A model generated the notes under the pieces. It was not told the DNA's origin and did not search any database. It saw nothing but the letters and a program-made list of their open reading frames with translations. From positions 1 to 53,664 of IMG/VR virus record IMGVR_UViG_3300020043_005951: a DNA stretch of 53,664 nucleotides; one strand, 5' to 3'. The position numbers were made by a program, and so were the translations under genes. Numbering within the stretch: the first letter of the stretch is position 1; the number at the start of each line of letters is the position of its first letter. Source of the stretch: a virus (taxonomy: Duplodnaviria; Caudoviricetes). Positions 1-53,664 of the stretch are shown here, one piece after another.

Positions 1-7
1 CTAGTTG

Positions 8-1507
8 TTATTCGACTGGTTGTTCGTCAGCGTATTCCTCCTGGACGGCTTCAAGTACTTGATTGGTTTTCAGTTCGTCTTTATCGACTAGCCCCACGTC
101 AAGGCCAGTGAAGTGTGGGTAGTTGAATGCAGGCATCTTGAGCACGCCAGTCTTGGCATCCGCTCGTTTCGCTGGGAGGCGGGGGATCATATTCCCTGGG
201 AGTGGAGCACAGGTAACACCCTCGCTAGCTGGTTTGATAATTTCCCCTGCTTCATTGTGACTAGCAGCAATTGGGTAAGTGCTACGTGTGTCCGAAAAGT
301 GCTTGACGATGTTCACCAACGCCCCAAATTTTAACACGGTCCACTTGGTTATCTGATCCAGGGTTTTCTTGGTCGTATCCCCGTAGTGTGGAGCGAATGG
401 ACCTAGTTTGTCTTTTGCTACGCTGCAAAATCCTTCCAACAAGTCGAAGTCGATCTCCAGCGAATCGGGATAGGTAACCAACTTTTTCTCCCGATTGTCG
501 ATTTTCTCAATTCGCATATCGCTTGGGTTATCGATGTTGCTGGCAAGGATGATTGCCGCCAACAGTTTCGCACGTCCGAAGTACTTTTGAATCACGCCGC
601 CTTGCTCACGGTCCCATGCGTAGATTCGCATTGCAGCACGTTCCAATGCGGTGCTCTCTACTTCCTGCCCATTGGCGTCTGTAAACATCATTGGACTGAA
701 ACGAGAGAGCATATCGAAGTACTGCGACTTGTCGGCTTTGTACTCAGTGGTTGAACCATTAATATCGGAACCGCGACCACGTAGCCACACAAGTGAAGTA
801 GCCGTTTTGATGTCGGAAATGATCCCCTTGCGTGCATCATTAACCGATGCGAGATAGGGGCTATCGTTGAGCGTACGTAGCGTGTCGGCTGGTAAGAATG
901 CGTCCTGATGCCGAGACGAAGTGTCTTTGAGGTCACGTGACTTGCCAGTGTCGATAAAGTCACCTAGGCATTCTGCAATTCCGTCAATCACAACGAAGTG
1001 GAATTTGAGCGATGGATTAAGCAAGGTCGCAACGAATGCTGCCGTTAGTCGATGTTGTGCTGACAGTACCTTGCGGTCTGCAGTCCGCAACAATGGTTCG
1101 CCAGTCAGACCCCAACGTTGGTGCACCATAAATTCCAACAAACTTTGCCAATTGGTATCGTTCAACGCACGATTGGTTCCGTTATTTTTCGCTGCCCAGC
1201 GACGAAAACCATCCTTGCCGGTGCTTACTTTCCATTTGAATAGGTGGGGTCGTGGGTCGTCCTTCGACAATTCTTCCAAACCCATGTAATCGACTATCTC
1301 AGTGTTACCCCACAATACAACCCAACCAGCACGACAAACCACCCCCGGCGGTTCTACGGCTGTTTGAATGCCTACAATCGATTCTTGATTGGCTTGCTGA
1401 ATTTCGTCAGCGGTTAGCTGAAATGCAGTCCGTAGCAATTCGCGTCGAACAACTTTTGGCATCTCGGAAGTTAGTACACTTGACATGATATGAACCATTC
1501 TACCCAA
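8..1507 (-). CDS. ParB-like (xQHR motif) phage protein
   Basis: 499-aa ORF. NRxxN...W..TGEP...LSAQHRLTA...IDTGKSR resembles the ParB-like N-terminal domain (NR...DGQHRL.A...DTG..R) seen in phage proteins. Confidence 0.5.
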   Translation of the reverse strand: MGRMVHIMSSVLTSEMPKVVRRELLRTAFQLTADEIQQANQESIVGIQTAVEPPGVVCRAGWVVLWGNTEIVDYMGLEELSKDDPRPHLFKWKVSTGKDGFRRWAAKNNGTNRALNDTNWQSLLEFMVHQRWGLTGEPLLRTADRKVLSAQHRLTAAFVATLLNPSLKFHFVVIDGIAECLGDFIDTGKSRDLKDTSSRHQDAFLPADTLRTLNDSPYLASVNDARKGIISDIKTATSLVWLRGRGSDINGSTTEYKADKSQYFDMLSRFSPMMFTDANGQEVESTALERAAMRIYAWDREQGGVIQKYFGRAKLLAAIILASNIDNPSDMRIEKIDNREKKLVTYPDSLEIDFDLLEGFCSVAKDKLGPFAPHYGDTTKKTLDQITKWTVLKFGALVNIVKHFSDTRSTYPIAASHNEAGEIIKPASEGVTCAPLPGNMIPRLPAKRADAKTGVLKMPAFNYPHFTGLDVGLVDKDELKTNQVLEAVQEEYADEQPVE

Positions 1508-1610
1508 TTGGGTTTTGAATTACCTATGATCGGCATAGGCTACCGATAGGCGAATTGCCTAGTTCCCAGTGTGGTTGCGACCCCACATACGCTTTTCTGG
1601 GAGGGGAGGG

Positions 1611-1964
1611 TTACTGGTCTAATTCATCTAAAACCAAAACCCAACCGTTTGTGAATGCTTTGTGTGCTTTGAGCAATGTGCTATCGCTCATACGGAACCA
1701 ACAAACAGGTGAGGGGTCATTTCGTTTCCATCGTTGAACCAAAGCACGCAAAGCATGGGCGTATCGCTTGCCACTATCGGCAACGATTAAAGGCGGGTTT
1801 GTTGCAACTATGTGTTCAGTTACAAACCAATCTTCCGTCCATGTGGTTGTGATTGTCCATTCCGTTGACAATCCAAGCGTGAGTTGAACGCATTCCGAAA
1901 GTGTCTTGACTTGGATTGATCGCCATTGGCGGGTTGATTGTGACAGTATGCTGACAGTGTACAT
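1611..1964 (-). CDS. hypothetical protein
   Basis: 117-aa ORF with AAGGA RBS-like sequence and a sigma70-like promoter just upstream. Confidence 0.55.
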   Translation of the reverse strand: MYTVSILSQSTRQWRSIQVKTLSECVQLTLGLSTEWTITTTWTEDWFVTEHIVATNPPLIVADSGKRYAHALRALVQRWKRNDPSPVCWFRMSDSTLLKAHKAFTNGWVLVLDELDQ

Positions 1965-2012
1965 TGTGCGTTTTCCTTAGTTGGTCGCAGGTCTCGTTTG
2001 CTTGACATGAGT

Positions 2013-2040
2013 AGTATCGCACAATCCAAAACAATGTCAA
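2013..2040 (-). promoter_or_regulatory. sigma70-type promoter
   Basis: Minus strand TTGACA (2040-2035), 16-nt spacer, GATACT (2018-2013), upstream of ORF 1611..1964. Confidence 0.55.
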
Positions 2041-2243
2041 CATCCATTTTTAAATTATTCGGAAATATTTCCGATAGTCCCAATTTACCCCAATTGGGTG
2101 CGACAATTTGCCATACAGTATTTCTTATATCGCGAAGCAAATTGTGTGCCAACTAGGGGTGGTTTGTGAATAGATTCACAAAGTAGGTGGCGACTAGGGG
2201 ACGATTGGTAGTTGCTTGCAATGGTGCCAACAAAAGTAGCGGC

Positions 2244-2306
2244 TGCCATTCTGGCAACTGCCAATTCGACATGTCATTCTGGCATGTCATTCTGGCATGT
2301 CATTTT
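2244..2306. repeat. tandem 13-mer CATGTCATTCTGG (about 3 copies) plus palindrome TGCCA-TTC-TGGCA
   Basis: Read directly: units at 2270, 2283 and 2296 (partial), palindrome at 2244-2256. Confidence 0.85.
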
Positions 2307-2338
2307 GTCATACTACCTTTGGGGGATTCGATGGACCT

Positions 2339-2411
2339 ACCAATGGTGGTACTACTTCAGGGGGATAGTCGAACCACCAATGGTGGTACTACTTCCGGGG
2401 GGACTACTTCA
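2339..2411. repeat. direct repeats ACCAATGGTGGTACTACTTC x2 plus a third ACTACTTC
   Basis: Read directly. Each ACTACTTC is followed by a G-run. Confidence 0.85.
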
Positions 2412-2675
2412 GAGGGGGAGTCAACCCCACCTAACGAGGGGGAGCTGATTAAGAAGATTTGGATACAAAAGTTGCTCTATGCGAGGCAGGGAAATTTGAT
2501 CTTTTGTCCAAGAATTTTGATATATGCGACCCAGGGAAATTTGTTCTTTTTGGTGCATTTTGGAAAGTTAGTTAGAAGTGAGAGAGATAGAAGGGAGAGA
2601 GTGTAATTAAGAGAGAAAAACAAGCAAGCTAGAAACTGCAAGATGGGGAAGATTTTGTTTCTAACTTGCTTGTGG

Positions 2676-2936
2676 TTAAGCCGCGTACACACCCCACACG
2701 TTCATTTCCTGGGGGAAGGTAGGGAAGGGGATGGGTAAGTCAGATGTGTGTGAATCGATTGCTTCGAATACATCTTCAGCAGTTACCATACTGTCGTTGA
2801 TAGCAATAGTAGGGGTGTCTGGGTTGCCAGTAGTAAGTTGGGCATCAAATTTACCAGATGCTTTGTGGACTACACAGATAACCTGTGGAGTGTGAAAGGG
2901 AGTCAGGAGTTCAATTGCTTCTGCTAGATTCATCAT
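2676..2936 (-). CDS. hypothetical protein
   Basis: 86-aa ORF with AAAGGA RBS-like sequence upstream. Confidence 0.55.
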   Translation of the reverse strand: MMNLAEAIELLTPFHTPQVICVVHKASGKFDAQLTTGNPDTPTIAINDSMVTAEDVFEAIDSHTSDLPIPFPTFPQEMNVWGVYAA

Positions 2937-3104
2937 AATGGTTCCTTTGTTGAGTGTTTATACGTTTTGCTAATTAGTGGCGAGTGCAACATAGCGAATC
3001 GGCTACATTGCAATAATATACAGCGTAAACGCATAGGCAAGGGGCTGGTAGGAATTATTCAGAAAATAGTTATGGGAGAAGCGGTTAGGTTGTTTGTAAA
3101 TGGG

Positions 3105-3788
3105 TTAGGAAGTTGGTGGAGTAGTGGGAATGGTCATTGGTAAGGTTGGGTTGTTTAGTTTGCGACGTTGGTATTGTTGGTTGGATATCCATTTGACGAT
3201 TTTGGCTTGGAGTTGGTGCTTGCGACCCCACCGCACTAATTCACTTTCTGGGGGGAGAGGGATTGGGGAGTAAGGGGTGATTATGGAGTAGTTAGTGAAA
3301 GGAGTGGAAGGAAGTAGTTGAGTGTAACAGCCTGGATGTGGAAGGGATGAGAAGTGAGAGTATGTGTAATGCTGATAGGATTGTGCATGAGTAGGAGGAA
3401 GGTGATTAAGGATGATTGTGCAGAGGAAGTTGGGTCCACATAGATCACGATACATTTGATGAATTGTGATTTGGTTGTTGGGATATTTGTGTCTGGAAGT
3501 ACATGAGTGGATTGTACCTATTCCAACATAGAAGGGCAATAGGTCGTCGGTTGTGTGCCATAGGTAGAGGCAGAAGTTGGGTTGTTGGTTGGATTGGTCA
3601 AAGAAATTGGATAGCTGGTTAGGCAGGTAGTTGGCATAGGAGTTTAGGGGTTTGTTGAAGGATAGGTAAGGTGCGGTGAATGGGCAATCTTGAGGAGCTA
3701 GTGGGATTGAGTAGCTTGGGTCGTTTGCGAGGTTTGGGTCAATTGTTTGAATGTTGTGTACTAATGGGGGTTCTGGTTTTCGTGTCAT
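3105..3788 (-). CDS. hypothetical protein with degenerate GIY-YIG-like motif
   Basis: FCLYLWH...LPFYVGIG resembles the YxYxH...PFYVGKG GIY-YIG signature. Low-complexity P/N/Q-rich flanks. Confidence 0.4.
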   Translation of the reverse strand: MTRKPEPPLVHNIQTIDPNLANDPSYSIPLAPQDCPFTAPYLSFNKPLNSYANYLPNQLSNFFDQSNQQPNFCLYLWHTTDDLLPFYVGIGTIHSCTSRHKYPNNQITIHQMYRDLCGPNFLCTIILNHLPPTHAQSYQHYTYSHFSSLPHPGCYTQLLPSTPFTNYSIITPYSPIPLPPESELVRWGRKHQLQAKIVKWISNQQYQRRKLNNPTLPMTIPTTPPTS

Positions 3789-3854
3789 TGGATTAAGTTT
3801 TTGCTATATGCGAGGGGTGGAAATTTGATCTTTTGTAGAGAAAACGTGTTTGGG

Positions 3855-4088
3855 TCAGATCAGGTAGTTACCTGTTATTAAGTAGTGTTCCATATAGACT
3901 AGTCGGGTTTCAATTGGGATATTGTGTAGTCCATATGGGTCTGGGTCTGCTGATTGTAGATAGCGTATTCGTTTCTCTGTTTCTTGTTTAAGATTGAATG
4001 AATCTCCATACTCATCGTATAGATCAAATGTATATGAAGCGTCTGTTTCTGTACATTGGTGTTGTTGATCGAATAAGTGTTCAAGCAT
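3855..4088 (-). CDS. hypothetical protein
   Basis: 77-aa ORF with AAGGA RBS-like sequence upstream. Confidence 0.5.
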   Translation of the reverse strand: MLEHLFDQQHQCTETDASYTFDLYDEYGDSFNLKQETEKRIRYLQSADPDPYGLHNIPIETRLVYMEHYLITGNYLI

Positions 4089-4098
4089 GTTTGGTTCC

Positions 4099-4431
4099 TT
4101 AGTATGGTTGGTATTCGCCGAGTTCGGCCAGCATGATTTCTACGACTCTCTGGAGGGGAAGGGCTGAGTGAGGGGTGCGTTGTTTGTGTGGGATTTTGCC
4201 TTCTAGTTTGAAGTCTATTTGTGCTTGGAGTGCAGCAGATAGGGAATCGTGTGTGCCTAAATAGACTCGTGCTCCAGATTGGTTTGCATATGCACGAAAA
4301 CGACCAGAGCCATTTGGGACTATGTTAGGTGGATTGTCGGGTAAGGGTTTGTCTGATAATAGTTCTGGGTTTGGGACTGGAGTAGAGTCGGATAGATGCG
4401 TACTGTATTGGGGTTGCCAGAATTTAGGCAT
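4099..4431 (-). CDS. AP2-domain DNA-binding protein
   Basis: GRFRAY....GARVYLGTHDSLSAALQA matches the AP2 domain pattern. Lies next to an HNH gene. Confidence 0.6.
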   Translation of the reverse strand: MPKFWQPQYSTHLSDSTPVPNPELLSDKPLPDNPPNIVPNGSGRFRAYANQSGARVYLGTHDSLSAALQAQIDFKLEGKIPHKQRTPHSALPLQRVVEIMLAELGEYQPY

Positions 4432-4532
4432 GGTTATATCTCTTGTAATAAGTTGGGTTGTATAAGATAAGAATTAGATACAGCCCTAGGAGGCCGGTAG
4501 GTGTGGGTTTAGATTGTTTGTAATTGTGTGTA

Positions 4533-5060
4533 TTATGCTTGATTATCTTCCTTTCTATTTATTATTGTAACTTCATTTGTATGTATATTTATTATTATTG
4601 ATGGTTTGGATTCAGAGGAGGAAGGTGGTGATGTTCCATGACGTTCTGTGAAGCCTAAGGCTTTTCTTTCTTCTGTTAGTGGGAGTGTATTTGTTTGATT
4701 TGCTTTCTTTCTGGTGTTTCGAGCATTCAATGCTGCGTCCACGTTTCTCAAATTATGCCAACGGTTGTCGAATCGATCTCCGTTGATATGATCGACAATT
4801 TCAGGATCTTCATCAGTCATGTATTTCCATATCAATCTATGCGCTTGATACGATTCACCTTTGTATATTATTTTAATATAGCCGGATTTTTCAAGCCTAC
4901 CACAATATCCTTCTGATATGTGATATTCTCGTGCTTTTCCTTTTTCCTTTTTAGGTCTATGTCTTACAAATAATCCAGTACTGGGATAATAAGTAAAATC
5001 TCTTTGTAACAAATATTGTTCTGGCAATGGTAATCGTTTTGAAGATATTCTGATTGTCAT
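4533..5060 (-). CDS. HNH homing endonuclease
   Basis: YQAHRLIW...VDHINGDRFDNRWHNLR is a classic phage HNH (HNH_3) motif. Locally AT-rich. Confidence 0.9.
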   Translation of the reverse strand: MTIRISSKRLPLPEQYLLQRDFTYYPSTGLFVRHRPKKEKGKAREYHISEGYCGRLEKSGYIKIIYKGESYQAHRLIWKYMTDEDPEIVDHINGDRFDNRWHNLRNVDAALNARNTRKKANQTNTLPLTEERKALGFTERHGTSPPSSSESKPSIIINIHTNEVTIINRKEDNQA

Positions 5061-5466
5061 TTGTTTAACCTTAATTGTAATAGGAATATACTTAGAAGTA
5101 AGAGTATTAGTATATCATTAGTATATCCTCCAGAGAATAATAGAGAAGAATCAGAATACGACTATTTTATACTATGTGTTTATTGTATATGTTTATAAAT
5201 AATGTAACAAACCGCCGAAGGGGGGATATTCCCTGTCCGGAACGACCCTGAGATATTATCTTATACAGTAGCCTTAATAAGTCAAGCCCAATCAACGCAA
5301 ATAATTGGACGACTAAGATATCAAGCCTAGGGGTGATCGTGCGAACCAAGCGATGCTAGGGGCATTGCCGAGGCGATAGGCGGGCCAGGTAGGGGACGCC
5401 CGAACTAGTATTATAAGAAATGTAAACAGTACACAAACGAAAAAACCTAGATGCTTCCACCTAGGT

Positions 5467-5691
5467 TTATCTGCTTCTGTATACACAAACGTCACAGAAT
5501 ATTACTTGATCTTTGTTTCCAATAGTTCCGTCTTTGTATTCAATTGATTTTATTTCCTCTTTGTCTTGAGTACAATCAACAGACAATAGCTTACAAGAAT
5601 ACAAAGACGTTGTTCCAACACAACCACAATGCACAAGACCAATTCTAGTTTTGGACCTGTGCGTGCATATCTCTGTATTTTTTAAGGGCAT
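5467..5691 (-). CDS. small Cys-rich protein (CGC, CxxC)
   Basis: 74 aa with 7 Cys. Overlaps the end of the upstream gene, so the start is uncertain. Confidence 0.5.
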   Translation of the reverse strand: MPLKNTEICTHRSKTRIGLVHCGCVGTTSLYSCKLLSVDCTQDKEEIKSIEYKDGTIGNKDQVIFCDVCVYRSR

Positions 5692-6196
5692 CTTTGAGAG
5701 GGAACCAAGGTTTGAATAGCTTAGTATTTACTAGATTGTGAGCATACCAACAGCTTACAAAATAGTCCATATAGCGTTCAAACACAATAGGAAAGTAGAG
5801 GGTTATTTCTTCCCAGTCTTCTTGACAATTACAACCAAATTCAGGTATCATAGTATGAACCCAAATCTGATAGTCACGTTCAGCAGTCTTAGAACACCAG
5901 TCAGGAAGATAATAAGAATGCAATGCGTCCCATGCTTTATGAGATTGTTCCAATTTTTCACGTGAGATAGGAAGCTGTTCAGTTTGCATACATTCAAACA
6001 AGTCTGGATCAGGTTCTAATCCTGCTTTCATTTGAGCAGTTCTTGCCATGCTGCACGTCACCCCATTGATTCTCTGGGGGAGGGAGGGATGACTGCTGCA
6101 TGCTAGGCATTGTTCAGCTATTGGAGAGCATCTTAGCTTGGCTAGCTCAGAGGCGACTACGCACTCTCCTTGGAATAGATATTTGCAATCTGACAT
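5645..6196 (-). CDS. Erv1/Alr-like FAD sulfhydryl oxidase with Cys-rich N-terminus
   Basis: W..LH...C.C...W..HN.VN..L.KP (AWDALHS, GCNCQEDW, CWYAHNLVNTKLFKP). The active site is CxC rather than CxxC. Confidence 0.65.
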   Translation of the reverse strand: MSDCKYLFQGECVVASELAKLRCSPIAEQCLACSSHPSLPQRINGVTCSMARTAQMKAGLEPDPDLFECMQTEQLPISREKLEQSHKAWDALHSYYLPDWCSKTAERDYQIWVHTMIPEFGCNCQEDWEEITLYFPIVFERYMDYFVSCWYAHNLVNTKLFKPWFPLKDALKKYRDMHAQVQN

Positions 6197-7032
6197 AATG
6201 GTTTTGCCTTATCCAAACAGCCTTGTGAGCGTGCTGTATTGTAAGTAGGTGAATTGCGTATCTGGTTGAGTAACTCCCGTTGTCGTCTTAGTACCTCTTG
6301 ACCACCTGATCCTTTGTCTCTTGTGAAGTGTGGTCCATTGGTTAATGAATCAGGGTGAAGACGTCTAGTAGCAAGTGGTTCTTCAAAGCAATATGTTGGT
6401 ATGCCTAAGAAGGAGGTTACATTGTCAAGAGCTAAATCTTGCGAGCACATCAATTCACAGAAGCCGTTGATTCGCTTAAACATTTCAATAGATACAGCAC
6501 GTGTACTATTGATTAGCCGTCCTTTAGGTACATTACCAAAAGTACCGCCACATTTAAGAATCGGCTCTTCAACGTGACGATTTCCTTTGTATCCAGGTAA
6601 TCCTTTTTGAATCATTGCTGCACTAACTTGATCGAATCCATTCCTTAATTTATCAAGTTGCTTAATAAGTCTGGTTGGAAAGGAAATGTCATCAGCATCT
6701 TGTAAAGCAAGATAAGGTGTTACTGCATGATGAGCAACAACAGCATTAGCAATACGACCAGGACCAAGAGTCGAGTCAGTTCTGTAGTATCGAATACCTT
6801 CCTTATTAGGTAAGTTGTCTGGAAAGTCACAATTGTCAGCTACAACATGAATAAGAGGACTAACTCCTACTTGAACAAGAATAGACGCAATAGCAACATT
6901 AACCAAGTGAGCATCTGTCTTGCAGAAAGGAATTACTACATCAATGTCATAGTTGGAAGCAGAAGGAATAGGTAAGTTGGAAGCAGACGGATTGGATGGA
7001 TGGGATGGATTGTTGGGAGAGGGTTGGTTCAT
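6157..7032 (-). CDS. GT2-family glycosyltransferase
   Basis: IDVVIPF, VVADN, LQDADD.S.P.RL..Q and INGF...D motifs. Start taken at the internal ATG (MNQPS). Confidence 0.85.
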   Translation of the reverse strand: MNQPSPNNPSHPSNPSASNLPIPSASNYDIDVVIPFCKTDAHLVNVAIASILVQVGVSPLIHVVADNCDFPDNLPNKEGIRYYRTDSTLGPGRIANAVVAHHAVTPYLALQDADDISFPTRLIKQLDKLRNGFDQVSAAMIQKGLPGYKGNRHVEEPILKCGGTFGNVPKGRLINSTRAVSIEMFKRINGFCELMCSQDLALDNVTSFLGIPTYCFEEPLATRRLHPDSLTNGPHFTRDKGSGGQEVLRRQRELLNQIRNSPTYNTARSQGCLDKAKPLCQIANIYSKESA

Positions 7033-7036
7033 TTTG

Positions 7037-7717
7037 TTACCTTGGTTTGCAAAGTATGTCTGATGAAATATCAAGAGGGGTTCGTACTTCAGTTGTGTAG
7101 CCAAGTTCGCTCAAAAGAGCTAGTAGATCGTTGACTGTGTGTCCTTTACGTGAAAGTGTTTCAGGATTCGATTCAATACACATTACTGGTTTGTAAGTGC
7201 GAATCGTGTTAGCTGCTCCAAGCAAGGCAGCAATTTCATCACCTTCAACATCAATCTTCATGAAGGTAATGTCAGTGAATTTGAAGTCGTCAATTACTAC
7301 AGTAGGTATCGACCAACCAGGCTTTGTGTATACTGCACCGTAATTAGTACCACAATCAACCAGGTCGATGAAGCCGTTGACGTTTGATACCGCAGCGTTA
7401 AACAATTGAGAGTTTGTTCCTACCATGTTATGTAGTAAACACTCATAGGCAATTGGATTCGGTTCAAAGCAAATAACCTTACCGTACTTAGCATAGTTAT
7501 AAGCATGAGTACCAATGTTGGCTCCACAGTCAATCATAGTACCATGCAGATAAGGACGCAAGTAATCTAGGAAGCCAGTGTGATGGTCAAGCTTACCTGC
7601 TTCTTTTACCCACTTGGTGAAGTAGGCGTCATTACGTATAAGGGCAATGTGATTCCAGATTTCAATGTTTGGGTTCATGAGTGGGTTCCAGAGGTTAGGA
7701 TGGATTTCGTAGTTCAT
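7037..7717 (-). CDS. FkbM-family SAM methyltransferase
   Basis: IDCGANIG, FEPNP, MKIDVEGDE...L.GA..TI...KP. Confidence 0.9.
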   Translation of the reverse strand: MNYEIHPNLWNPLMNPNIEIWNHIALIRNDAYFTKWVKEAGKLDHHTGFLDYLRPYLHGTMIDCGANIGTHAYNYAKYGKVICFEPNPIAYECLLHNMVGTNSQLFNAAVSNVNGFIDLVDCGTNYGAVYTKPGWSIPTVVIDDFKFTDITFMKIDVEGDEIAALLGAANTIRTYKPVMCIESNPETLSRKGHTVNDLLALLSELGYTTEVRTPLDISSDILCKPR

Positions 7718-7738
7718 GATTAGGTGCTTGAGTTGGGT

Positions 7739-8299
7739 TCATGGGTTGGGTTTTCTTAAATACCAAGAGGTGCAAGGAGTTGTAAAAAAGTGTCCAGGGT
7801 GTAATTCGACAAAGAGGTCTACTGAGGCTTTTACTTCACATCGGAAGTGTGGTTCGTTTACGTCGTAGTAGTCATGACCACAAAGTAATCCACCAGGACG
7901 TAGTAATGACCAGTAGTTGTACAAGTCTCTAGTTATCTGTGGATTGTGATGGTTGCCATCAATATACACAAAATCAAGACTAGGAAGTAAAGGGAATGCA
8001 ACATCACTAGTTTCCTTGATTAGTATGTATCGAGAGGAATGGTCTTGTAGATTATGTAGGGTGTCTTTGTATGCTTGCTCAAATTCAATGTTTGCTGATC
8101 CGTCTATGTAAGTACCACATTTGGATAAATCATACGGATCAATAAGAAACATACCAATACCTTTCCAAGCATTAAGTATGTTTAAAGCATTCAATCCAGC
8201 TTCAACACCAATCTCAGCACCGAAACCAAGCAATCCCAGATGATTAAGGTACTCACCTAATTCTGATCTGTCAGCGAGTTGCATTGATGATGCTTTCAA
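7739..8299 (-). CDS. class I SAM methyltransferase (Methyltransf_24-like)
   Basis: AEIGV..G, IDPY, LDFVYIDGNH, LLRPGGLLCGHDY. Confidence 0.88.
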   Translation of the reverse strand: MKASSMQLADRSELGEYLNHLGLLGFGAEIGVEAGLNALNILNAWKGIGMFLIDPYDLSKCGTYIDGSANIEFEQAYKDTLHNLQDHSSRYILIKETSDVAFPLLPSLDFVYIDGNHHNPQITRDLYNYWSLLRPGGLLCGHDYYDVNEPHFRCEVKASVDLFVELHPGHFFTTPCTSWYLRKPNP

Positions 8300-8966
8300 T
8301 TTCGAAGCGTTCTTCAGGTTTTAACCCTGACCACGACCAAAATTGTTTACATGGCCAAGGTTTTATGTCCTCAGTGAAGTAGTAGGGATGGTTCTGTTGG
8401 TAAGCAAATGCACCGATGCAGTTGAATTCTGAGAATGCTCTGTTCGTAACCGTTTGTGCATGATTGTGCAACTGAGGATACGCTTCAGATAATGCACGTA
8501 CAGTTTCCGTTCTGTGCATAATCGGAAATGTTCTCATAAACTCATGAGTAGGAACAAATCCCAATGCCTTCTCGACCACCCCCTGCCAGTGACCTCCCTG
8601 GGGAGGAAGGAGATAGTAGGGAGTCATGTACAAGATTGGTTGTTTGACTGAGAACATATCTTCAAGATTGAAGTAGTCTGTGTAGATGCAGTCTGAGTCA
8701 GTATAAAGAATATGTTCAGTTTCAACATACTTATAAGCATCTAGCTTATCAAGCTGCTGACCAATGTAGCCGTCAATACTATTGTACTGTCTGCTGTAGA
8801 TGATCGAATCAAAGAAAGCAAATGCTTCTTGAGGAGGTACTTCACCTTCAGGAACTACAAGCATAGAAGTGGCGTATCCTGTGAGATACTTTTGCATACT
8901 TGCAATAGCATAGGTTAGCCATTTGTAGTCGGGACCATATGAACGAACAAATAGGGTTATGCTCAT
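8271..8966 (-). CDS. putative glycosyltransferase (GT-A / DUF6492-like)
   Basis: GY..QQ..KL, DSD metal-binding motif, FSEF. Sits within a glycan-modification cluster. Confidence 0.6.
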   Translation of the reverse strand: MSITLFVRSYGPDYKWLTYAIASMQKYLTGYATSMLVVPEGEVPPQEAFAFFDSIIYSRQYNSIDGYIGQQLDKLDAYKYVETEHILYTDSDCIYTDYFNLEDMFSVKQPILYMTPYYLLPPQGGHWQGVVEKALGFVPTHEFMRTFPIMHRTETVRALSEAYPQLHNHAQTVTNRAFSEFNCIGAFAYQQNHPYYFTEDIKPWPCKQFWSWSGLKPEERFEIESIINATR

Positions 8967-9613
8967 GGTTTTAGTTTTCTGTTTGAGAGGTATCGTCTAT
9001 CAGTTAAATCAAGCAATCCATTGGAAATAGATTCAACTGATTGATTGAATTCAAATTCAAGTAGCTTTAGACAACGTCGATGGTCTGTTACTTCCCATTG
9101 CTCCTTATGATCCTCATGGAAGATACCATCAGTGATAGTTTGGATTCGATAGCCAACTTTGTGAAGTTTCCAAACCAACCAATAATCCCAACCAGGAATA
9201 CCAAGTGCCCAAAGTGGGTTCCGCAAGTGTTGACGCATTTCTGGGAGGAGGAGGAAGATATCTATCCCATACTTGTTGACTTGTTTGTGATTGGCGTTGT
9301 AATCAGTACGTAATCCGATCTTGAGTACATTTGATTCAGGTTGCCAGGATGTTGGATTGAATGTACGAATCTCAATGTCTGAATTAACAAGCAAAGTTGG
9401 TTCAGATACGTTAATCAAGTCAACAATGGAAGGAGTCCTCTTACTCCACCAAGTATTAGGTTGAACCCAAGTGATACAAGGAGTGATCTGTAGTGCATAG
9501 TTTTCACCATAACACTGTATTGCTTCAATATCAAAGTCGTGTTGTTTCCATGTTTCAAGAGCGTTCAGTTGAGAGGGTAGTCGAGAGGGTGAGAAGGATG
9601 TAATGAGTTTCAT
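8963..9613 (-). CDS. putative glycosyltransferase-like protein
   Basis: LLVNSDI, GIDIF, LG.PGWDYW and H..H...W, plus gene context. Confidence 0.5.
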   Translation of the reverse strand: MKLITSFSPSRLPSQLNALETWKQHDFDIEAIQCYGENYALQITPCITWVQPNTWWSKRTPSIVDLINVSEPTLLVNSDIEIRTFNPTSWQPESNVLKIGLRTDYNANHKQVNKYGIDIFLLLPEMRQHLRNPLWALGIPGWDYWLVWKLHKVGYRIQTITDGIFHEDHKEQWEVTDHRRCLKLLEFEFNQSVESISNGLLDLTDRRYLSNRKLKP

Positions 9614-9924
9614 TAGTAAGGGTACTTTTTGTTATAATGGTTTTGTCGTTCCGTACAACCACAGTCGATTCCTAATTTAGTTGCCCATTCTTTGAATCTT
9701 TCACCTCCGTACTTTGCAAATTGTCTTTGAAGTGTATCACCAATTCCAATGTCAGATGGTATACGAAGCCTACGTACTATACGTACCCACCGTGGCGTCT
9801 TCTCTATTTTCTGGGGGGAAGGTATGCCTGAGAGGGTGGTGGGCTTCTTACATCTAGGGCAGGTGATTGTGGTTGCTAGATTACTATGGATAGGCCAGTT
9901 ACAGTTAGAGCATTGTTGCATCAT
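9613..9924 (-). CDS. Zn-ribbon / CGC-motif phage protein
   Basis: N-terminal CxxC...CxxC. C-terminal GIGDT...DCGCTERQ..YN motif recurrent in phage proteins. Confidence 0.65.
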   Translation of the reverse strand: MMQQCSNCNWPIHSNLATTITCPRCKKPTTLSGIPSPQKIEKTPRWVRIVRRLRIPSDIGIGDTLQRQFAKYGGERFKEWATKLGIDCGCTERQNHYNKKYPY

Positions 9925-10802
9925 GGTATTAGTGCGTCTAGTGCGACTGTGTAGTTTGCGATAATAGAACAGCCTGCTCCGGTACCAATGTTACTCGTAT
10001 TGGTTAGTGTAAGGGGTGAACAGGATGAATCGAACAATGTACCTTCTTCACCAGAACATGTAGTTATAGGAACATCGTCTTGAAGCCAACGCCACTCTCT
10101 TGAAGCATTGTACAGTGGACCTAGACCAATAGGAGGTGTGTAAGCTGTGCAGTCATAGTCACTGGGTACAGGGTCTCCTGTTAGTGCTCCAACTACGCTG
10201 CTGGTTATGACTATTCGTAGTATGCTTGCACTAAGGGCGGTAATGCTTAATTTGGTTGTCTGATACCAGTCATAAACACCCCCAGCACCATCATCTGTTG
10301 TGCAAATGAATGCCCATCGACAAAGGTTATAGCCGGCACAATAGTCAACTACATACGTCCCGCTCAGGTCAAAGCATGTTGGCTCGTCGCAAGTGTCTAG
10401 TGGTGAGCCTGGAAACCATCCACTAGAAACCCCACCATCTGTAATTGTGATTTGTACTGCTGAGAATGTAGTTAGTAGCAACGTATCAGGGTCGAGACAC
10501 TCACCACAACCAGGAGCAGCTGGTTCAATACAGGTGAATGTACAACATGCTTCAGCACAAGTTCCACATAACTCAACACATACTGTGTAGGTGTCGGTTG
10601 TATCTACAACAATTTCATCCGTAGCTCCACCCCCAGAGAGTGTGATTTCGTGAAGCGTTCCTGGTGCTCCTGAGCGATACCAATACGCACGACTTGCATT
10701 AGCTATTACATACTCAAATGCGTTGTAAGCAGTTTCAGTGCAGGTAACTGTTGGTGTACCTGTGTTTTCACAACGATTACCAGGATAAAGAAGGAGTCCC
10801 AT
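9921..10802 (-). CDS. Cys-rich putative tail-tip/fibre protein
   Basis: 293 aa with 19 Cys, Thr/Gly-rich, directly downstream of tail genes. Confidence 0.55.
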   Translation of the reverse strand: MGLLLYPGNRCENTGTPTVTCTETAYNAFEYVIANASRAYWYRSGAPGTLHEITLSGGGATDEIVVDTTDTYTVCVELCGTCAEACCTFTCIEPAAPGCGECLDPDTLLLTTFSAVQITITDGGVSSGWFPGSPLDTCDEPTCFDLSGTYVVDYCAGYNLCRWAFICTTDDGAGGVYDWYQTTKLSITALSASILRIVITSSVVGALTGDPVPSDYDCTAYTPPIGLGPLYNASREWRWLQDDVPITTCSGEEGTLFDSSCSPLTLTNTSNIGTGAGCSIIANYTVALDALIP

Positions 10803-10804
10803 AA

Positions 10805-11656
10805 TTAACTACTTATGACAGAAGCAGGGCAGTTGTCAACGTCAACAAAATAACGCGTACCGATCTTCTTGAGTTGTATTAAAGCATCACCAGTAATTCC
10901 CATCATTACCATGTTATAAATGGTTTCAGTAGCACCTGTTAGAGCACCAAATTCATCGACTAGATCGCATACTTCAGATGGAAATGTGTAAGGTGCTGTA
11001 TCCGTTGTCATTGCAGCAATACCACCAGATGGAGTTACTGCGAGTTTTGCATCTCCACCTGATCCAGTTCCTCCAATTGCTCCGGCTACAACTAGGTAGT
11101 AATCGAATTCCGACTCAAGTGTTACATCAGATATGGATTCTACATACCATTGTACGTAAAAGTAATTAAGAACTTGAATACGTCCAATATTATTTGTAAT
11201 TAAATCGGTATTATCTGGCCCAAGAAAGTTGAAGAAATCACCTTGGTAAGGAGCATCGCTAAGTAGAAATGTTTTTGTTTTGAGTAATGATACTCCACTG
11301 ACTAAGGCACGTGCCTGTGCTCCTATTTCTCCTGGGAGGGGGTCAAGGAGGATGAATATATCGTACTCGCCGCCGAAGATTGCTAGTGGGTCGGTTGTTT
11401 CCCAGACAGTCTCGTTGGTTATGTTATCTAATCTGTCGCTTAGAAGAAGAGAGGGATCACCTATCGCGACTACTGTAAATTGGTCTTTTGCTACTGCTTC
11501 ATGATTCGATACCCAAATCCAAGACTGTTGGGAAAGGTTGTGTATTGCAGGTATGCCTGTTAGTTTTTTATTTACTGCTTTGTCTACCTTGTTGTACCAC
11601 GCAGCTGTGTATACATCGAGGAAAGGATCACCAGGTTTAGCCATAACAGGAACCAA
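10805..11656 (-). CDS. putative minor tail protein
   Basis: Position after tape measure and distal tail. Acidic, beta-rich composition. Confidence 0.5.
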   Translation of the reverse strand: MVPVMAKPGDPFLDVYTAAWYNKVDKAVNKKLTGIPAIHNLSQQSWIWVSNHEAVAKDQFTVVAIGDPSLLLSDRLDNITNETVWETTDPLAIFGGEYDIFILLDPLPGEIGAQARALVSGVSLLKTKTFLLSDAPYQGDFFNFLGPDNTDLITNNIGRIQVLNYFYVQWYVESISDVTLESEFDYYLVVAGAIGGTGSGGDAKLAVTPSGGIAAMTTDTAPYTFPSEVCDLVDEFGALTGATETIYNMVMMGITGDALIQLKKIGTRYFVDVDNCPASVISS

Positions 11657-11712
11657 ATGTAGAGGGCGGAAACAGAAGCAGAAGTAGTGGTAGGATGGGT
11701 TGGTGGTGGTGT

Positions 11713-11751
11713 AAAAGCGGCTCCTAGAGGAGAACCCAAAACCCCTAGGAG
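11713..11751 (-). terminator. putative intrinsic terminator
   Basis: CTCCTAG...CTAGGAG inverted repeat followed by TTTT on the minus strand. Confidence 0.35.
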
Positions 11752-11856
11752 CCTAGATGCTGCCGTGTTACACCCTCTCACAAGTCACAGCAGCATTGTA
11801 CGAATGGGTCAGGCAGACGGAGCAAACAGATAGAAGCGGACCCAAAGTCACAGCGG

Positions 11857-12732
11857 TTAAATGCCCAGTAGGTCAAAGTTGCCTGGTTCTCTAACTTGTA
11901 ATATTTGACGGAAGACTGGGTGAAGTAGTTGAACACTGTTTGAGATTCTTGGATCGTATATGTAGTCAACAATATCATGACCGAGCTTAGTCAATGATGG
12001 AAAAGGTGGATCAGCAACACCAGATATATTTGGTCTGTAAATGAAGTTAAACGTCACAGGAACATACTTAAATGCTTCTGAATTAGCATCACAATAATCA
12101 AACAGTACACTTCCCGCAGGAAATCCGTAGAAGGTGGCATTGTTGTATGTTTTGGACAGCGAAGCATACGTTAACATTACTGATGTTGTCCAAATACTTG
12201 GATCAAAATAACCGGTAATGTTGAAAGACAAACCAGGATCAGTTATGTCCATACCATCAACGTTTGTACCGTTCTTCCCAATCCCTCTGTATGTTTCTGG
12301 GGGGATGAGAGAGGAGCCTGATTGTGCTACTATAGAACGCTGTGAGATTGCTTGACTGATATGAACGGTTTCACCATTAGTGCTGAATCCAAACTGGATG
12401 TGAGTTGAGTTCTGTTCTTTCTCAGGAAGTGAGTAAGTAAGTGTTACTTTCCAACCACCATCTACTTGTTCTACCCCGGATATATCATTGATGAATAACT
12501 CTACATCACCTAGGCTAGTTGGAAATACTCTTGAGTCAGGGAAGTTGTCATAAATGTATTTCAGTATGTTGACGTCATCATTAGGCGTGAAGAAGTCACC
12601 ATACAAAGTATCCCAAGCAACCTGATCTGAGATAGCATCAGGTTCACAGATGTAATACTCAAATGTTTGAGTAGTTCCATCCCGTGTCTGAGAGAAGCGT
12701 CTACTTTCGTAGCCTATTTCGAAGTAACTCAT
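11857..12732 (-). CDS. putative minor tail protein (distal tail/hub)
   Basis: 291-aa ORF shortly after tape measure. N..TFYGFPAGSVLF motif typical of such tail proteins. Confidence 0.55.
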   Translation of the reverse strand: MSYFEIGYESRRFSQTRDGTTQTFEYYICEPDAISDQVAWDTLYGDFFTPNDDVNILKYIYDNFPDSRVFPTSLGDVELFINDISGVEQVDGGWKVTLTYSLPEKEQNSTHIQFGFSTNGETVHISQAISQRSIVAQSGSSLIPPETYRGIGKNGTNVDGMDITDPGLSFNITGYFDPSIWTTSVMLTYASLSKTYNNATFYGFPAGSVLFDYCDANSEAFKYVPVTFNFIYRPNISGVADPPFPSLTKLGHDIVDYIYDPRISNSVQLLHPVFRQILQVREPGNFDLLGI

Positions 12733-12952
12733 ATAAAGGCTCCCTCTTTTTATGGAGGTTGTGTTTCTGTTTCAAATGTGCAATATATTCCAGACGATCT
12801 ACATATACAAACAGTAGTTCGTCTGAAGGGGTTTTAGCTACTCGATGAACCTTTAAGCCGCATTCAATACCCACAACAGGTTCAAGTGCTGTGAGTATTG
12901 TGTTGCGTCTTTCAAGTCGTTGGATAGCTATGATAGCTTCCATAACTTTCAT
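12701..12952 (-). CDS. hypothetical protein
   Basis: 83-aa ORF with start overlapping the tape measure stop. Confidence 0.45.
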   Translation of the reverse strand: MKVMEAIIAIQRLERRNTILTALEPVVGIECGLKVHRVAKTPSDELLFVYVDRLEYIAHLKQKHNLHKKREPLYELLRNRLRK

Positions 12953-15900
12953 TATTTCAGACCCATTGTTACAGGTAATCCATGTTGTAGGATTTGATCC
13001 AAGTTGCCAGTTGTCTGACTGGTGTTGTCTTGAATCTGTTCCAAAGCTGTGAGACTCTTTTGTTCAACCGATTGACCTGATGCAAATTTAAGTAAGTTAC
13101 GTCTTGTCTGTTGGAAACTACCAGTTACGGAAGAAACAAGATCGGAAAGTTGAGCACGTTGAGGGGCTGCAATTGTTCCTCTAGCTTGCTTACGTAGTTC
13201 TCTTACTTGATCTTTTAACAGACCAGCCCGCTGAGCGTTATCAATTATCTGCTTCAAGGTACGTTGACGTTTAAGAAACTCTTGCGGTGATTCAACAGTC
13301 TTTTGTACACCTAAAGCAGCAAATTGACCAGGAGGTTGGATACCTAGTGCTTGTCCTTTGAATACCGTATCCTTCCGAAGTCTTGCAGTATCCAAACGTA
13401 AATCTTTCAACTGGCTTTGAATGAACGGTATCTGTGCTTTGGCAACAGCAGCAGGATCAGCTTTTGCAGCAGCAGTAGTGAATACAGCTTTAGCATTTTT
13501 ACCTATTGCAGAAAGATTGTCTTTGTTGAATATCTTTCCAAATACGGCATCAATGTTATTATTCGTACCAGTACCACCAAATAAAGCAGCAAGAGGATTC
13601 TTTGTTGGTACTGGAATTCCATTGAATGCACCAATGAATTGACCTAAGTTACTGAATGGTCCTTTTGGTGATTTGCTAAGTCGATCTGCTGTTTCATTTG
13701 CAAAACCCAACAACATCTGTTGTACTTGGGATTCAGTGTAGCTAAGATTTAGTGCTTTGATCTTTGCAGGCTCTAAAGCAGGAGCGGTGAAGATATTGGT
13801 GAGTCCGTCTTTGAATGTCTTCAAGAACTTATCTAACTTGTTTGTGAAACCATCAAAGGATTGATTAGCTCTAGTAACCTTCAAGTCAAACTGATAGAAG
13901 TTCTCAGCGATCTCTTCGAACTGTCCGGTGCTTGGATTGAATCGTAAGAACTTTTGTCCAGCTAGCTTTTCCATTGCTTGTGTAGGAGCAAAGTCATTTG
14001 ATTTATTACTTGGTAGTACACCTAAGAAAGCAATCATTGCAATACGTAGATCACGCATTGTTTGAGCTATTGCATTGTAGATCAACTTCATAGTATCATT
14101 AACTGATGAAGCCATACCTACAATAGCAAGGCCGATACCTTCAAAGATACCTTTCATGTCGATTGCTTCGAAGACTCCACGAATCATTTCACCAATGCCA
14201 CCACCAAGCCCACCACCTTGAAATAGATTAGCAAGATTGCTTAATGTATTTCCTAATGATGCTCCAAATGTATTAGCAAACAATTTACCCAATTCAGCAG
14301 TTGAACTGATTAGCTTGACTATGAAGTCGTAAGCAGGAGCAATTGCTAGTGTCAAATGATTCCATGCTTCACTCAGTTTGTTACCAACGATATCTACAAT
14401 AGCAGATAAAGCGGTACTTAGTTGTTGAAAGCCAAGATCGCCGTCACCCGCAAGAAGTGTTTTCATACTCTTGCCGATTAAGGAAAATGCAGGGCCAACT
14501 GCTGTAGCAATACTACCAATTGCTCCAAATGCTGATCTGATACCTGCACCAAGACGTTCAAAGGCTTCTCGAATAAATTTGATCTTAGGACCAAAGATAA
14601 GCAAGAAGGTAAGAATGTTTCCCCAACCAGACAGCGTAGTAAGAGTCTTGAAAGAAATTGCAGCAAGTGCTCCAAATGCTTTGGTGAGTGACCAAACTGC
14701 TTTTGCTCCACTAAGGAAGATTCGAACAAAGTCGATCTTCCATAGGGTTCGGAATCCAAATACAACTAGCTTTAGTCCACCAGACCAAAGACGAGCAAGA
14801 GCAGTTCCAGTTTTAGCAATTACAGCAGTAGTTGATGTTTTTGCAAATGTAGCTCCAAATTGGGTAGCTGATTTGAAACGTCCAATACGAGCTAACTTAG
14901 CCTGTAAAGCTGCTTGTTTAACACCACCAGCTAAAACAGCTTTGTTTACTAGATTTTGACCTCTAGCAATTCTAGCTACTTCTAGTTTGTTACGTCTAGC
15001 GGCTAAAGCATTTAGAGCTTTTTTGTTACTTGCTACCTCCGCAGTCAGAACATCGCGTTCAATAACTAATGCTGATCGGTCTACGTAATTAGTTATGGTT
15101 GCTAATTTCTTATCAACTGCAGCTATTTGCTTTGTAAGAGAAACTTTTCGAGCTAATGCTGCATTTTGCTTGTTGCCGATACTTACAAGTGCTTTTGATT
15201 CTGGCAGCTTCGGTGTAACAGAATCTGTATTTAATTGTATTAAAGCAATCTGGGTACGTCGAAATGCACGTTGTTGTGCGAGTAGTCGTTTGTTAGGAGC
15301 TAACGCTTTACTAATCGCAGCAGCCATTCTGGAATAGACAGAAACAGCTTTGGGTCCAAGAGCTTTCAGATTCGTATACAGACTCTTTGTTGCAGCTACC
15401 AAATAATTAGTTGCGGCTGTTGCTGCACCTAATCCGCTTTTGGCTGTTGCTCCTGCTTGGGTTGCCCCTACTCGACCCAGGAAGCTGGTTGGTTTGATTT
15501 TTCTAGCGTTCCGACCCCGCCCCCCGACTAACTGGGGGGTGAGGAGGGCTGCTGATAGTCCTCTGTCAAAACTGCGTGCTGACTTACGGATTCTATCCAT
15601 AAGTACAGCTACGTTGGTTAGTTGTTGGGTAAGTAATCCACCAATCAGCCTACCTGTTCCACGAATACCTCCAGCAAGTAATCCAATCACTCCTGCTAGT
15701 TTGGCTGCTGCGAATGATGCTACGAGTAGTCCTGCTCCTAACCCTAGTATGGCTACTGGGCTGAGAATCAATCCAGTCACTAAGGTCTGGTTTGCTTTGG
15801 TTAATTGCTCAAGTGCTAGGGATAGGGCAGGGACTAAATCGAGAGTAGGGATAATTGCGTCAGCTAGTAACTTACCCCAACGTAATGTCAGACCTTCAAT

Positions 15901-16905
15901 AGCGGAAGAAGCACGACGAATAGCACCACCAAAACCACTGTCCATCTTGACAGCAGCTTTACGTGCTTCATCACCTGCTGCTGCGATCTGCTTCTGCAAG
16001 TCGATGATCTTCTTGATATCATCTAATGCAGTAATAGCACGACCACCACGAATATTGAAAATACTTTGTAGAACAGCAGTACGCTTCAAGTTTCCCAGTT
16101 TGCTGATCTTGTCGTACAACTGCTCTAAGAACTTGATGAATCCAGGACCGTCGATGTTCTCAGGAAGAACAAGTCCTAGTTTAGCAAGCTGCTTACCTTT
16201 TGATGCAAGCTGCAATAGAGCTGTATTAAGAGACGTACCAGCTTTGGTTCCTTTGAGAGAACGCTCAGCAAGTTGAGTGATAAGAGCAAGAGTAGTAGGC
16301 AAGTCGATGTTGAGATTGCGTACTGTTCCTAATACTTCTTTGATGGATTCTTTGAGGTCAAGAACATCAAGAGTACCTAGACGAGCAGCAGCAATAAATT
16401 GGCTGGCTACTTCTGTTGCTTTATCTGCTTCAAGAGAGAATGATCGAAGCGTATTAGCAAGAATAGCACCTGATGATGCCAAATCAATTTGAGCACCACG
16501 GGCAAGATCAAGAGTTGGTTGAAGCAGCTTTGTTACTTGTGCAGCATTAAAGCCTGCCTGAGCAAGTACAGTTGCAGCATCAGCTACCTGAGAAGCAGTA
16601 AAAGAAGTAGTACGACCCAACTGTCGGATAGTCTTTTCTACTCCTGCTAGTTCTGCTTCTGTAGCTACTAATTTGGTAGATAGAAATAGCAGCTTATCTT
16701 CAAAGTCTTCGAATTGCTTGGCAAGTGCAGTAAGTCCCAAAGAACCCAAGAAGCCACCAGAAAACATTTCAAAGCCAAGACGATTAACCTTGGCTGAGAA
16801 TTTGTTTAGATTGCTACCAATTCTTTTTAAGGCAGCGTCAACCGAGTCCTGTACTTGGACTACAATGATTGACTTACCTGCAATAATTCCTGCTCTTGGA
16901 CTCAT
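12952..16905 (-). CDS. tail tape measure protein (TP901 family)
   Basis: 1317 aa, Ala/Gly/Leu-rich. LG.TT.FTASQVADA...LAQAGF and KGT.AGT.L motifs, with hydrophobic segments. Confidence 0.93.
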   Translation of the reverse strand: MSPRAGIIAGKSIIVVQVQDSVDAALKRIGSNLNKFSAKVNRLGFEMFSGGFLGSLGLTALAKQFEDFEDKLLFLSTKLVATEAELAGVEKTIRQLGRTTSFTASQVADAATVLAQAGFNAAQVTKLLQPTLDLARGAQIDLASSGAILANTLRSFSLEADKATEVASQFIAAARLGTLDVLDLKESIKEVLGTVRNLNIDLPTTLALITQLAERSLKGTKAGTSLNTALLQLASKGKQLAKLGLVLPENIDGPGFIKFLEQLYDKISKLGNLKRTAVLQSIFNIRGGRAITALDDIKKIIDLQKQIAAAGDEARKAAVKMDSGFGGAIRRASSAIEGLTLRWGKLLADAIIPTLDLVPALSLALEQLTKANQTLVTGLILSPVAILGLGAGLLVASFAAAKLAGVIGLLAGGIRGTGRLIGGLLTQQLTNVAVLMDRIRKSARSFDRGLSAALLTPQLVGGRGRNARKIKPTSFLGRVGATQAGATAKSGLGAATAATNYLVAATKSLYTNLKALGPKAVSVYSRMAAAISKALAPNKRLLAQQRAFRRTQIALIQLNTDSVTPKLPESKALVSIGNKQNAALARKVSLTKQIAAVDKKLATITNYVDRSALVIERDVLTAEVASNKKALNALAARRNKLEVARIARGQNLVNKAVLAGGVKQAALQAKLARIGRFKSATQFGATFAKTSTTAVIAKTGTALARLWSGGLKLVVFGFRTLWKIDFVRIFLSGAKAVWSLTKAFGALAAISFKTLTTLSGWGNILTFLLIFGPKIKFIREAFERLGAGIRSAFGAIGSIATAVGPAFSLIGKSMKTLLAGDGDLGFQQLSTALSAIVDIVGNKLSEAWNHLTLAIAPAYDFIVKLISSTAELGKLFANTFGASLGNTLSNLANLFQGGGLGGGIGEMIRGVFEAIDMKGIFEGIGLAIVGMASSVNDTMKLIYNAIAQTMRDLRIAMIAFLGVLPSNKSNDFAPTQAMEKLAGQKFLRFNPSTGQFEEIAENFYQFDLKVTRANQSFDGFTNKLDKFLKTFKDGLTNIFTAPALEPAKIKALNLSYTESQVQQMLLGFANETADRLSKSPKGPFSNLGQFIGAFNGIPVPTKNPLAALFGGTGTNNNIDAVFGKIFNKDNLSAIGKNAKAVFTTAAAKADPAAVAKAQIPFIQSQLKDLRLDTARLRKDTVFKGQALGIQPPGQFAALGVQKTVESPQEFLKRQRTLKQIIDNAQRAGLLKDQVRELRKQARGTIAAPQRAQLSDLVSSVTGSFQQTRRNLLKFASGQSVEQKSLTALEQIQDNTSQTTGNLDQILQHGLPVTMGLK

Positions 16906-17255
16906 TTGAAATGCTTTCCAGCATGTTGTTGTAATCCAGCTTTACCTGAATTACGTTTCATGTTCTTTGGTAGTAAATCAGGATTCTGTGCAGAACAAGC
17001 CCATGTAATTTGAAGTTCTTCATAACGGATAGCCAGCATATCCATTACTTGACCGATTGAGTAGCGATCTGCCGGCCCAATCTTGGCTTCAAATTCCATT
17101 AAGATATCTAGGAATTCTTGTTCTGTTGTTCCGACTCGGCTTGGAACATATTCAACGCGTTTTGCTTTAGCAACTCTGGCAGCCGCTTCTTGAATTCTAG
17201 CAGAATGGGTTTCGCGTCTCGATCTGAAAAATTTATAACAGCCTGCCAGAGGCAC
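16902..17255 (-). CDS. tail assembly chaperone GT extension (-1 frame)
   Basis: Overlaps 17108..17518 in the -1 frame and ends at the tape measure start. Confidence 0.55.
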   Translation of the reverse strand: MPLAGCYKFFRSRRETHSARIQEAAARVAKAKRVEYVPSRVGTTEQEFLDILMEFEAKIGPADRYSIGQVMDMLAIRYEELQITWACSAQNPDLLPKNMKRNSGKAGLQQHAGKHFK

Positions 17256-17518
17256 TCCTTGAATTTGGTTAGAAAGTCACGAGTGATTAACTCAAGTGCT
17301 TTGTCTTTGTCTTGTAGTTTAGTAGAAACGATCCACCACCAAATGTCAAGAATCTTCTCATCATTGAGAGCAATCAACGATGCAAAGGCTCCAAGGTTTT
17401 CTTCTTCAAAAAGATTCAGAAGATTGATTCCGAATTCTTTCTTTAGCACGAAGCACTTTGGTACATTGAATTCAATATCGAAATCAATATTGTCAAACTT
17501 AAAAGTTGTATTGGACAT
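17108..17518 (-). CDS. tail assembly chaperone (gpG-like)
   Basis: 136 aa, helical, located between tail tube and tape measure. Confidence 0.65.
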   Translation of the reverse strand: MSNTTFKFDNIDFDIEFNVPKCFVLKKEFGINLLNLFEEENLGAFASLIALNDEKILDIWWWIVSTKLQDKDKALELITRDFLTKFKECLWQAVINFSDRDAKPILLEFKKRLPELLKQNALNMFQAESEQQNKNS

Positions 17519-17529
17519 GAGATAGTGGC

Positions 17530-17757
17530 CTAAGGAGGGGGGAGTAGTTCGGGTTTGAAAGCTCGGATTGTCAGCAGCACTTGGTCAACATTAACTGAGA
17601 CAAACTTGGGAAGTTCCATAAGAAAGCGATCAGCCAACTCTGGTCCCAAAGTGTCTATCAATACTTTTCGAGGTACAAATTCGAGTACGTTAGTTGATCG
17701 AACTAGTGCTTCGACCAACCCCGCCGCGTCTGTACTTTCCTGGGGGGAAGGGAGCAT
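17530..17757 (-). CDS. hypothetical protein
   Basis: 75-aa ORF with GAGG RBS, tightly packed. Confidence 0.55.
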   Translation of the reverse strand: MLPSPQESTDAAGLVEALVRSTNVLEFVPRKVLIDTLGPELADRFLMELPKFVSVNVDQVLLTIRAFKPELLPPP

Positions 17758-17759
17758 GA

Positions 17760-18209
17760 TTACCTCGCTAGTAGTTGTAGTAATAGTTCTCTGTTGACTT
17801 CGCTTAAACCCTTTGATCGGGTTAGTGCTGATTGAGGAATGATTGAATTGGGCCGTCGTTTTTGGGTGATGGTTTCGGTTGCTTCGACTGTGTAAGTGAA
17901 TAGTCCCGCTGCTTCACATGTTTCAAGGTCTAGGACTTTTAATACCTGTCCTGTATCTACCCAAACATTGTCTACGTCTGTTGAGGAGCAACCACGTACA
18001 AGAGCTGCCTTGATTTTGGCTTGCTCTTTAGTTAGTTGGACTGGTGGAACAAGTGGGTCAGCGGAGCGGGGTGTTGGCGTAGGGTGGGTAGGAGCAGTAG
18101 TAGCTCTTGCGTGTCGGGCAGCAGTTGCTTTGTTGGCTGCGTCGATGAATTCGTTGGCTTGGTTGGCTGCTTCGTTGGGTGTGATTGGTGTAGGATTGAG
18201 TGGTGCCAT
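17760..18209 (-). CDS. hypothetical protein
   Basis: 149-aa ORF with AGGA RBS. Confidence 0.55.
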   Translation of the reverse strand: MAPLNPTPITPNEAANQANEFIDAANKATAARHARATTAPTHPTPTPRSADPLVPPVQLTKEQAKIKAALVRGCSSTDVDNVWVDTGQVLKVLDLETCEAAGLFTYTVEATETITQKRRPNSIIPQSALTRSKGLSEVNRELLLQLLAR

Positions 18210-18333
18210 TTTGGGTTCCTGAATGATGAAAGATGGAAAATAAAACCACTCACGGTTTGACGCAGATGGTCAGTCTGCCCGTGAGTGGAGCTACCCGCCG
18301 TTGACCGATTATAAGTCGGGTGGTAGTAGGTGT

Positions 18334-18855
18334 TTAACCAGAGTATACTGATGTGTCCCAATCGGCTGCGGTGTTGGCTACGGCTATTTTAACTGCACGT
18401 ACAGCACAGTCAGAGCAAGCTGCCGGTTTCAGATTGAAGGATGCTTCTTGTTCACCTTCAGCAGGACCACTGATGGAGCGTTCAAAGTTCCACCACTTAC
18501 CACGATAGCCAACCGAATTGACTTCAGTTAGTGGGCCGGTGAGAATGAGGAAGTCAACAGCACTATTTCCTTTTCGAGCACTATTGATGACCAAGAAGCC
18601 TTGGTAGTTACCATCAACAATTTGAGTACCAGAAACAGAGACGTCTTCGTCACCGGGATTGAACGTCTTGATAGTACCAAGACTACCACGACGCATGAGT
18701 TGGTTTTCGTCAGAGGTGTCAGTGATTTGTAGATCACCTACGATTCCAACGTGTTCAACATAAACAGGAGTTGCACAGTCTCCTGAAATGTTGTAGTACA
18801 GACGCATGTTACTTCCATCATTTGTGCATTCTGTGATGGTAGTGGAGATTGGCAT
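18334..18855 (-). CDS. major tail tube protein
   Basis: 173 aa, beta-rich, in the canonical position after the neck genes. Confidence 0.7.
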   Translation of the reverse strand: MPISTTITECTNDGSNMRLYYNISGDCATPVYVEHVGIVGDLQITDTSDENQLMRRGSLGTIKTFNPGDEDVSVSGTQIVDGNYQGFLVINSARKGNSAVDFLILTGPLTEVNSVGYRGKWWNFERSISGPAEGEQEASFNLKPAACSDCAVRAVKIAVANTAADWDTSVYSG

Positions 18856-18857
18856 TC

Positions 18858-19295
18858 TTAAAGAACCTTTCCTAATTGAAGCGAGAACTCTTTAGGTATT
18901 CTACCTTCCAGAGACTTGATGGTTGTGGACATGTAAGGACGTGCTTTGAAGTTCACAATCTTAAAGATACGTCCCAAGGTGAAAACTGTTTTTCCGAATT
19001 CATGAATACTAGGTAAGGGTTCGTTGTATTGTCTAGAACTGGAGAACTTAATCGGTCCAATGATAGCGGTGTTACCCGACACATTGAATTGAATTACTCT
19101 CAAACCAGCTAACGTATGTGCGTGAGGGGCAGCTCCAGGAGTTGAAGCACCCGGTCTTACTTTTAGACGATTAATGGCACTTCTTCGAATTAAGGCAGCT
19201 ACACCATAAATGGCGTCTCGCTTTCCACGGTCCTTTTGGACTCTTAATTGTTTGAAGAAAGTAACAGTTCTCGCTGAATAAGTAATCATTTGCAA
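18858..19295 (-). CDS. tail completion/neck protein (HK97 gp10-like)
   Basis: Basic protein with S.PG..PH.HT, HEFG and ARPYM motifs. Confidence 0.7.
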   Translation of the reverse strand: MQMITYSARTVTFFKQLRVQKDRGKRDAIYGVAALIRRSAINRLKVRPGASTPGAAPHAHTLAGLRVIQFNVSGNTAIIGPIKFSSSRQYNEPLPSIHEFGKTVFTLGRIFKIVNFKARPYMSTTIKSLEGRIPKEFSLQLGKVL

Positions 19296-19774
19296 CGGTA
19301 GCCTGCTGTGATAGGAACCATGTACAATCTATTATCAAGAGCCAATTCATCCGGGACTTGACTCTCAATAGATACCAGTTTCACACTACCAATCGGTGTT
19401 CGTATCAAGAAAAGTTCAAGATCTTCTCGAAGATTACTTAATAAAGACCACTCGGCTTTGGGAGTGACACTATGGACTGACGTTGTATCAAATCTATAGC
19501 TGAAAGGAACGCAGATAGCTACTGTGACATACTTAATTACAGACACTTGAACTGTTTCGTTTCGTCCAGCAGTCCGTAATCTAGTTAAGTCGAACTCATT
19601 AAAGCCGGGAATCACATAGACTCCGGCATCCGTGTTATCAGTATTACTCAAAGGATCAAGTTCATCGACCAATATAGGAAGGTCGTCGGGGAGAACCAAC
19701 CCCCCGCCCCAATTTTCTGGGAGGGAGGTAGTGATGGCTTCGACTATGCTAGCTGCGATCTCGGCTAAGTACAT
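19286..19774 (-). CDS. putative tail terminator
   Basis: Size and position in the head-tail joining block. Confidence 0.5.
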   Translation of the reverse strand: MYLAEIAASIVEAITTSLPENWGGGLVLPDDLPILVDELDPLSNTDNTDAGVYVIPGFNEFDLTRLRTAGRNETVQVSVIKYVTVAICVPFSYRFDTTSVHSVTPKAEWSLLSNLREDLELFLIRTPIGSVKLVSIESQVPDELALDNRLYMVPITAGYRCK

Positions 19775-20123
19775 GTTTGGCTGCTATTACAGTAGTGTAT
19801 TGATGAGTGTCATTGGCAGTTGCCATTCGGTTTCTGCCTATGACAATATCATACTCGTTTGCATTCCAGAGGATTTGAACACCCCGTTCCAGTGGAATCT
19901 GCTCTGCTTCGAGGTCAGCTGTTGTAAACATGAAGTACGTATTTTCAGTGACCGCTTTTACCGGTCCTCTGATTATACGTCCTTCTTCGTCTACTAAACT
20001 TGCTTGAAGGGTTGCAGTAGTAACTACTCCGTTGACAGTCCATTTTAAAACTACTTCTTGCGAAGCATGTTCTTTGGCCTGTTCGGATAACCAACTGGCT
20101 CCCCAGTCTAGATAATCTGTCAT
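19749..20123 (-). CDS. head-tail joining/closure protein
   Basis: Position after capsid decoration gene. Start taken at MTDYLDWG. Confidence 0.55.
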   Translation of the reverse strand: MTDYLDWGASWLSEQAKEHASQEVVLKWTVNGVVTTATLQASLVDEEGRIIRGPVKAVTENTYFMFTTADLEAEQIPLERGVQILWNANEYDIVIGRNRMATANDTHQYTTVIAAKHVLSRDRS

Positions 20124-20274
20124 AATTAGTCGCTGACTGAGAGAGAAGGAAAAGAGCCGTGGGTGAGAGGGAGAGCCGGTTGCAATCCACCACACGGTTC
20201 TAGTTGAAAAAGAACCAGCTAAATAAAGCGTGGATATGAGGCCGATCCAACCCCACTTAGCTGGTCCTTGTTGG

Positions 20275-20829
20275 TTAGCTGCTGATTACAGTGTCACCGT
20301 TGATGTAGTCAGGAACTGATCCGAAGAAGTTGGTTCCCCAAACCATGAATTGATTGTGAGGAATGACGCGAACACGAGTCTGGGTTGTACCTTGCTTCCA
20401 ACAGATCGGTTTACCCGTTTGACTGTCCAACTGAATTTCGGTAGGAGAGTTGTGGGAACATACGGCATAACCGATGAAGAAGCCGCTTGCTGGTTGCGTC
20501 TTGGTGATGTAGCCAGGTGAAGCTGAATCCGCAAGAGTGATGCTGTAGTACAGCTTGTCACCAAACAGAATGTCCTGAACGTGGGCAGGATCAACAAGGA
20601 AATCAGCAACCCAGTTGAAATTAACCGTACCACATGTGGATGGTAGGACGACTACTTTGGTAATACCAATTCGATTGTAAACGATGATTGGTTCACCAAC
20701 TAGGATACTGACGTCATCAAACATGTTGAAGAAGTCAACCGCGTCATCGTTGTAGCGATAAACGCCAATCTTAGCAGGATTTTCGAGGACTACTGGATAG
20801 GCCTCGCGATTCGGGAGATTCAGTGTCAT
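20275..20829 (-). CDS. capsid decoration/cement protein (DUF2190-like)
   Basis: Directly after capsid gene. GD.LYY...IGYAV...VRV pattern. Confidence 0.55.
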   Translation of the reverse strand: MTLNLPNREAYPVVLENPAKIGVYRYNDDAVDFFNMFDDVSILVGEPIIVYNRIGITKVVVLPSTCGTVNFNWVADFLVDPAHVQDILFGDKLYYSITLADSASPGYITKTQPASGFFIGYAVCSHNSPTEIQLDSQTGKPICWKQGTTQTRVRVIPHNQFMVWGTNFFGSVPDYINGDTVISS

Positions 20830-20860
20830 TGAACTAAAACTTTCAGAAAGTGTTGTATGT

Positions 20861-20894
20861 GAAAGAAGCCGGGTAGGGAGAATGCTACCCGGCT
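20861..20894 (-). terminator. intrinsic terminator after major capsid gene
   Basis: AGCCGGGTAG/CTACCCGGCT 10-bp stem followed by TCTTTC on the minus strand. Confidence 0.65.
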
Positions 20895-20926
20895 AGACTC
20901 GACTAAGCGACCAGCTCGGTGGAGTC

Positions 20927-22972
20927 TTAGGTCGTTGGTCGTGCTCGTACAATTGTTTGTGGTTCACGGTCATTGATTTCAACGTCAATGTAACCGCGAA
21001 CACCGAAGCCAAGCATATCGACTGGAGCATCAATTGTTTCGATGGTTGGTTGTTCAACACCGTCTAACCAGTTGATTGCAAATGGAGCGTACTTCGGATC
21101 ACTTGGCCACAGGAACCATGCGTCTCGTTTTGCACCAGCAGCAATGGTCTTGTTTGCCAAGTTTGGATAACGCTTGACTGCAAACTTCTTGTACCAGTAG
21201 TTGTCACGTACTTGTTTGGTATCAGAAGCTGTGTTGGAGACGAATTCCTTCTGATTAACCAAATCCCAAGCAGTACGCTCAAGTGCTGCTGTTGCAACAA
21301 CAATCGTCCAGTTATCACCAATTTGGTCGATCCAGTTGATATCGCCCTTGGTGACGTTGCGTTCTGAAGCCAAGTCATAGGCCAAAGCTAAACTGGTTTC
21401 ATTCAATGATGCGGAACCACCGCTGATATCATTACCAGAACCGACCCCACCAGTAACTGTATCAGCAGCATAAGCGGAGAAGAATGCTCCGTTTGCTTGC
21501 CACATACGACGGACCAGCTTGATGTCAGGAACCATCTTGGAACCTTCAGCCATCAGCTTCAACAGTTCTTTGATCGCTCCGAAGTCATCGTTCTTGGCGA
21601 TGGTTCGGTTAATCATGAGCATTTGAGCTTTGGTGTCCAAGCTAGTTTCGTAGGACGTTTCATCTCCGAAGTGAGTATGCTTGATCTTGCCGTCTTGGTC
21701 AAGACCTTCCCATGCTTCACCACCACTTGGTCGGAATCGCAAAGTCTTCTTGAAGTCAGACTGGCTGGTCTTGTAGCACATTTCCTTGGCAAAGAATCCG
21801 CCGATCAACCACGCTTCGTCCATAGTGATCTTGGTGATTCGTGCAAACAGATTCGGCATGTCGAACGAACTAAAGCCGGTGCTGTTTTGCAGACGATCAA
21901 TACCAACATGAGCCTTATTGTATCGACCCAAGTAGTTCATCAACCGACCAATGTCGCTGTGTCCGGTGAAACTATTTTCACCAGTACGTCGTGCTGATTC
22001 AAGGAGGAATTCCTTTACACCGATGTTTGGTGTATTGCAGACACGATCACGAATCTCTTTCCCATAGACTCGTTCAAGCGTCTTTTGAGGATCTTGACAG
22101 CAAGCGTTAAGGATTCGTGCTTCAAACAGCAATGAATCCTTAGCTCCAGCCTTACCCAACTTGATCGGAGCAGGAAGTTGATTTTCCAGACGACGTAGTT
22201 TGACGGCATTGAGAATGCGTGCTTTTGACCAGTTCAGATCAAGACCTTTGGTAATGACTTCTTTATGGTCAGGAAACTTGTTGAGCAAGCGGAGTGCCGT
22301 CCCCAGTGTTACTTTCTGGGGGGTAGGGGAGAGCTTCTTCTTGGGCATGTTCTTGATTCTTTCTTCTGGATTCTCCAGGTCGAGTGGCTTCTTTGTCTTG
22401 ATACGCGTTGGACGCTCCAACGGTACTGGTTTGGAAGAGTTCTTGATTGTGAGAAGTTCTTTCTTATCCAGCTTGCTATTGAGCAGACGCATGGACGTGT
22501 TGCTGTCTCGACCTTCTTCAGTGATCGTTACTTCATCGACAAGCGTATTGCGGATGACGTAGGTAGGCTTCTTGAAGGTCTTTCCGTTTGCAATGGTTCC
22601 TTCCGGAAAGTAATCAATCTTGATCTTCCGTGCATCCATTCCCAGAGACATTTCGTAGGGGAATTGATTTTCAGCAGCGTTCTTGATCTTCTTGCTGATT
22701 CGATTCTCTACTGAAAGTGTACCAACACCAGAGACTTCCTTCCCGGAATTGTTAATCTCTGTAGTGTGGCCAATAGCTGTTCGATGATTGTACATCATCT
22801 TCAGCTTTTGGTTTTTGATCTTGAGCGTGTCAAGATCGTATACTGCTTGTTCATCGAACCCGTGATCACTAAGATCAACTGGCCCCCCGCTGTAGCCTAC
22901 GAACTCCAGTTTTGCTGGGTCTTTGCTGTTGCGGATCGTTTTGGTTTTCACCTGGAGTCTGGTTAGAGGCAC
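20927..22972 (-). CDS. prohead protease-scaffold-major capsid fusion (Mu gpT-like capsid)
   Basis: N-terminus has Y.GG, H....IGH, SLG and EV....G.D protease motifs, then a basic linker. C-terminus has DFK...R, INR..I.NDD.GA and WLDG...PTIE. Confidence 0.85.
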   Translation of the reverse strand: MPLTRLQVKTKTIRNSKDPAKLEFVGYSGGPVDLSDHGFDEQAVYDLDTLKIKNQKLKMMYNHRTAIGHTTEINNSGKEVSGVGTLSVENRISKKIKNAAENQFPYEMSLGMDARKIKIDYFPEGTIANGKTFKKPTYVIRNTLVDEVTITEEGRDSNTSMRLLNSKLDKKELLTIKNSSKPVPLERPTRIKTKKPLDLENPEERIKNMPKKKLSPTPQKVTLGTALRLLNKFPDHKEVITKGLDLNWSKARILNAVKLRRLENQLPAPIKLGKAGAKDSLLFEARILNACCQDPQKTLERVYGKEIRDRVCNTPNIGVKEFLLESARRTGENSFTGHSDIGRLMNYLGRYNKAHVGIDRLQNSTGFSSFDMPNLFARITKITMDEAWLIGGFFAKEMCYKTSQSDFKKTLRFRPSGGEAWEGLDQDGKIKHTHFGDETSYETSLDTKAQMLMINRTIAKNDDFGAIKELLKLMAEGSKMVPDIKLVRRMWQANGAFFSAYAADTVTGGVGSGNDISGGSASLNETSLALAYDLASERNVTKGDINWIDQIGDNWTIVVATAALERTAWDLVNQKEFVSNTASDTKQVRDNYWYKKFAVKRYPNLANKTIAAGAKRDAWFLWPSDPKYAPFAINWLDGVEQPTIETIDAPVDMLGFGVRGYIDVEINDREPQTIVRARPTT

Positions 22973-24311
22973 TGGTTTTGCTCCTAGAAGCTAAAAGAAG
23001 TTTGAAGTATTGTTCGGGTGTAATACCGAGAAGTTTGCATTCCTTCTTGATTTCTCGTCTTGCAGTCAGTCCATCTTGACTGTAAATACGAGTAAGAGTA
23101 GAAGCACCACTTAATAGATCGGCTTCCCTTGCATTGGCTCTTTTCACAGGATCGGGGTGTTCAAAGAGAACATTGTAATGAAATATGATAGGAGGTCTAG
23201 GATATTTCATTGCTGCTCTTGGAAGGTATCCAGGCCACATAGTAGCCATATTATACCACATCCAAAAGATTTTACGAATAGGTTTTTCGTAGTCAAATCT
23301 ATCAATCTTAACAGCATAAGCCCAGGGTTGTAAGTCGATATGGGCTGTTGCCATATTCGAATCGCTGCTGTCTGATAACGCCAAGATGGTTGGCATATCA
23401 ATACAACGGGCTGCTGTTCCTACCATCAAGTCAACAAACTTACTACGATCCTCTGCTACTTGAGCGAAGTTGAGGCCCGTCAACTTAGCTCCTGGGGGGA
23501 GGGTGGGGATGAATCCTGGTTCGTACTCAAATTTACCACGTAGATCGTTTGTGAACGGTGTGTAGTAAGCAGGATCGAGTTCAAGTGCCATTGGTATTGA
23601 CGTTTGATTCTCAGCAGATTTGAGAATGTTGGTCATATACCTACGAATACTTGGATAAGTGTTGAACGCACTTGCACATTCAGGCCAATGCTTGTGAACA
23701 CGTTTTCGAGTAAAAACAATAATGTCTTCTTCTTTGTAACGTGTTGGTTCTAACTTACCTTCTTCTTGAATCCAAACAGCCTTGATATCATTGTTGGGCC
23801 AGTATTCGATTCCTTCATACACATCAGGATTGTATCCAGGAGATTGAAAGTATTCCGCACCAATGACTTGAAACCCAAGTTTAATTGGATGATTGGTTTT
23901 CATCTTATACGGAATAGCTACTGCAATGCCTGAACGTGCTGCTGTACGACGTAGATCACGAATAGCCGATCCAACTTCGTTTTCAACACCCCATTCTTGA
24001 AAGCGATCCTCAACTGCATCACATATTGAATCTTCTTCCAGAAGAACAATTGGAATCGGAATCGATCCACAACAATGATTCGAGAGAGTGTTGAGCACAC
24101 CCGTGTAGTAAGGATTTTGTTCGTCTTCTTCCAAAGAACAATTGATTAGTGTTCTTCGGATTACTGGCATGTTCAATCGGTTGATGTTCCGATTGATTAC
24201 AAATGGGTCTGATCCAGCATTGTATCTTGAGTTTAAGATACGCTCACCAAAACGTCTCATATTTTCAATGATTTGTTTTGGATGCCATAGAGATAACTTA
24301 TCTTTGAACAC
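22875..24311 (-). CDS. portal protein (lambda family)
   Basis: 478 aa. N.YY.G, EGIE, L.PG, D.S..N...A and H.DP.K..NA..L motifs, upstream of protease/capsid. Confidence 0.85.
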   Translation of the reverse strand: MFKDKLSLWHPKQIIENMRRFGERILNSRYNAGSDPFVINRNINRLNMPVIRRTLINCSLEEDEQNPYYTGVLNTLSNHCCGSIPIPIVLLEEDSICDAVEDRFQEWGVENEVGSAIRDLRRTAARSGIAVAIPYKMKTNHPIKLGFQVIGAEYFQSPGYNPDVYEGIEYWPNNDIKAVWIQEEGKLEPTRYKEEDIIVFTRKRVHKHWPECASAFNTYPSIRRYMTNILKSAENQTSIPMALELDPAYYTPFTNDLRGKFEYEPGFIPTLPPGAKLTGLNFAQVAEDRSKFVDLMVGTAARCIDMPTILALSDSSDSNMATAHIDLQPWAYAVKIDRFDYEKPIRKIFWMWYNMATMWPGYLPRAAMKYPRPPIIFHYNVLFEHPDPVKRANAREADLLSGASTLTRIYSQDGLTARREIKKECKLLGITPEQYFKLLLASRSKTSASNQTPGENQNDPQQQRPSKTGVRRLQRGAS

Positions 24312-24341
24312 CGCCCACCGCGTCTTTCTGGGGAGGAAGGG

Positions 24342-24644
24342 CTAGACTGACTGAGCTTTGATTGTTCCGCCTGCTAGAGAGGCTACGATGAATCCTACTA
24401 AGCAGGGGCCAAATACTACGAATGATCCTGTTGCTGTGAGAATTAGTTCTTCCCCATCAACGGTTACAGCATTCATGGAGTCGGGATTTATTGGATCAAC
24501 GGTATGTTTTGGAGTAACGGTTCCTGTTACGTTCTCTCCGTAGATAACATCTACACGATGTTCTCCTGGTCCGATTGGAATGAAAAAGGAGGGTGCTGTT
24601 TCGTTAGCACCTAGTGTCATAAAAGGATGTTCATAGATAATCAA
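24342..24644 (-). CDS. hypothetical (possible structural) protein
   Basis: 100-aa beta-rich ORF. Confidence 0.5.
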   Translation of the reverse strand: MIIYEHPFMTLGANETAPSFFIPIGPGEHRVDVIYGENVTGTVTPKHTVDPINPDSMNAVTVDGEELILTATGSFVVFGPCLVGFIVASLAGGTIKAQSV

Positions 24645-24772
24645 GGTTCACCAAGGCCTTCTTGTTAATCGAGTTCCAATTGCGTATGTTATTGCTAGGA
24701 GTGCAATAGTAGGCCAGAATAGCATATTGAATGCATCAGCTGGCCCAAATATGTCACCATTAAGTATTCCCA

Positions 24773-24979
24773 TCATCCCGCCTGAATCGTGTAGCAGAGT
24801 GCATGCCTGTCGTAGTGAACTACAGATTCCCATTGCTTCATGGACAATTGCCCAGCCTCCCAAGCATCGAATAGTCCTTGAATATCGCCGGAATATTCAA
24901 GCTCCCAGTCAGGAATGTAAGACTCAAGCCATGCCATGAATTCTTGGCAATGAGTGAATTTAGGTGGAGTGTAGGTCAC
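24773..24979 (-). CDS. hypothetical protein
   Basis: 68-aa ORF, start overlapping upstream stop. Confidence 0.4.
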   Translation of the reverse strand: MTYTPPKFTHCQEFMAWLESYIPDWELEYSGDIQGLFDAWEAGQLSMKQWESVVHYDRHALCYTIQAG

Positions 24980-27591
24980 GGATCAAGCCTCGTTGAATGT
25001 GTGTCGTACCCCAGTGCTTGCCATTGAGCAAACGTATAATCCAGCGGCCCCCCGCCTAACCCCGCATCAAAATCTTGAGCAAAAATAGCTGCGGCAGGGA
25101 AGTAATAAGTGTTGTAGTCGCAAGCGATAACATTTGCCGCTGCCAAGTCGCGAATCATTGGTGCATCTGCTGTTCTGACGATGCAATTCGTCATAGTGAA
25201 ATCAGATTGAATCGACCAAGCGAATTCACTAGCTGTAAGCCAGAACTCTGAACCTGTTGCAGTAAATTTACGTTGTGTGATGACGACACCGCAAATTGAA
25301 TCGGTCAGCCTCAATTCCGTAGCAGCAACCTCAAACAGAACATCGCACAATCCAAAATCGCAATCGACGATAGCTACAAACGTGAATCGGTCATTACCTC
25401 CGCCGTGACTGTAAAACGCCCCAAATCCATAATCACCGGCTGGCATGTTTTCACGTAACCAATCCTTGGTGATCGTGATATTTCGCCATGTGTGCTCGTT
25501 GCCGCTGCCAGTGCTCATATAGCTAGTGAGCGGTTGCGATAATCCTTGCTCAACAGTTCCGTTCTCAAATGTCACCTTGCTATTGGTTGCATCAATAACA
25601 AACACTCCGGCGTGCTTGTCTGTGAATTGCAGGCTAACTTCATCTACTTGGATTTCTCCGCTAAATCCGCTTGTGTCGCCGATACAGTATGACCCGTTAT
25701 TATCGTAGGCTGTGTACCAAATGTGGCTGTTGCTGATTCGGGCTGCATAAGTGCCGACTGAGATTACTTGCCGACCAATGTCACTTGGACGATTACGCGT
25801 GTAAAGATACGTCTTACCATTGCTCGCCGGATTGGTCGAACTCTTGAGGTAAAGTACATCACTAATCCACGTGAACGCACCATCTGTTTCTGCGTCGAGT
25901 GCAGTTAGATCAGCAACGGATTTGTACAATTCTGGCGTTGTGCTCGTTTCAAATAGTCGTGAGTACGTGAAGCCGACGCATGGGATTTGATACGTGTTGG
26001 CGTGCCCACCAGTCGCCGACCAGTCGCCCGACTCAATATCGACGTAAGGGCGGTACGTGATCCATGTATTTCCTTCTTTTGCCTTGACCCACAATCCAGG
26101 AACGTACACCTGCAACCCTACCGTGCCAACGTCGAACTTCTCGACTGAAGTATCAATCTCAAGCCAAGCACCAGTGCCAGGGGTGCTACTAGCCGGAACG
26201 CTGACAATTGACTGCCACGGCAAACCAGCGTTTGCATTACCTGCCAACATCGCATTCACACGAGTAATCGTTTCCCAAGCTCCGGTCACACCATCGTTTG
26301 CATCGTCGCCACCAACTGGATCAACACGGTAAATGTAGTTTTCATATTGCGGCTGGATGATTTCACTCGGATATGCTGTCTGATTAATGTCAGTGAGCGT
26401 ATAACCGCTCATCATCGACAGCCGTGCTTGCGGAGAACTGTTTCCAGCTTGCGCCCACGTGCCTGCGATAAAGTAGGTAGTGCTACTTGGAACATTCGCA
26501 CTATCGGTACTGCTGGCAAGCGTTAAATCTGCGTCATCAGCAAATCGGTAATGACCTCGTGTTGGCAGTACACTACTAGCTTTTGCACCCCAAACAAATT
26601 GTAGAAATATCCACTGACGCAACGGCACAGCCATCACAGTTGCGCCGTTGTACGTTAAATTTCCACCTGCAATTCTCCACCCCGCCAAGAAGCCTACGAA
26701 CTCGGACAACACACCCATCAGTAACGCATCGCCGGAAGATCCTTCGAAGAAAAACCAGCCGCACATTTTACGGACTGCGGTATCGGAATCAGTTAGTACA
26801 GTGCCTTGAACAGTACAAGTGTTGAAGTTACTTGTTGTGCCATCTGTTCCAACCATGCCCGACCAGCCGATACCAGCAGTAGCGGCTAGCTTAGCTCCAC
26901 CAGGAACGCTGATTGCGTTTGTTACGTCAGCGGTGAAATTCTGCCGAGTGACCAGAGTATGATTCGCCGCATCGCTTGGTGCCGATACGGTGATTTCCTG
27001 AGTATCCGTGTAAGTGCTGGCATCATCCATTGTCACAACGCAAGTAACCGTATAGCTGCCCGTTGTCACCCAGTAGTGAGGGGGAGTTGCCCCAGTTTTC
27101 GGAATCGTACCATCGCCAAAATCCCATGAGTAAGATACTGGCGTACCAATGTCACCTGCGTTGGTTGACCACGTTACATCGACGCCTGCTACGGGTGTTT
27201 CGGTGGATGGAGTGATGACAAAGACGATATCGACTTCAACAGTCAGAGTTACAACTGAACTGGTGGCTGTACCCTCAGTATTAGTTGCAACATTACGATA
27301 TTGGTATCCGTCCATTGCAGCAGTAACAGCAGTCAATGTAAGATTACGACTTGTTGCTCCACCCAACGTATCCCAACCACCACCATCATTCACTTCCCAT
27401 TGATAAGTAGGTGAAGGATGACCAGAAGCTCGTGAAGTAAATGAGGCATTAGTGCCTTCATCCGCAGTTACGTTTGTAGGTTGAATCGTAAATACAGGTG
27501 CGGCTGGTTCAAATGGGCCGCCAGATACAGCGGAAGTTGTGCCTCTGGTAGTCGATCTGGTTACTGCTCTGGTTGTGGAACGAGTTGTCAT
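24976..27591 (-). CDS. Ig-like + PKD + LamG-like + beta-helix multidomain protein (putative adhesin/depolymerase)
   Basis: P.FT.QP...TYQW...DGYQYR.VATN (Ig I-set), YSWDFGDG...G.YTVT (PKD), VDPVGGDDANDG...W.TI (beta-helix cap), YTFAQWQALGYD.HS C-terminus. Confidence 0.75.
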   Translation of the reverse strand: MTTRSTTRAVTRSTTRGTTSAVSGGPFEPAAPVFTIQPTNVTADEGTNASFTSRASGHPSPTYQWEVNDGGGWDTLGGATSRNLTLTAVTAAMDGYQYRNVATNTEGTATSSVVTLTVEVDIVFVITPSTETPVAGVDVTWSTNAGDIGTPVSYSWDFGDGTIPKTGATPPHYWVTTGSYTVTCVVTMDDASTYTDTQEITVSAPSDAANHTLVTRQNFTADVTNAISVPGGAKLAATAGIGWSGMVGTDGTTSNFNTCTVQGTVLTDSDTAVRKMCGWFFFEGSSGDALLMGVLSEFVGFLAGWRIAGGNLTYNGATVMAVPLRQWIFLQFVWGAKASSVLPTRGHYRFADDADLTLASSTDSANVPSSTTYFIAGTWAQAGNSSPQARLSMMSGYTLTDINQTAYPSEIIQPQYENYIYRVDPVGGDDANDGVTGAWETITRVNAMLAGNANAGLPWQSIVSVPASSTPGTGAWLEIDTSVEKFDVGTVGLQVYVPGLWVKAKEGNTWITYRPYVDIESGDWSATGGHANTYQIPCVGFTYSRLFETSTTPELYKSVADLTALDAETDGAFTWISDVLYLKSSTNPASNGKTYLYTRNRPSDIGRQVISVGTYAARISNSHIWYTAYDNNGSYCIGDTSGFSGEIQVDEVSLQFTDKHAGVFVIDATNSKVTFENGTVEQGLSQPLTSYMSTGSGNEHTWRNITITKDWLRENMPAGDYGFGAFYSHGGGNDRFTFVAIVDCDFGLCDVLFEVAATELRLTDSICGVVITQRKFTATGSEFWLTASEFAWSIQSDFTMTNCIVRTADAPMIRDLAAANVIACDYNTYYFPAAAIFAQDFDAGLGGGPLDYTFAQWQALGYDTHSTRLDP

Positions 27592-27592
27592 G

Positions 27593-27832
27593 TTAGTCTA
27601 CCGAAGGATCATAGTCTGCTGCAAAACCACGATAAGCCGCTGCTTTTGGAACTCCAACACAACCACCAAGGCTGCACATTGTTGGGGCTGTTGATGCTCG
27701 TCTATCAAGTAATTGCTGAATCTGTTTTGGATCATGAGCAATTACTGTCATATTTGGTGTGCGAACCTCTTTAGGTCCAACACCCATTACTAAGGCTTTG
27801 ATTTCTGCTAACTGTTCCGCTTCCGTCGCCAT
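27593..27832 (-). CDS. putative head completion protein (gpW-like)
   Basis: 79 aa helix-hairpin-helix pattern upstream of a lambda-type portal. Confidence 0.4.
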   Translation of the reverse strand: MATEAEQLAEIKALVMGVGPKEVRTPNMTVIAHDPKQIQQLLDRRASTAPTMCSLGGCVGVPKAAAYRGFAADYDPSVD

Positions 27833-27859
27833 TTTCTGTTCTTTCTGGGGGGAGGGTAC

Positions 27860-28078
27860 CTAGGCTATTGGGCAGCCAGTTGAGTATACTTGTTGTAATG
27901 CTTCGATTGTGTCGAGTAAGGCGTTACATTCTTCAGTTGATAATGACTCGGGTGGAAGTTCTTCGTCACCTGCAAAAGCTACTGTTGGATCACATACGTC
28001 ACGTATAGTCTTGCAAGTTTCACGAAGTTTCTTCAGTCTTGTTTTGCTGAGTTTAGGACTTCCAGGGACTTCTGCCAC
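27860..28078 (-). CDS. hypothetical protein
   Basis: 72-aa ORF with AAGGA upstream. Confidence 0.45.
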   Translation of the reverse strand: MAEVPGSPKLSKTRLKKLRETCKTIRDVCDPTVAFAGDEELPPESLSTEECNALLDTIEALQQVYSTGCPIA

Positions 28079-28251
28079 GATTCGTGATCCTTTAGATGTG
28101 GTTTAATCAGTTTACCGATTCGTTCTTCGAGCAGCTTTTCAATGTTGTCTGAAGCTTTCTTAATCTCTGCTATTTTCCAGGCTGTGAATTGATATTGTAA
28201 GACCCAATTAGCCATGAATAGAAAAAACATGAAGTAGATCAGTCGAGTCAT
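28033..28251 (-). CDS. small membrane protein
   Basis: N-terminal hydrophobic helix followed by coiled coil. Confidence 0.5.
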   Translation of the reverse strand: MTRLIYFMFFLFMANWVLQYQFTAWKIAEIKKASDNIEKLLEERIGKLIKPHLKDHESWQKSLEVLNSAKQD

Positions 28252-28661
28252 TGCTTGGATGTATTCTTCTCTATTTCCTTCAGAGTATCCAAGGATTCTT
28301 TTTGGGAAGTTGTAAGCTCTGTTAGAATTAATTGGTGGACAGTTTGTGCAGCCTTAACAGATTGTACATCTGTTGCCATAGAACCTAGTCGATCTGTAAC
28401 AGAATCAAGTCTATCAACCATTTTTCCTTGAGTTTCTGTTACAGATTCAAGTATTTCCATTTGAGCATTAAATGTGGGTGTGATAAATGTAGTGAAGATG
28501 TTATATCCGCCCCACATCAAAGCACAGCACACGGCTATCGGAAACCCGACAGTCTTAATCATGTCTGACCACCAGACCTTAGTATCATCAGTCATTTGTG
28601 GGAACATCTTTCTAGTCCAGAGTTGTATGCTCTTGGTGTACCAGGAATGCTGATCCTCCAA
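28248..28661 (-). CDS. holin-like membrane protein
   Basis: VGFPIAVCCALMW transmembrane segment plus coiled coil. True start may be internal. Confidence 0.5.
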   Translation of the reverse strand: MEDQHSWYTKSIQLWTRKMFPQMTDDTKVWWSDMIKTVGFPIAVCCALMWGGYNIFTTFITPTFNAQMEILESVTETQGKMVDRLDSVTDRLGSMATDVQSVKAAQTVHQLILTELTTSQKESLDTLKEIEKNTSKQ

Positions 28662-28684
28662 GCGTTTGGTAGATGCGATTGCTG

Positions 28685-29536
28685 CTAGTAAACGATTTTC
28701 GTTGCGTAGTAACCGTCACGGCCTCTAGCAACTGCATAGTCTCCCGGTAAATTGTTGAAGCAAGTTGCAGGATTTGGATTGTGTGATGACCAACCTACAC
28801 CAACCCGTTTTCCTGCTTGACGTTCAATTGAAGACAGGTGTCCTTTGATTCCGCGCATTGCTCGTTCTGTTGCGGATCGAAGCGCAATTGCGTAATTAGA
28901 AGAAACAGAGCGGACAGGGGTAGCAAAGGAACGAGTAGGTGCTGGAACTGAGTAGGAGACTGATTGGGTAGATTGAGTCGGAACTGAGTAGGTGATCGGT
29001 GCGGCAGGCACGCAATTCAAACAAGGGGCAGCAGGTGCTGAGAACACGGCAGGAGCACAATTACAGTTCGCACAGGCACAGACAGGAGCACAAACACAAG
29101 CAGGAGTTGGAGCAGAAACAGTTGGAGTACCTGTTGAACCTAGTGAGTAAGTTGGAGCAGGAGTCGAATATGTTCCAACCGATCCAGGTGAGTAAGTAAC
29201 GGGTGGAGCAGCTTGTGGAGTACCCGTTGATCCAAGCGAATAAGTGGTAGGGGGAGCCGAGTAAGTCAGCGGCGTTCCTGTTGATCCGGCTGAGTAAGTA
29301 GCACTAACTGATGGGTAACGGGCAAAAGATGCTCGTCGTGCTGCTTGTCGTGATTGTTGTCGAATCGCCATGCCTTCAAGAATTGATGGACGCCGTTCCG
29401 CCACCGTGATTTCCTGGAGGGGAAGGACTTGGGTGGCGACGGCTTGCTGTGGTGCTAGTGTTGGTACTTTGCAATTAACACATTGAGCCGAAACGTTTGA
29501 TGTGAGAGCAAGTACGACGAGTAGAGCGTATTTCAT
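28685..29536 (-). CDS. exported Cys/Pro/Ser/Thr-rich protein
   Basis: Signal peptide MKYALLVVLALTSNVSA-Q, TYS.GSTGTP repeats, CVCAPVCACANCNC cluster. Confidence 0.7.
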   Translation of the reverse strand: MKYALLVVLALTSNVSAQCVNCKVPTLAPQQAVATQVLPLQEITVAERRPSILEGMAIRQQSRQAARRASFARYPSVSATYSAGSTGTPLTYSAPPTTYSLGSTGTPQAAPPVTYSPGSVGTYSTPAPTYSLGSTGTPTVSAPTPACVCAPVCACANCNCAPAVFSAPAAPCLNCVPAAPITYSVPTQSTQSVSYSVPAPTRSFATPVRSVSSNYAIALRSATERAMRGIKGHLSSIERQAGKRVGVGWSSHNPNPATCFNNLPGDYAVARGRDGYYATKIVY

Positions 29537-29568
29537 AGTTTGATCCTGAGAGTGAGTGAGGGAATGGG

Positions 29569-29823
29569 TTATCGGTTGAAGAAGTATTTGAGGATGATTG
29601 GAAGCAATTCCATTAGAAGTGCTAACCAGTCAATTGTTGGTGCTCCGGGTGCTTCGAGGGCGGCTACGTCAGCTACTCCTGCTTTCTCAGCAGCAGCAGA
29701 ATTGAGTAACGATTCAACTTCATCCCAACGGAAGATTGCTGCAAATCGTAGTGTTGCTCTTTCTTGCCAGGTTAGGTCGGGTGCAAGTCGGACAAATTCA
29801 CGGAAGGCTTGTCGCTTGTTCAT
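29569..29823 (-). CDS. hypothetical protein with C-terminal amphipathic helix
   Basis: 84 aa ending IDWLALLMELLPIILKYF. Confidence 0.6.
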   Translation of the reverse strand: MNKRQAFREFVRLAPDLTWQERATLRFAAIFRWDEVESLLNSAAAEKAGVADVAALEAPGAPTIDWLALLMELLPIILKYFFNR

Positions 29824-29850
29824 TGGATTCTTCTTTCAAGGAGGTTTTGT

Positions 29851-30120
29851 TTAGTGACATTCACCTGGGTTTGCGTCTGGAATCTTCATACGTTCAGGGT
29901 GAGCTTTTTGCCATGTTATAACTCGTTGTATGAGTCGTTCCACAGCTTCTACTTGTTCTTTTTCGGCCCCTTCTAAAATACAATATTCTTTGTAATATAG
30001 AAGGGTTCTAAGAAAACATTTGTCATGAGCACGGAATACTACATATTCGTCTGGAGGTATAAATTCTCCCGTCTCTGTCTTATGTAGTATTCCTGTTACT
30101 TTTGCATCAAGTGGAATCAT
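29851..30120 (-). CDS. hypothetical protein
   Basis: 89-aa ORF with VVFRAHD...KIPD pattern. Confidence 0.6.
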   Translation of the reverse strand: MIPLDAKVTGILHKTETGEFIPPDEYVVFRAHDKCFLRTLLYYKEYCILEGAEKEQVEAVERLIQRVITWQKAHPERMKIPDANPGECH

Positions 30121-30123
30121 GGG

Positions 30124-30915
30124 TTATGCTGCTGGTAGTGGAATGGGTGGAGTGTCTGGGTAGATCATGCCTTCTGGAGCGTAGATCACGTGGTTGTTAC
30201 CACTGAGTCGTACTTGTTGGTCAAGTGCTGATGGTGTGTTTTCGTTGCAACCATCACCGTCCCACTTGCCCCAAGAGTTGACTCGAATGTAGTTACCATT
30301 CTTCTTCAACCAAAGGCAAGTTGAGTGACCACCACCTGCCTCACGACCTGTGTAATTGTCACAGACTGTTTGTGAAACTTCATTGTTCCAAGTGATTCCG
30401 TCTTGAACAGGCAGACCAAGATCAAGTGCTTCGCGGATTAGTCCTGGGTCTTTGGTTGGTTTAGCAGCAACAAGTTTGAATGCGTAGTTAGGTTTGGGAG
30501 TAGGCTCTACGTTGTAGTATCGTGAAGGATACTGCCATTCTTTTGCTAAACACAAACCGTGGATTGTTGCGACTTTCTGACCACCGGATAAGGTTGATCC
30601 GAAATCACCACGAATGCCGTCGTATCTCTGGGAGAGGTAGTAGGCCGCTGCTGCACTAAAGTCTAGAATTTGTCCTGTCATCAAGAAGTAGCAGATTTGG
30701 AACATACGTGCCAAAGCGAAGCCTTGACACGCTCCTTGATTGGCTTGATCCAGCAATGTAATGATTGCCATTGGATCAGTGTTAGTATTGAAAGCAGGAA
30801 AGTTATCTGCTGCTGCCTTCAACATTAAAACAGGTTCCATTCCATTGGCTTGCAATAAAGCATTGTTTTCTTGCTCGATTGCATATCCTAGACTGTAAGT
30901 TGGTAATTGGGTCAT
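30124..30915 (-). CDS. papain-like (C1) cysteine peptidase
   Basis: DQ..QGACQGFA (catalytic Cys), GGHS (His), VNSWG.W (Asn). Confidence 0.88.
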   Translation of the reverse strand: MTQLPTYSLGYAIEQENNALLQANGMEPVLMLKAAADNFPAFNTNTDPMAIITLLDQANQGACQGFALARMFQICYFLMTGQILDFSAAAAYYLSQRYDGIRGDFGSTLSGGQKVATIHGLCLAKEWQYPSRYYNVEPTPKPNYAFKLVAAKPTKDPGLIREALDLGLPVQDGITWNNEVSQTVCDNYTGREAGGGHSTCLWLKKNGNYIRVNSWGKWDGDGCNENTPSALDQQVRLSGNNHVIYAPEGMIYPDTPPIPLPAA

Positions 30916-31718
30916 TATTTCACCATCTTTAGTGCTAGGGAAACTTCATTGAAGGCTTTGTACCAATCCTGTCGTGTGAATGTCTGTTTGGCTTGAGAAG
31001 CATCAAATGCTTTTCTTACTTCTGCTTGCCATGTTTTCCATTGCTGACATACAACTAAGTCAGGACAAGGAATTGCATTGATTTCTCTACTCATCCAAGC
31101 TAAGACGTTCTTATCGGGATTGGCGTTGTCAGCCGCATTTGGAAAGCTGATTGCCTTTAGTGTTGGATCACCAAATAAGAAGTTACCTGCTTGCTCATAA
31201 ATCTTTGCATATTTGGCAAGGGTTTCAGGATTACGTGGAGCATTCTTATAGGAAATCAGTCCGACTCCGTAGTCGTTAGGAACATCGGCTGGAGTAGGGG
31301 GAATTGGCGGAGGATTGGGGGGATTTGGTGGAACCGGAATCGGAGGAGTAAGAACAAGTTTGTATCGGTTGAAGAAAAATGGCTTCTGGTTAATCAATGT
31401 TACTTTGACTGTACCAGTGCCGTTTATCTGGAAGATAGTTGGTTCAATTGGGAAGAATGGGACTGGTGCATCAGCTTCATCTTCTGCAATAATCATTACA
31501 TTGCAGTAAGGGTCTTCTTTGTTTTCAGGATCAGCCCACTCAGTTGGAATGGTAATGATACCAACAGGGTTTGCTTTCAAGTTGCTGTTTGGAGCAACAT
31601 ACAACACTTTTCCAATTGTTCGGAAATTCGTTACTTCAGGGAGGCTGTCTAATACTTCCACTGTTTGCCCAAACAATGGACAACATAGAAGTAAGAAACA
31701 CAAGAGGGTTCTCATCAT
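30915..31718 (-). CDS. exported protein with Pro-rich linker
   Basis: Signal peptide MRTLLCFLLLCCPLFG-Q and PPIPVPPNPPNPPPIPPTP linker. Confidence 0.7.
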   Translation of the reverse strand: MMRTLLCFLLLCCPLFGQTVEVLDSLPEVTNFRTIGKVLYVAPNSNLKANPVGIITIPTEWADPENKEDPYCNVMIIAEDEADAPVPFFPIEPTIFQINGTGTVKVTLINQKPFFFNRYKLVLTPPIPVPPNPPNPPPIPPTPADVPNDYGVGLISYKNAPRNPETLAKYAKIYEQAGNFLFGDPTLKAISFPNAADNANPDKNVLAWMSREINAIPCPDLVVCQQWKTWQAEVRKAFDASQAKQTFTRQDWYKAFNEVSLALKMVK

Positions 31719-32455
31719 TTGGTTCCTACATAAAAGTTGCCGAAACGGTTCCAAGCCATATTTTGGGTCCTATGGCTATAACTCACAACAACTGTTCCAG
31801 GCACTAACTTGGGAATTATCTTCTCCATTAGGTTTGGATACAAATACATATAAACAACAGTTGCAATTGAGTAGTCATACTCAAGTGCATCTTTGTTAAT
31901 TATCTTCACATTAGGAATCCGAGAAGCTCTTGTTGCAAGTTCTGGGTTGATTTCGATACCAATTGAGAAACAACCTGATTTGGAAGCCTCTTTGAGAATT
32001 CGACCATCACCACAACCAATGTCAACAAAGATGTCGTCTTTGCTGAGTGGAACCAATTCAAAGATAAGTGGAATCAGTTCAAGTGGTGTTGGTTCTTCAG
32101 CAGCATCCTGAGAAATAATTTTGGGTTGGAAGAATGCAGTTGGTAGGGGTTGGTTGGAAGGAAGTGGAAAGAAGGAAGTGGGAGTAGGTTGGGAGAATGA
32201 TTGAGAGGAAGTGGAAGCAGATTGGGAAGATTGGAAGAATGATTGGGGTTGTTGGAATGAATAGGAATTGGTCGAGTACGTCGGTTGGTACGTTGGTTGG
32301 TACGTTGGTTGGTACAATTGGTTCCGTATCGAATTGCACATACGACAATTTGGATTCGAACACACAGGATGATTGTATGTACGTCCCCGCCATACTGCTT
32401 GTGAGTATACAGGGGTAGTAAGAAACAATAACAGAAGTAGTGTGAGAGATTTCAT
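31715..32455 (-). CDS. SAM-dependent methyltransferase with signal peptide
   Basis: Signal peptide, CSNPNCRMC, QPTY x3, then VDIGCGDGRI...GIEINP...ATVVYMYL...PGTVVVSY. Confidence 0.8.
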   Translation of the reverse strand: MKSLTLLLLLFLTTPVYSQAVWRGRTYNHPVCSNPNCRMCNSIRNQLYQPTYQPTYQPTYSTNSYSFQQPQSFFQSSQSASTSSQSFSQPTPTSFFPLPSNQPLPTAFFQPKIISQDAAEEPTPLELIPLIFELVPLSKDDIFVDIGCGDGRILKEASKSGCFSIGIEINPELATRASRIPNVKIINKDALEYDYSIATVVYMYLYPNLMEKIIPKLVPGTVVVSYSHRTQNMAWNRFGNFYVGTK

Positions 32456-32483
32456 TTTGGGTATTCACAGGTTTTATAAATGC

Positions 32484-32530
32484 AAAACGCCCGCTACGTA
32501 CATTATACGTAGCAGGCGTTTAATAGTCAA
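32484..32530 (-). promoter_or_regulatory. sigma70 promoter embedded in an intrinsic-terminator hairpin
   Basis: TTGACT (32530-32525), 17-nt spacer, TATAAT (32507-32502). Inverted repeat AAACGCCTGCTACGTA/TACGTAGCGGGCGTTT followed by T-rich tail. Confidence 0.7.
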
Positions 32531-32559
32531 TAGCAGAATTTTCAGGGAAGATAAACGAA

Positions 32560-32745
32560 TTACCTAACTCGACCTCCACATTTTATACAGTGTCCATCAG
32601 TTCCGTTTGCTTGTGCAGCAGATTGCACTTTCCCGCAATCCTCGCATGTCACATCAATATAGAGTGCGTGCAAGCCCCGTTTGATTTCTTCTTCGGTGAA
32701 TCCACGTTCACCTTCAGGAGCGTCGTATTTTGGATATTGTTTCAT
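32560..32745 (-). CDS. small Zn-ribbon protein
   Basis: CEDC...CIKC. Confidence 0.6.
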   Translation of the reverse strand: MKQYPKYDAPEGERGFTEEEIKRGLHALYIDVTCEDCGKVQSAAQANGTDGHCIKCGGRVR

Positions 32746-32945
32746 ACGTCTAGTTCCTTAATTGCGTCATCTATTTGTTGGCGAATTGGTTTGTTGATTT
32801 GTTCGATTTCTTTGATGAGTTGAAAGAAGCGTCCTTTGGAATCAGAACGGTCAAGTACTTCATTCAATACAACTGCTATATCAAGTATAGCAGTTTCAGA
32901 GAGTCGTCCGGATTTGAGAGCAAAAAGAATTTGGTCAGCGTTCAT
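32742..32945 (-). CDS. hypothetical protein
   Basis: 67-aa ORF with AAGGTGA RBS. Confidence 0.55.
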   Translation of the reverse strand: MNADQILFALKSGRLSETAILDIAVVLNEVLDRSDSKGRFFQLIKEIEQINKPIRQQIDDAIKELDV

Positions 32946-32954
32946 GATTCACCT

Positions 32955-33320
32955 TTAAGGGATTAAGTAGTTAGGGTCAAATTCGCCACATTTCTTGGTT
33001 CCGTAGTAATTGTTGAACGATCCACCACCTTCACTCATTACTCGTTTGAAATCAAGAACCTTTCCATCAGGAATTCTAATTAGCAATGGTCCTTGTGGTT
33101 CTGGTGGAGGAACAACGACGACCTTACGAGTTGGAATATCGACGCTTAGCCAGTTCCCGCAAATACAATGTTGTGGTGAATGACGGTTTACATCTTCCAT
33201 TACATCATCTGGTGCGGTTGATAGATCATAGTTAACACATTCACATGGGCCACTTTTGGTTTGAAACTCCAATCGCATACCACATTCACATTCAACTATT
33301 ACTGAATCGAATACTCCCAT
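32955..33320 (-). CDS. Zn-ribbon hypothetical protein
   Basis: MGVFDSV...CECG..EFQTKSGPC pattern of a common phage family. Confidence 0.65.
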   Translation of the reverse strand: MGVFDSVIVECECGMRLEFQTKSGPCECVNYDLSTAPDDVMEDVNRHSPQHCICGNWLSVDIPTRKVVVVPPPEPQGPLLIRIPDGKVLDFKRVMSEGGGSFNNYYGTKKCGEFDPNYLIP

Positions 33321-33326
33321 TGTTAG

Positions 33327-33575
33327 TTACCTTTGACAATTGTGACAGGGGCGTGAACAGGTTACCTTCCCGCACCGATTGCATTTCCTGGGGGGAGGGG
33401 CTGTATCATAGGGGATCATGTTGCGTAGTACGGAAGTAGGTATCAGTTCGAGTATCTGATTGGTTGTTGGATGCTTTATTTCAATCAGATGGTTGTTGGT
33501 ATTGTACCAAATGATGAAGTCTTCGTCAGCGTTGGTTTCCCAACCATCAAGATACTCGAATGATCGGAGTCTCAT
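33327..33575 (-). CDS. hypothetical protein
   Basis: 82 aa with C-terminal CxxC motifs and AAGGA RBS. Confidence 0.55.
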   Translation of the reverse strand: MRLRSFEYLDGWETNADEDFIIWYNTNNHLIEIKHPTTNQILELIPTSVLRNMIPYDTAPPPRKCNRCGKVTCSRPCHNCQR

Positions 33576-33598
33576 AGCGTTTTCCTTATTCGTGAGAG

Positions 33599-33748
33599 TT
33601 AATCTTCGATTAAATCATCATATCCATAGTTAGTGTCTATTAGTTTGTCTAGATCAGGTAACAATCGTGGTGCCCACCCAGGTGAGTCCAATACTTCATC
33701 AGGAATGTTTTCATCTAAGTGTTCGTTAAAGTCATCAAGAATTCCCAT
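33599..33748 (-). CDS. small acidic hypothetical protein (49 aa, not in ORF track)
   Basis: MGILDDFNEHLDENIPDE...DDLIED* read by hand. Fills the gap right after terminase. Confidence 0.45.
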   Translation of the reverse strand: MGILDDFNEHLDENIPDEVLDSPGWAPRLLPDLDKLIDTNYGYDDLIED

Positions 33749-33752
33749 GTTT

Positions 33753-35936
33753 TTATGCTCTTTGAGATTTGAAGTAGTCGTTTATGTCGATTGACTTGGT
33801 GACACGTTTTGATTGGATAGTGAATGATACTCGACGCATTGCTAATGCCCCTAGACAACCAACGAAGTTATCTAGCAGTTCATTGTCACCACCACCAGGA
33901 CGAGGTTCCCATAGAGTTACCTCACGTCCTGTCTTTGGATCAACGTCTTTATAGGGTTGCTCTGCTGTCAGATGCTTGCCTACAACTACGTGTTGATTGG
34001 GTCGTTCTTCTTTGTATAACGATGCTGCTCCTTCTGTGTCTGCTTGTTTTGCGAAACATATATGTGCTTGGGTTTTCATGTAATTAACATCATTAGTTAA
34101 TCGCATAAGGGTTCTATCATCAGTAGGTACTAGTACGCTGTGATGATACTTAATACAGGCATCTGAATACTTCATCTGTGCAATGGTTTTATCCTTTGCC
34201 ATGAAGCGTTGTCCTTGAGCAGGATGAGCATTAGGAACACCTGAATCACGAATTGCTTTGTATACCCAATCAGCATGATAGATTGAGTCGCAAAGAATTA
34301 AGTGGTTGGCGAATTCAACTCCATCTTCACGTTTGTATCGACGATTCGAAAGATTGATTACCAAGTCCTTGACCGCCAGGTACGTTACATCTTCTGGGAG
34401 AAGGGAGTGGCCTACCTTCGATTCGTAGTACGTTTGTAATGTATGACTTGTTTTTCCTTTCTCAGGGAATACTGGGAATGAAGGGAAGGTGTCGTAGTCG
34501 ATGATCTGTGGTTGGAGTGTATCAGGTGAAGATACTGTCATCCAAGTTAGGTATGGTTTGTTTACGTCAATGTGTGTTACAAGATGACGGTCTTTGACTT
34601 GAAGTTGATAACGAGGTCTGCTGTGTTGGTTATTGATGATCTGATCTTGGGTGCAATAGGTAATTGACCCATCAACAGCACTATGGGCTACATTACATTG
34701 ACATTCAGATTCGAAGACGTCCATACCTTCAAGAATCATAATGTTATAAGCGTGTTGTACTGCACTAATTTCAGTAGGTATCTTTTCACGCCATTTGTAA
34801 CACCATTCCCAAGCTGCATTAGCTCCCCTATCCATACGTTCACGATTATTCTTGTAGAACTCTAAAGCGTGTTTAGCGGCTTCAAGTTTACTACCAGGAA
34901 TAGTCTTGTCAAAATCAGTAAGGATTTGCTGATAAGTACCAAACCACATTTCTTCTGCTTCAGCATCAGCACGATCAATCAGCATCTTATAAATAACATG
35001 CTGCCAAGGCTCATTGAATAAGAAGTGATGGGTTACATCACCAGGAGCAATCGGAGTACCATTCATCATAATGCTGATGCCGGAGTCATGACCACCGGCA
35101 AGCATAATTGACTTCTTAACTAGATTGACAATCTTACGTGCTGTATTAGGATTCTCTGCTTCTTCATCGGTTTGAATGTCATCAAGAATTACGTGAGTTG
35201 GACGTTGACGAGTACCGGCAAATTCACCTGCTTCAATTGTATGGTAGATACCACGAACATTCTTACGTGCTCGAATGTCGATGATAGCACCAGAGGAAGG
35301 TTCTCCATCAATATAAGGGAAGACAATGAAACCTTGATTGTAGTAAATGTAGGTGTCTTTACCTTGATAGGTTTGGGACAGTGACTTACGAGGTTCCTTT
35401 TCAGTATGACGAAAACAGGCAATGGTTGCAGGATACAACTGAAACAGGCGATCATTAGAAAACAATTCCGTCATAACAGACGTAATGATTTCTTCTGCCT
35501 TCTCTGTATTACTTGCAACAATCACAAGGTATTTGATGAATCCTTGAAGGACACCCATGATTCCTTCATTGGTGGACCTAGATGTTTTTCCAAACGCTCT
35601 AGGTTCACACTTGAGAATATGAGTACCTTGTTGGACGAAGAACTGGGAATGCCTTACTGCATCTAATTGAGATTCAGATAATGGCTTAATCCCTGTAGAC
35701 ATTGGAAATATCTCAGGGTGGATAAGAGTATAATCTTCGATGTACCGCTGCCGTGCCTCTAGATTCTCTGGGGAGGGAGGAGGTACTAGACCTACTTCAT
35801 TGAACTTGTTCTTGATCTTGGTCTTAACTTTACGTTGTCGTTCTACTTCTTTAAGACGCAGATACTCAGCGTAACTGTCCACTGATGTTGTTGGATCATC
35901 AGGGACGAATTCTCCCCAGAAACTTTCTTTGGCCAT
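33753..35936 (-). CDS. terminase large subunit
   Basis: Walker A PRAFGKTS, Walker B VILDDIQTD, motif III NGT, C-terminal RNase H-like nuclease (HIDV...DNELLD). Confidence 0.88.
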   Translation of the reverse strand: MAKESFWGEFVPDDPTTSVDSYAEYLRLKEVERQRKVKTKIKNKFNEVGLVPPPSPENLEARQRYIEDYTLIHPEIFPMSTGIKPLSESQLDAVRHSQFFVQQGTHILKCEPRAFGKTSRSTNEGIMGVLQGFIKYLVIVASNTEKAEEIITSVMTELFSNDRLFQLYPATIACFRHTEKEPRKSLSQTYQGKDTYIYYNQGFIVFPYIDGEPSSGAIIDIRARKNVRGIYHTIEAGEFAGTRQRPTHVILDDIQTDEEAENPNTARKIVNLVKKSIMLAGGHDSGISIMMNGTPIAPGDVTHHFLFNEPWQHVIYKMLIDRADAEAEEMWFGTYQQILTDFDKTIPGSKLEAAKHALEFYKNNRERMDRGANAAWEWCYKWREKIPTEISAVQHAYNIMILEGMDVFESECQCNVAHSAVDGSITYCTQDQIINNQHSRPRYQLQVKDRHLVTHIDVNKPYLTWMTVSSPDTLQPQIIDYDTFPSFPVFPEKGKTSHTLQTYYESKVGHSLLPEDVTYLAVKDLVINLSNRRYKREDGVEFANHLILCDSIYHADWVYKAIRDSGVPNAHPAQGQRFMAKDKTIAQMKYSDACIKYHHSVLVPTDDRTLMRLTNDVNYMKTQAHICFAKQADTEGAASLYKEERPNQHVVVGKHLTAEQPYKDVDPKTGREVTLWEPRPGGGDNELLDNFVGCLGALAMRRVSFTIQSKRVTKSIDINDYFKSQRA

Positions 35937-35938
35937 GA

Positions 35939-37948
35939 TTATCCTTGGATTGTTAATCTCATTTGTTCAGCTAAGCGTTCCTTGAGACAAGCTACGTGAG
36001 TGGAGACGTTTGCACCAATACATACTGATTTGATATCGAGCATGTTTAATTCACGCATATCATCAAGTTCACGTTCAACAACCTTCTGTGGTAGCTTGGT
36101 GTATTCGACTAGTTGTGGAAGTGATTGGAAACCTGCTGCACACATGAAGCGGCTGATAACGTAGCGGTTACTGTTGGCGTCAATTATGTCACGTACCACT
36201 CTGGATATAATTTGCATTGTGTAGTCACTAACATGCGACTCACCTAGAGTTATTGGGATAACCATCGCAAGTTTACCCAGCTGACCCACAAGACGAGAAG
36301 ATACTTCGGCGAAAGGTTTATAAGCAATTTCTCCTGTACGTCCTCTTGGGACCTTTGCTCGCATGTACGAAGCTAGCTGAGCTTGTTGTATAATGTAATC
36401 TTGTTCGGTATTATTAAGAAGGATTACATCATTACGGTTAAGAAGCTCATTATCAATAAAGTTTTTAGCTTTAGAATGAATAGGTTTTTCAGGATCAGCT
36501 CCTGAAATAGCCATTGACATTGTACGTGCCATCATTCGTTTGGCAATTTCATGCCTATCGTGGTCGGAGACAGTAAGTTCGAAGTCAAGAAATCTATCAC
36601 CTAGTGCACTATTATCCATACCACGCAATGCATGGGTACCGCAGAATATGAAGGCGGATCGAATGTCGTGATATTCAAATGACACACGATTCATGTAGGT
36701 AACCGATGATTCTTTGTCATAGAAATCTCGTAATTCGCTCAATACTACAGCACAGTTATCTAACTGCAGAATCGTATCGGCATCTTTGACAATCAGAGCC
36801 TTTCCAGCAATCTTTGGAATTAAGGAAGCATCAGCAGGATTGTCGTCTTTCCAACCCGAAAATAGAGCCGTAAATTTCGACTGTACGACTGCTTGTTCAC
36901 TTGCTCCAGATATTTTTGCTAGAGTAGTTTTGGACGAACCAGGCGGACCCATTACACGAAACCATATTTGTTCTCCTGCGATTTTGAGGGCGTAAATAGT
37001 TGATATCATAAGAATGTTGAGCATATCCATATCAGAGGTATAGTAGTATACTTCTGAACAAGCAGCTTTTAAATCAGCATAGTTTCTACAAGTAGGATCA
37101 GCAGCGATTTCGTAGCTACTAGATAGCGTGCTCGCTCCTTGGACTTCCTTGTCGACTAGATTGGAACTAAGGAAGTCGAATGCCCCGTACTTGTTCTCGG
37201 CTAAGGCGTCGTTGACGTCGAAGCCGGGTTTCAATCCAGTAGGCCACTTGATTACCTTGATGGATTCAGGCTTGTTAGGAGCAGTCTGAATACGTTCAAG
37301 AATCTGATTAAGTATCTTGGTTCCTGCTTCGTCATTATCAACAAAGATACAGAGGTCTTTACCAGCAAAAGCATTACACCAACTCTGTTTGAAATTGGAA
37401 CCAGGAAATCCTAATGGAGATATTTCTCGATTGCCAATAATATCTTCAGCAGCATACTTATCCCATAGACCTTCACACAACCAAACTGTTTGATGGAGCT
37501 TGTCGCCCCAACCAAGCATAGTTGCATCAAGTCCAGTGACGTTGTAAATCTGATACTTACCGTCAGAACCTTTCGATGCCCGATACAAGTAGTTCAGATT
37601 GTTTTTGTTGTTGTATGATGGCAATACAAAGGAAGAAATCAAAGGATTCCAACGTACATTGTTTCTTATTAGGTACTGTACGTCAATCTTACGTTCCATT
37701 GCTAATACACCAACAAGTGATGTATCACACAACTTTTCATGAACCAGTTTAAGAAAGGTGTAGATGTTACCTTTCAACATACATGCTTTGCAGTCCCATT
37801 CATTTGTTGCTCCAAAGAAGAAGTGATCTTTCTTGCGACAGAATGGACAGGTACCCCGCCATTGCCATTTCTCTGGGGGAGTGGGAGCACCCTTGATCTG
37901 CTCAAAGTGCATGTGTGTGAAGTCATAGAATACATTGCGTTCACTCAT
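35939..37948 (-). CDS. primase-helicase (Zn finger + TOPRIM + P-loop ATPase)
   Basis: CPFC...CKAC, LCEGLWD, VDNDEAG, GFDVND, GPPGSSKTT and LGDRFL. Confidence 0.85.
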   Translation of the reverse strand: MSERNVFYDFTHMHFEQIKGAPTPPEKWQWRGTCPFCRKKDHFFFGATNEWDCKACMLKGNIYTFLKLVHEKLCDTSLVGVLAMERKIDVQYLIRNNVRWNPLISSFVLPSYNNKNNLNYLYRASKGSDGKYQIYNVTGLDATMLGWGDKLHQTVWLCEGLWDKYAAEDIIGNREISPLGFPGSNFKQSWCNAFAGKDLCIFVDNDEAGTKILNQILERIQTAPNKPESIKVIKWPTGLKPGFDVNDALAENKYGAFDFLSSNLVDKEVQGASTLSSSYEIAADPTCRNYADLKAACSEVYYYTSDMDMLNILMISTIYALKIAGEQIWFRVMGPPGSSKTTLAKISGASEQAVVQSKFTALFSGWKDDNPADASLIPKIAGKALIVKDADTILQLDNCAVVLSELRDFYDKESSVTYMNRVSFEYHDIRSAFIFCGTHALRGMDNSALGDRFLDFELTVSDHDRHEIAKRMMARTMSMAISGADPEKPIHSKAKNFIDNELLNRNDVILLNNTEQDYIIQQAQLASYMRAKVPRGRTGEIAYKPFAEVSSRLVGQLGKLAMVIPITLGESHVSDYTMQIISRVVRDIIDANSNRYVISRFMCAAGFQSLPQLVEYTKLPQKVVERELDDMRELNMLDIKSVCIGANVSTHVACLKERLAEQMRLTIQG

Positions 37949-38486
37949 GGGTGTCGATTTCTGTTACGATTGAAGGATCGTGGAAAGATAGATCGGCGTA
38001 TCCGTCTACTGAATAGCCGATTAGTTGTGCCAGTTGTTGGCGGTCATCATTGTCGAAGTTCATTACTGCAATGTCATTAAGACTTATACTTCCATAGTCA
38101 ATTAGATGACGGATGATTGCATTTGCTTTGAATCGGAGAACCCCATGTTCGTCAGTGACTGTTGGTTGTACCGGATGCTTTAGTGGATTGATTGGTTGGT
38201 AAGCGACTACGTCAACAGGGGTCGGTTCTGAATCAGCGTCAAACGGGTTGCCTGGGAATACGATTAGTGGTGGGTGGTATTCTTCAGATACAATTGCGAT
38301 GTATATTCGTCCTTGTTTGCGTAATGCGTCCCATTCTTCAGGAGTTGGTTCCCAACAAGAAATGATTAGAGGAAGGTCGTCAGCGTCACGACATACACAG
38401 ACTGGGAGTGGCATACATTCTTCGTCTGTCATTTCGTCGGGTTTGTTGAGGATGATGTTGGCTTCGGGGAATTCAATTGGTTTCAT
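37941..38486 (-). CDS. hypothetical protein (two fused small phage domains)
   Basis: MKP..FPEAN...ISCWEPT.EE domain followed by HPVQP...GVLRFKAN...Q.AQLIGYSV domain. Confidence 0.65.
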   Translation of the reverse strand: MKPIEFPEANIILNKPDEMTDEECMPLPVCVCRDADDLPLIISCWEPTPEEWDALRKQGRIYIAIVSEEYHPPLIVFPGNPFDADSEPTPVDVVAYQPINPLKHPVQPTVTDEHGVLRFKANAIIRHLIDYGSISLNDIAVMNFDNDDRQQLAQLIGYSVDGYADLSFHDPSIVTEIDTHE

Positions 38487-38689
38487 AATGCTTTGTCCTC
38501 TACTGTTACTACTTCGATATATCTAACTTGAACTACACTATTAGGAAGTACAACTAAGTCTAGTCGCTGCATTTGATCTACTATTTCTTGAAGCACTTTT
38601 TCTGCTGATAAAGATGTTTCATAATCAATTGTTGTTACAGCTCCACTAGTGTGTATAATTCGTATTCGTATTGGTTTCAAAATGGGCAC
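38483..38689 (-). CDS. hypothetical protein
   Basis: 68-aa ORF overlapping the polymerase stop. Confidence 0.5.
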   Translation of the reverse strand: MPILKPIRIRIIHTSGAVTTIDYETSLSAEKVLQEIVDQMQRLDLVVLPNSVVQVRYIEVVTVEDKAL

Positions 38690-40791
38690 TCCTTAATTTC
38701 AGAGAGGACGAGTTCGTAGGCTTGTTGCTTTGTGGGTGCGTAGTGCTTGATAAAGGTGTCTTTATCAAAGGTTGCAATGCACATGTATTGATGTTCGTGC
38801 ATATACATTTCAATTTCATAACCATCTTCAATGCGTGGTATGAATGTATAGTCTCTGAATACAGGTTCGATGTGTTCACTGTATTCAATTACTTTGTAGT
38901 CCATAGGACATGTAGGTATTGTTTGTTCTCCTGATTTTTCTGTTACTATGACTAAGTGCTTGTTGGTGATTTCTGAATGAGGATGACAAGGTATCTCGAT
39001 CTTCAATGAGTCATGTACCTGTTGGATCATCTCACAAGAAGGCGGACAAACAGGAGTTGGCGGGAAAGGCAGTTTGAATAACGGTGAGTTTGGTGGTAGT
39101 GGTTTTGGGAAGTCTGGGTGTACGTAGTCAGTAGGTGCATGGGGTCCATACAATGGGTTCTTATATACAGGGTCAACCGATAGTGCTTGCATCATGTTTT
39201 GAACCATATGACCAGCAGTTCCTTGAATACGTGCAGACAAAACGGTGTAGGTCTTATCAAGCGGTACTTCAAGTTTATAACCAGTCCTAGTGAACATAGT
39301 TGGGTAATTGAAATGCTGTACGTTGTTTGAGCATACAGCGTCTAAATCTCTGAAGTATTGACCAATCTCAGGACACTTCTCGTCAATAATTGCACATGAA
39401 TTAGGTACTCCGTATGTTTCTTCTACCTTACGAATACCACCACCATTAAGACGAGTAAATGTGCCACCCTTACATCGAGTGTACATCTTGGTTTCTTTGA
39501 ATTCCGTCTCACCTAACTTAGCAATCATTTCAGGATAAAGAGCATGAGCAATAATCATGTGAACAGAATCACCACGTTCAAATGATTCAATCAATGATTT
39601 GGCACCAACGTCATAAGCCCATATACGTAGTTCTATGTTTACTACGTCCATGTAGAGCCAGTAGTAACCCTTAGGTGGACCGAATATGAAGTCCAATTTC
39701 TTATTGAAGTTCTGCTGGTTAGGGTCACTTGAAGACAGTCTAGTCCATTTAGTACCTGTTAAGTTAAGGGTAGAATGAATACGACCAGACGCCATATGTA
39801 ATTTGTAGGCTTTGATGTCCGTTAGTACTTTAGTTACTTTACGCCAACCCTTCAAGTAGCGTATTGTGTCTATGTTGTCATATTTCTTCTCCAACTTAAT
39901 GAGTGTGCCAGCATCAGTAGAAGGTTGACCACCATCAGTATAACCTAATACTTCAAGTTTAAGGATATGATACAGGAGTAGCTTTAAGTCATCGGGTTTA
40001 GCAGGATCAATGTTGTATGGACAATTAGATGATGCTTTAATAAGTTCAACGAGTTGATATTGTTGTAGTTCAAATTCAGCAATGAGTCGATCAACAATAC
40101 CTACATACAAATTGATACCAACAGTTTGCATCCGATACAGAATAGGTAAAGTACGAAGTCGAGATAGGTATTGTTGATATAGATTATTCTGATGTAAGTA
40201 AGATGTATATGTCTTATGAAGCAGAATCGTTAATTCAACGTCATTAGTACCATACTTCTTGCATGAATCAAGAGCTAGCCACATGTCCTGTTTCCAGCTA
40301 GTCTTAGTTGCAGCAGGAAAATGAGGATGACCTACCTTAGCTACAGCAATATTGGTTGGGTTATTGTAGCTTAATTGACCACGAATACTTGCTACTTCTT
40401 TTTCAACCTCTCTTTCAGGATCATTGAAGATGCCATGATACTTAATTGCACATTCTTTCAAACCGTGCACATCACCAGAACATACAAGGTGAGAAGCAAC
40501 TAAGGTATCATGCAGCTTAACAGTAGGTGGAATATAAATACCAATTGTCTCTAACATACGAATGTCGAAATTCCTGTTCTGAAATACAATCTCAGAACAG
40601 GAATTGATAAACAACTGTAATGATAATAATTCAGCAGCTTCCCAAACTACATCACGTGTTTGTGGATTGACAGTTCCCTCCCAAAGGTAGTTGTGTTTGC
40701 CATTACATGCAGTAACCAAATAGGGTTTGCATCCGTGAAAGGCATCAGTTCCAGTGGATTCAACGTCAATTGCTGCTAAAGGTATTTTCAT
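38677..40791 (-). CDS. DNA polymerase, family A, with 3'-5' exonuclease
   Basis: IDVESTG (ExoI), N..FD, RLSSSDPNQQN, motif A DVVNIELR, motif B K...F...NGGG, IQGTAG, motif C QVHDS. Confidence 0.92.
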   Translation of the reverse strand: MKIPLAAIDVESTGTDAFHGCKPYLVTACNGKHNYLWEGTVNPQTRDVVWEAAELLSLQLFINSCSEIVFQNRNFDIRMLETIGIYIPPTVKLHDTLVASHLVCSGDVHGLKECAIKYHGIFNDPEREVEKEVASIRGQLSYNNPTNIAVAKVGHPHFPAATKTSWKQDMWLALDSCKKYGTNDVELTILLHKTYTSYLHQNNLYQQYLSRLRTLPILYRMQTVGINLYVGIVDRLIAEFELQQYQLVELIKASSNCPYNIDPAKPDDLKLLLYHILKLEVLGYTDGGQPSTDAGTLIKLEKKYDNIDTIRYLKGWRKVTKVLTDIKAYKLHMASGRIHSTLNLTGTKWTRLSSSDPNQQNFNKKLDFIFGPPKGYYWLYMDVVNIELRIWAYDVGAKSLIESFERGDSVHMIIAHALYPEMIAKLGETEFKETKMYTRCKGGTFTRLNGGGIRKVEETYGVPNSCAIIDEKCPEIGQYFRDLDAVCSNNVQHFNYPTMFTRTGYKLEVPLDKTYTVLSARIQGTAGHMVQNMMQALSVDPVYKNPLYGPHAPTDYVHPDFPKPLPPNSPLFKLPFPPTPVCPPSCEMIQQVHDSLKIEIPCHPHSEITNKHLVIVTEKSGEQTIPTCPMDYKVIEYSEHIEPVFRDYTFIPRIEDGYEIEMYMHEHQYMCIATFDKDTFIKHYAPTKQQAYELVLSEIKECPF

Positions 40792-41138
40792 TGCTTGTCG
40801 ATTCGTTCTTGTGCTGCTTTGTCAGAGTAACCGTCTTGGTATCGCTTGGATAACTTTGCAATGTTATGTGCAAGAATTTCATCGCGACTCAAACCGAGTA
40901 TCTGACGTAAACCTTCGGCATAGAAATCAAGATCACCTAGTTCTTCGATGATATTTTCTACATCAAGAGGTTTGTTGTAGATTGTGTGTTTTTTAATTGC
41001 ATCAAGAAGTTCTCCCGCTTCTCCTACGATACCCATAACCATATGGATTAAATCGGCTTTGCTAGGAGTCATGTCCAAAAGAATTAGTTCTGGTTTCTTC
41101 TTTAGGTTACGAACCAATTCGCTATGCTGCACGCTCAT
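40788..41138 (-). CDS. MazG-like nucleotide pyrophosphohydrolase
   Basis: GIVGEAGELLDAIKK...EELGDL..Y...NIAKLSKRY. Confidence 0.9.
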   Translation of the reverse strand: MSVQHSELVRNLKKKPELILLDMTPSKADLIHMVMGIVGEAGELLDAIKKHTIYNKPLDVENIIEELGDLDFYAEGLRQILGLSRDEILAHNIAKLSKRYQDGYSDKAAQERIDKQ

Positions 41139-41142
41139 TTTC

Positions 41143-41346
41143 TTACTTTCTGGGGGGAGGGATAGGATACTTGTAGTTAATGCGGTTGATAATGAGTTTT
41201 ACTACTGTTATACTGACTCCGAATTGTTGAGATAATGCTTTGTATGAAGTCTTGGTAGTTGCATAGATATGACGCATTTCTTCAGCTTGTTCGAAGGTCA
41301 GCTTGCGATGTGACCAGTTCCAAGAGTTGTTCATGCATTCTTCCAT
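41143..41346 (-). CDS. small HTH protein
   Basis: KLT..QAEEMR..Y....SYKALSQQFGVS. Confidence 0.6.
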   Translation of the reverse strand: MEECMNNSWNWSHRKLTFEQAEEMRHIYATTKTSYKALSQQFGVSITVVKLIINRINYKYPIPPPRK

Positions 41347-41572
41347 TCAGTAGGGTTGATTTCGAAGTGTTCTTCTTCAGTGTCTTTGCACCAAAGATAA
41401 CGAGTTGGTTTCAGTGTCTTTGGATCAGTGATTGCTCGAAGAATAAAGACACGATTGGTTGGTATGTGGATGAATTTGGTTCCGAGTTTTAGCTGTTGTC
41501 TATCTTTAGTTGCTTGTAAAGACTTGAAGGTAGTTAATAGTTCGTCAACGGTGCATGTTTCTGCAGGTTGTT

Positions 41573-42172
41573 TTATATGTCGGGATTTGGTTGCTTTTCT
41601 GGCATTAGTGCGTGGCAATTTTCAAGCCTTTCTAATTCGAGTTGAGTTACACAAAACCAAGCTACTTTAGCTAAGTGAGCTTCTGATCGATCACCTTCTT
41701 TCCATTTAATAAGATGAAGCATTGCATGTTCAAGACGTTCTTCTTGATACTGAGGGTCTTTGACACCTTTCTTCCAATTGTCTCTACCATAACGTAAACC
41801 TTCAATGAAGATTTTACCAATAGCAAGAATTGAATACCAAGGTATAAGTATAAGACCTGTACCTACAATGTCTGATTTGGCTCGTTCAGCAGTAGTTGGT
41901 ACTTCTGCTTTGCCCGCATTGATTGCCTGAATGCGTTTGGCTTGTTCAATAACTTCATCTGGAAGCGTCGGCGGAGTTGGTGTTTCATATTCACTGACTA
42001 GATCAAGACCGCAAACTTCACCTTCATCGAGTATGTCGAATTCACCGTTCTTTGTATATGTTTCACCGGAAGTTGGATCAATAAATGGGAAGTCTCTGTT
42101 CGTGTGTTTACCCAATGGTCCTGTTACTTCTCCGTCACGACGTACATAGCGTTTACCGTATTCAAGTTTCAT
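41573..42172 (-). CDS. dATP/dGTP diphosphohydrolase-domain (DUF5664-like) protein
   Basis: LIP...G..RYGRDNWKKG...HAMLHL..W.EG...HLA. Confidence 0.75.
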   Translation of the reverse strand: MKLEYGKRYVRRDGEVTGPLGKHTNRDFPFIDPTSGETYTKNGEFDILDEGEVCGLDLVSEYETPTPPTLPDEVIEQAKRIQAINAGKAEVPTTAERAKSDIVGTGLILIPWYSILAIGKIFIEGLRYGRDNWKKGVKDPQYQEERLEHAMLHLIKWKEGDRSEAHLAKVAWFCVTQLELERLENCHALMPEKQPNPDI

Positions 42173-42206
42173 AAGAGGCTTTCTAAAAAGAGGGATTGGT
42201 TGTTAG

Positions 42207-42310
42207 AGGACCAGGTAGGATTCGAACCTACTTGGCGACACACTGAAATAATTAGGTTCAGATATAAAACGTAATTATCAGGAGTTGCGTTTCCCACACG
42301 CCGCTGATCC
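42207..42310 (-). ncRNA. tRNA-like RNA with enlarged anticodon arm
   Basis: Acceptor GGATCAG/CTGGTCC, D arm GCGT-GTGGGAA-ACGC, T arm GTAGG-TTCGAAT-CCTAC. About 55 nt lie between the D and T arms. Confidence 0.7.
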
Positions 42311-42768
42311 GTTTTGTGGGCTTTGACGTATCCCACATAAAAGGCGCCCTTATGTTCGGCCCTTACGCTCTCCCTCAACTGTTTACAACGGGGAGAAGTG
42401 TTGTACCCCTAATTTGCATCAGGTAGGCTCTAGTCTTCCCACCCACCCAACCGACTAGAGGTCATCATCGTCGTCTACGTCTTCGTCATCGAGGATAAGG
42501 CATCACCACCCTTCAAGAATCACTAGAGGAAGTCAAGAAACAGGTTGTCGACTCAGGACTGGTACTCATCGAATGGTCAATCAACTAGATGACACAACCC
42601 ATTTGGTTCAAATTGCCGAGTTACCGTTATCGGCTACCTGTTTAAGGAACTACAAATAAGTAGTATACGTTCCACCAATAGTATACTAGTATTGCTCTTT
42701 GCCCATACGAGTCAGACGGGCCGTGTTAAAACAAACTTATTCATGCGTACAGTATTTGTATGTATCCG

Positions 42769-43467
42769 TTACGCCTTTACGACGTTGGACACTGGGACTG
42801 GCATGACTTGTCCGTTGGCAAACTTGACGTTTACCATGTCGTTTGGAAGTCCGACTTCGACAACGGTACAAGGATTGCCTGCAACTGTTACCTGATCGTT
42901 GACAGTCAAGGTTACCGCTGGTTTGGTTGTTTCCAAATCAGCAAGAGTAGGCAGCTTTGCTCCACCTGCACCACGTGCTTTGAATTCACGTTCAGTAGCA
43001 GGATTCTGCCAGTGAGGTACGACTTCGTAGTTGAAGGTACGTGTCTCACCAAATGCCCACTTGGCGATTTCCTGCAACGGCTTACCACGAAGCTCCTTCG
43101 GCATACCCATGTCTTCCAAAGTGTCATACAAGCGTTGGTACTTGTTGGCGACAGTTTGGGTTCCAGAAGCATGTAGGGTGAAGTATAAGGACACCTTCTG
43201 TCCCACATAGTTCTCAGGACTGTCGATCAAGCACGAAATGGTAATCATAGGATGACCACCTGTCTGTTGCTTGGTCTTCGGATCAGTCTTGATCTTCGAC
43301 TTTCCGGCTTCCATACCAAGAATTGAAGCCTTTCCTACAGTTCCTACTGGCATGGGAATTCCCATAACCATCTTTTCCGCTTGGCCAGCTTCTGCTGCTG
43401 CATTTGCTGTTTCGGCTTCATAAACAGCAAAATCGTCGGATACCTTGAACTTTTCCATCTTAAACAC
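42769..43467 (-). CDS. putative ssDNA-binding protein
   Basis: OB-fold-like pattern directly downstream of AAA_24 and exonuclease, a typical recombination triad. Confidence 0.45.
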   Translation of the reverse strand: MFKMEKFKVSDDFAVYEAETANAAAEAGQAEKMVMGIPMPVGTVGKASILGMEAGKSKIKTDPKTKQQTGGHPMITISCLIDSPENYVGQKVSLYFTLHASGTQTVANKYQRLYDTLEDMGMPKELRGKPLQEIAKWAFGETRTFNYEVVPHWQNPATEREFKARGAGGAKLPTLADLETTKPAVTLTVNDQVTVAGNPCTVVEVGLPNDMVNVKFANGQVMPVPVSNVVKA

Positions 43468-43536
43468 CTTTTCTAGTCAAGTGATTGAAAGCAACTAATA
43501 TAGACTAGAAATATATCAGTTACGAAATTGGTCGAA

Positions 43537-44313
43537 TTAAACCAGGTTCTTTCGAATTGGTTCTGGGAGTGCGTTGTAAAAGTTGGTGTAACCTTCAATG
43601 GCTGACTTACCCATTGGAATTACTGGGGGAAGGTGTAGGGTGTTCTTGGCTATGTGATAGCCAGAGAATGAAGTGTACATCAAACGAGTAGGAGCACCAG
43701 TTGATTTGCCTTCCAAGACTTTGGTATCTTGTCCGTATCCAGCTGACTGTGTAACAATGTCGATGTTACGTTTACCAGACATAAATAGGATTGCTTGTGC
43801 CCATTTACGAAGTGGTCCGGTGATACCTTCATCACCAAATAGGGTTTGTACTTGAACATCAGCACCACCAGTATCAGGATCAACATCATTCTTGCGGTGA
43901 GCACAAAAGACGATGTTAAGACCTTGAGCACGTTTGAATTCAATAATGTCAAGGAACATCGACATTTCACGTGGACAGTCTTGACGTAATCCATTGTAGA
44001 ATGACTTGAAGGCTTTGAAATTGCCGTCATAACAAGTCTGTACTACATAAGGAATGAGGTACTCTTGTAGACCACTGATGGAGTCAATTACAAGAGTTTT
44101 AGCTTGACAGGCTTTGACTGCAACTAATACGTCTTCCCAATTAGCACAATTGAGTCTAGTACAACCTGCTGGTACTTCACCTACCATTTCTAAGTTGTCG
44201 AAGCCCGGTTCTTTGATTGGTAAGATGTGAAGTGGTTTTGGAAATTGAAGTGAGAAGGAAGTCTTCCCAATCCCTTCAATTCCAAAAAGAATGATTCCGA
44301 GTCCTCTAGGCAT
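43537..44313 (-). CDS. AAA_24 (Sak4-like) ATPase
   Basis: G.EGIGKTS, TLVIDSIS, AH, and AKN..LP..I. Confidence 0.85.
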   Translation of the reverse strand: MPRGLGIILFGIEGIGKTSFSLQFPKPLHILPIKEPGFDNLEMVGEVPAGCTRLNCANWEDVLVAVKACQAKTLVIDSISGLQEYLIPYVVQTCYDGNFKAFKSFYNGLRQDCPREMSMFLDIIEFKRAQGLNIVFCAHRKNDVDPDTGGADVQVQTLFGDEGITGPLRKWAQAILFMSGKRNIDIVTQSAGYGQDTKVLEGKSTGAPTRLMYTSFSGYHIAKNTLHLPPVIPMGKSAIEGYTNFYNALPEPIRKNLV

Positions 44314-44524
44314 TCAAGCGTCTCCGTTGATACAAGTGGTAGTCTAAGTGGGTTGGTAATGCTTCTTGCAGTATTTCTGCAAATGGTACTTCGTTGCGAT
44401 GGTCAATAGACGTTATGATTTCGGTTTCCGCTGCTTTAAGACCATCACCAGAATATTCAAAACGCACAATGGTTGTAAGCGTAATGCAGCGTATGTCTCC
44501 ATCATCTGGTTCCCATTCTTTCAT
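44306..44524 (-). CDS. hypothetical protein
   Basis: 72-aa ORF with AAGGA RBS. Confidence 0.5.
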   Translation of the reverse strand: MKEWEPDDGDIRCITLTTIVRFEYSGDGLKAAETEIITSIDHRNEVPFAEILQEALPTHLDYHLYQRRRLNA

Positions 44525-44758
44525 TTTGTTTCCTTAATTAAAGACCAATAGCATCTGCAATTAGTTGTCGATCTGTCATAGATTCGAGTCGTTCAATTCG
44601 TTTACGTCGAATTTGCTCTGCAAATAAAGCATTAAGAGTTTCCATAGAAACTCTCATTTCGCCAGCGTCGTGAACATCATGTCGGACAATTATTACATCA
44701 CCATTGAAGTCACCGTTGAAATGGAACCTTGTGAACTCGTTACCATCAATTGTATGCA

Positions 44759-45952
44759 TTATTTGGTTTCCAATTCCGAAAAGAAGGATTTTACTGGGAC
44801 TAGGGAATCGTAGTCGGCTTTGCCAATAAGTACAGCATGGTAAGAACATTCGTACTTAAAGGTGTGAGCAGGGTTGAAGGTGCGTATTGGTGCTCGGTAG
44901 AAAACCGAGTTGTACCAACAAGTTTCATTTGGATCAAAATCAGGAGAAGTTACAACGTGCCACCAATCAATCATTTGATAGATGATTGGTACAATTGTTT
45001 GTTCAACGTAGCGTAGATTTTCTTCCTTTGATTGAAAGAATGGAACTTGATTGAGCCACTTGCCGTAGCATGTTCGAATTGGGAATCCATTCATCACATC
45101 CTTATGAGTATTGAATATCCGATCCGTCCATTCCGCCGCCGTCTCTCCTGCTCTCTGGGGGGGAGTGCGAGGCTGATCCTCAGGCATAAGTATTAGATCA
45201 TATATCCAGTTCTCGATTGAATCAAACATGAAGGCATATAGGTTCATCTGCATGTCTTCACCTAGTTCCTTCTTGGTTGTTTCTGCGTCAGATGCGTTCT
45301 TACCTTTTGCTTTATGATCTCCAAGCATACGTAGGGGAAGTGTTAAGTCAGCAGTAACAATGTCTGCTTTGCCTTTAATACGAACAGATTCGACGTGAGG
45401 ATAAATGTAAGCTGATCGTTCAGAAAGGGTGAGTGGAGCAGGTGCTGATCGAAATGCTGAGCTATCAAGTAAAGGGGAGGCGTTTGAGGAAGAAGCGGAG
45501 TGAGCAAGAGTGTGGGTAAATAGGGCATGACGGATGGCGTGCATTGAAGCGAATCGGTATGATAGGAATTCTCTCATACTGTCGATGTGTACTTCAGTGT
45601 TTAGCTTGCCCCAAGGTTCAAAGACAGGTATTGCTTTCTCTTGGTAGAGTTTAAGCATTGCTTCAGTAGTGAACTTGAACGTGTTAGGAGCACGAGGATA
45701 GTTCTTGATTCGATACTCATCCATTTGTTTGAGTGAGTATTCAAGAGTATCCCCCTGTACTAAGTGTTCGAGTCCTTTGTGAAGTGTATCACCCCATGCA
45801 AGATTAGGACTGGGTGGTTTTGGGTCTTCCAATCCACAATAAGCATAGAGGTAGAATTGAAAAGGACAACGAATGAATCTTTGCATAATGGATTGAGTAA
45901 TTCCATCAACGAAGGGCCCTTTCCAAGCGGGTTTTTCAGGACGTGGGATCAT
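44759..45952 (-). CDS. PD-(D/E)XK exonuclease (Cas4/RecB-like)
   Basis: S....F.RCP, G..LHKGLE, E...KGKADIV...DHKA, Q...YA. Confidence 0.8.
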   Translation of the reverse strand: MIPRPEKPAWKGPFVDGITQSIMQRFIRCPFQFYLYAYCGLEDPKPPSPNLAWGDTLHKGLEHLVQGDTLEYSLKQMDEYRIKNYPRAPNTFKFTTEAMLKLYQEKAIPVFEPWGKLNTEVHIDSMREFLSYRFASMHAIRHALFTHTLAHSASSSNASPLLDSSAFRSAPAPLTLSERSAYIYPHVESVRIKGKADIVTADLTLPLRMLGDHKAKGKNASDAETTKKELGEDMQMNLYAFMFDSIENWIYDLILMPEDQPRTPPQRAGETAAEWTDRIFNTHKDVMNGFPIRTCYGKWLNQVPFFQSKEENLRYVEQTIVPIIYQMIDWWHVVTSPDFDPNETCWYNSVFYRAPIRTFNPAHTFKYECSYHAVLIGKADYDSLVPVKSFFSELETK

Positions 45953-46109
45953 TTAATATGTCCATATTTAAGTTTGAATCTTTCATCTAAATATCCAATC
46001 CACCATTGAGTTCGAAGCGGCTCTCCGATATCATAAGGACAGGATTGTTTGGAATGATATGCAAGCTGTCCTTGTTTGTAGGCCTGTGCTTCAATTGTTG
46101 TGAGTCTAT

Positions 46110-46589
46110 TCATTCGGTTGTTCCAGTGTCTGGAGCGTCAAGTTTTGAGTAGGCGTAGTTAGTGTATTTCGGATTGATAACACCATGTTTTTGGGTGTAG
46201 TCGATTGATTCGTCGGATAGGTGTACTAATGGGTCTTTGTTTTGGAGTTGTTGTTTTATTCGATACTGCAGATCGACGGCTCGTGCTAGGGCGAATCCTT
46301 GTGACGATCCCGTTGCTCCTTGGTTAGGTACAAGACCGTAACAGCCTGACATTCCCGTTCCGTCTTGGTTGGGTAGCAGTTTGTCGTCTTCGATGACTGC
46401 TTTGAGGGCTGCTTGGTGCTTGGCTGCTGTTTCACGTGCTCGTTTGCGTGCTAGTGCTGTTTTGCGGGCAATTACACGTTCTTGAGCTTTTTGGTAGGAG
46501 CCTTTGGAGTCGTCAGATTGTTTCTTAGCTTTCAGGTTGGTCATGAATGTACGTAGAATGGTTTTTCTGTCTTTAAGGACTTTACCCAT
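46110..46589 (-). CDS. hypothetical basic protein
   Basis: 159-aa K/R-rich ORF with GGAAGGA upstream. Confidence 0.5.
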   Translation of the reverse strand: MGKVLKDRKTILRTFMTNLKAKKQSDDSKGSYQKAQERVIARKTALARKRARETAAKHQAALKAVIEDDKLLPNQDGTGMSGCYGLVPNQGATGSSQGFALARAVDLQYRIKQQLQNKDPLVHLSDESIDYTQKHGVINPKYTNYAYSKLDAPDTGTTE

Positions 46590-47275
46590 AATTGGATCTT
46601 CCTTCCTTCTTCTCTGATTGGTTTAAGTTTGTAATTGAGTCGAGCTATGTAAGCAGGATGGTATAGTTGCAAAGTAGGTAACGTAGTCTTGATGAATTGT
46701 TTGTTGTATTCATCAGCGACTTCACCCAATAGGATTACTCCGTCGAATTTGTATGCTTGGAGGAGTTCTTGTGTATGTGACAAGCACAAGAATTGTTCTG
46801 AGGTTTCGGGTTTACGGTTAGTGAGACGATTGCTGATAGGGTCATTAGCAGTAGGGCGACAACAAACAGTGTTGGTGATTGTTGCCAGAAATCTTGTGCG
46901 TGAGTAATCAAGTACAGTACGTAAGATGTGACCAGCAACGCCGTAAAATGGTACACCGTGAAAGTCTTCTGATTCACCTGGAGCTTCTCCGATCATTAAG
47001 ATGTGTGGAGGTAGTTTGAGAAGGTTGAGAGAGTAAGGAATGAATGGTTGAGGGTATGGAGGATTTTCAAGGTACCGCCAGGCCAGCCGCTCATTTCCTG
47101 GGGAGAGAGGGAGTACCGGATGGATGTGTGGATGTATACCGGGTTGTGGCTTGAAGGGTTCTGTGTTGATTATCCACTGTCCTCTGACAACGACGTTGTT
47201 TCTTGTAGCGTGGAGTCTGCATTTGGTACAGTTTGACCAATCGGTACTGGGTGTATTTCTACAATTGTTTTCCAT
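46541..47275 (-). CDS. uracil-DNA glycosylase, family 4-like
   Basis: CTKCRL, IGEAPGESED..G.PF.G.AG, ITNTVCCRP, YHPAY. Confidence 0.9.
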   Translation of the reverse strand: MENNCRNTPSTDWSNCTKCRLHATRNNVVVRGQWIINTEPFKPQPGIHPHIHPVLPLSPGNERLAWRYLENPPYPQPFIPYSLNLLKLPPHILMIGEAPGESEDFHGVPFYGVAGHILRTVLDYSRTRFLATITNTVCCRPTANDPISNRLTNRKPETSEQFLCLSHTQELLQAYKFDGVILLGEVADEYNKQFIKTTLPTLQLYHPAYIARLNYKLKPIREEGRKIQLWVKSLKTEKPFYVHS

Positions 47276-47529
47276 ATTGCTTGATACTGATAGGTGGTAC
47301 CGTCTTTCTCAAAGGATAGTCCGGAGAGGATGGTGGATAATGCACAGGGCGTAATACGTAAATCGCCAGTTAAGTAGCGAGATAGTAATGCCTTATTCAT
47401 TCCAATTACGTTTGAGAAAGAGGCGTGACTGAGTTTTGTACACTTGTAGATGAGAGCTTTGAGAAAGTCACCTTGCTTTAAGTCAAGATGAACAGCTTCC
47501 TCTGTTGAAATTATACGCAGCTTGTCCAT
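47170..47529 (-). CDS. HTH-containing protein
   Basis: LSHASFSNVIGMNKALLSRYLTG is XRE-like. Confidence 0.5.
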   Translation of the reverse strand: MDKLRIISTEEAVHLDLKQGDFLKALIYKCTKLSHASFSNVIGMNKALLSRYLTGDLRITPCALSTILSGLSFEKDGTTYQYQAIWKTIVEIHPVPIGQTVPNADSTLQETTSLSEDSG

Positions 47530-47882
47530 TATAATCCTAGCATGGTTTTTACCAGATTGATTGTTTGATGATGATTCTCAAGTTTTAAGTCCTTTGCCAT
47601 GAGATAGATGATTTTCCAATTCAACAGTAATGCTTGGTTGTGTTTAGCATAGTCATTAGTCATACCGACTAATGAGTTATGTCCTGGTCCAAACCCTTGA
47701 ATCTCTACAGCAACCTTTTGGAGAGGCCAACAGAAATCGAAACGCCAATTACGTGTTGGGTGAAAGATATGCTGTAGAGTAGGGGTAGGTAGACGATAGT
47801 TGAAAGTCATACGAAGAAATTCTGCTTCTAAGTCTGACTCAGTTGCTGGTTGGGTTTTGGGCAGCCGGGCCCGTTTTTTCAT
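47529..47882 (-). CDS. Vsr/DUF559-like endonuclease (possible resolvase)
   Basis: FHPTRNWRFDFCWP..KVAVEIQG...D..KHN.A...W. Confidence 0.85.
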   Translation of the reverse strand: MKKRARLPKTQPATESDLEAEFLRMTFNYRLPTPTLQHIFHPTRNWRFDFCWPLQKVAVEIQGFGPGHNSLVGMTNDYAKHNQALLLNWKIIYLMAKDLKLENHHQTINLVKTMLGL

Positions 47883-48219
47883 ATTAGATCCTCTAAGTCG
47901 AGCCGAATAGTCCGTAGTCTAGCTATTTTGCGTTTCAACTCCTTTATTAAATCATCGCTAGCATCTGGATCACAACCAGGTCCGTGTTCTTTTGACTTGA
48001 GTCTGCTTGTTAGCTTGATGATTTCTTCTGTGATTAGTTTAATTATTTCATTCATGATTGGTTTTCCTTAGTGATCTCTTATATGTTGGTCAGCAAAGTC
48101 TTCATCACGCAGTGCATCAGCATAGCCTTCGAAGTAGGCTGTTGCTTTTCCAAATTGAAGGCCAGTTACGAAGCCTACAGTAAGGATCAGGAAGCAGCAA
48201 AAGATGATGATGATTGTGG

Positions 48220-49305
48220 TCATGCTATTTCCTTTGCGGTTGCATTACGTGGGACACCTTTGTCGGTTAAGCCGTAGTATTCAACTAAGGCTGCTTTTCC
48301 GATGTACAAGTGGGGATAGATGAGTAGCTTTTTGCGTTCTTCATGGTTGGTATTGAGACTGGCACGGAAAGCTTGTCCATTATAATCGCAGACAAGTACT
48401 CCCTCAGTCTTCTTTGTTCTTCCAGGTTCGGTGCTAATGATCTTACACCAATCGAGGTCGGATTCTTTGTATTTAAGAAGTCCGTAAGAACGGGTGTCGA
48501 TTTCATAACAAGAATCCAGGTTGCGGATGATCGTGCCTTCATAACCAGCAGCAACAAACTTAGCTTGGTAATTCAGTAGTTCTGATGACTTACCAATATA
48601 AGTCTGTACTGGCATGATTGGGAATGGGATTGGTTGATGGTTGAGAATGTATGGGTCTTTCTCATAAGCATCTTGTAGTTCCAAAACGATTTCAGCAAGT
48701 AGAGTACGACGTGATGAATACTTGACGTTTTCATCGACTAGATCGTATACATGGTATTCCATAAGAACAGAGTCATACGTCAATGTTTGTGCTCTCGACT
48801 TCATAATCTGTTGGAATCGCTTGTTGTCGCTGTACAGCTCCCCATCCAATACAATCTCTGGGGGAAGGGCGGCTAGGGCTTTCTTGATTTGTGGGAAGAC
48901 AGGCAGAGGACTATTGGTTCTGGTCCGCATCCTGTCAAAGGAGCCCAAACATCTGTATCCGTCCAGTTTGGGTTGGTAAGCAACCTTATCAGGAATCTTT
49001 GACATGTGTTCCTGTGCACGGTTGGCAAGCATCGGTAGAAGGGGTTTGGTGATGGGGATATGGGTAGTGTATCCGCGTCTGTCTTTCTGTTTAGCGATTC
49101 GACGGTCAGCTTGGACGACTGCGTCATCAATGGAGTCACAGGTAATGGTTTCAAATGTCTTTGATGCGTTGGTTTCTCCATGACGGATGATTACCTTGTT
49201 TAATTCAGTCCAGATACACCATTCACGAATCTTGTTGCGTGAATCCATCTTGTACAGAAGCGTTTGAGGAGTAGAAGTCGTAGTAAACGAAGGTGTTGTA
49301 GACAT
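48220..49305 (-). CDS. ATP-dependent DNA ligase
   Basis: PMLA, QPKLDGYRC (KxDG), LDGELY, YDL, GYEG.I.R, LLKYK. Confidence 0.93.
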   Translation of the reverse strand: MSTTPSFTTTSTPQTLLYKMDSRNKIREWCIWTELNKVIIRHGETNASKTFETITCDSIDDAVVQADRRIAKQKDRRGYTTHIPITKPLLPMLANRAQEHMSKIPDKVAYQPKLDGYRCLGSFDRMRTRTNSPLPVFPQIKKALAALPPEIVLDGELYSDNKRFQQIMKSRAQTLTYDSVLMEYHVYDLVDENVKYSSRRTLLAEIVLELQDAYEKDPYILNHQPIPFPIMPVQTYIGKSSELLNYQAKFVAAGYEGTIIRNLDSCYEIDTRSYGLLKYKESDLDWCKIISTEPGRTKKTEGVLVCDYNGQAFRASLNTNHEERKKLLIYPHLYIGKAALVEYYGLTDKGVPRNATAKEIA

Positions 49306-49504
49306 GGTTTTCCTTAGGAGTTGAGAAATGGGTTAGGAGAAGCGGAGTAGTTTCATTTGCGACGGTCTCTGAATCTTTCAAACGGATCTTTTTCGTATCT
49401 ACATTCGATTAGCTGTAGGAAAGGATAAGCTATGTTTAAGCCTATTATGAATCCCATGAAACAGGTATTGGCACCAATGAGAAATCCCAAAATGTCAAGC
49501 GTTT

Positions 49505-49687
49505 TCATGGGTTTGCACCTACTTGTTCTTGTTGATCAGTTGAGAGGAGTTCGTAGCGGATGATTGGTATGTCGATTGGTGCTTCTATTCCAACTGAAAT
49601 ACGATCACCTTGGATTCGGAGTAGAGTGAGGACGACATTGTTCCCAATGACAATCTTTTCACTTTCCTTGCGTGTTAGACAGAGCAT
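49505..49687 (-). CDS. csrA: carbon storage regulator CsrA/RsmA
   Basis: MLCLTRKESEKIVIGNNVVLTLLRIQGDRISVGIEAPIDIPIIRYEL follows the CsrA consensus. Confidence 0.92.
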   Translation of the reverse strand: MLCLTRKESEKIVIGNNVVLTLLRIQGDRISVGIEAPIDIPIIRYELLSTDQQEQVGANP

Positions 49688-49691
49688 GGGT

Positions 49692-51152
49692 TTATCCTGC
49701 TGATACGTAGATTTTTTGGTGCTTGGAACGGGTTTCAGATACAAATTCCAAGTTGATTTCTTGTTCAACTTGTTCTTGGTTGTCTGGTTGTAATTGGACT
49801 GGAGGGTAGAGAATGTATACTCGTTCTGCTTCTAATCCTTTTGATTTATGAATGGTTGATAGAGCAACAGAACCAGGAGCGTCTTTGGTGAGTGAGTAGA
49901 GGTTGTTGAGCAATTGAGGGATTGTTCTGCAACCTTCTGATAGTTCGATGATGCAGTCTGATCGTTCCTTAACAAAAGAGCCTGCTTGAAAGCCTAATTT
50001 GGAAGCATTGTCCGAGTCTGCTGTTGCAATTGACAGTAATTGGGACAGTGTGGTTGCTCTAGTTTGTTTGATGTAGTCTGTTAGGACCACTTCAAGAGAA
50101 CGATCATTTGTACGTTGTAGCAGATGACAGGCAACACCCTGTTTCATCAATTTAATACCTACTCGAAGCAAAATATTGTTTAATCGAGCAATTAGGAGGT
50201 TTTCCTTTGGATTTCCAACATTTTCAGTGATATATGCACCTAAATCATTGATTTGGAGTGAAATATCAGGGATAGGTTGTGTTTTCTTTGCAACAATACG
50301 TGCTGGACGTATTGTGTTTGCATGTTCAACATGATTAGGTGGGCATCTAAAACATGTTTTTAAGGGTAAAGCAGGAGGACAAAGAGAGGAAAGCCGATCA
50401 AATGCTCGATAATCTGCACCAGCGAATCCGTTGATTGCTTGGTAGGGATCACCACAAAAGATCAAATGTTCGCATGATTTAAGCATTAAAAGCAATTTGA
50501 GGGGACTTAAATCCTGACATTCGTCTACATATCCGACAGTATAGGTAGGAGATTGGATAGATTGGACTGCTAACCAGTATTGATCTATCCATTCTACTGA
50601 TCCGTCTACTATCATCATCCGTTCCATCAGCTGCCGCATCGCCCCTGTATCTTCTGGGGGAGGAGCCTCGATGCCATACTTAGCTTGTACAAAGTCGAAG
50701 CTGGCTTCTGATGGGGTTAGTAGTTCTTCCTTTAGGTGTTTGACGTATCGTAGTGCTGTATAGTACACACGACGCCGTTTCCATTCCATATCCTCTAGAC
50801 GTTCACCAAGGACTGCTTCTAGTAGTTTCTCTCCACGTTTGTGATCTAGCTTTTGGAAGCGATGTCTACGTTGAAGAAGGGATGCTCCTAGTCCATTGTA
50901 GGTGAAGCATTTAGTATCAGAAGGGATTTTGGAAATCAAGTCTTGTTTACCAGCATCAGTCATACAAGCAAAAACGGCTTGAGCAGCGTGTATCTTTGGT
51001 ATACGCTGCCTAATGGTTTCCATAATTATGTATTGTTCAGGAGTTGGTTGGTAACCAGGTAGTTGACCTGACAATACATAATTGTGGGAATGGATGAGGG
51101 TGGTTGTCTTACCAGAACCAGGGCCGGCTTCAATTAGGGTTCTAGTTGTCAT
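49692..51152 (-). CDS. UvrD/Rep-like SF1 helicase
   Basis: AGPGSGKTT, VDECQDLS, GDPYQAINGF.GA, FRCP, STIHKSKGLE, V..TR. Confidence 0.92.
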   Translation of the reverse strand: MTTRTLIEAGPGSGKTTTLIHSHNYVLSGQLPGYQPTPEQYIIMETIRQRIPKIHAAQAVFACMTDAGKQDLISKIPSDTKCFTYNGLGASLLQRRHRFQKLDHKRGEKLLEAVLGERLEDMEWKRRRVYYTALRYVKHLKEELLTPSEASFDFVQAKYGIEAPPPEDTGAMRQLMERMMIVDGSVEWIDQYWLAVQSIQSPTYTVGYVDECQDLSPLKLLLMLKSCEHLIFCGDPYQAINGFAGADYRAFDRLSSLCPPALPLKTCFRCPPNHVEHANTIRPARIVAKKTQPIPDISLQINDLGAYITENVGNPKENLLIARLNNILLRVGIKLMKQGVACHLLQRTNDRSLEVVLTDYIKQTRATTLSQLLSIATADSDNASKLGFQAGSFVKERSDCIIELSEGCRTIPQLLNNLYSLTKDAPGSVALSTIHKSKGLEAERVYILYPPVQLQPDNQEQVEQEINLEFVSETRSKHQKIYVSAG

Positions 51153-51510
51153 TAATGGCTTTCATTACGTTGTCGCGGAATTGAAGCAGGTGGGTGATTG
51201 TGTCTCTGTCAGTTGAGCAGTAAGCAAGTCGAGTTTGAAGAGTGGAATGAAGAAGTCGGATTTGAGCAGGTAGCGTACTTTTGGTAAACAATTCAGCTCG
51301 TGCATCCTCAATGACTTTTTGTTGTAGCTCTCTAGGAATAGGCATTCCATGATCTTCTAGAAACTTGATTAAATACTCTTGAGGAATACGGCGATCTTGT
51401 GAACCTGGTATTACATAGCCTTTTAAACGTCCTGAGTCGAACCACTTACCAACTGTTCTAGGGGCTACATGAAGAAGTTTAGCTGCCTGTCCTGTTGTAT
51501 ACACTTGCAT
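51142..51510 (-). CDS. HTH_17 (excisionase-like) DNA-binding protein, Planctomycete regulator-like
   Basis: VYTTGQAAKLLHVAPRTVGKWFDSGRLKGYVIPGSQDRRIP..YLIKFL..HGMP. Confidence 0.85.
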   Translation of the reverse strand: MQVYTTGQAAKLLHVAPRTVGKWFDSGRLKGYVIPGSQDRRIPQEYLIKFLEDHGMPIPRELQQKVIEDARAELFTKSTLPAQIRLLHSTLQTRLAYCSTDRDTITHLLQFRDNVMKAINDN

Positions 51511-51718
51511 CTTCGATTTCCTTAAAGAATTGTGAGGGTGTTAGATTGAGTGCCGTAATCAGTTTGAGCAAGGTTTCTAAGTTGGGTGCATTGAGTTTTG
51601 TTTCAATGTATCCAACTGTGGTGTAATGTATCCCTGCTCGTTTTGCCAATTCCCTTTGTGAGTAGCCGGAAGCGTATCGTTGGTGTATGAGTTCATTGAC
51701 TACTTGGTCAGGGGTCAT
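51479..51718 (-). CDS. XRE-family HTH regulator
   Basis: R...GYSQRELAKRAGIHYTTVGYIE....PNLETLLKL..AL. Confidence 0.9.
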   Translation of the reverse strand: MTPDQVVNELIHQRYASGYSQRELAKRAGIHYTTVGYIETKLNAPNLETLLKLITALNLTPSQFFKEIEDASVYNRTGS

Positions 51719-52083
51719 TAGAGAACTTTCGGGACAAAGTAGATGGTTTGGGAAGTAACAGGAGTCAAGTCGATTGCGTCCTTTCTGATTACTGGGAAGA
51801 CGCCTCCGTTTTTAATCCATTCGTTGAGGGCGTCTAAGGCTTCCAAGGTTTGAAGTCGTTCTCCATCATGGATTGCTTCGAGTAGGTTTCGTAGTGCTTC
51901 TTGTGGGTCCATAATGGGTAAATTGTAGAACCTTTCGTCATCGTGTGAGAGGAAAATGTCAGTTTGTTTGTTGTACCAAGATTTTTCAATGGTGTCGTAT
52001 ACGTAAACGTCAGAGAATGGATGTGATTTGGGAAGGTGAATATCCGTTCTGTCTGAGAGGATAAATGCTTTGGGTTTATTCAT
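51718..52083 (-). CDS. hypothetical protein
   Basis: ORF with start taken at MNKPKAF, overlapping the upstream stop. Confidence 0.5.
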   Translation of the reverse strand: MNKPKAFILSDRTDIHLPKSHPFSDVYVYDTIEKSWYNKQTDIFLSHDDERFYNLPIMDPQEALRNLLEAIHDGERLQTLEALDALNEWIKNGGVFPVIRKDAIDLTPVTSQTIYFVPKVL

Positions 52084-52397
52084 GGTAGTTTCACCCAGAA
52101 CAATTGGCCGTGGCTGATGTAGTAGGAATAGATGGTGCCAGTCTTTTTGAGCTGTGCCCGCTTCCATGCCCACTGATTTCCTGGGAGGGAGAGAGGGTGG
52201 GCTAGGTTGGCTGTTGGTGGGATGGAGTTGAGAGTGAGTCTTGCTTGCTTAGTACGTTGTTGTTCTTCTTTTCTTGCCATCTTTATTTCCTTATCAATTT
52301 GTGAGAGTAATTTGTAAGATTCAGGAGAGATTTCGTTGGCATAGCCGTCTATTGTTGGATCATCATGAATTAGGTAGGTTGAAACTATGCGTACCAC
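52080..52397 (-). CDS. hypothetical protein
   Basis: 105-aa ORF with AAGGA RBS. Confidence 0.5.
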   Translation of the reverse strand: MVRIVSTYLIHDDPTIDGYANEISPESYKLLSQIDKEIKMARKEEQQRTKQARLTLNSIPPTANLAHPLSLPGNQWAWKRAQLKKTGTIYSYYISHGQLFWVKLP

Positions 52398-52429
52398 AAT
52401 TAGGTTTCCTTACTTTATTAGTTTGTTGG

Positions 52430-52630
52430 TTACATCCCCATGAAAGTGATTAGGATTTCTTCTGCACCGTAACAAGTTGGGTTTTCACAGACAGGACATT
52501 CATATTCATGGGCATCTGGTTCACATGAGTCGTGAGTCCAGTCACCACAATGAGTACACCAACCGGAGTAGTCGTCGTCTTGGATGTGGGCTTCTAAATC
52601 TTCGAATTGAGGGAGCTTTGGTTTGGGCAT
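52430..52630 (-). CDS. small Zn-ribbon protein
   Basis: GWCTHCG....CEPDA..YECPVC....YGAEE, a recurrent phage family, with AAGGA RBS. Confidence 0.7.
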   Translation of the reverse strand: MPKPKLPQFEDLEAHIQDDDYSGWCTHCGDWTHDSCEPDAHEYECPVCENPTCYGAEEILITFMGM

Positions 52631-52665
52631 GACTGGGTTTCCTTAATAGACAAAAGGGAAATGGG

Positions 52666-52869
52666 TTATACAGCGGGATTGATTTCAAATTCACCATCAA
52701 TAGTTGGGAGCACTTTAGTAAGTTCTAGCAAGTCAGGGTTGAGCTTTTGACAAGTTAGGATAACTGCACTAAATGCTTGTCGTGCTTCAGTAGGGTCAGC
52801 AGCACCATTTACTACAACTGTCCATTTGCAGGATTCTTCACAGTAGTTGAAGATTACTTGAATAGGCAT
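52666..52869 (-). CDS. hypothetical protein
   Basis: Start at MPIQVIF after TAAGGAAAACCCAGTC, nearly the same leader as at 52631-52645. Confidence 0.55.
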   Translation of the reverse strand: MPIQVIFNYCEESCKWTVVVNGAADPTEARQAFSAVILTCQKLNPDLLELTKVLPTIDGEFEINPAV

Positions 52870-52882
52870 GACTGGGTTTTCC

Positions 52883-53221
52883 TTAGTTGATGAATTGGAT
52901 TTCAAACCCGTGTGGCAGCAGCATTGCGGCAAGCCGCCTTTCACTTTCTGGGGAGTGAGGGAGCTGCATGATATCACAAGCTAGATCGGTTTGGACTGAT
53001 TTGCTACGTATTAGACGAGTGAATGGTGGTACAGCAAGATTGAGGTCGGATGCTAGTATGGGTTTCTTTACTTTGTCTGATTCGACTGCATGACCTAGGC
53101 CTTGAAGAATTTGACCAAGATAGTCGATGCGTTGAGTGGCTTGTCCGTTTACTTCTACCCAAGTGGAGAGGCAAGCAGGTCTAATTGGTAGGACTGATCG
53201 TTTAATGACAATGGTTTTCAT
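52883..53221 (-). CDS. hypothetical protein
   Basis: Start at MKTIVIK after TAAGGAAAACC. Confidence 0.55.
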   Translation of the reverse strand: MKTIVIKRSVLPIRPACLSTWVEVNGQATQRIDYLGQILQGLGHAVESDKVKKPILASDLNLAVPPFTRLIRSKSVQTDLACDIMQLPHSPESERRLAAMLLPHGFEIQFIN

Positions 53222-53407
53222 GGTTTTCCTTAATGAGTTGTGAGAGAAATTAAGTAGCCCATTCATTTATTAAATAGGCTACTTTTATTTGTGGGCTGTT
53301 TTTGGTCACATGATAAAATTCCTTTACTTGCTAGTTGGGTTGTCTCATTTTGAGACGAGGCGGCCGTTGATAGCCATTGTCAACGATCGGATTTTGGGCG
53401 TACTCCT

Positions 53408-53435
53408 ATTATACACTGTATCGACTAGTTGTCAA
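53408..53435 (-). promoter_or_regulatory. sigma70 promoter for early/middle operon
   Basis: TTGACA (53435-53430), 16-nt spacer, TATAAT (53413-53408), with AT-rich upstream sequence. Confidence 0.7.
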
Positions 53436-53556
53436 TAGCAAATTTAGATTATTTTTAAAATAATTGACTGTCATTTTGGCAGCCAGTATGTTGGAAAAAT
53501 ACCCCTATTTTTATTTTTAGGAAAATACTCTTATTTTTATTTTTAGGAAAGTGAAA

Positions 53557-53664
53557 AACAGCCAACCTAGCCCACCCTCTCTCCCTCCCAGGAAATCAGT
53601 GGGCATGGAAGCGGGCACAGCTCAAAAAGACTGGCACCATCTATTCCTACTACATCAGCCACGG
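53557..53664. repeat. 108-bp inverted copy of 52108-52215
   Basis: Reverse complement read base by base, running to the contig end. Confidence 0.92.

Follow-up and report, generated by a model that had tools for sequence, protein, structure and literature searches.

Gene content of the record

The stretch of DNA analysed here (the window, 53,664 nucleotides) is a 53.7-kb record of an uncultivated tailed phage in which all genes lie on the - strand. Its genes for replication and recombination are listed in Table 1 together with the copies of a short motif that recurs along the genome. The ORF at 35939-37948 contains invariant CxxC..CxxC, EG and D motifs, plus a Walker A motif. With Pfam alone it stays below threshold; Foldseek matches it to Twinkle (2e-10), Aquifex DnaG (2e-7), T7 gp4 (3e-7) and T4 gp61 (4e-7), so that sequence motifs and fold matches agree with its earlier identification as a Zn-finger/TOPRIM primase-helicase. 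The helicase part resembles MCM/AAA+ folds in the same comparison.

Table 1. Replication and recombination genes and motif copies in the window
Feature	Position	Strand	Remarks
DnaG-type primase (Zn ribbon, TOPRIM) fused to P-loop helicase	35939..37948	-	candidate motif reader; motifs, Foldseek
Family A DNA polymerase	38677..40791	-	
Sak4-like annealing ATPase	43537..44313	-	
PD-(D/E)XK (RecB/Cas4-type) nuclease	44759..45952	-	
ATP-dependent DNA ligase	48220..49305	-	
UvrD-like SF1 helicase	49692..51152	-	
Motif copy	1595..1610	+	intergenic
Motif copy	2707..2719	+	
Motif copy	3246..3262	+	top matrix score, 35.9
Motif copy	4148..4163	+	
Motif copy	6072..6089	+	
Motif copy	8596..8613	+	
Motif copy	9239..9258	+	
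Motif copy	9809..9822	+	
Motif copy	11330..11342	+	G001 has a site at the homologous place
Motif copy	12295..12305	+	
Motif copy	15530..15549	+	tape-measure gene; AA replaces YY before CTG; matrix only
Motif copy	17738..17754	+	intergenic
Motif copy	19715..19728	+	G001 has a site at the homologous place
Motif copy	22314..22323	+	capsid gene
Motif copy	23490..23503	+	portal gene; site at the homologous place in 4/6 relatives
Motif copy	24326..24341	+	intergenic, directly upstream of portal start
Motif copy	27843..27856	+	intergenic, ATG 11 nt downstream
Motif copy	29412..29427	+	
Motif copy	30626..30637	+	weakest of regex set, 16.0 bits
Motif copy	33386..33400	+	
Motif copy	34392..34407	+	TerL; kept in L192 and L193, absent from 5 more distant relatives
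Motif copy	35766..35783	+	TerL (xSPE loop); kept in L123, L194, L127
Motif copy	37871..37881	+	primase-helicase gene
Motif copy	41148..41162	+	9 nt upstream of MazG start
Motif copy	43621..43633	+	Sak4; TA before CTG; CCCCCAGTAAT kept in G002, G003
Motif copy	45153..45165	+	PD-(D/E)XK nuclease gene
Motif copy	47096..47113	+	UDG-like gene
Motif copy	48856..48869	+	ligase gene
Motif copy	50652..50665	+	UvrD-like helicase gene
Motif copy	52179..52197	+	upstream of HNH ORF; within inverted-repeat arm 52108-52215
Motif copy	52946..52955	+	
Motif copy	53575..53593	-	sole strong copy on -; in exact 108-nt terminal inverted duplicate

A polarised and regularly spaced motif

The regular expression YYCTG[GA]{5,} finds 30 matches on the + strand and 12 on the - strand of the whole window, and the tighter form YYCTGG[GA]{4,} finds 29 copies on + and five weak matches on -. 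A weight matrix of 42 columns, derived from the 29 regex copies and applied at a cut-off of at least 16 bits, yields 32 matches on + and one on -, a difference of ∼30-fold, and adds the sites at 15530 (24.1 bits) and 43621 (16.3 bits) to give a total of 31. The motif has the core 5'-T-Y-C-T-G-G-G-G-3' within a footprint of ∼36 nt that is pyrimidine-rich and G-poor on the 5' side of the core and G-rich and C-poor on its 3' side. It is confined to the transcription-template strand, apart from the single strong - copy; no earlier report of the motif was found in the literature searched. About 25 of the 31 sites are intragenic, TerL, portal, capsid, tape measure, ligase, UvrD helicase and primase being among the genes that contain them. 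The sequence-only reading, which had described a genome-wide, polarised motif lying mostly inside genes, is borne out by this census, and both the examples it quoted at 27842, 41147 and 17737 and its five successive gaps of 1532, 1943, 1760, 1796 and 1527 are correct. It had mentioned only weak matches on the opposite strand, as the regex also finds, and overlooked the copy at 53593. This sole - strand matrix match sits in a 108-nt, 100% inverted repeat (52108-52215 / 53557-53664) whose second arm is the contig end, and the copy, lying in an exact terminal duplicate, is probably an assembly or end artefact.

Proline codon usage had been named as an explanation to be checked by shuffling. In 300 shuffles preserving every protein and each gene's codon pool, 5.0 ± 2.05 copies (maximum 11) occur inside - strand genes, where 23 are observed; for a strict form (CTG followed by 9 purines, of which 6 or more are G) the counts are 21 on + and 1 on -, with shuffle means of 6.9 and 1.2. 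Codon usage is insufficient to account for the number of copies. The CAG of the motif is found in codon phases 0, 1 and 2, and the motif is therefore not one peptide motif. Gaps between the 31 sites average 1712 nt, in agreement with the ∼1.7 kb noted earlier, and range from 539 to 3517 with a coefficient of variation (CV) of 0.486, a value reached or undercut with a probability of 1e-5 in 100,000 uniform placements of 31 sites. When only the 29 regex sites are used, the CV is 0.63 and P = 0.004. The sites are spaced much more evenly than chance would place them.

Conservation among related phages

The TYCTGGGG core recurs on the antisense strand of relatives with 34-59% TerL identity at similar copy numbers, ∼25 to 50 per genome (24-49 fuzzy sites) in the phage and its relatives. 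Strand counts in the whole records of five relatives are 29:2, 24:5, 37:7, 21:8 and 27:9, with 0-2 matches for reversed-pattern controls, and each of the six genomes has the motif on its non-coding strand. Mean gaps in the six are 0.9-2.0 kb. Spacing is regular in four (CV 0.34-0.56, P<=1e-4) and weakly regular in G004 (CV 0.71, P 0.048), and the same test detects no significant regularity in G005 (CV 0.92). A site is kept at the same place in only 11 of 41 alignable comparisons, while the numbers persist; since site positions mostly differ between genomes, selection appears to act on how many sites there are, on their polarity and on their spacing. Within TerL the motif is created by codon choice and by residue changes alike.

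The dinucleotide CT stands before antisense G-rich purine runs in 29/54, 24/31, 23/30, 41/53, 14/23 and 27/53 cases in the six genomes (51-77%), against a chance expectation of ∼1/8 by our own rough estimate; although the invariance of CTG in the 29 regex copies arises by construction, this coupling is independent of it. On the 3' side the flank is rich in G and A in G000-G005, and in G and T in L125 and L126; C is enriched at positions -20 to -8 (0.47 versus a background of 0.20 in G000; more weakly in G001, G003 and G004).

These data bear on the possibility that the motif is functionless and arises as a side effect of coding-strand composition, of the use of Pro/Glu codons or of a mutation bias. 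The antisense strands are indeed G/T-rich, C exceeds G at sense-strand 4-fold sites in all six genomes, and about five copies persist after synonymous shuffling. However, the excess over the shuffles, the presence of copies between genes and, within genes, in every codon phase, the tight coupling of CT to the G-rich run, the regular spacing, and the two routes by which the motif arises in TerL all argue against such an origin, which is strongly disfavoured by the shuffles and spacing tests and is left with a very slight chance of being correct. The phages of this clade share the motif as a DNA signal specific to one strand.

Candidate functions of the signal

The most likely role of the motif is to direct a process on the DNA, for instance lagging-strand priming. 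Four readings are considered, ranked as lagging-strand priming, put forward tentatively, then a nickase site and a Chi-like signal, each rather unlikely, and last a polar roadblock, which is improbable. The nick, Chi-like and roadblock models would account about equally well for polarity, density and conservation. Of the earlier interpretation, the motif, its polarity, its spacing and the primase identity stand, and the priming role remains one of several readings.

Restriction to one strand and persistence among relatives are also properties of phage nick motifs, which lie on one strand only and are kept across related phages according to the parts of PMC11780129 available, where Rembedalsseter has 13 nick-motif sites and the net strand excess averages 9.0 across 61 related phages. 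A phage-encoded nickase acting late in infection might cut the + strand at the motif or close to it, leaving packaged DNA with ∼30 localized single-strand interruptions, so that the phage would resemble T5, phiKMV-like and tf/LUZ24-like phages. As in tf and Rembedalsseter (LUZ24-like), phiKMV-like phages and T5, the sites run along one strand through coding sequence and are kept across the family, and as in phiKMV-like phages they occupy the non-coding strand, here in all six genomes; the phage also encodes a ligase. The consensus, however, is unlike TACTRTGMC, WACTRTGAC, CGACxxxxxCCTACTCCGG and RGCGCRGG, and the known nick motifs are exact 7-19-mers present in 4-14 unevenly placed copies per genome (in tf the left half has 11 of the 14, and in Rembedalsseter they are concentrated on one side), whereas the 24-49 sites here are fuzzy and regularly spaced. 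The HNH ORF, the sole nuclease-like candidate near the motif, has a homologue in one of five relatives, and the relatives examined yielded no conserved candidate for a nickase. A nicking role is given a low probability.

With a comparably small likelihood, the motif may be a Chi-like signal. A helicase-nuclease (host RecBCD/AddAB, or the phage UvrD-like helicase with the PD-(D/E)XK nuclease) would read it on the 3'-ended strand and switch from degradation to recombination or protection, allowing linear or rolling-circle phage DNA to survive. Over-representation with a strong orientation bias is found here as in the Chi-rich lambdoid phages LLS (23 sites, 20:3, one per 1.86 kb) and MD8 (32:0), which, in the portion of PMC12315714 available, have ∼1 site per 1.3-1.9 kb and a G-rich CTGG core. 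The CTGG..GG core matches GCTGGTGG at 6 of 8 positions, CTGGGGTGG occurs in L125 and L126, and the motif, being rich in G, follows a single-strand logic. The UvrD-like helicase, the nuclease and Sak4 are found in four of five relatives, the fifth being a truncated contig, and regular spacing could come from coverage selection if each site were costly. On the other hand, the Chi sites of those phages are, as far as the same portion of the source describes them, exact host octamers near one end of genomes without a Rec module, whereas the present phage has a Sak4-like ATPase and a PD-(D/E)XK nuclease and evenly spread sites. Nor is the motif a short exact 5-8-mer; it is a longer core with a variable purine or G/T run, and its fuzzy flanks differ between related phages. 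TYCTGGGGGR shows no enrichment in 5 + 401 bacterial genomes, where it reaches at most ∼1 per 14 kb, a weak test, as this mostly Planctomycetota set may not include the host's.

A phage protein might instead bind the motif as an asymmetric duplex site and, depending on orientation, affect the elongation of transcripts, the passage of forks or the compaction of DNA. Cluster A mycobacteriophages have >20 asymmetric stoperators per ∼50-kb genome, whose orientation follows the direction of transcription (PMC9283540, available in part), and in each of the six genomes here the motif likewise keeps one orientation with respect to transcription; because each of these genomes is transcribed in one direction, polarity relative to replication is inseparable from polarity relative to transcription. 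Stoperators, in the text available from that source, are exact 13-mers of temperate phages located in promoters and short intergenic spaces, whereas the sites here are mostly intragenic. In addition, no integrase or repressor was recognised in the ∼40 ORFs scanned, many of which have no family, the only HTH protein (51142-51510) has no homologue found in the relatives, and a fuzzy purine run is atypical of a duplex operator. The probability of this reading is slight.

Lagging-strand priming is favoured by several of these features, namely the location on one strand, the tight coupling of CT to G-rich runs, regular spacing at the Okazaki scale, and the turnover of sites in place while numbers persist. 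The compositional, fuzzy footprint would suit single-strand affinity better than base-specific duplex recognition. The primase-helicase, moreover, is present in each of the six relatives examined, namely five records and L123, and the ligase in four of the five records. We therefore propose, with reserve, that the motif may mark preferred lagging-strand (Okazaki) start sites for the phage's own DnaG-type primase-helicase. We infer that this enzyme reads the motif with the + strand as lagging-strand template, in which case priming would be confined to a strand always copied discontinuously, as in unidirectional or rolling-circle replication. CTG, the initiation trinucleotide of E. coli DnaG, would act here with a cryptic 3' G, so that the primer would start pppA-G-R-R-A; the G-rich 3' flank would serve as an affinity element left uncopied, and the upstream enrichment in C would yield a primer of 10-20 nt whose 3' part is rich in G:C.

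Both a trinucleotide with a cryptic 3' base, seen in sequence terms only, and an encoded DnaG-type primase are present. We know of no precedent for a 6-12 nt uncopied 3' element at a primase site. Forks using the + strand as lagging-strand template would run head-on to all transcription, an arrangement that is usually disfavoured and counts against priming. MCM/AAA+ helicases move on the leading-strand template, and the MCM/AAA+-like helicase part weakens the case, as do the lack of regular spacing in G005 and the weak regularity in G004. A further difficulty is that known DnaG-type primases recognise only a trinucleotide and one cryptic base, the site being read by the Zn-binding domain (PMC6163395, available in part). 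For T7 gp4 and bacterial DnaG, the available part of PMC6136900 describes a fixed trinucleotide on a single-stranded template, CTG being the one named for E. coli DnaG; its use is tuned by G/T-rich flanks, which strengthen the binding of T7 primase by as much as 10-fold, and of the 1,322 GTC sites in T7 few are in use. Such sites are used stochastically and are neither regularly embedded nor restricted to one strand genome-wide, and the long uncopied G-rich 3' flank proposed here would be new.

It is conceivable, although still doubtful, that the clade hard-wires its Okazaki starts through a primase-helicase with a long single-strand element (CTG and a G-rich flank) that primes only ∼25-50 encoded sites. 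If so, fragment length and replication polarity would be encoded in the genome and held by selection through coding sequence.

A strand-polar motif and its origin at the DNA level

The motif described by the sequence-only reading, YYCTG followed by a G/A run on the + strand, is present at the positions assigned to it, as found by both regular-expression and weight-matrix scans of the window; its core is TYCTGGGG. The pattern YYCTGG plus at least four purines occurs 29 times on the + strand and 5 times on the − strand, and the weight matrix yields 31 + sites (adding 15530 and 43621 to the regular-expression set) and a single − site, which lies within the exact 108-nt inverted duplicate of 52108–52215 at the contig end. 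Aligned on CTG, the signal extends from about −20 to +16 and consists of a C-rich, G-poor stretch, then A-Y-T-T-Y, the invariant CTGG and a G-rich purine run. The proposal that the motif is written into coding sequence is borne out by shuffles that keep proteins and per-gene codon pools: 23 genic copies are observed vs 5.0 ± 2.05 expected, with a maximum of 11 in 300 shuffles. The CAG of the motif occupies each of phases 0, 1 and 2. About 25 of the 31 sites are intragenic, and between genes there are five or six copies. Because of the excess over shuffles, the use of all three phases and the intergenic copies, the motif is a signal at the DNA level that is imposed on, and has shaped, protein sequences. 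The TerL loop SPE, for example, is encoded as TCC CCA GAR with the motif, and as TCT CCT GAA, or replaced by other residues, without it.

Several other readings were considered and rejected. A peptide motif is inconsistent with CAG in all three phases, and a by-product of codon usage with the far fewer copies in synonymous shuffles. For a hairpin of the upstream C tract with the G run, the mean energy is −10.0 at the sites and −9.7 in same-window shuffles, and there is therefore no structure beyond composition; a scan against Rfam returned no family at gathering score. Several sites in the window have four G-runs, which the low-GC relatives lack, so a G-quadruplex is not the common feature. 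Avoidance of head-to-head restriction sites, as reportedly for T7 and EcoP15I, could yield polarity, but neither enrichment nor regular spacing.

Spacing, conservation and turnover

Between the 31 window sites the gap averages 1712 nt (smallest 539, largest 3517) with a CV of 0.49, a value this low being reached in a fraction of 1e-5 of 100,000 random placements; the quasi-periodic spacing noticed earlier is thus confirmed as non-random. The 29 regular-expression sites alone give a CV of 0.63 (P = 0.004). Six genomes, including the records of five relatives (G001–G005), were compared. A separate matrix was refined for each, and a cut-off admitting two sense-strand matches yields 24–49 sites per genome.

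Spacing of matrix sites in the six compared genomes, and strand counts over whole records of relatives
Genome	Sites	Gap CV	P	Antisense:sense
G000	33	0.52	<= 1e-4	
G001	42	0.34 (gaps 449–2200)	<= 1e-4	29:2
G002	43	0.56	<= 1e-4	24:5
G003	49	0.51	<= 1e-4	37:7
G004	24	0.71	0.048	21:8
G005	24	0.92	not significant	27:9

A cut-off of E <= 0.001 gives 139 relatives of TerL, and 48 loci were found in viral contigs. In nine of these loci (TerL identity 34–59%, G+C 34–44%) the motif is antisense to the genes, and 39 remoter loci (best-segment identity 24–32%; G+C 47–67%, most above 57%) are without it. A reversed-pattern control on the whole records of the five relatives gives counts of 0–2. In a motif-independent test, CT lies directly 5' of 51–77% of antisense G-rich purine runs in the six genomes. 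An exact 14-mer scan of viral contigs gave only single chance matches among the 80 listed of 118. In a sub-clade with loci L125 and L126, the variant YTCTGGGG(G)TGG is found, having a G/T-rich flank in place of a G/A-rich one and similar spacing (antisense CTGGGG 14 and 15 vs 7 sense).

Of 41 alignable comparisons, only 11 show a site at the position that it has in the window. Four of six relatives retain the portal site, and within TerL a few permissive loops are used repeatedly. We infer that maintenance acts on number, polarity and spacing, and that individual positions turn over. Transcription is unidirectional in all six genomes, so sequence does not distinguish whether the polarity follows transcription, replication, packaging or entry. 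At 4-fold sites the sense strand has C in excess of G in all six genomes, a skew judged uninformative on replication direction.

Genome context and host clues

At 53,664 bp the window covers the whole of an IMG/VR virus record; it has 43% G+C, and its long ORFs are all on the − strand. In sense order these are an HNH-like ORF, a UvrD-like helicase, an ATP-dependent ligase, a UDG-like protein, a PD-(D/E)XK nuclease, a Sak4-like ATPase, MazZ-like and MazG pyrophosphohydrolases, a family A polymerase, the primase-helicase, large terminase, portal, capsid, and tape measure with tail genes. Despite a CheckV completeness of 36%, we think that the record is nearly whole, because the contigs of TerL relatives are 50–57 kb long and all modules are present. 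No tRNA gene was found in the window.

Features of the window
Feature	Coordinates	Strand	Remarks
Perfect TTGACA-16-TATAAT promoter	53435–53408	−	heads sense-direction reading, upstream of first gene
Two tandem 26-nt AT-rich repeats	53491–53542		beside promoter, within sole long non-coding stretch
Exact 108-nt inverted repeat	52108–52215 / 53557–53664		second arm is contig end; motif copy inside
MazZ-like dATP/dGTP diphosphohydrolase N-terminal domain	41573–42172	−	PF18909, 33.6 bits, over cut-off; ORF adjoins polymerase
MazG protein	40788–41138	−	adjoins polymerase
Primase-helicase ORF	35939–37948		
871-aa protein, Ig and PKD domains	24976–27591	−	no homologue in any of six relatives; no motif copy; covers most of longest site gap (3517 nt)
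49-nt direct repeat, three copies (71–80% alike)	2459–2552, 3788–3836		gene-poor DNA
Stretch without − strand ORF	1964–2676		G-rich 31-nt repeats; GC skew 0.385 in surrounding 2001–4000
Segment with related strains 85–99% alike	33001–53000		in contigs from metagenome runs of four studies (wastewater, aquatic, soil); differences mainly transitions

The promoter and the tandem repeats beside it form a candidate region for early control or for an origin. The inverted repeat may have arisen in assembly or library preparation, or it may mark a physical DNA end. The MazZ-like/MazG pair points to editing of the nucleotide pool, and perhaps to a modified base; among the ORFs scanned, none was PurZ-like. 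The gene for the 871-aa protein may have been recently acquired. Throughout the window, TAAGGAA(A) lies 5–9 nt 5' of many gene starts, a pattern that fits host ribosome binding via the extreme 3' end of 16S rRNA. Four intergenic motif copies lie 6–15 nt before a start, and their CAGRAA part therefore overlaps the ribosome-binding position.

Among 50,697 deposited phages there is no close DNA relative of the window, and the best PolA identity is at most 29%. Viral contigs searched with PolA as single query gave no relative, and metagenome contigs searched with TerL gave three short pieces only. Planctomycetota MAGs and two chromosomes harbour distant relatives of TerL; loci L171–L191 (24–32% identity), from such MAGs and two contigs of 3.6 and 7.4 Mb, are apparently prophages, G+C-rich and without the motif. 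The contig of one relative is filed under a Patescibacteria MAG. No motif enrichment was found in 5 + 401 bacterial genomes, mostly Planctomycetota, where TYCTGGGGGR reaches at most ~1 per 14 kb, a weak test of whether the motif is also a signal of the host.

Candidate functions and known one-strand motifs

The product of the ORF at 35939–37948 (669 aa), called a primase-helicase in the sequence-only reading, indeed combines a DnaG-type primase with a P-loop helicase. Invariant CxxC..CxxC, EG, D and GxxGxGKT motifs are common to six homologues, their profile matches the Aquifex DnaG zinc domain (E 0.007), and the gene is present in six of six relatives examined (the five records and locus L123). 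The predicted structure (mean pLDDT 82) matches Twinkle, Aquifex DnaG, T7 gp4 and T4 gp61, with the C-terminal half matching MCM.

Judging from sequence features, we tentatively regard it as possible that the motif marks preferred lagging-strand priming sites, as had been proposed, with the primase-helicase as candidate reader; the motif strand would always be the discontinuous template, as under rolling-circle replication. In favor of priming are the tight coupling of CTG to the G-rich run, flanks that are compositional and not base-specific, the regular 1–2 kb spacing and the restriction of sites to one strand. In published work, T7 primase binding is up to 10-fold higher with G/T-rich flanks and few of the 1,322 GTC sites of T7 are used (PMC6136900), and the primase zinc domain reads a trinucleotide and a cryptic 3' base (PMC6163395). 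Against priming, forks would meet transcription head-on. In addition, we know of no precedent for a long uncopied flank at a primase site, which also counts against it.

One-strand motifs across phage genomes have three published precedents: nick motifs, Chi-rich phages and stoperators. Phage tf has 14 nick sites on its top strand, with 11 in the left half; in phiKMV-like phages the nicks are on the non-coding strand, and Rembedalsseter has 13 sites of a nick motif enriched in 61 phages (PMC3517423, PMC11780129). These motifs are exact, few and unevenly placed. We consider it unlikely that the window sites are nickase sites. To our knowledge, what nick sites do has gone without explanation for 50 years. 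A Chi-like signal is likewise a doubtful reading: the Chi-rich phages, such as MD8 with a Chi orientation of 32:0 (PMC12315714), are similar in density and polarity, but the window phage, unlike them, encodes Sak4 together with a nuclease, and it has fuzzy sites that are evenly spread. Stoperators are more than 20 13-mers oriented with transcription in promoters and short intergenic spaces (PMC9283540), whereas most window sites are intragenic; no repressor was recognised among the window ORFs scanned. A polar roadblock is considered improbable. The probability left after priming, nicks, Chi-like signals and a roadblock falls to something not yet considered.

A limited full-text literature search found no account of this motif, nor of any polar motif set at even intervals along phage genomes. 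Regular spacing, density, fuzzy flanks and turnover of positions set it apart from the known genome-wide one-strand phage motifs. This clade extends that group with sites that change position yet retain their number, polarity and regular 1–2 kb spacing. The motif is also a simple recognition marker for this uncultivated clade. If the sites are nicks or Chi-like, their regular spacing would offer a cleaner system for asking what purpose such signals serve. If instead they prove to be priming sites, they would give the first case in which lagging-strand synthesis is programmed by position, and would point to a primase with long sequence specificity that might become a useful tool.

Follow-up and report, generated by a model that had tools for sequence, protein, structure and literature searches.

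The stretch of DNA analysed here (the window, 53,664 nt), from an uncultured phage, carries every gene on one strand and a recurrent motif on the other (Table 1). Its replication and recombination genes include a primase-ATPase fusion, a DNA polymerase, a DNA ligase, a Sak4-like annealing protein, a UvrD-like helicase and a PD-(D/E)XK nuclease. Among 25 aligned homologues of the primase, Toprim_2 was matched in 17, the DnaG CHC2 zinc finger in 12 and AAA in 7. Further, the family profile matches DNA primase 2au3 (E 1.5e-5), and the primase-ATPase ORF is conserved across the clade, the relatives having been found by way of the polymerase. A non-coding region near the left end contains tandem repeats (2270-2304, 2388-2419 and 2573-2601) and, judging from its sequence, is possibly the origin of replication. 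Searches for a cultured relative and for a prophage found neither.

Table 1. Motif copies and other features of the window. Step, change in keto skew between the 30-450 nt before and the 30-450 nt after a copy.
Feature	Position	Strand	Step or basis
Variant copy TTCTGGGAGG	1597..1608	+	pattern YCTGGGRDR
Non-coding region, short tandem and palindromic repeats	2160..2640	.	sequence inspection
CTGGGG copy	2709..2720	+	+0.095
Motif copy	3248..3259	+	+0.033
Motif copy	6074..6085	+	+0.105
Motif copy named in the preliminary description	8598..8609	+	+0.090; A 0.293 to 0.305
Variant copy CTGGGAGG	9241..9252	+	pattern YCTGGGRDR
Motif copy	9811..9822	+	+0.067
Variant copy	11332..11343	+	pattern YCTGGGRDR
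Motif copy	12297..12308	+	+0.024
CTGGGG copy without T-rich 5' flank (AACTGGGG), tape-measure gene, within the region 14600..16300 of the preliminary description	15532..15543	+	-0.190
Motif copy	17740..17751	+	+0.300
Variant copy	19717..19728	+	pattern YCTGGGRDR
Motif copy, capsid gene	22316..22327	+	+0.138
Motif copy, portal gene	23492..23503	+	+0.062
Motif copy, intergenic	24328..24339	+	+0.029
Motif copy, intergenic	27845..27856	+	+0.057
Variant copy	30628..30639	+	pattern YCTGGGRDR
Motif copy	33388..33399	+	+0.152
Variant copy	34394..34405	+	pattern YCTGGGRDR
Motif copy, large terminase gene	35768..35779	+	+0.062
DnaG-type primase (zinc ribbon and TOPRIM) fused to P-loop ATPase, 669 aa	35939..37948	-	PHROG 239 primase/helicase, E 5e-6
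Motif copy, primase gene	37873..37884	+	+0.229
Family A DNA polymerase with 3'-5' exonuclease	38677..40791	-	Pfam DNA_pol_A, E 1.1e-22
Motif copy	41150..41161	+	+0.190
CTGGGG copy without preceding pyrimidine (TACTGGGG)	43623..43634	+	-0.038
Motif copy	45155..45166	+	+0.062
Motif copy	47098..47109	+	-0.014
ATP-dependent DNA ligase	48220..49305	-	Pfam, E 2e-14
Motif copy, ligase gene	48858..48869	+	+0.062
Motif copy, UvrD-like gene, named in the preliminary description	50654..50665	+	+0.105
Variant copy	52181..52192	+	pattern YCTGGGRDR
Motif copy	52948..52959	+	+0.105

The motif has the consensus TTYCTGGGG(R)GG and occurs only on the non-coding + strand, in 22 strict and 7 variant copies; the latter, of the type TTCTGGGAGG, were found with the family-wide pattern. 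CTGGGG itself occurs 22 times on the + strand of the window and CCCCAG seven times, in unrelated contexts. Conservation around the motif spans about -21 to +15, counted about the C. The copies are regularly spaced, with a CV of 0.44-0.7 where random placement gives 0.93, and their mean spacing of 0.4-2.4 kb matches the size range of Okazaki fragments of bacteria and phages. The core is kept across clade phages of 33-48% G+C, and CTGGGG is strand-biased in every clade genome having the word (e.g., 32 vs 1, 36 vs 2 and 18 vs 0), its count being zero in one short clade locus, L173. The bias was absent from distant PolA phages. The motif is a polar array at the DNA level, present clade-wide.

Keto skew, (G+T)-(A+C), was compared between the 50-500 nt after and before the motifs of the window against a circular-shift null. 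It was +0.051 before and +0.138 after the motifs, with an upward step at 18 of the 22 (z 4.07, p 0.0016); A dropped from 0.282 to 0.250, and G and T went up. With a refined set of 27 sites, 24 steps were upward (z 4.2). The preliminary description had suggested profiling third-codon-position skew around the motifs. By codon position, the step was largest at third positions (+0.146, z 3.2), smaller at first (+0.086) and absent at second ones (+0.030, z 1.1); at 4-fold sites it was +0.147 (z 2.5). The step was repeated in 16 of 17 related phage genomes (pooled +0.076 ± 0.009; 204 of 303 motifs). In contrast, the mean step at 29 control words of equal composition was 0.000, that at other HGGGG sites +0.010 ± 0.011 and that at + strand CCCCAG +0.005. 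The composition step is real and motif-specific. A G/T-rich, A-poor tract starts immediately 3' of the motif. Within this tract TG/GT dinucleotides were more frequent and AA/AAA were low, TT rose little (z 1.5) and TTTT fell; a weaker A-rich, G-poor zone lies 5' of the motif.

This polarity, A-rich before and G/T-rich after the motif, was that of the preliminary description, which had illustrated it with three sites (15532, 8598 and about 50650) that are CTGGGG copies. Its example in the UvrD-like gene was reproduced, with A falling from 0.299 (50160-50640) to 0.212 (50660-50900). The copy at 8598 is mixed, as its skew rises but A does not fall. The tape-measure example is reversed: skew was +0.157 before and -0.033 after the copy (30-450 nt), and A increased from 0.226 to 0.267. 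This copy fails the family-wide pattern because A, not a pyrimidine, precedes its CTGGGG. The G/T excess that had been ascribed to the + strand as a whole is present (+0.080 overall, +0.088 at position 3 and +0.133 at position 2), although it is inseparable from coding effects, as every gene has the same orientation.

For the same reason, the orientation of the motif is equally uniform relative to transcription and to replication. The motif might thus be a signal on RNA or protein, in which C/A-rich, U-poor mRNA before CCYCCCCCAGRAA would form a transcription, RNA-processing or 'stoperator'-like element or be a by-product of Pro-rich linkers. Its translation within genes as P-P-E or P-Q agrees with this, as does a slight shift of second codon positions within 100 nt (z 3.4 and 2.5). 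We nevertheless consider such a signal very improbable. The motif is not tied to one reading frame, at least two being used within genes, and some copies are intergenic; the third-position effect is about twice the second-position effect. Further, the copies show no preferred place along genes, 8.9% of them being intergenic compared with 7.6% of random positions, unlike promoters, terminators and stoperators, and their regular, gene-independent spacing would be unexpected for an expression signal. The stoperators of cluster A mycobacteriophages are dozens of asymmetric sites in one orientation to transcription, mainly in short intergenic gaps. They resemble the present array in being asymmetric, genome-wide and of a single orientation relative to transcription, whereas 91% of the sites here are within genes.

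The preliminary description had interpreted the motifs as fixed Okazaki starts on the lagging-strand template. The DNA to the right of each site, single-stranded for longest, would gain C>T and A>G changes, and composition would form a saw-tooth resetting at each motif. A fixed-Okazaki record of this kind is expected to leave a ramp that spans the entire inter-motif gap. The polarity of the step, its concentration at third positions and other synonymous sites, the primase gene, the regular Okazaki-sized spacing and the origin-like repeats at the left end all agree with the proposal.

Against fractional position in the interval, skew in the window had a slope of -0.098 (z -3.0), with z -2.4 when the first 200 nt were dropped and z -1.6 without the first 15% of the intervals. 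When ramp and local effect were fitted jointly, the z of the ramp coefficient was 2.7-3.2 with a local term of 150 nt and 1.0-1.9 with one of 450 nt. The window ramp is marginal and indistinguishable from a 450-nt bump. Third-position height after a motif was greater the further away the next motif lay (rho 0.70, p 0.001) and was unrelated to the distance to the previous one (rho 0.02); when the 7 variant copies were counted, the former correlation decreased to 0.30-0.47.

In 16 relatives, the step was +0.084 at 30-60 nt (z 6.4), +0.058 at 60-100 nt (z 5.2), +0.022 at 100-150 nt and about zero beyond 150 nt, so that the bump of the window, which fades by about 450 nt, is the broader one. The joint fit in these genomes gave a local after-term of +0.056 (z 6.9) and a ramp coefficient of +0.011 (z 1.1). 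No ramp was left in them when the first 200 nt were removed (z -0.3), and with 500 nt removed the slope turned positive (third positions, z +3.5). Step height in the relatives did not depend on how far away the next motif lay (rho +0.04 to +0.05, p 0.48-0.57), this correlation being negative in 8 of 13. Wider motif spacing did not go with a wider bump. The composition is thus a local step at the motif, and the phage and its relatives do not show the ramp expected across the inter-motif gap; saw-tooth resetting is not a general feature.

The kind of change agrees with the proposal in part. At third positions of the relatives (dA -0.032, dG +0.028, dC -0.010, dT +0.014), purine content was kept, as expected from transitions alone, and these shifts fit transition bias equally well as selection. 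At their 4-fold sites, however, A gives way to T, not G (purines -0.020, z -2.4). Together with the rise in TG/GT after the motif, this is a misfit to pure C>T plus A>G deamination, as is the behaviour of TT and TTTT. We conclude that a mutational record of fixed Okazaki fragments is a very unlikely explanation.

In vertebrate mitochondrial DNA, skew is proportional to single-stranded time and changes in a roughly linear gradient along the genome. That gradient is the model behind the proposal, whereas the excess here is limited to the 150-450 nt after motifs. Raised substitution at the 5' ends of eukaryotic Okazaki fragments, over tens of nt and at stochastic junctions set by chromatin, was reportedly found by Reijns et al. 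in 2015. That footprint is likewise local mutation tied to lagging-strand fragment starts, but here a sequence motif provides the anchor, and the lagging-strand template would have to be the minus strand. The exposed mitochondrial strand has a G+T excess that is strongest at 4-fold sites (PMC4182315, extract).

Most likely, the step marks the 3' context or the footprint of a strand-specific DNA transaction begun at the motif, and each motif would be the start of such a transaction running 3'-ward along its own strand. One candidate is recombination. The motifs would be Chi-like sites in one orientation, read by a host RecBCD/AddAB-type enzyme or a phage helicase-nuclease, that protect or recombine linear or rolling-circle DNA, the flank being a recombination or repair-synthesis context. 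In extracts of PMC12315714, the Chi-rich phages LLS (of E. coli), MD8 (of P. aeruginosa) and P1 similarly have a G-rich, octamer-sized word as their top over-represented word, about one per 2 kb and in near-single orientation: LLS carries 23 Chi, of which 20 share an orientation (one Chi per 1.86 kb), MD8 32 vs 0 by orientation and P1 one per 1.9 kb. Further, the core CTGGGG(T/G)G is similar to GCTGGTGG, and the phage encodes a UvrD-like helicase and a PD-(D/E)XK nuclease. The purine-rich 3' context of Chi matters, 3'-flank purines boosting its activity (PMC5041463, extract), and positions +6 to +11 of the motif alignment are without any C.

We consider this reading unlikely on several grounds. 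The Chi-rich phages are described in part of PMC12315714 as having no recombination module of their own and sites clustered at one end, whereas this phage has a Sak4-like protein, nuclease and helicase, and evenly spaced sites. The constancy of the core across a clade of very different G+C is more easily explained by a phage-encoded reader protein. RecA-coated single strand lies 5' of Chi (PMC5041463, extract), whereas it is the 3' side of the motif that is G/T-rich, and the extracts of PMC12315714 and PMC5041463 describe no 150-nt G/T-rich 3' tract. The searches for relatives and prophages also gave no pointer to a host.

Another candidate is that packaged DNA has single-strand nicks at the motifs, like the localised ones of T5, phiKMV-like phages and tf. 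After infection, repair would resynthesise a short patch of the nicked strand from the 3'-OH and leave a local, one-sided footprint. According to extracts of PMC3517423, such phages have about 4-14 sites per genome, with ligase-repairable nicks implied; tf has 14 nicks on a single strand, with a 9-nt consensus confined to that strand, and in phiKMV-like phages the nicked strand is the non-coding one, as is the motif-bearing strand here. A sharp start at the motif, extending 3'-ward on the same strand and decaying within 150-450 nt, would fit a patch of variable length, and the phage encodes ligase and PolA. However, no nickase was identified among the approximately 38 of 80 ORFs scanned, and the 27-29 sites are more numerous than in those phages and regularly spaced, whereas the nicks of tf are unevenly spread (PMC3517423, extract). 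The extract mentions no compositional footprint, and the sign of a footprint of polymerase errors is conjectural. Nicks appear quite unlikely, somewhat more so than Chi-like sites, but both stay in contention with the leading reading.

Our leading reading is a tentative one, held at rather less than an even chance: the motifs may be preferred priming sites of the phage's own DnaG/gp4-type primase. The G/T-rich flank would then be mainly a selected sequence context favouring primase binding, to which a local mutational footprint may contribute. We favour priming on account of the preference of T7 primase for G/T-rich flanks. The primase of this phage resembles T7 gp4/DnaG systems in that a zinc finger and TOPRIM are fused to an ATPase. 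The template trinucleotide of E. coli DnaG is CTG, matching the invariant CTG of the motif. T7 primase binds its sites up to 10-fold better in G/T-rich, A-poor flanks, which also raise primer length, and T-to-A replacement lowers its processivity (PMC6136900, extract); this preference matches the A-to-T shift at 4-fold sites and the TG/GT enrichment found here. The template words used by primases of this family are short and include cryptic 3' bases (PMC5737085, extract).

Several observations stand against priming. The T7 flank effect was obtained in vitro within ±16 nt (PMC6136900, extract), which is far exceeded by the 150-450 nt flank, present on a single side, of the motif. The sites of T7 gp4 and DnaG are frequent words of 3-5 nt, whereas the motif is at least 10 nt long and its copies lie 1-2 kb apart (0.4-2.4 kb as means). 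The complete strand bias (100%) and density of about one site per 2 kb are equally typical of Chi-rich phages and nick sites (PMC12315714 and PMC3517423, extracts). If lagging-strand synthesis were templated by the + strand, replication would meet every gene head-on, and the third-position purine conservation in relatives is open to transition bias as much as to selection.

The positions at which the preliminary description saw base composition reset are copies of CTGGGG, a word that it did not spell out and that forms the core of a motif, TTYCTGGGG(R)GG, on the + (non-coding) strand. The + strand of the window carries 22 copies of CTGGGG versus 7 of CCCCAG, the latter in unrelated contexts; seven variant copies of the motif, TTCTGGGAGG, bring in further sites. 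Column counts across the window copies revealed a C-rich block from -21 to -10, then A.TTT, CTGGGG and a purine run extending to approximately +15, and conservation was gone beyond approximately ±25 nt. At 15532 and 43623, an A rather than a pyrimidine stands ahead of the core. Within genes the motif encodes P-Q or P-P-E, depending on the frame, and it also occurs between genes; we therefore regard it as a nucleic-acid signal and not a protein motif. The C-rich block (ACCCCGCC-like, for example at 15511-15522) is missing from the relatives described below and is specific to the lineage of the window. This block could form a hairpin with the G-run of the motif.

The preliminary description had claimed that the + strand is A-rich before each motif and G/T-rich after it. 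This polarity was borne out statistically in the window. For the + strand, (G+T)-(A+C), or keto skew, was +0.051 before the 22 copies versus +0.138 at 50-500 nt after them, with a rise at 18 of 22 (circular-shift z 4.07, p 0.0016); when a refined set of 27 sites was used, 24 motifs showed the rise (z 4.2). The share of A dropped from 0.282 to 0.250 across the motifs, and G and T increased. The step was concentrated at synonymous sites, as expected if it arose by mutation of exposed single-stranded DNA, the explanation originally offered: it was +0.146 at third positions (z 3.2) and +0.147 at 4-fold sites (z 2.5), compared with +0.086 at first and +0.030 at second positions, and third positions of the relatives showed +0.083 (z 7.5). 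Among the individual examples that had been singled out by eye, the one in the UvrD gene (site 50654) was correct and that at 8598 was mixed. The example at 15532, a position of the preliminary description's own choosing, ran in the opposite direction (+0.157 before, -0.033 after).

The window, an entire IMG/VR virus record of 53,664 bases, has every long ORF on the minus strand, and minus-strand genes covered 91% of its bases in a simple gene call. The genes and other features that we located are listed in the table.

Genes and other features of the window, with positions
Feature	Position	Remark
Primase fused to ATPase, DnaG-type	35939-37948	PHROG primase/helicase family match
Capsid		
Portal		
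PKD/Ig-domain structural protein		
Family A DNA polymerase		
UvrD-like helicase		
PD-(D/E)XK nuclease		
ATP-dependent ligase		
Large terminase		
Sak4-like annealing protein		
MazG-like enzyme (pyrophosphatase)	40788-41138	E 3e-37
dATP/dGTP-diphosphohydrolase-like domain (N-terminus-like)	41573-42172	E 3.8e-8; adjoins the MazG-like enzyme
Uracil-DNA glycosylase (UDG) superfamily protein	46541-47275	E 2.7e-13; within the replication module
Repeat-packed non-coding region	2160-2640	
Extreme of + strand GC skew	3001-4000	+0.563, far above the remaining genome; spans ORF 3105-3788
Tandem repeat, 26-nt unit, A/T-rich	53496-53550	2.1 copies, 93% match; near the record's right end

The CheckV completeness of the record is 36%, yet structural and replication modules are both present and the relatives measure 50-56 kb. 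The record may be near full length. Contigs of close strains, 90-99% identical to window 33001-53000, were found in wastewater, activated-sludge and freshwater metagenomes from 14 studies. Among 24 sequencing runs, all in the form of assembled contigs, strain variants of four differed at approximately 1,880 variable places over these 20 kb, and A<->G differences on the + strand were about twice as frequent as C<->T differences (192 and 196 versus 83 and 108 in run X1).

Relatives were obtained through an alignment of PolA homologues, which yielded three virus records, taken whole, and 80 metagenome loci; a search with one protein as the query found none, and the alignment-based searches succeeded. 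Metagenome loci were kept when they were at least 5 kb in length. The PolA clade supplied 22 of these, of which 13 were retained after eight near-duplicates (L143, L150, L152, L153, L154, L160, L164 and L180) and L173, in which CTGGGG is absent from both strands, had been dropped. One retained locus, L159, is not fully independent because 22-24% of its 16-mers are common to another relative (G002). The resulting set of 17 genomes, including the window, amounts to 401 kb with 305 strict copies of the motif. In each, one strand carries 91-99% of the coding sequence, and no relative with an inverted gene block was found among the 17. The window has no close cultured phage: against a phage collection, it gave no DNA match, no PolA match at E 1e-20 and only matches of 21-29% identity at E 1e-5. 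No prophage relative was found, the scan of genome contigs returning a single distant match to a Bacteroidales MAG (24% identity) without a clue to the host, and a 14-mer motif scan over viral contigs gave only isolated single matches.

In sign, the step agrees across 16 of the 17 genomes, the sole exception being a locus with 7 motifs (L142). Pooled over the set, the difference between the 30-150 nt after and before the motif was +0.076 ± 0.009 and was positive at 204 of 303 motifs. To put this value in perspective, the 29 other orderings of the six letters of the motif, taken away from motifs, gave a mean of 0.000 (largest, +0.088), which rules out an effect of G-rich words in general; other HGGGG sites gave +0.010 ± 0.011 and + strand CCCCAG gave +0.005 ± 0.027. 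Thus, because the genomes agree while the control words, HGGGG and CCCCAG remain near zero, the step is real and specific to the motif (pooled z approximately 8). Gene position was ruled out as a confounding factor, since the motifs are placed uniformly along genes. Spill-over of the G-run of the motif was ruled out as well, since conservation ends at approximately ±25 nt and the measuring windows start 30-50 nt out. Further, GGG and GGGG are depleted in the flank.

The preliminary description had further proposed a saw-tooth that resets at each motif and would be a mutational record of fixed Okazaki fragments. Such a gradient predicts a steady fall of skew over the entire interval from each site to the next. 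The third-position profile of the window is raised after the motif, reaching +0.26 at 30-150 nt and approximately +0.17 at 150-450 nt; beyond 450 nt it is close to the genome mean of +0.088, and at 150-450 nt before the motif it is approximately 0.00. In the 16 relatives the excess was +0.084 at 30-60 nt after the motif (z 6.4), +0.058 at 60-100 nt (z 5.2), +0.022 at 100-150 nt and approximately zero from 150 nt onward, with third-position values of +0.115, +0.096 and +0.053 in the same three intervals. Small deficits were present at 500-1500 nt after the motif (z -3 to -5) and at 30-100 nt before it (z approximately -3). The slope over whole intervals between motifs in the relatives had a z of -5.0 with everything included and of -0.3 without the first 200 nt, and it was positive without the first 500 nt (third positions, z +3.5). 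When both terms were fitted jointly in the relatives, the local term was +0.056 (z 6.9) and the ramp term +0.011 (z 1.1). The ramp term of the window had a z of 2.7-3.2 beside a local term of 150 nt and of 1.0-1.9 beside one of 450 nt.

The width of the bump did not track motif spacing across the spacing classes of the relatives and the window: it was approximately 200 nt at spacings of 370-820 nt, 130 nt at 1.1-1.4 kb and 250 nt at 1.8-1.9 kb, and approximately 450 nt in the window. In the relatives, the height of the bump was not significantly correlated with how far away the next motif lies (rho +0.04 to +0.05; negative in 8 of 13 genomes). At third positions of the window, rho was 0.70 (p 0.001) for the 22 strict sites and 0.30-0.47 for 27-29 sites. 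Because the ramp is missing in the family and marginal in the window, the idea that fixed Okazaki fragments act as a mutational clock is not supported in the form proposed. The original observation was half right, in that the step is real and the saw-tooth ramp is not general.

The composition of the flank was examined in the relatives. At third positions 30-150 nt after the motif, A changed by -0.032, G by +0.028, C by -0.010 and T by +0.014, and purine content was unchanged (-0.004, z -0.7), as it would be if only transitions occurred. At 4-fold sites, however, A changed by -0.026, T by +0.027 and G by only +0.006 (purines, z -2.4). On the other side, at 150-450 nt before the motif, A was higher by 0.016-0.024 and G lower by 0.011-0.013. 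Among dinucleotides in the flank, TG (z 7.8) and GT (z 7.4) were enriched and AA was depleted (z -10.2); AAA (z -9.0) and TTTT were also depleted. The flank resembles a tract rich in TG/GT in which runs of A are avoided. Both the A-to-T shift and the dinucleotide pattern are unexpected under a uniform drift of C>T plus A>G changes.

The core common to the clade is ttTY-CTGGGG-n-g, and its bias to the non-coding strand is total or nearly so in every clade genome that has CTGGGG. Strand counts in relatives were 27 versus 1 for TCCTGGG, and 36 versus 2, 32 versus 1, 18 versus 0 and 19 versus 2 for CTGGGG. PolA phages at 22-25% identity, which served as a negative control, lacked this strand bias. 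In nearly all genomes the motif is spaced more evenly than at random (CV 0.44-0.7 versus approximately 0.93; p 0.0003 in the window). The motifs do not fit stoperator-like repressor sites, which would be expected in short intergenic regions, since motif positions are uniform along genes in the 17 genomes and 27 of 305 copies (8.9%) are intergenic versus 7.6% of random positions. KOPS (GGGNAGGG) was dropped as the identity of the motif, the relatives having GGGGTGG instead. Two relatives share the location of one motif copy, which overlies a conserved G-P-P stretch in the polymerase gene (L129 at approximately 10672 and L130 at approximately 10624, in reverse-complement coordinates); the polymerase of the window has no copy there.

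By analogy, three known kinds of polar site would fit such an array, namely primase sites, Chi-like sites and nick sites. An excess of a G-rich word in a single orientation, as found here in the window and the relatives, is typical of Chi. Phage LLS is reported to have 23 Chi, one per 1.86 kb and 20 of them in one orientation, and MD8 has 32 versus 0 (PMC12315714). The account in that source describes Chi-rich phages as lacking, as a rule, recombination genes of their own, whereas the window encodes a Sak4-like annealing protein, a PD-(D/E)XK nuclease and a UvrD-like helicase. Chi activity is described as raised by purines 3' of Chi. The RecA-coated single strand lies 5' of Chi (PMC5041463), whereas the motif has its tract on the 3' side. 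We consider it unlikely that the motifs are Chi-like sites.

Confinement of the consensus to one strand is also what nick sites would show. Phage tf is reported to have 14 nicks in one strand with a 9-nt consensus, and the nicks of phiKMV-like phages are placed in the non-coding strand (PMC3517423). If repair synthesis started from a nick, the resulting patch would leave a one-sided footprint that fades with distance. However, no nickase was found among the approximately 38 of 80 window ORFs scanned, and we rate nick sites as a distinctly unlikely identity for the motifs.

If the motifs were primase sites, the phage would be expected to encode a primase with zinc-binding and TOPRIM parts, and it does so. 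Among 25 homologues of ORF 35939-37948, Toprim_2 was detected in 17, the DnaG zinc finger in 12 and AAA in 7, and the family profile matches the DNA primase 2au3 (E 1.5e-5); the protein of the window itself falls under the Pfam cut-offs. The flank is G/T-rich on the 3' side only, with changes after the motif of -0.019 for A, +0.012 for G and +0.013 for T (z 4.5-7.8). T7 primase is reported to bind its sites up to 10-fold better when the flanks are G/T-rich, and its processivity to be lowered by a T to A change (PMC6136900). For a plant homologue of gp4, a recognition word of four bases, two of them cryptic, is described (PMC5737085). Putative priming sites are accordingly our leading guess for the motifs, held tentatively, ahead of Chi-like and nick sites.

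A fuller version of the priming-site reading appears improbable to us. It would make the motifs designated sites at which a zinc-finger primase encoded by the phage primes the lagging strand. They would lie on the one strand that unidirectional (rolling-circle) replication always displaces, so that the ends of Okazaki fragments would be fixed by sequence. The third-position skew of the window lineage would then keep a record of single-strand exposure, in keeping with its ramp (z approximately 3) and with a height that grows with fragment length (rho 0.70), and the relatives would retain only a selected G/T-rich landing context.

One-strand motif arrays are already known in phages, as Chi sites and as nick sites. 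In literature searches aimed at it, we found no report of such an array with a compositional footprint reaching 150-450 nt to one side. For an uncultured phage clade, the footprint gives access to a strand-specific DNA process from sequence alone, and it shows the direction in which this process departs from the motif as well as its reach. If the motifs are priming sites, they would be the first case of sequence-fixed Okazaki starts, and the primase and motif would constitute a simple biochemical system. Should they turn out to be Chi-like or nick sites, it would offer new evidence on how such enigmatic sites affect neighbouring DNA through the footprint that they leave.

Enzymes such as the diphosphohydrolase-like and MazG-like proteins of the window go with base-substituted phage genomes. 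The dATP/dGTP-diphosphohydrolase-like domain prompted us to consider a 2-aminoadenine (Z) genome, but no PurZ-like gene (PF00709) was found. The repeat-packed non-coding region near the left end contains CATGTCATTCTGG in 2.7 copies, two GGGAAATTTG...TTTT units and a unit, present twice, in which the palindrome CCACCAATGGTGG precedes a G-run. It resembles a replication origin or a regulatory region. Should it be an origin that fires rightward, the + strand would serve as lagging-strand template for 95% of the genome.
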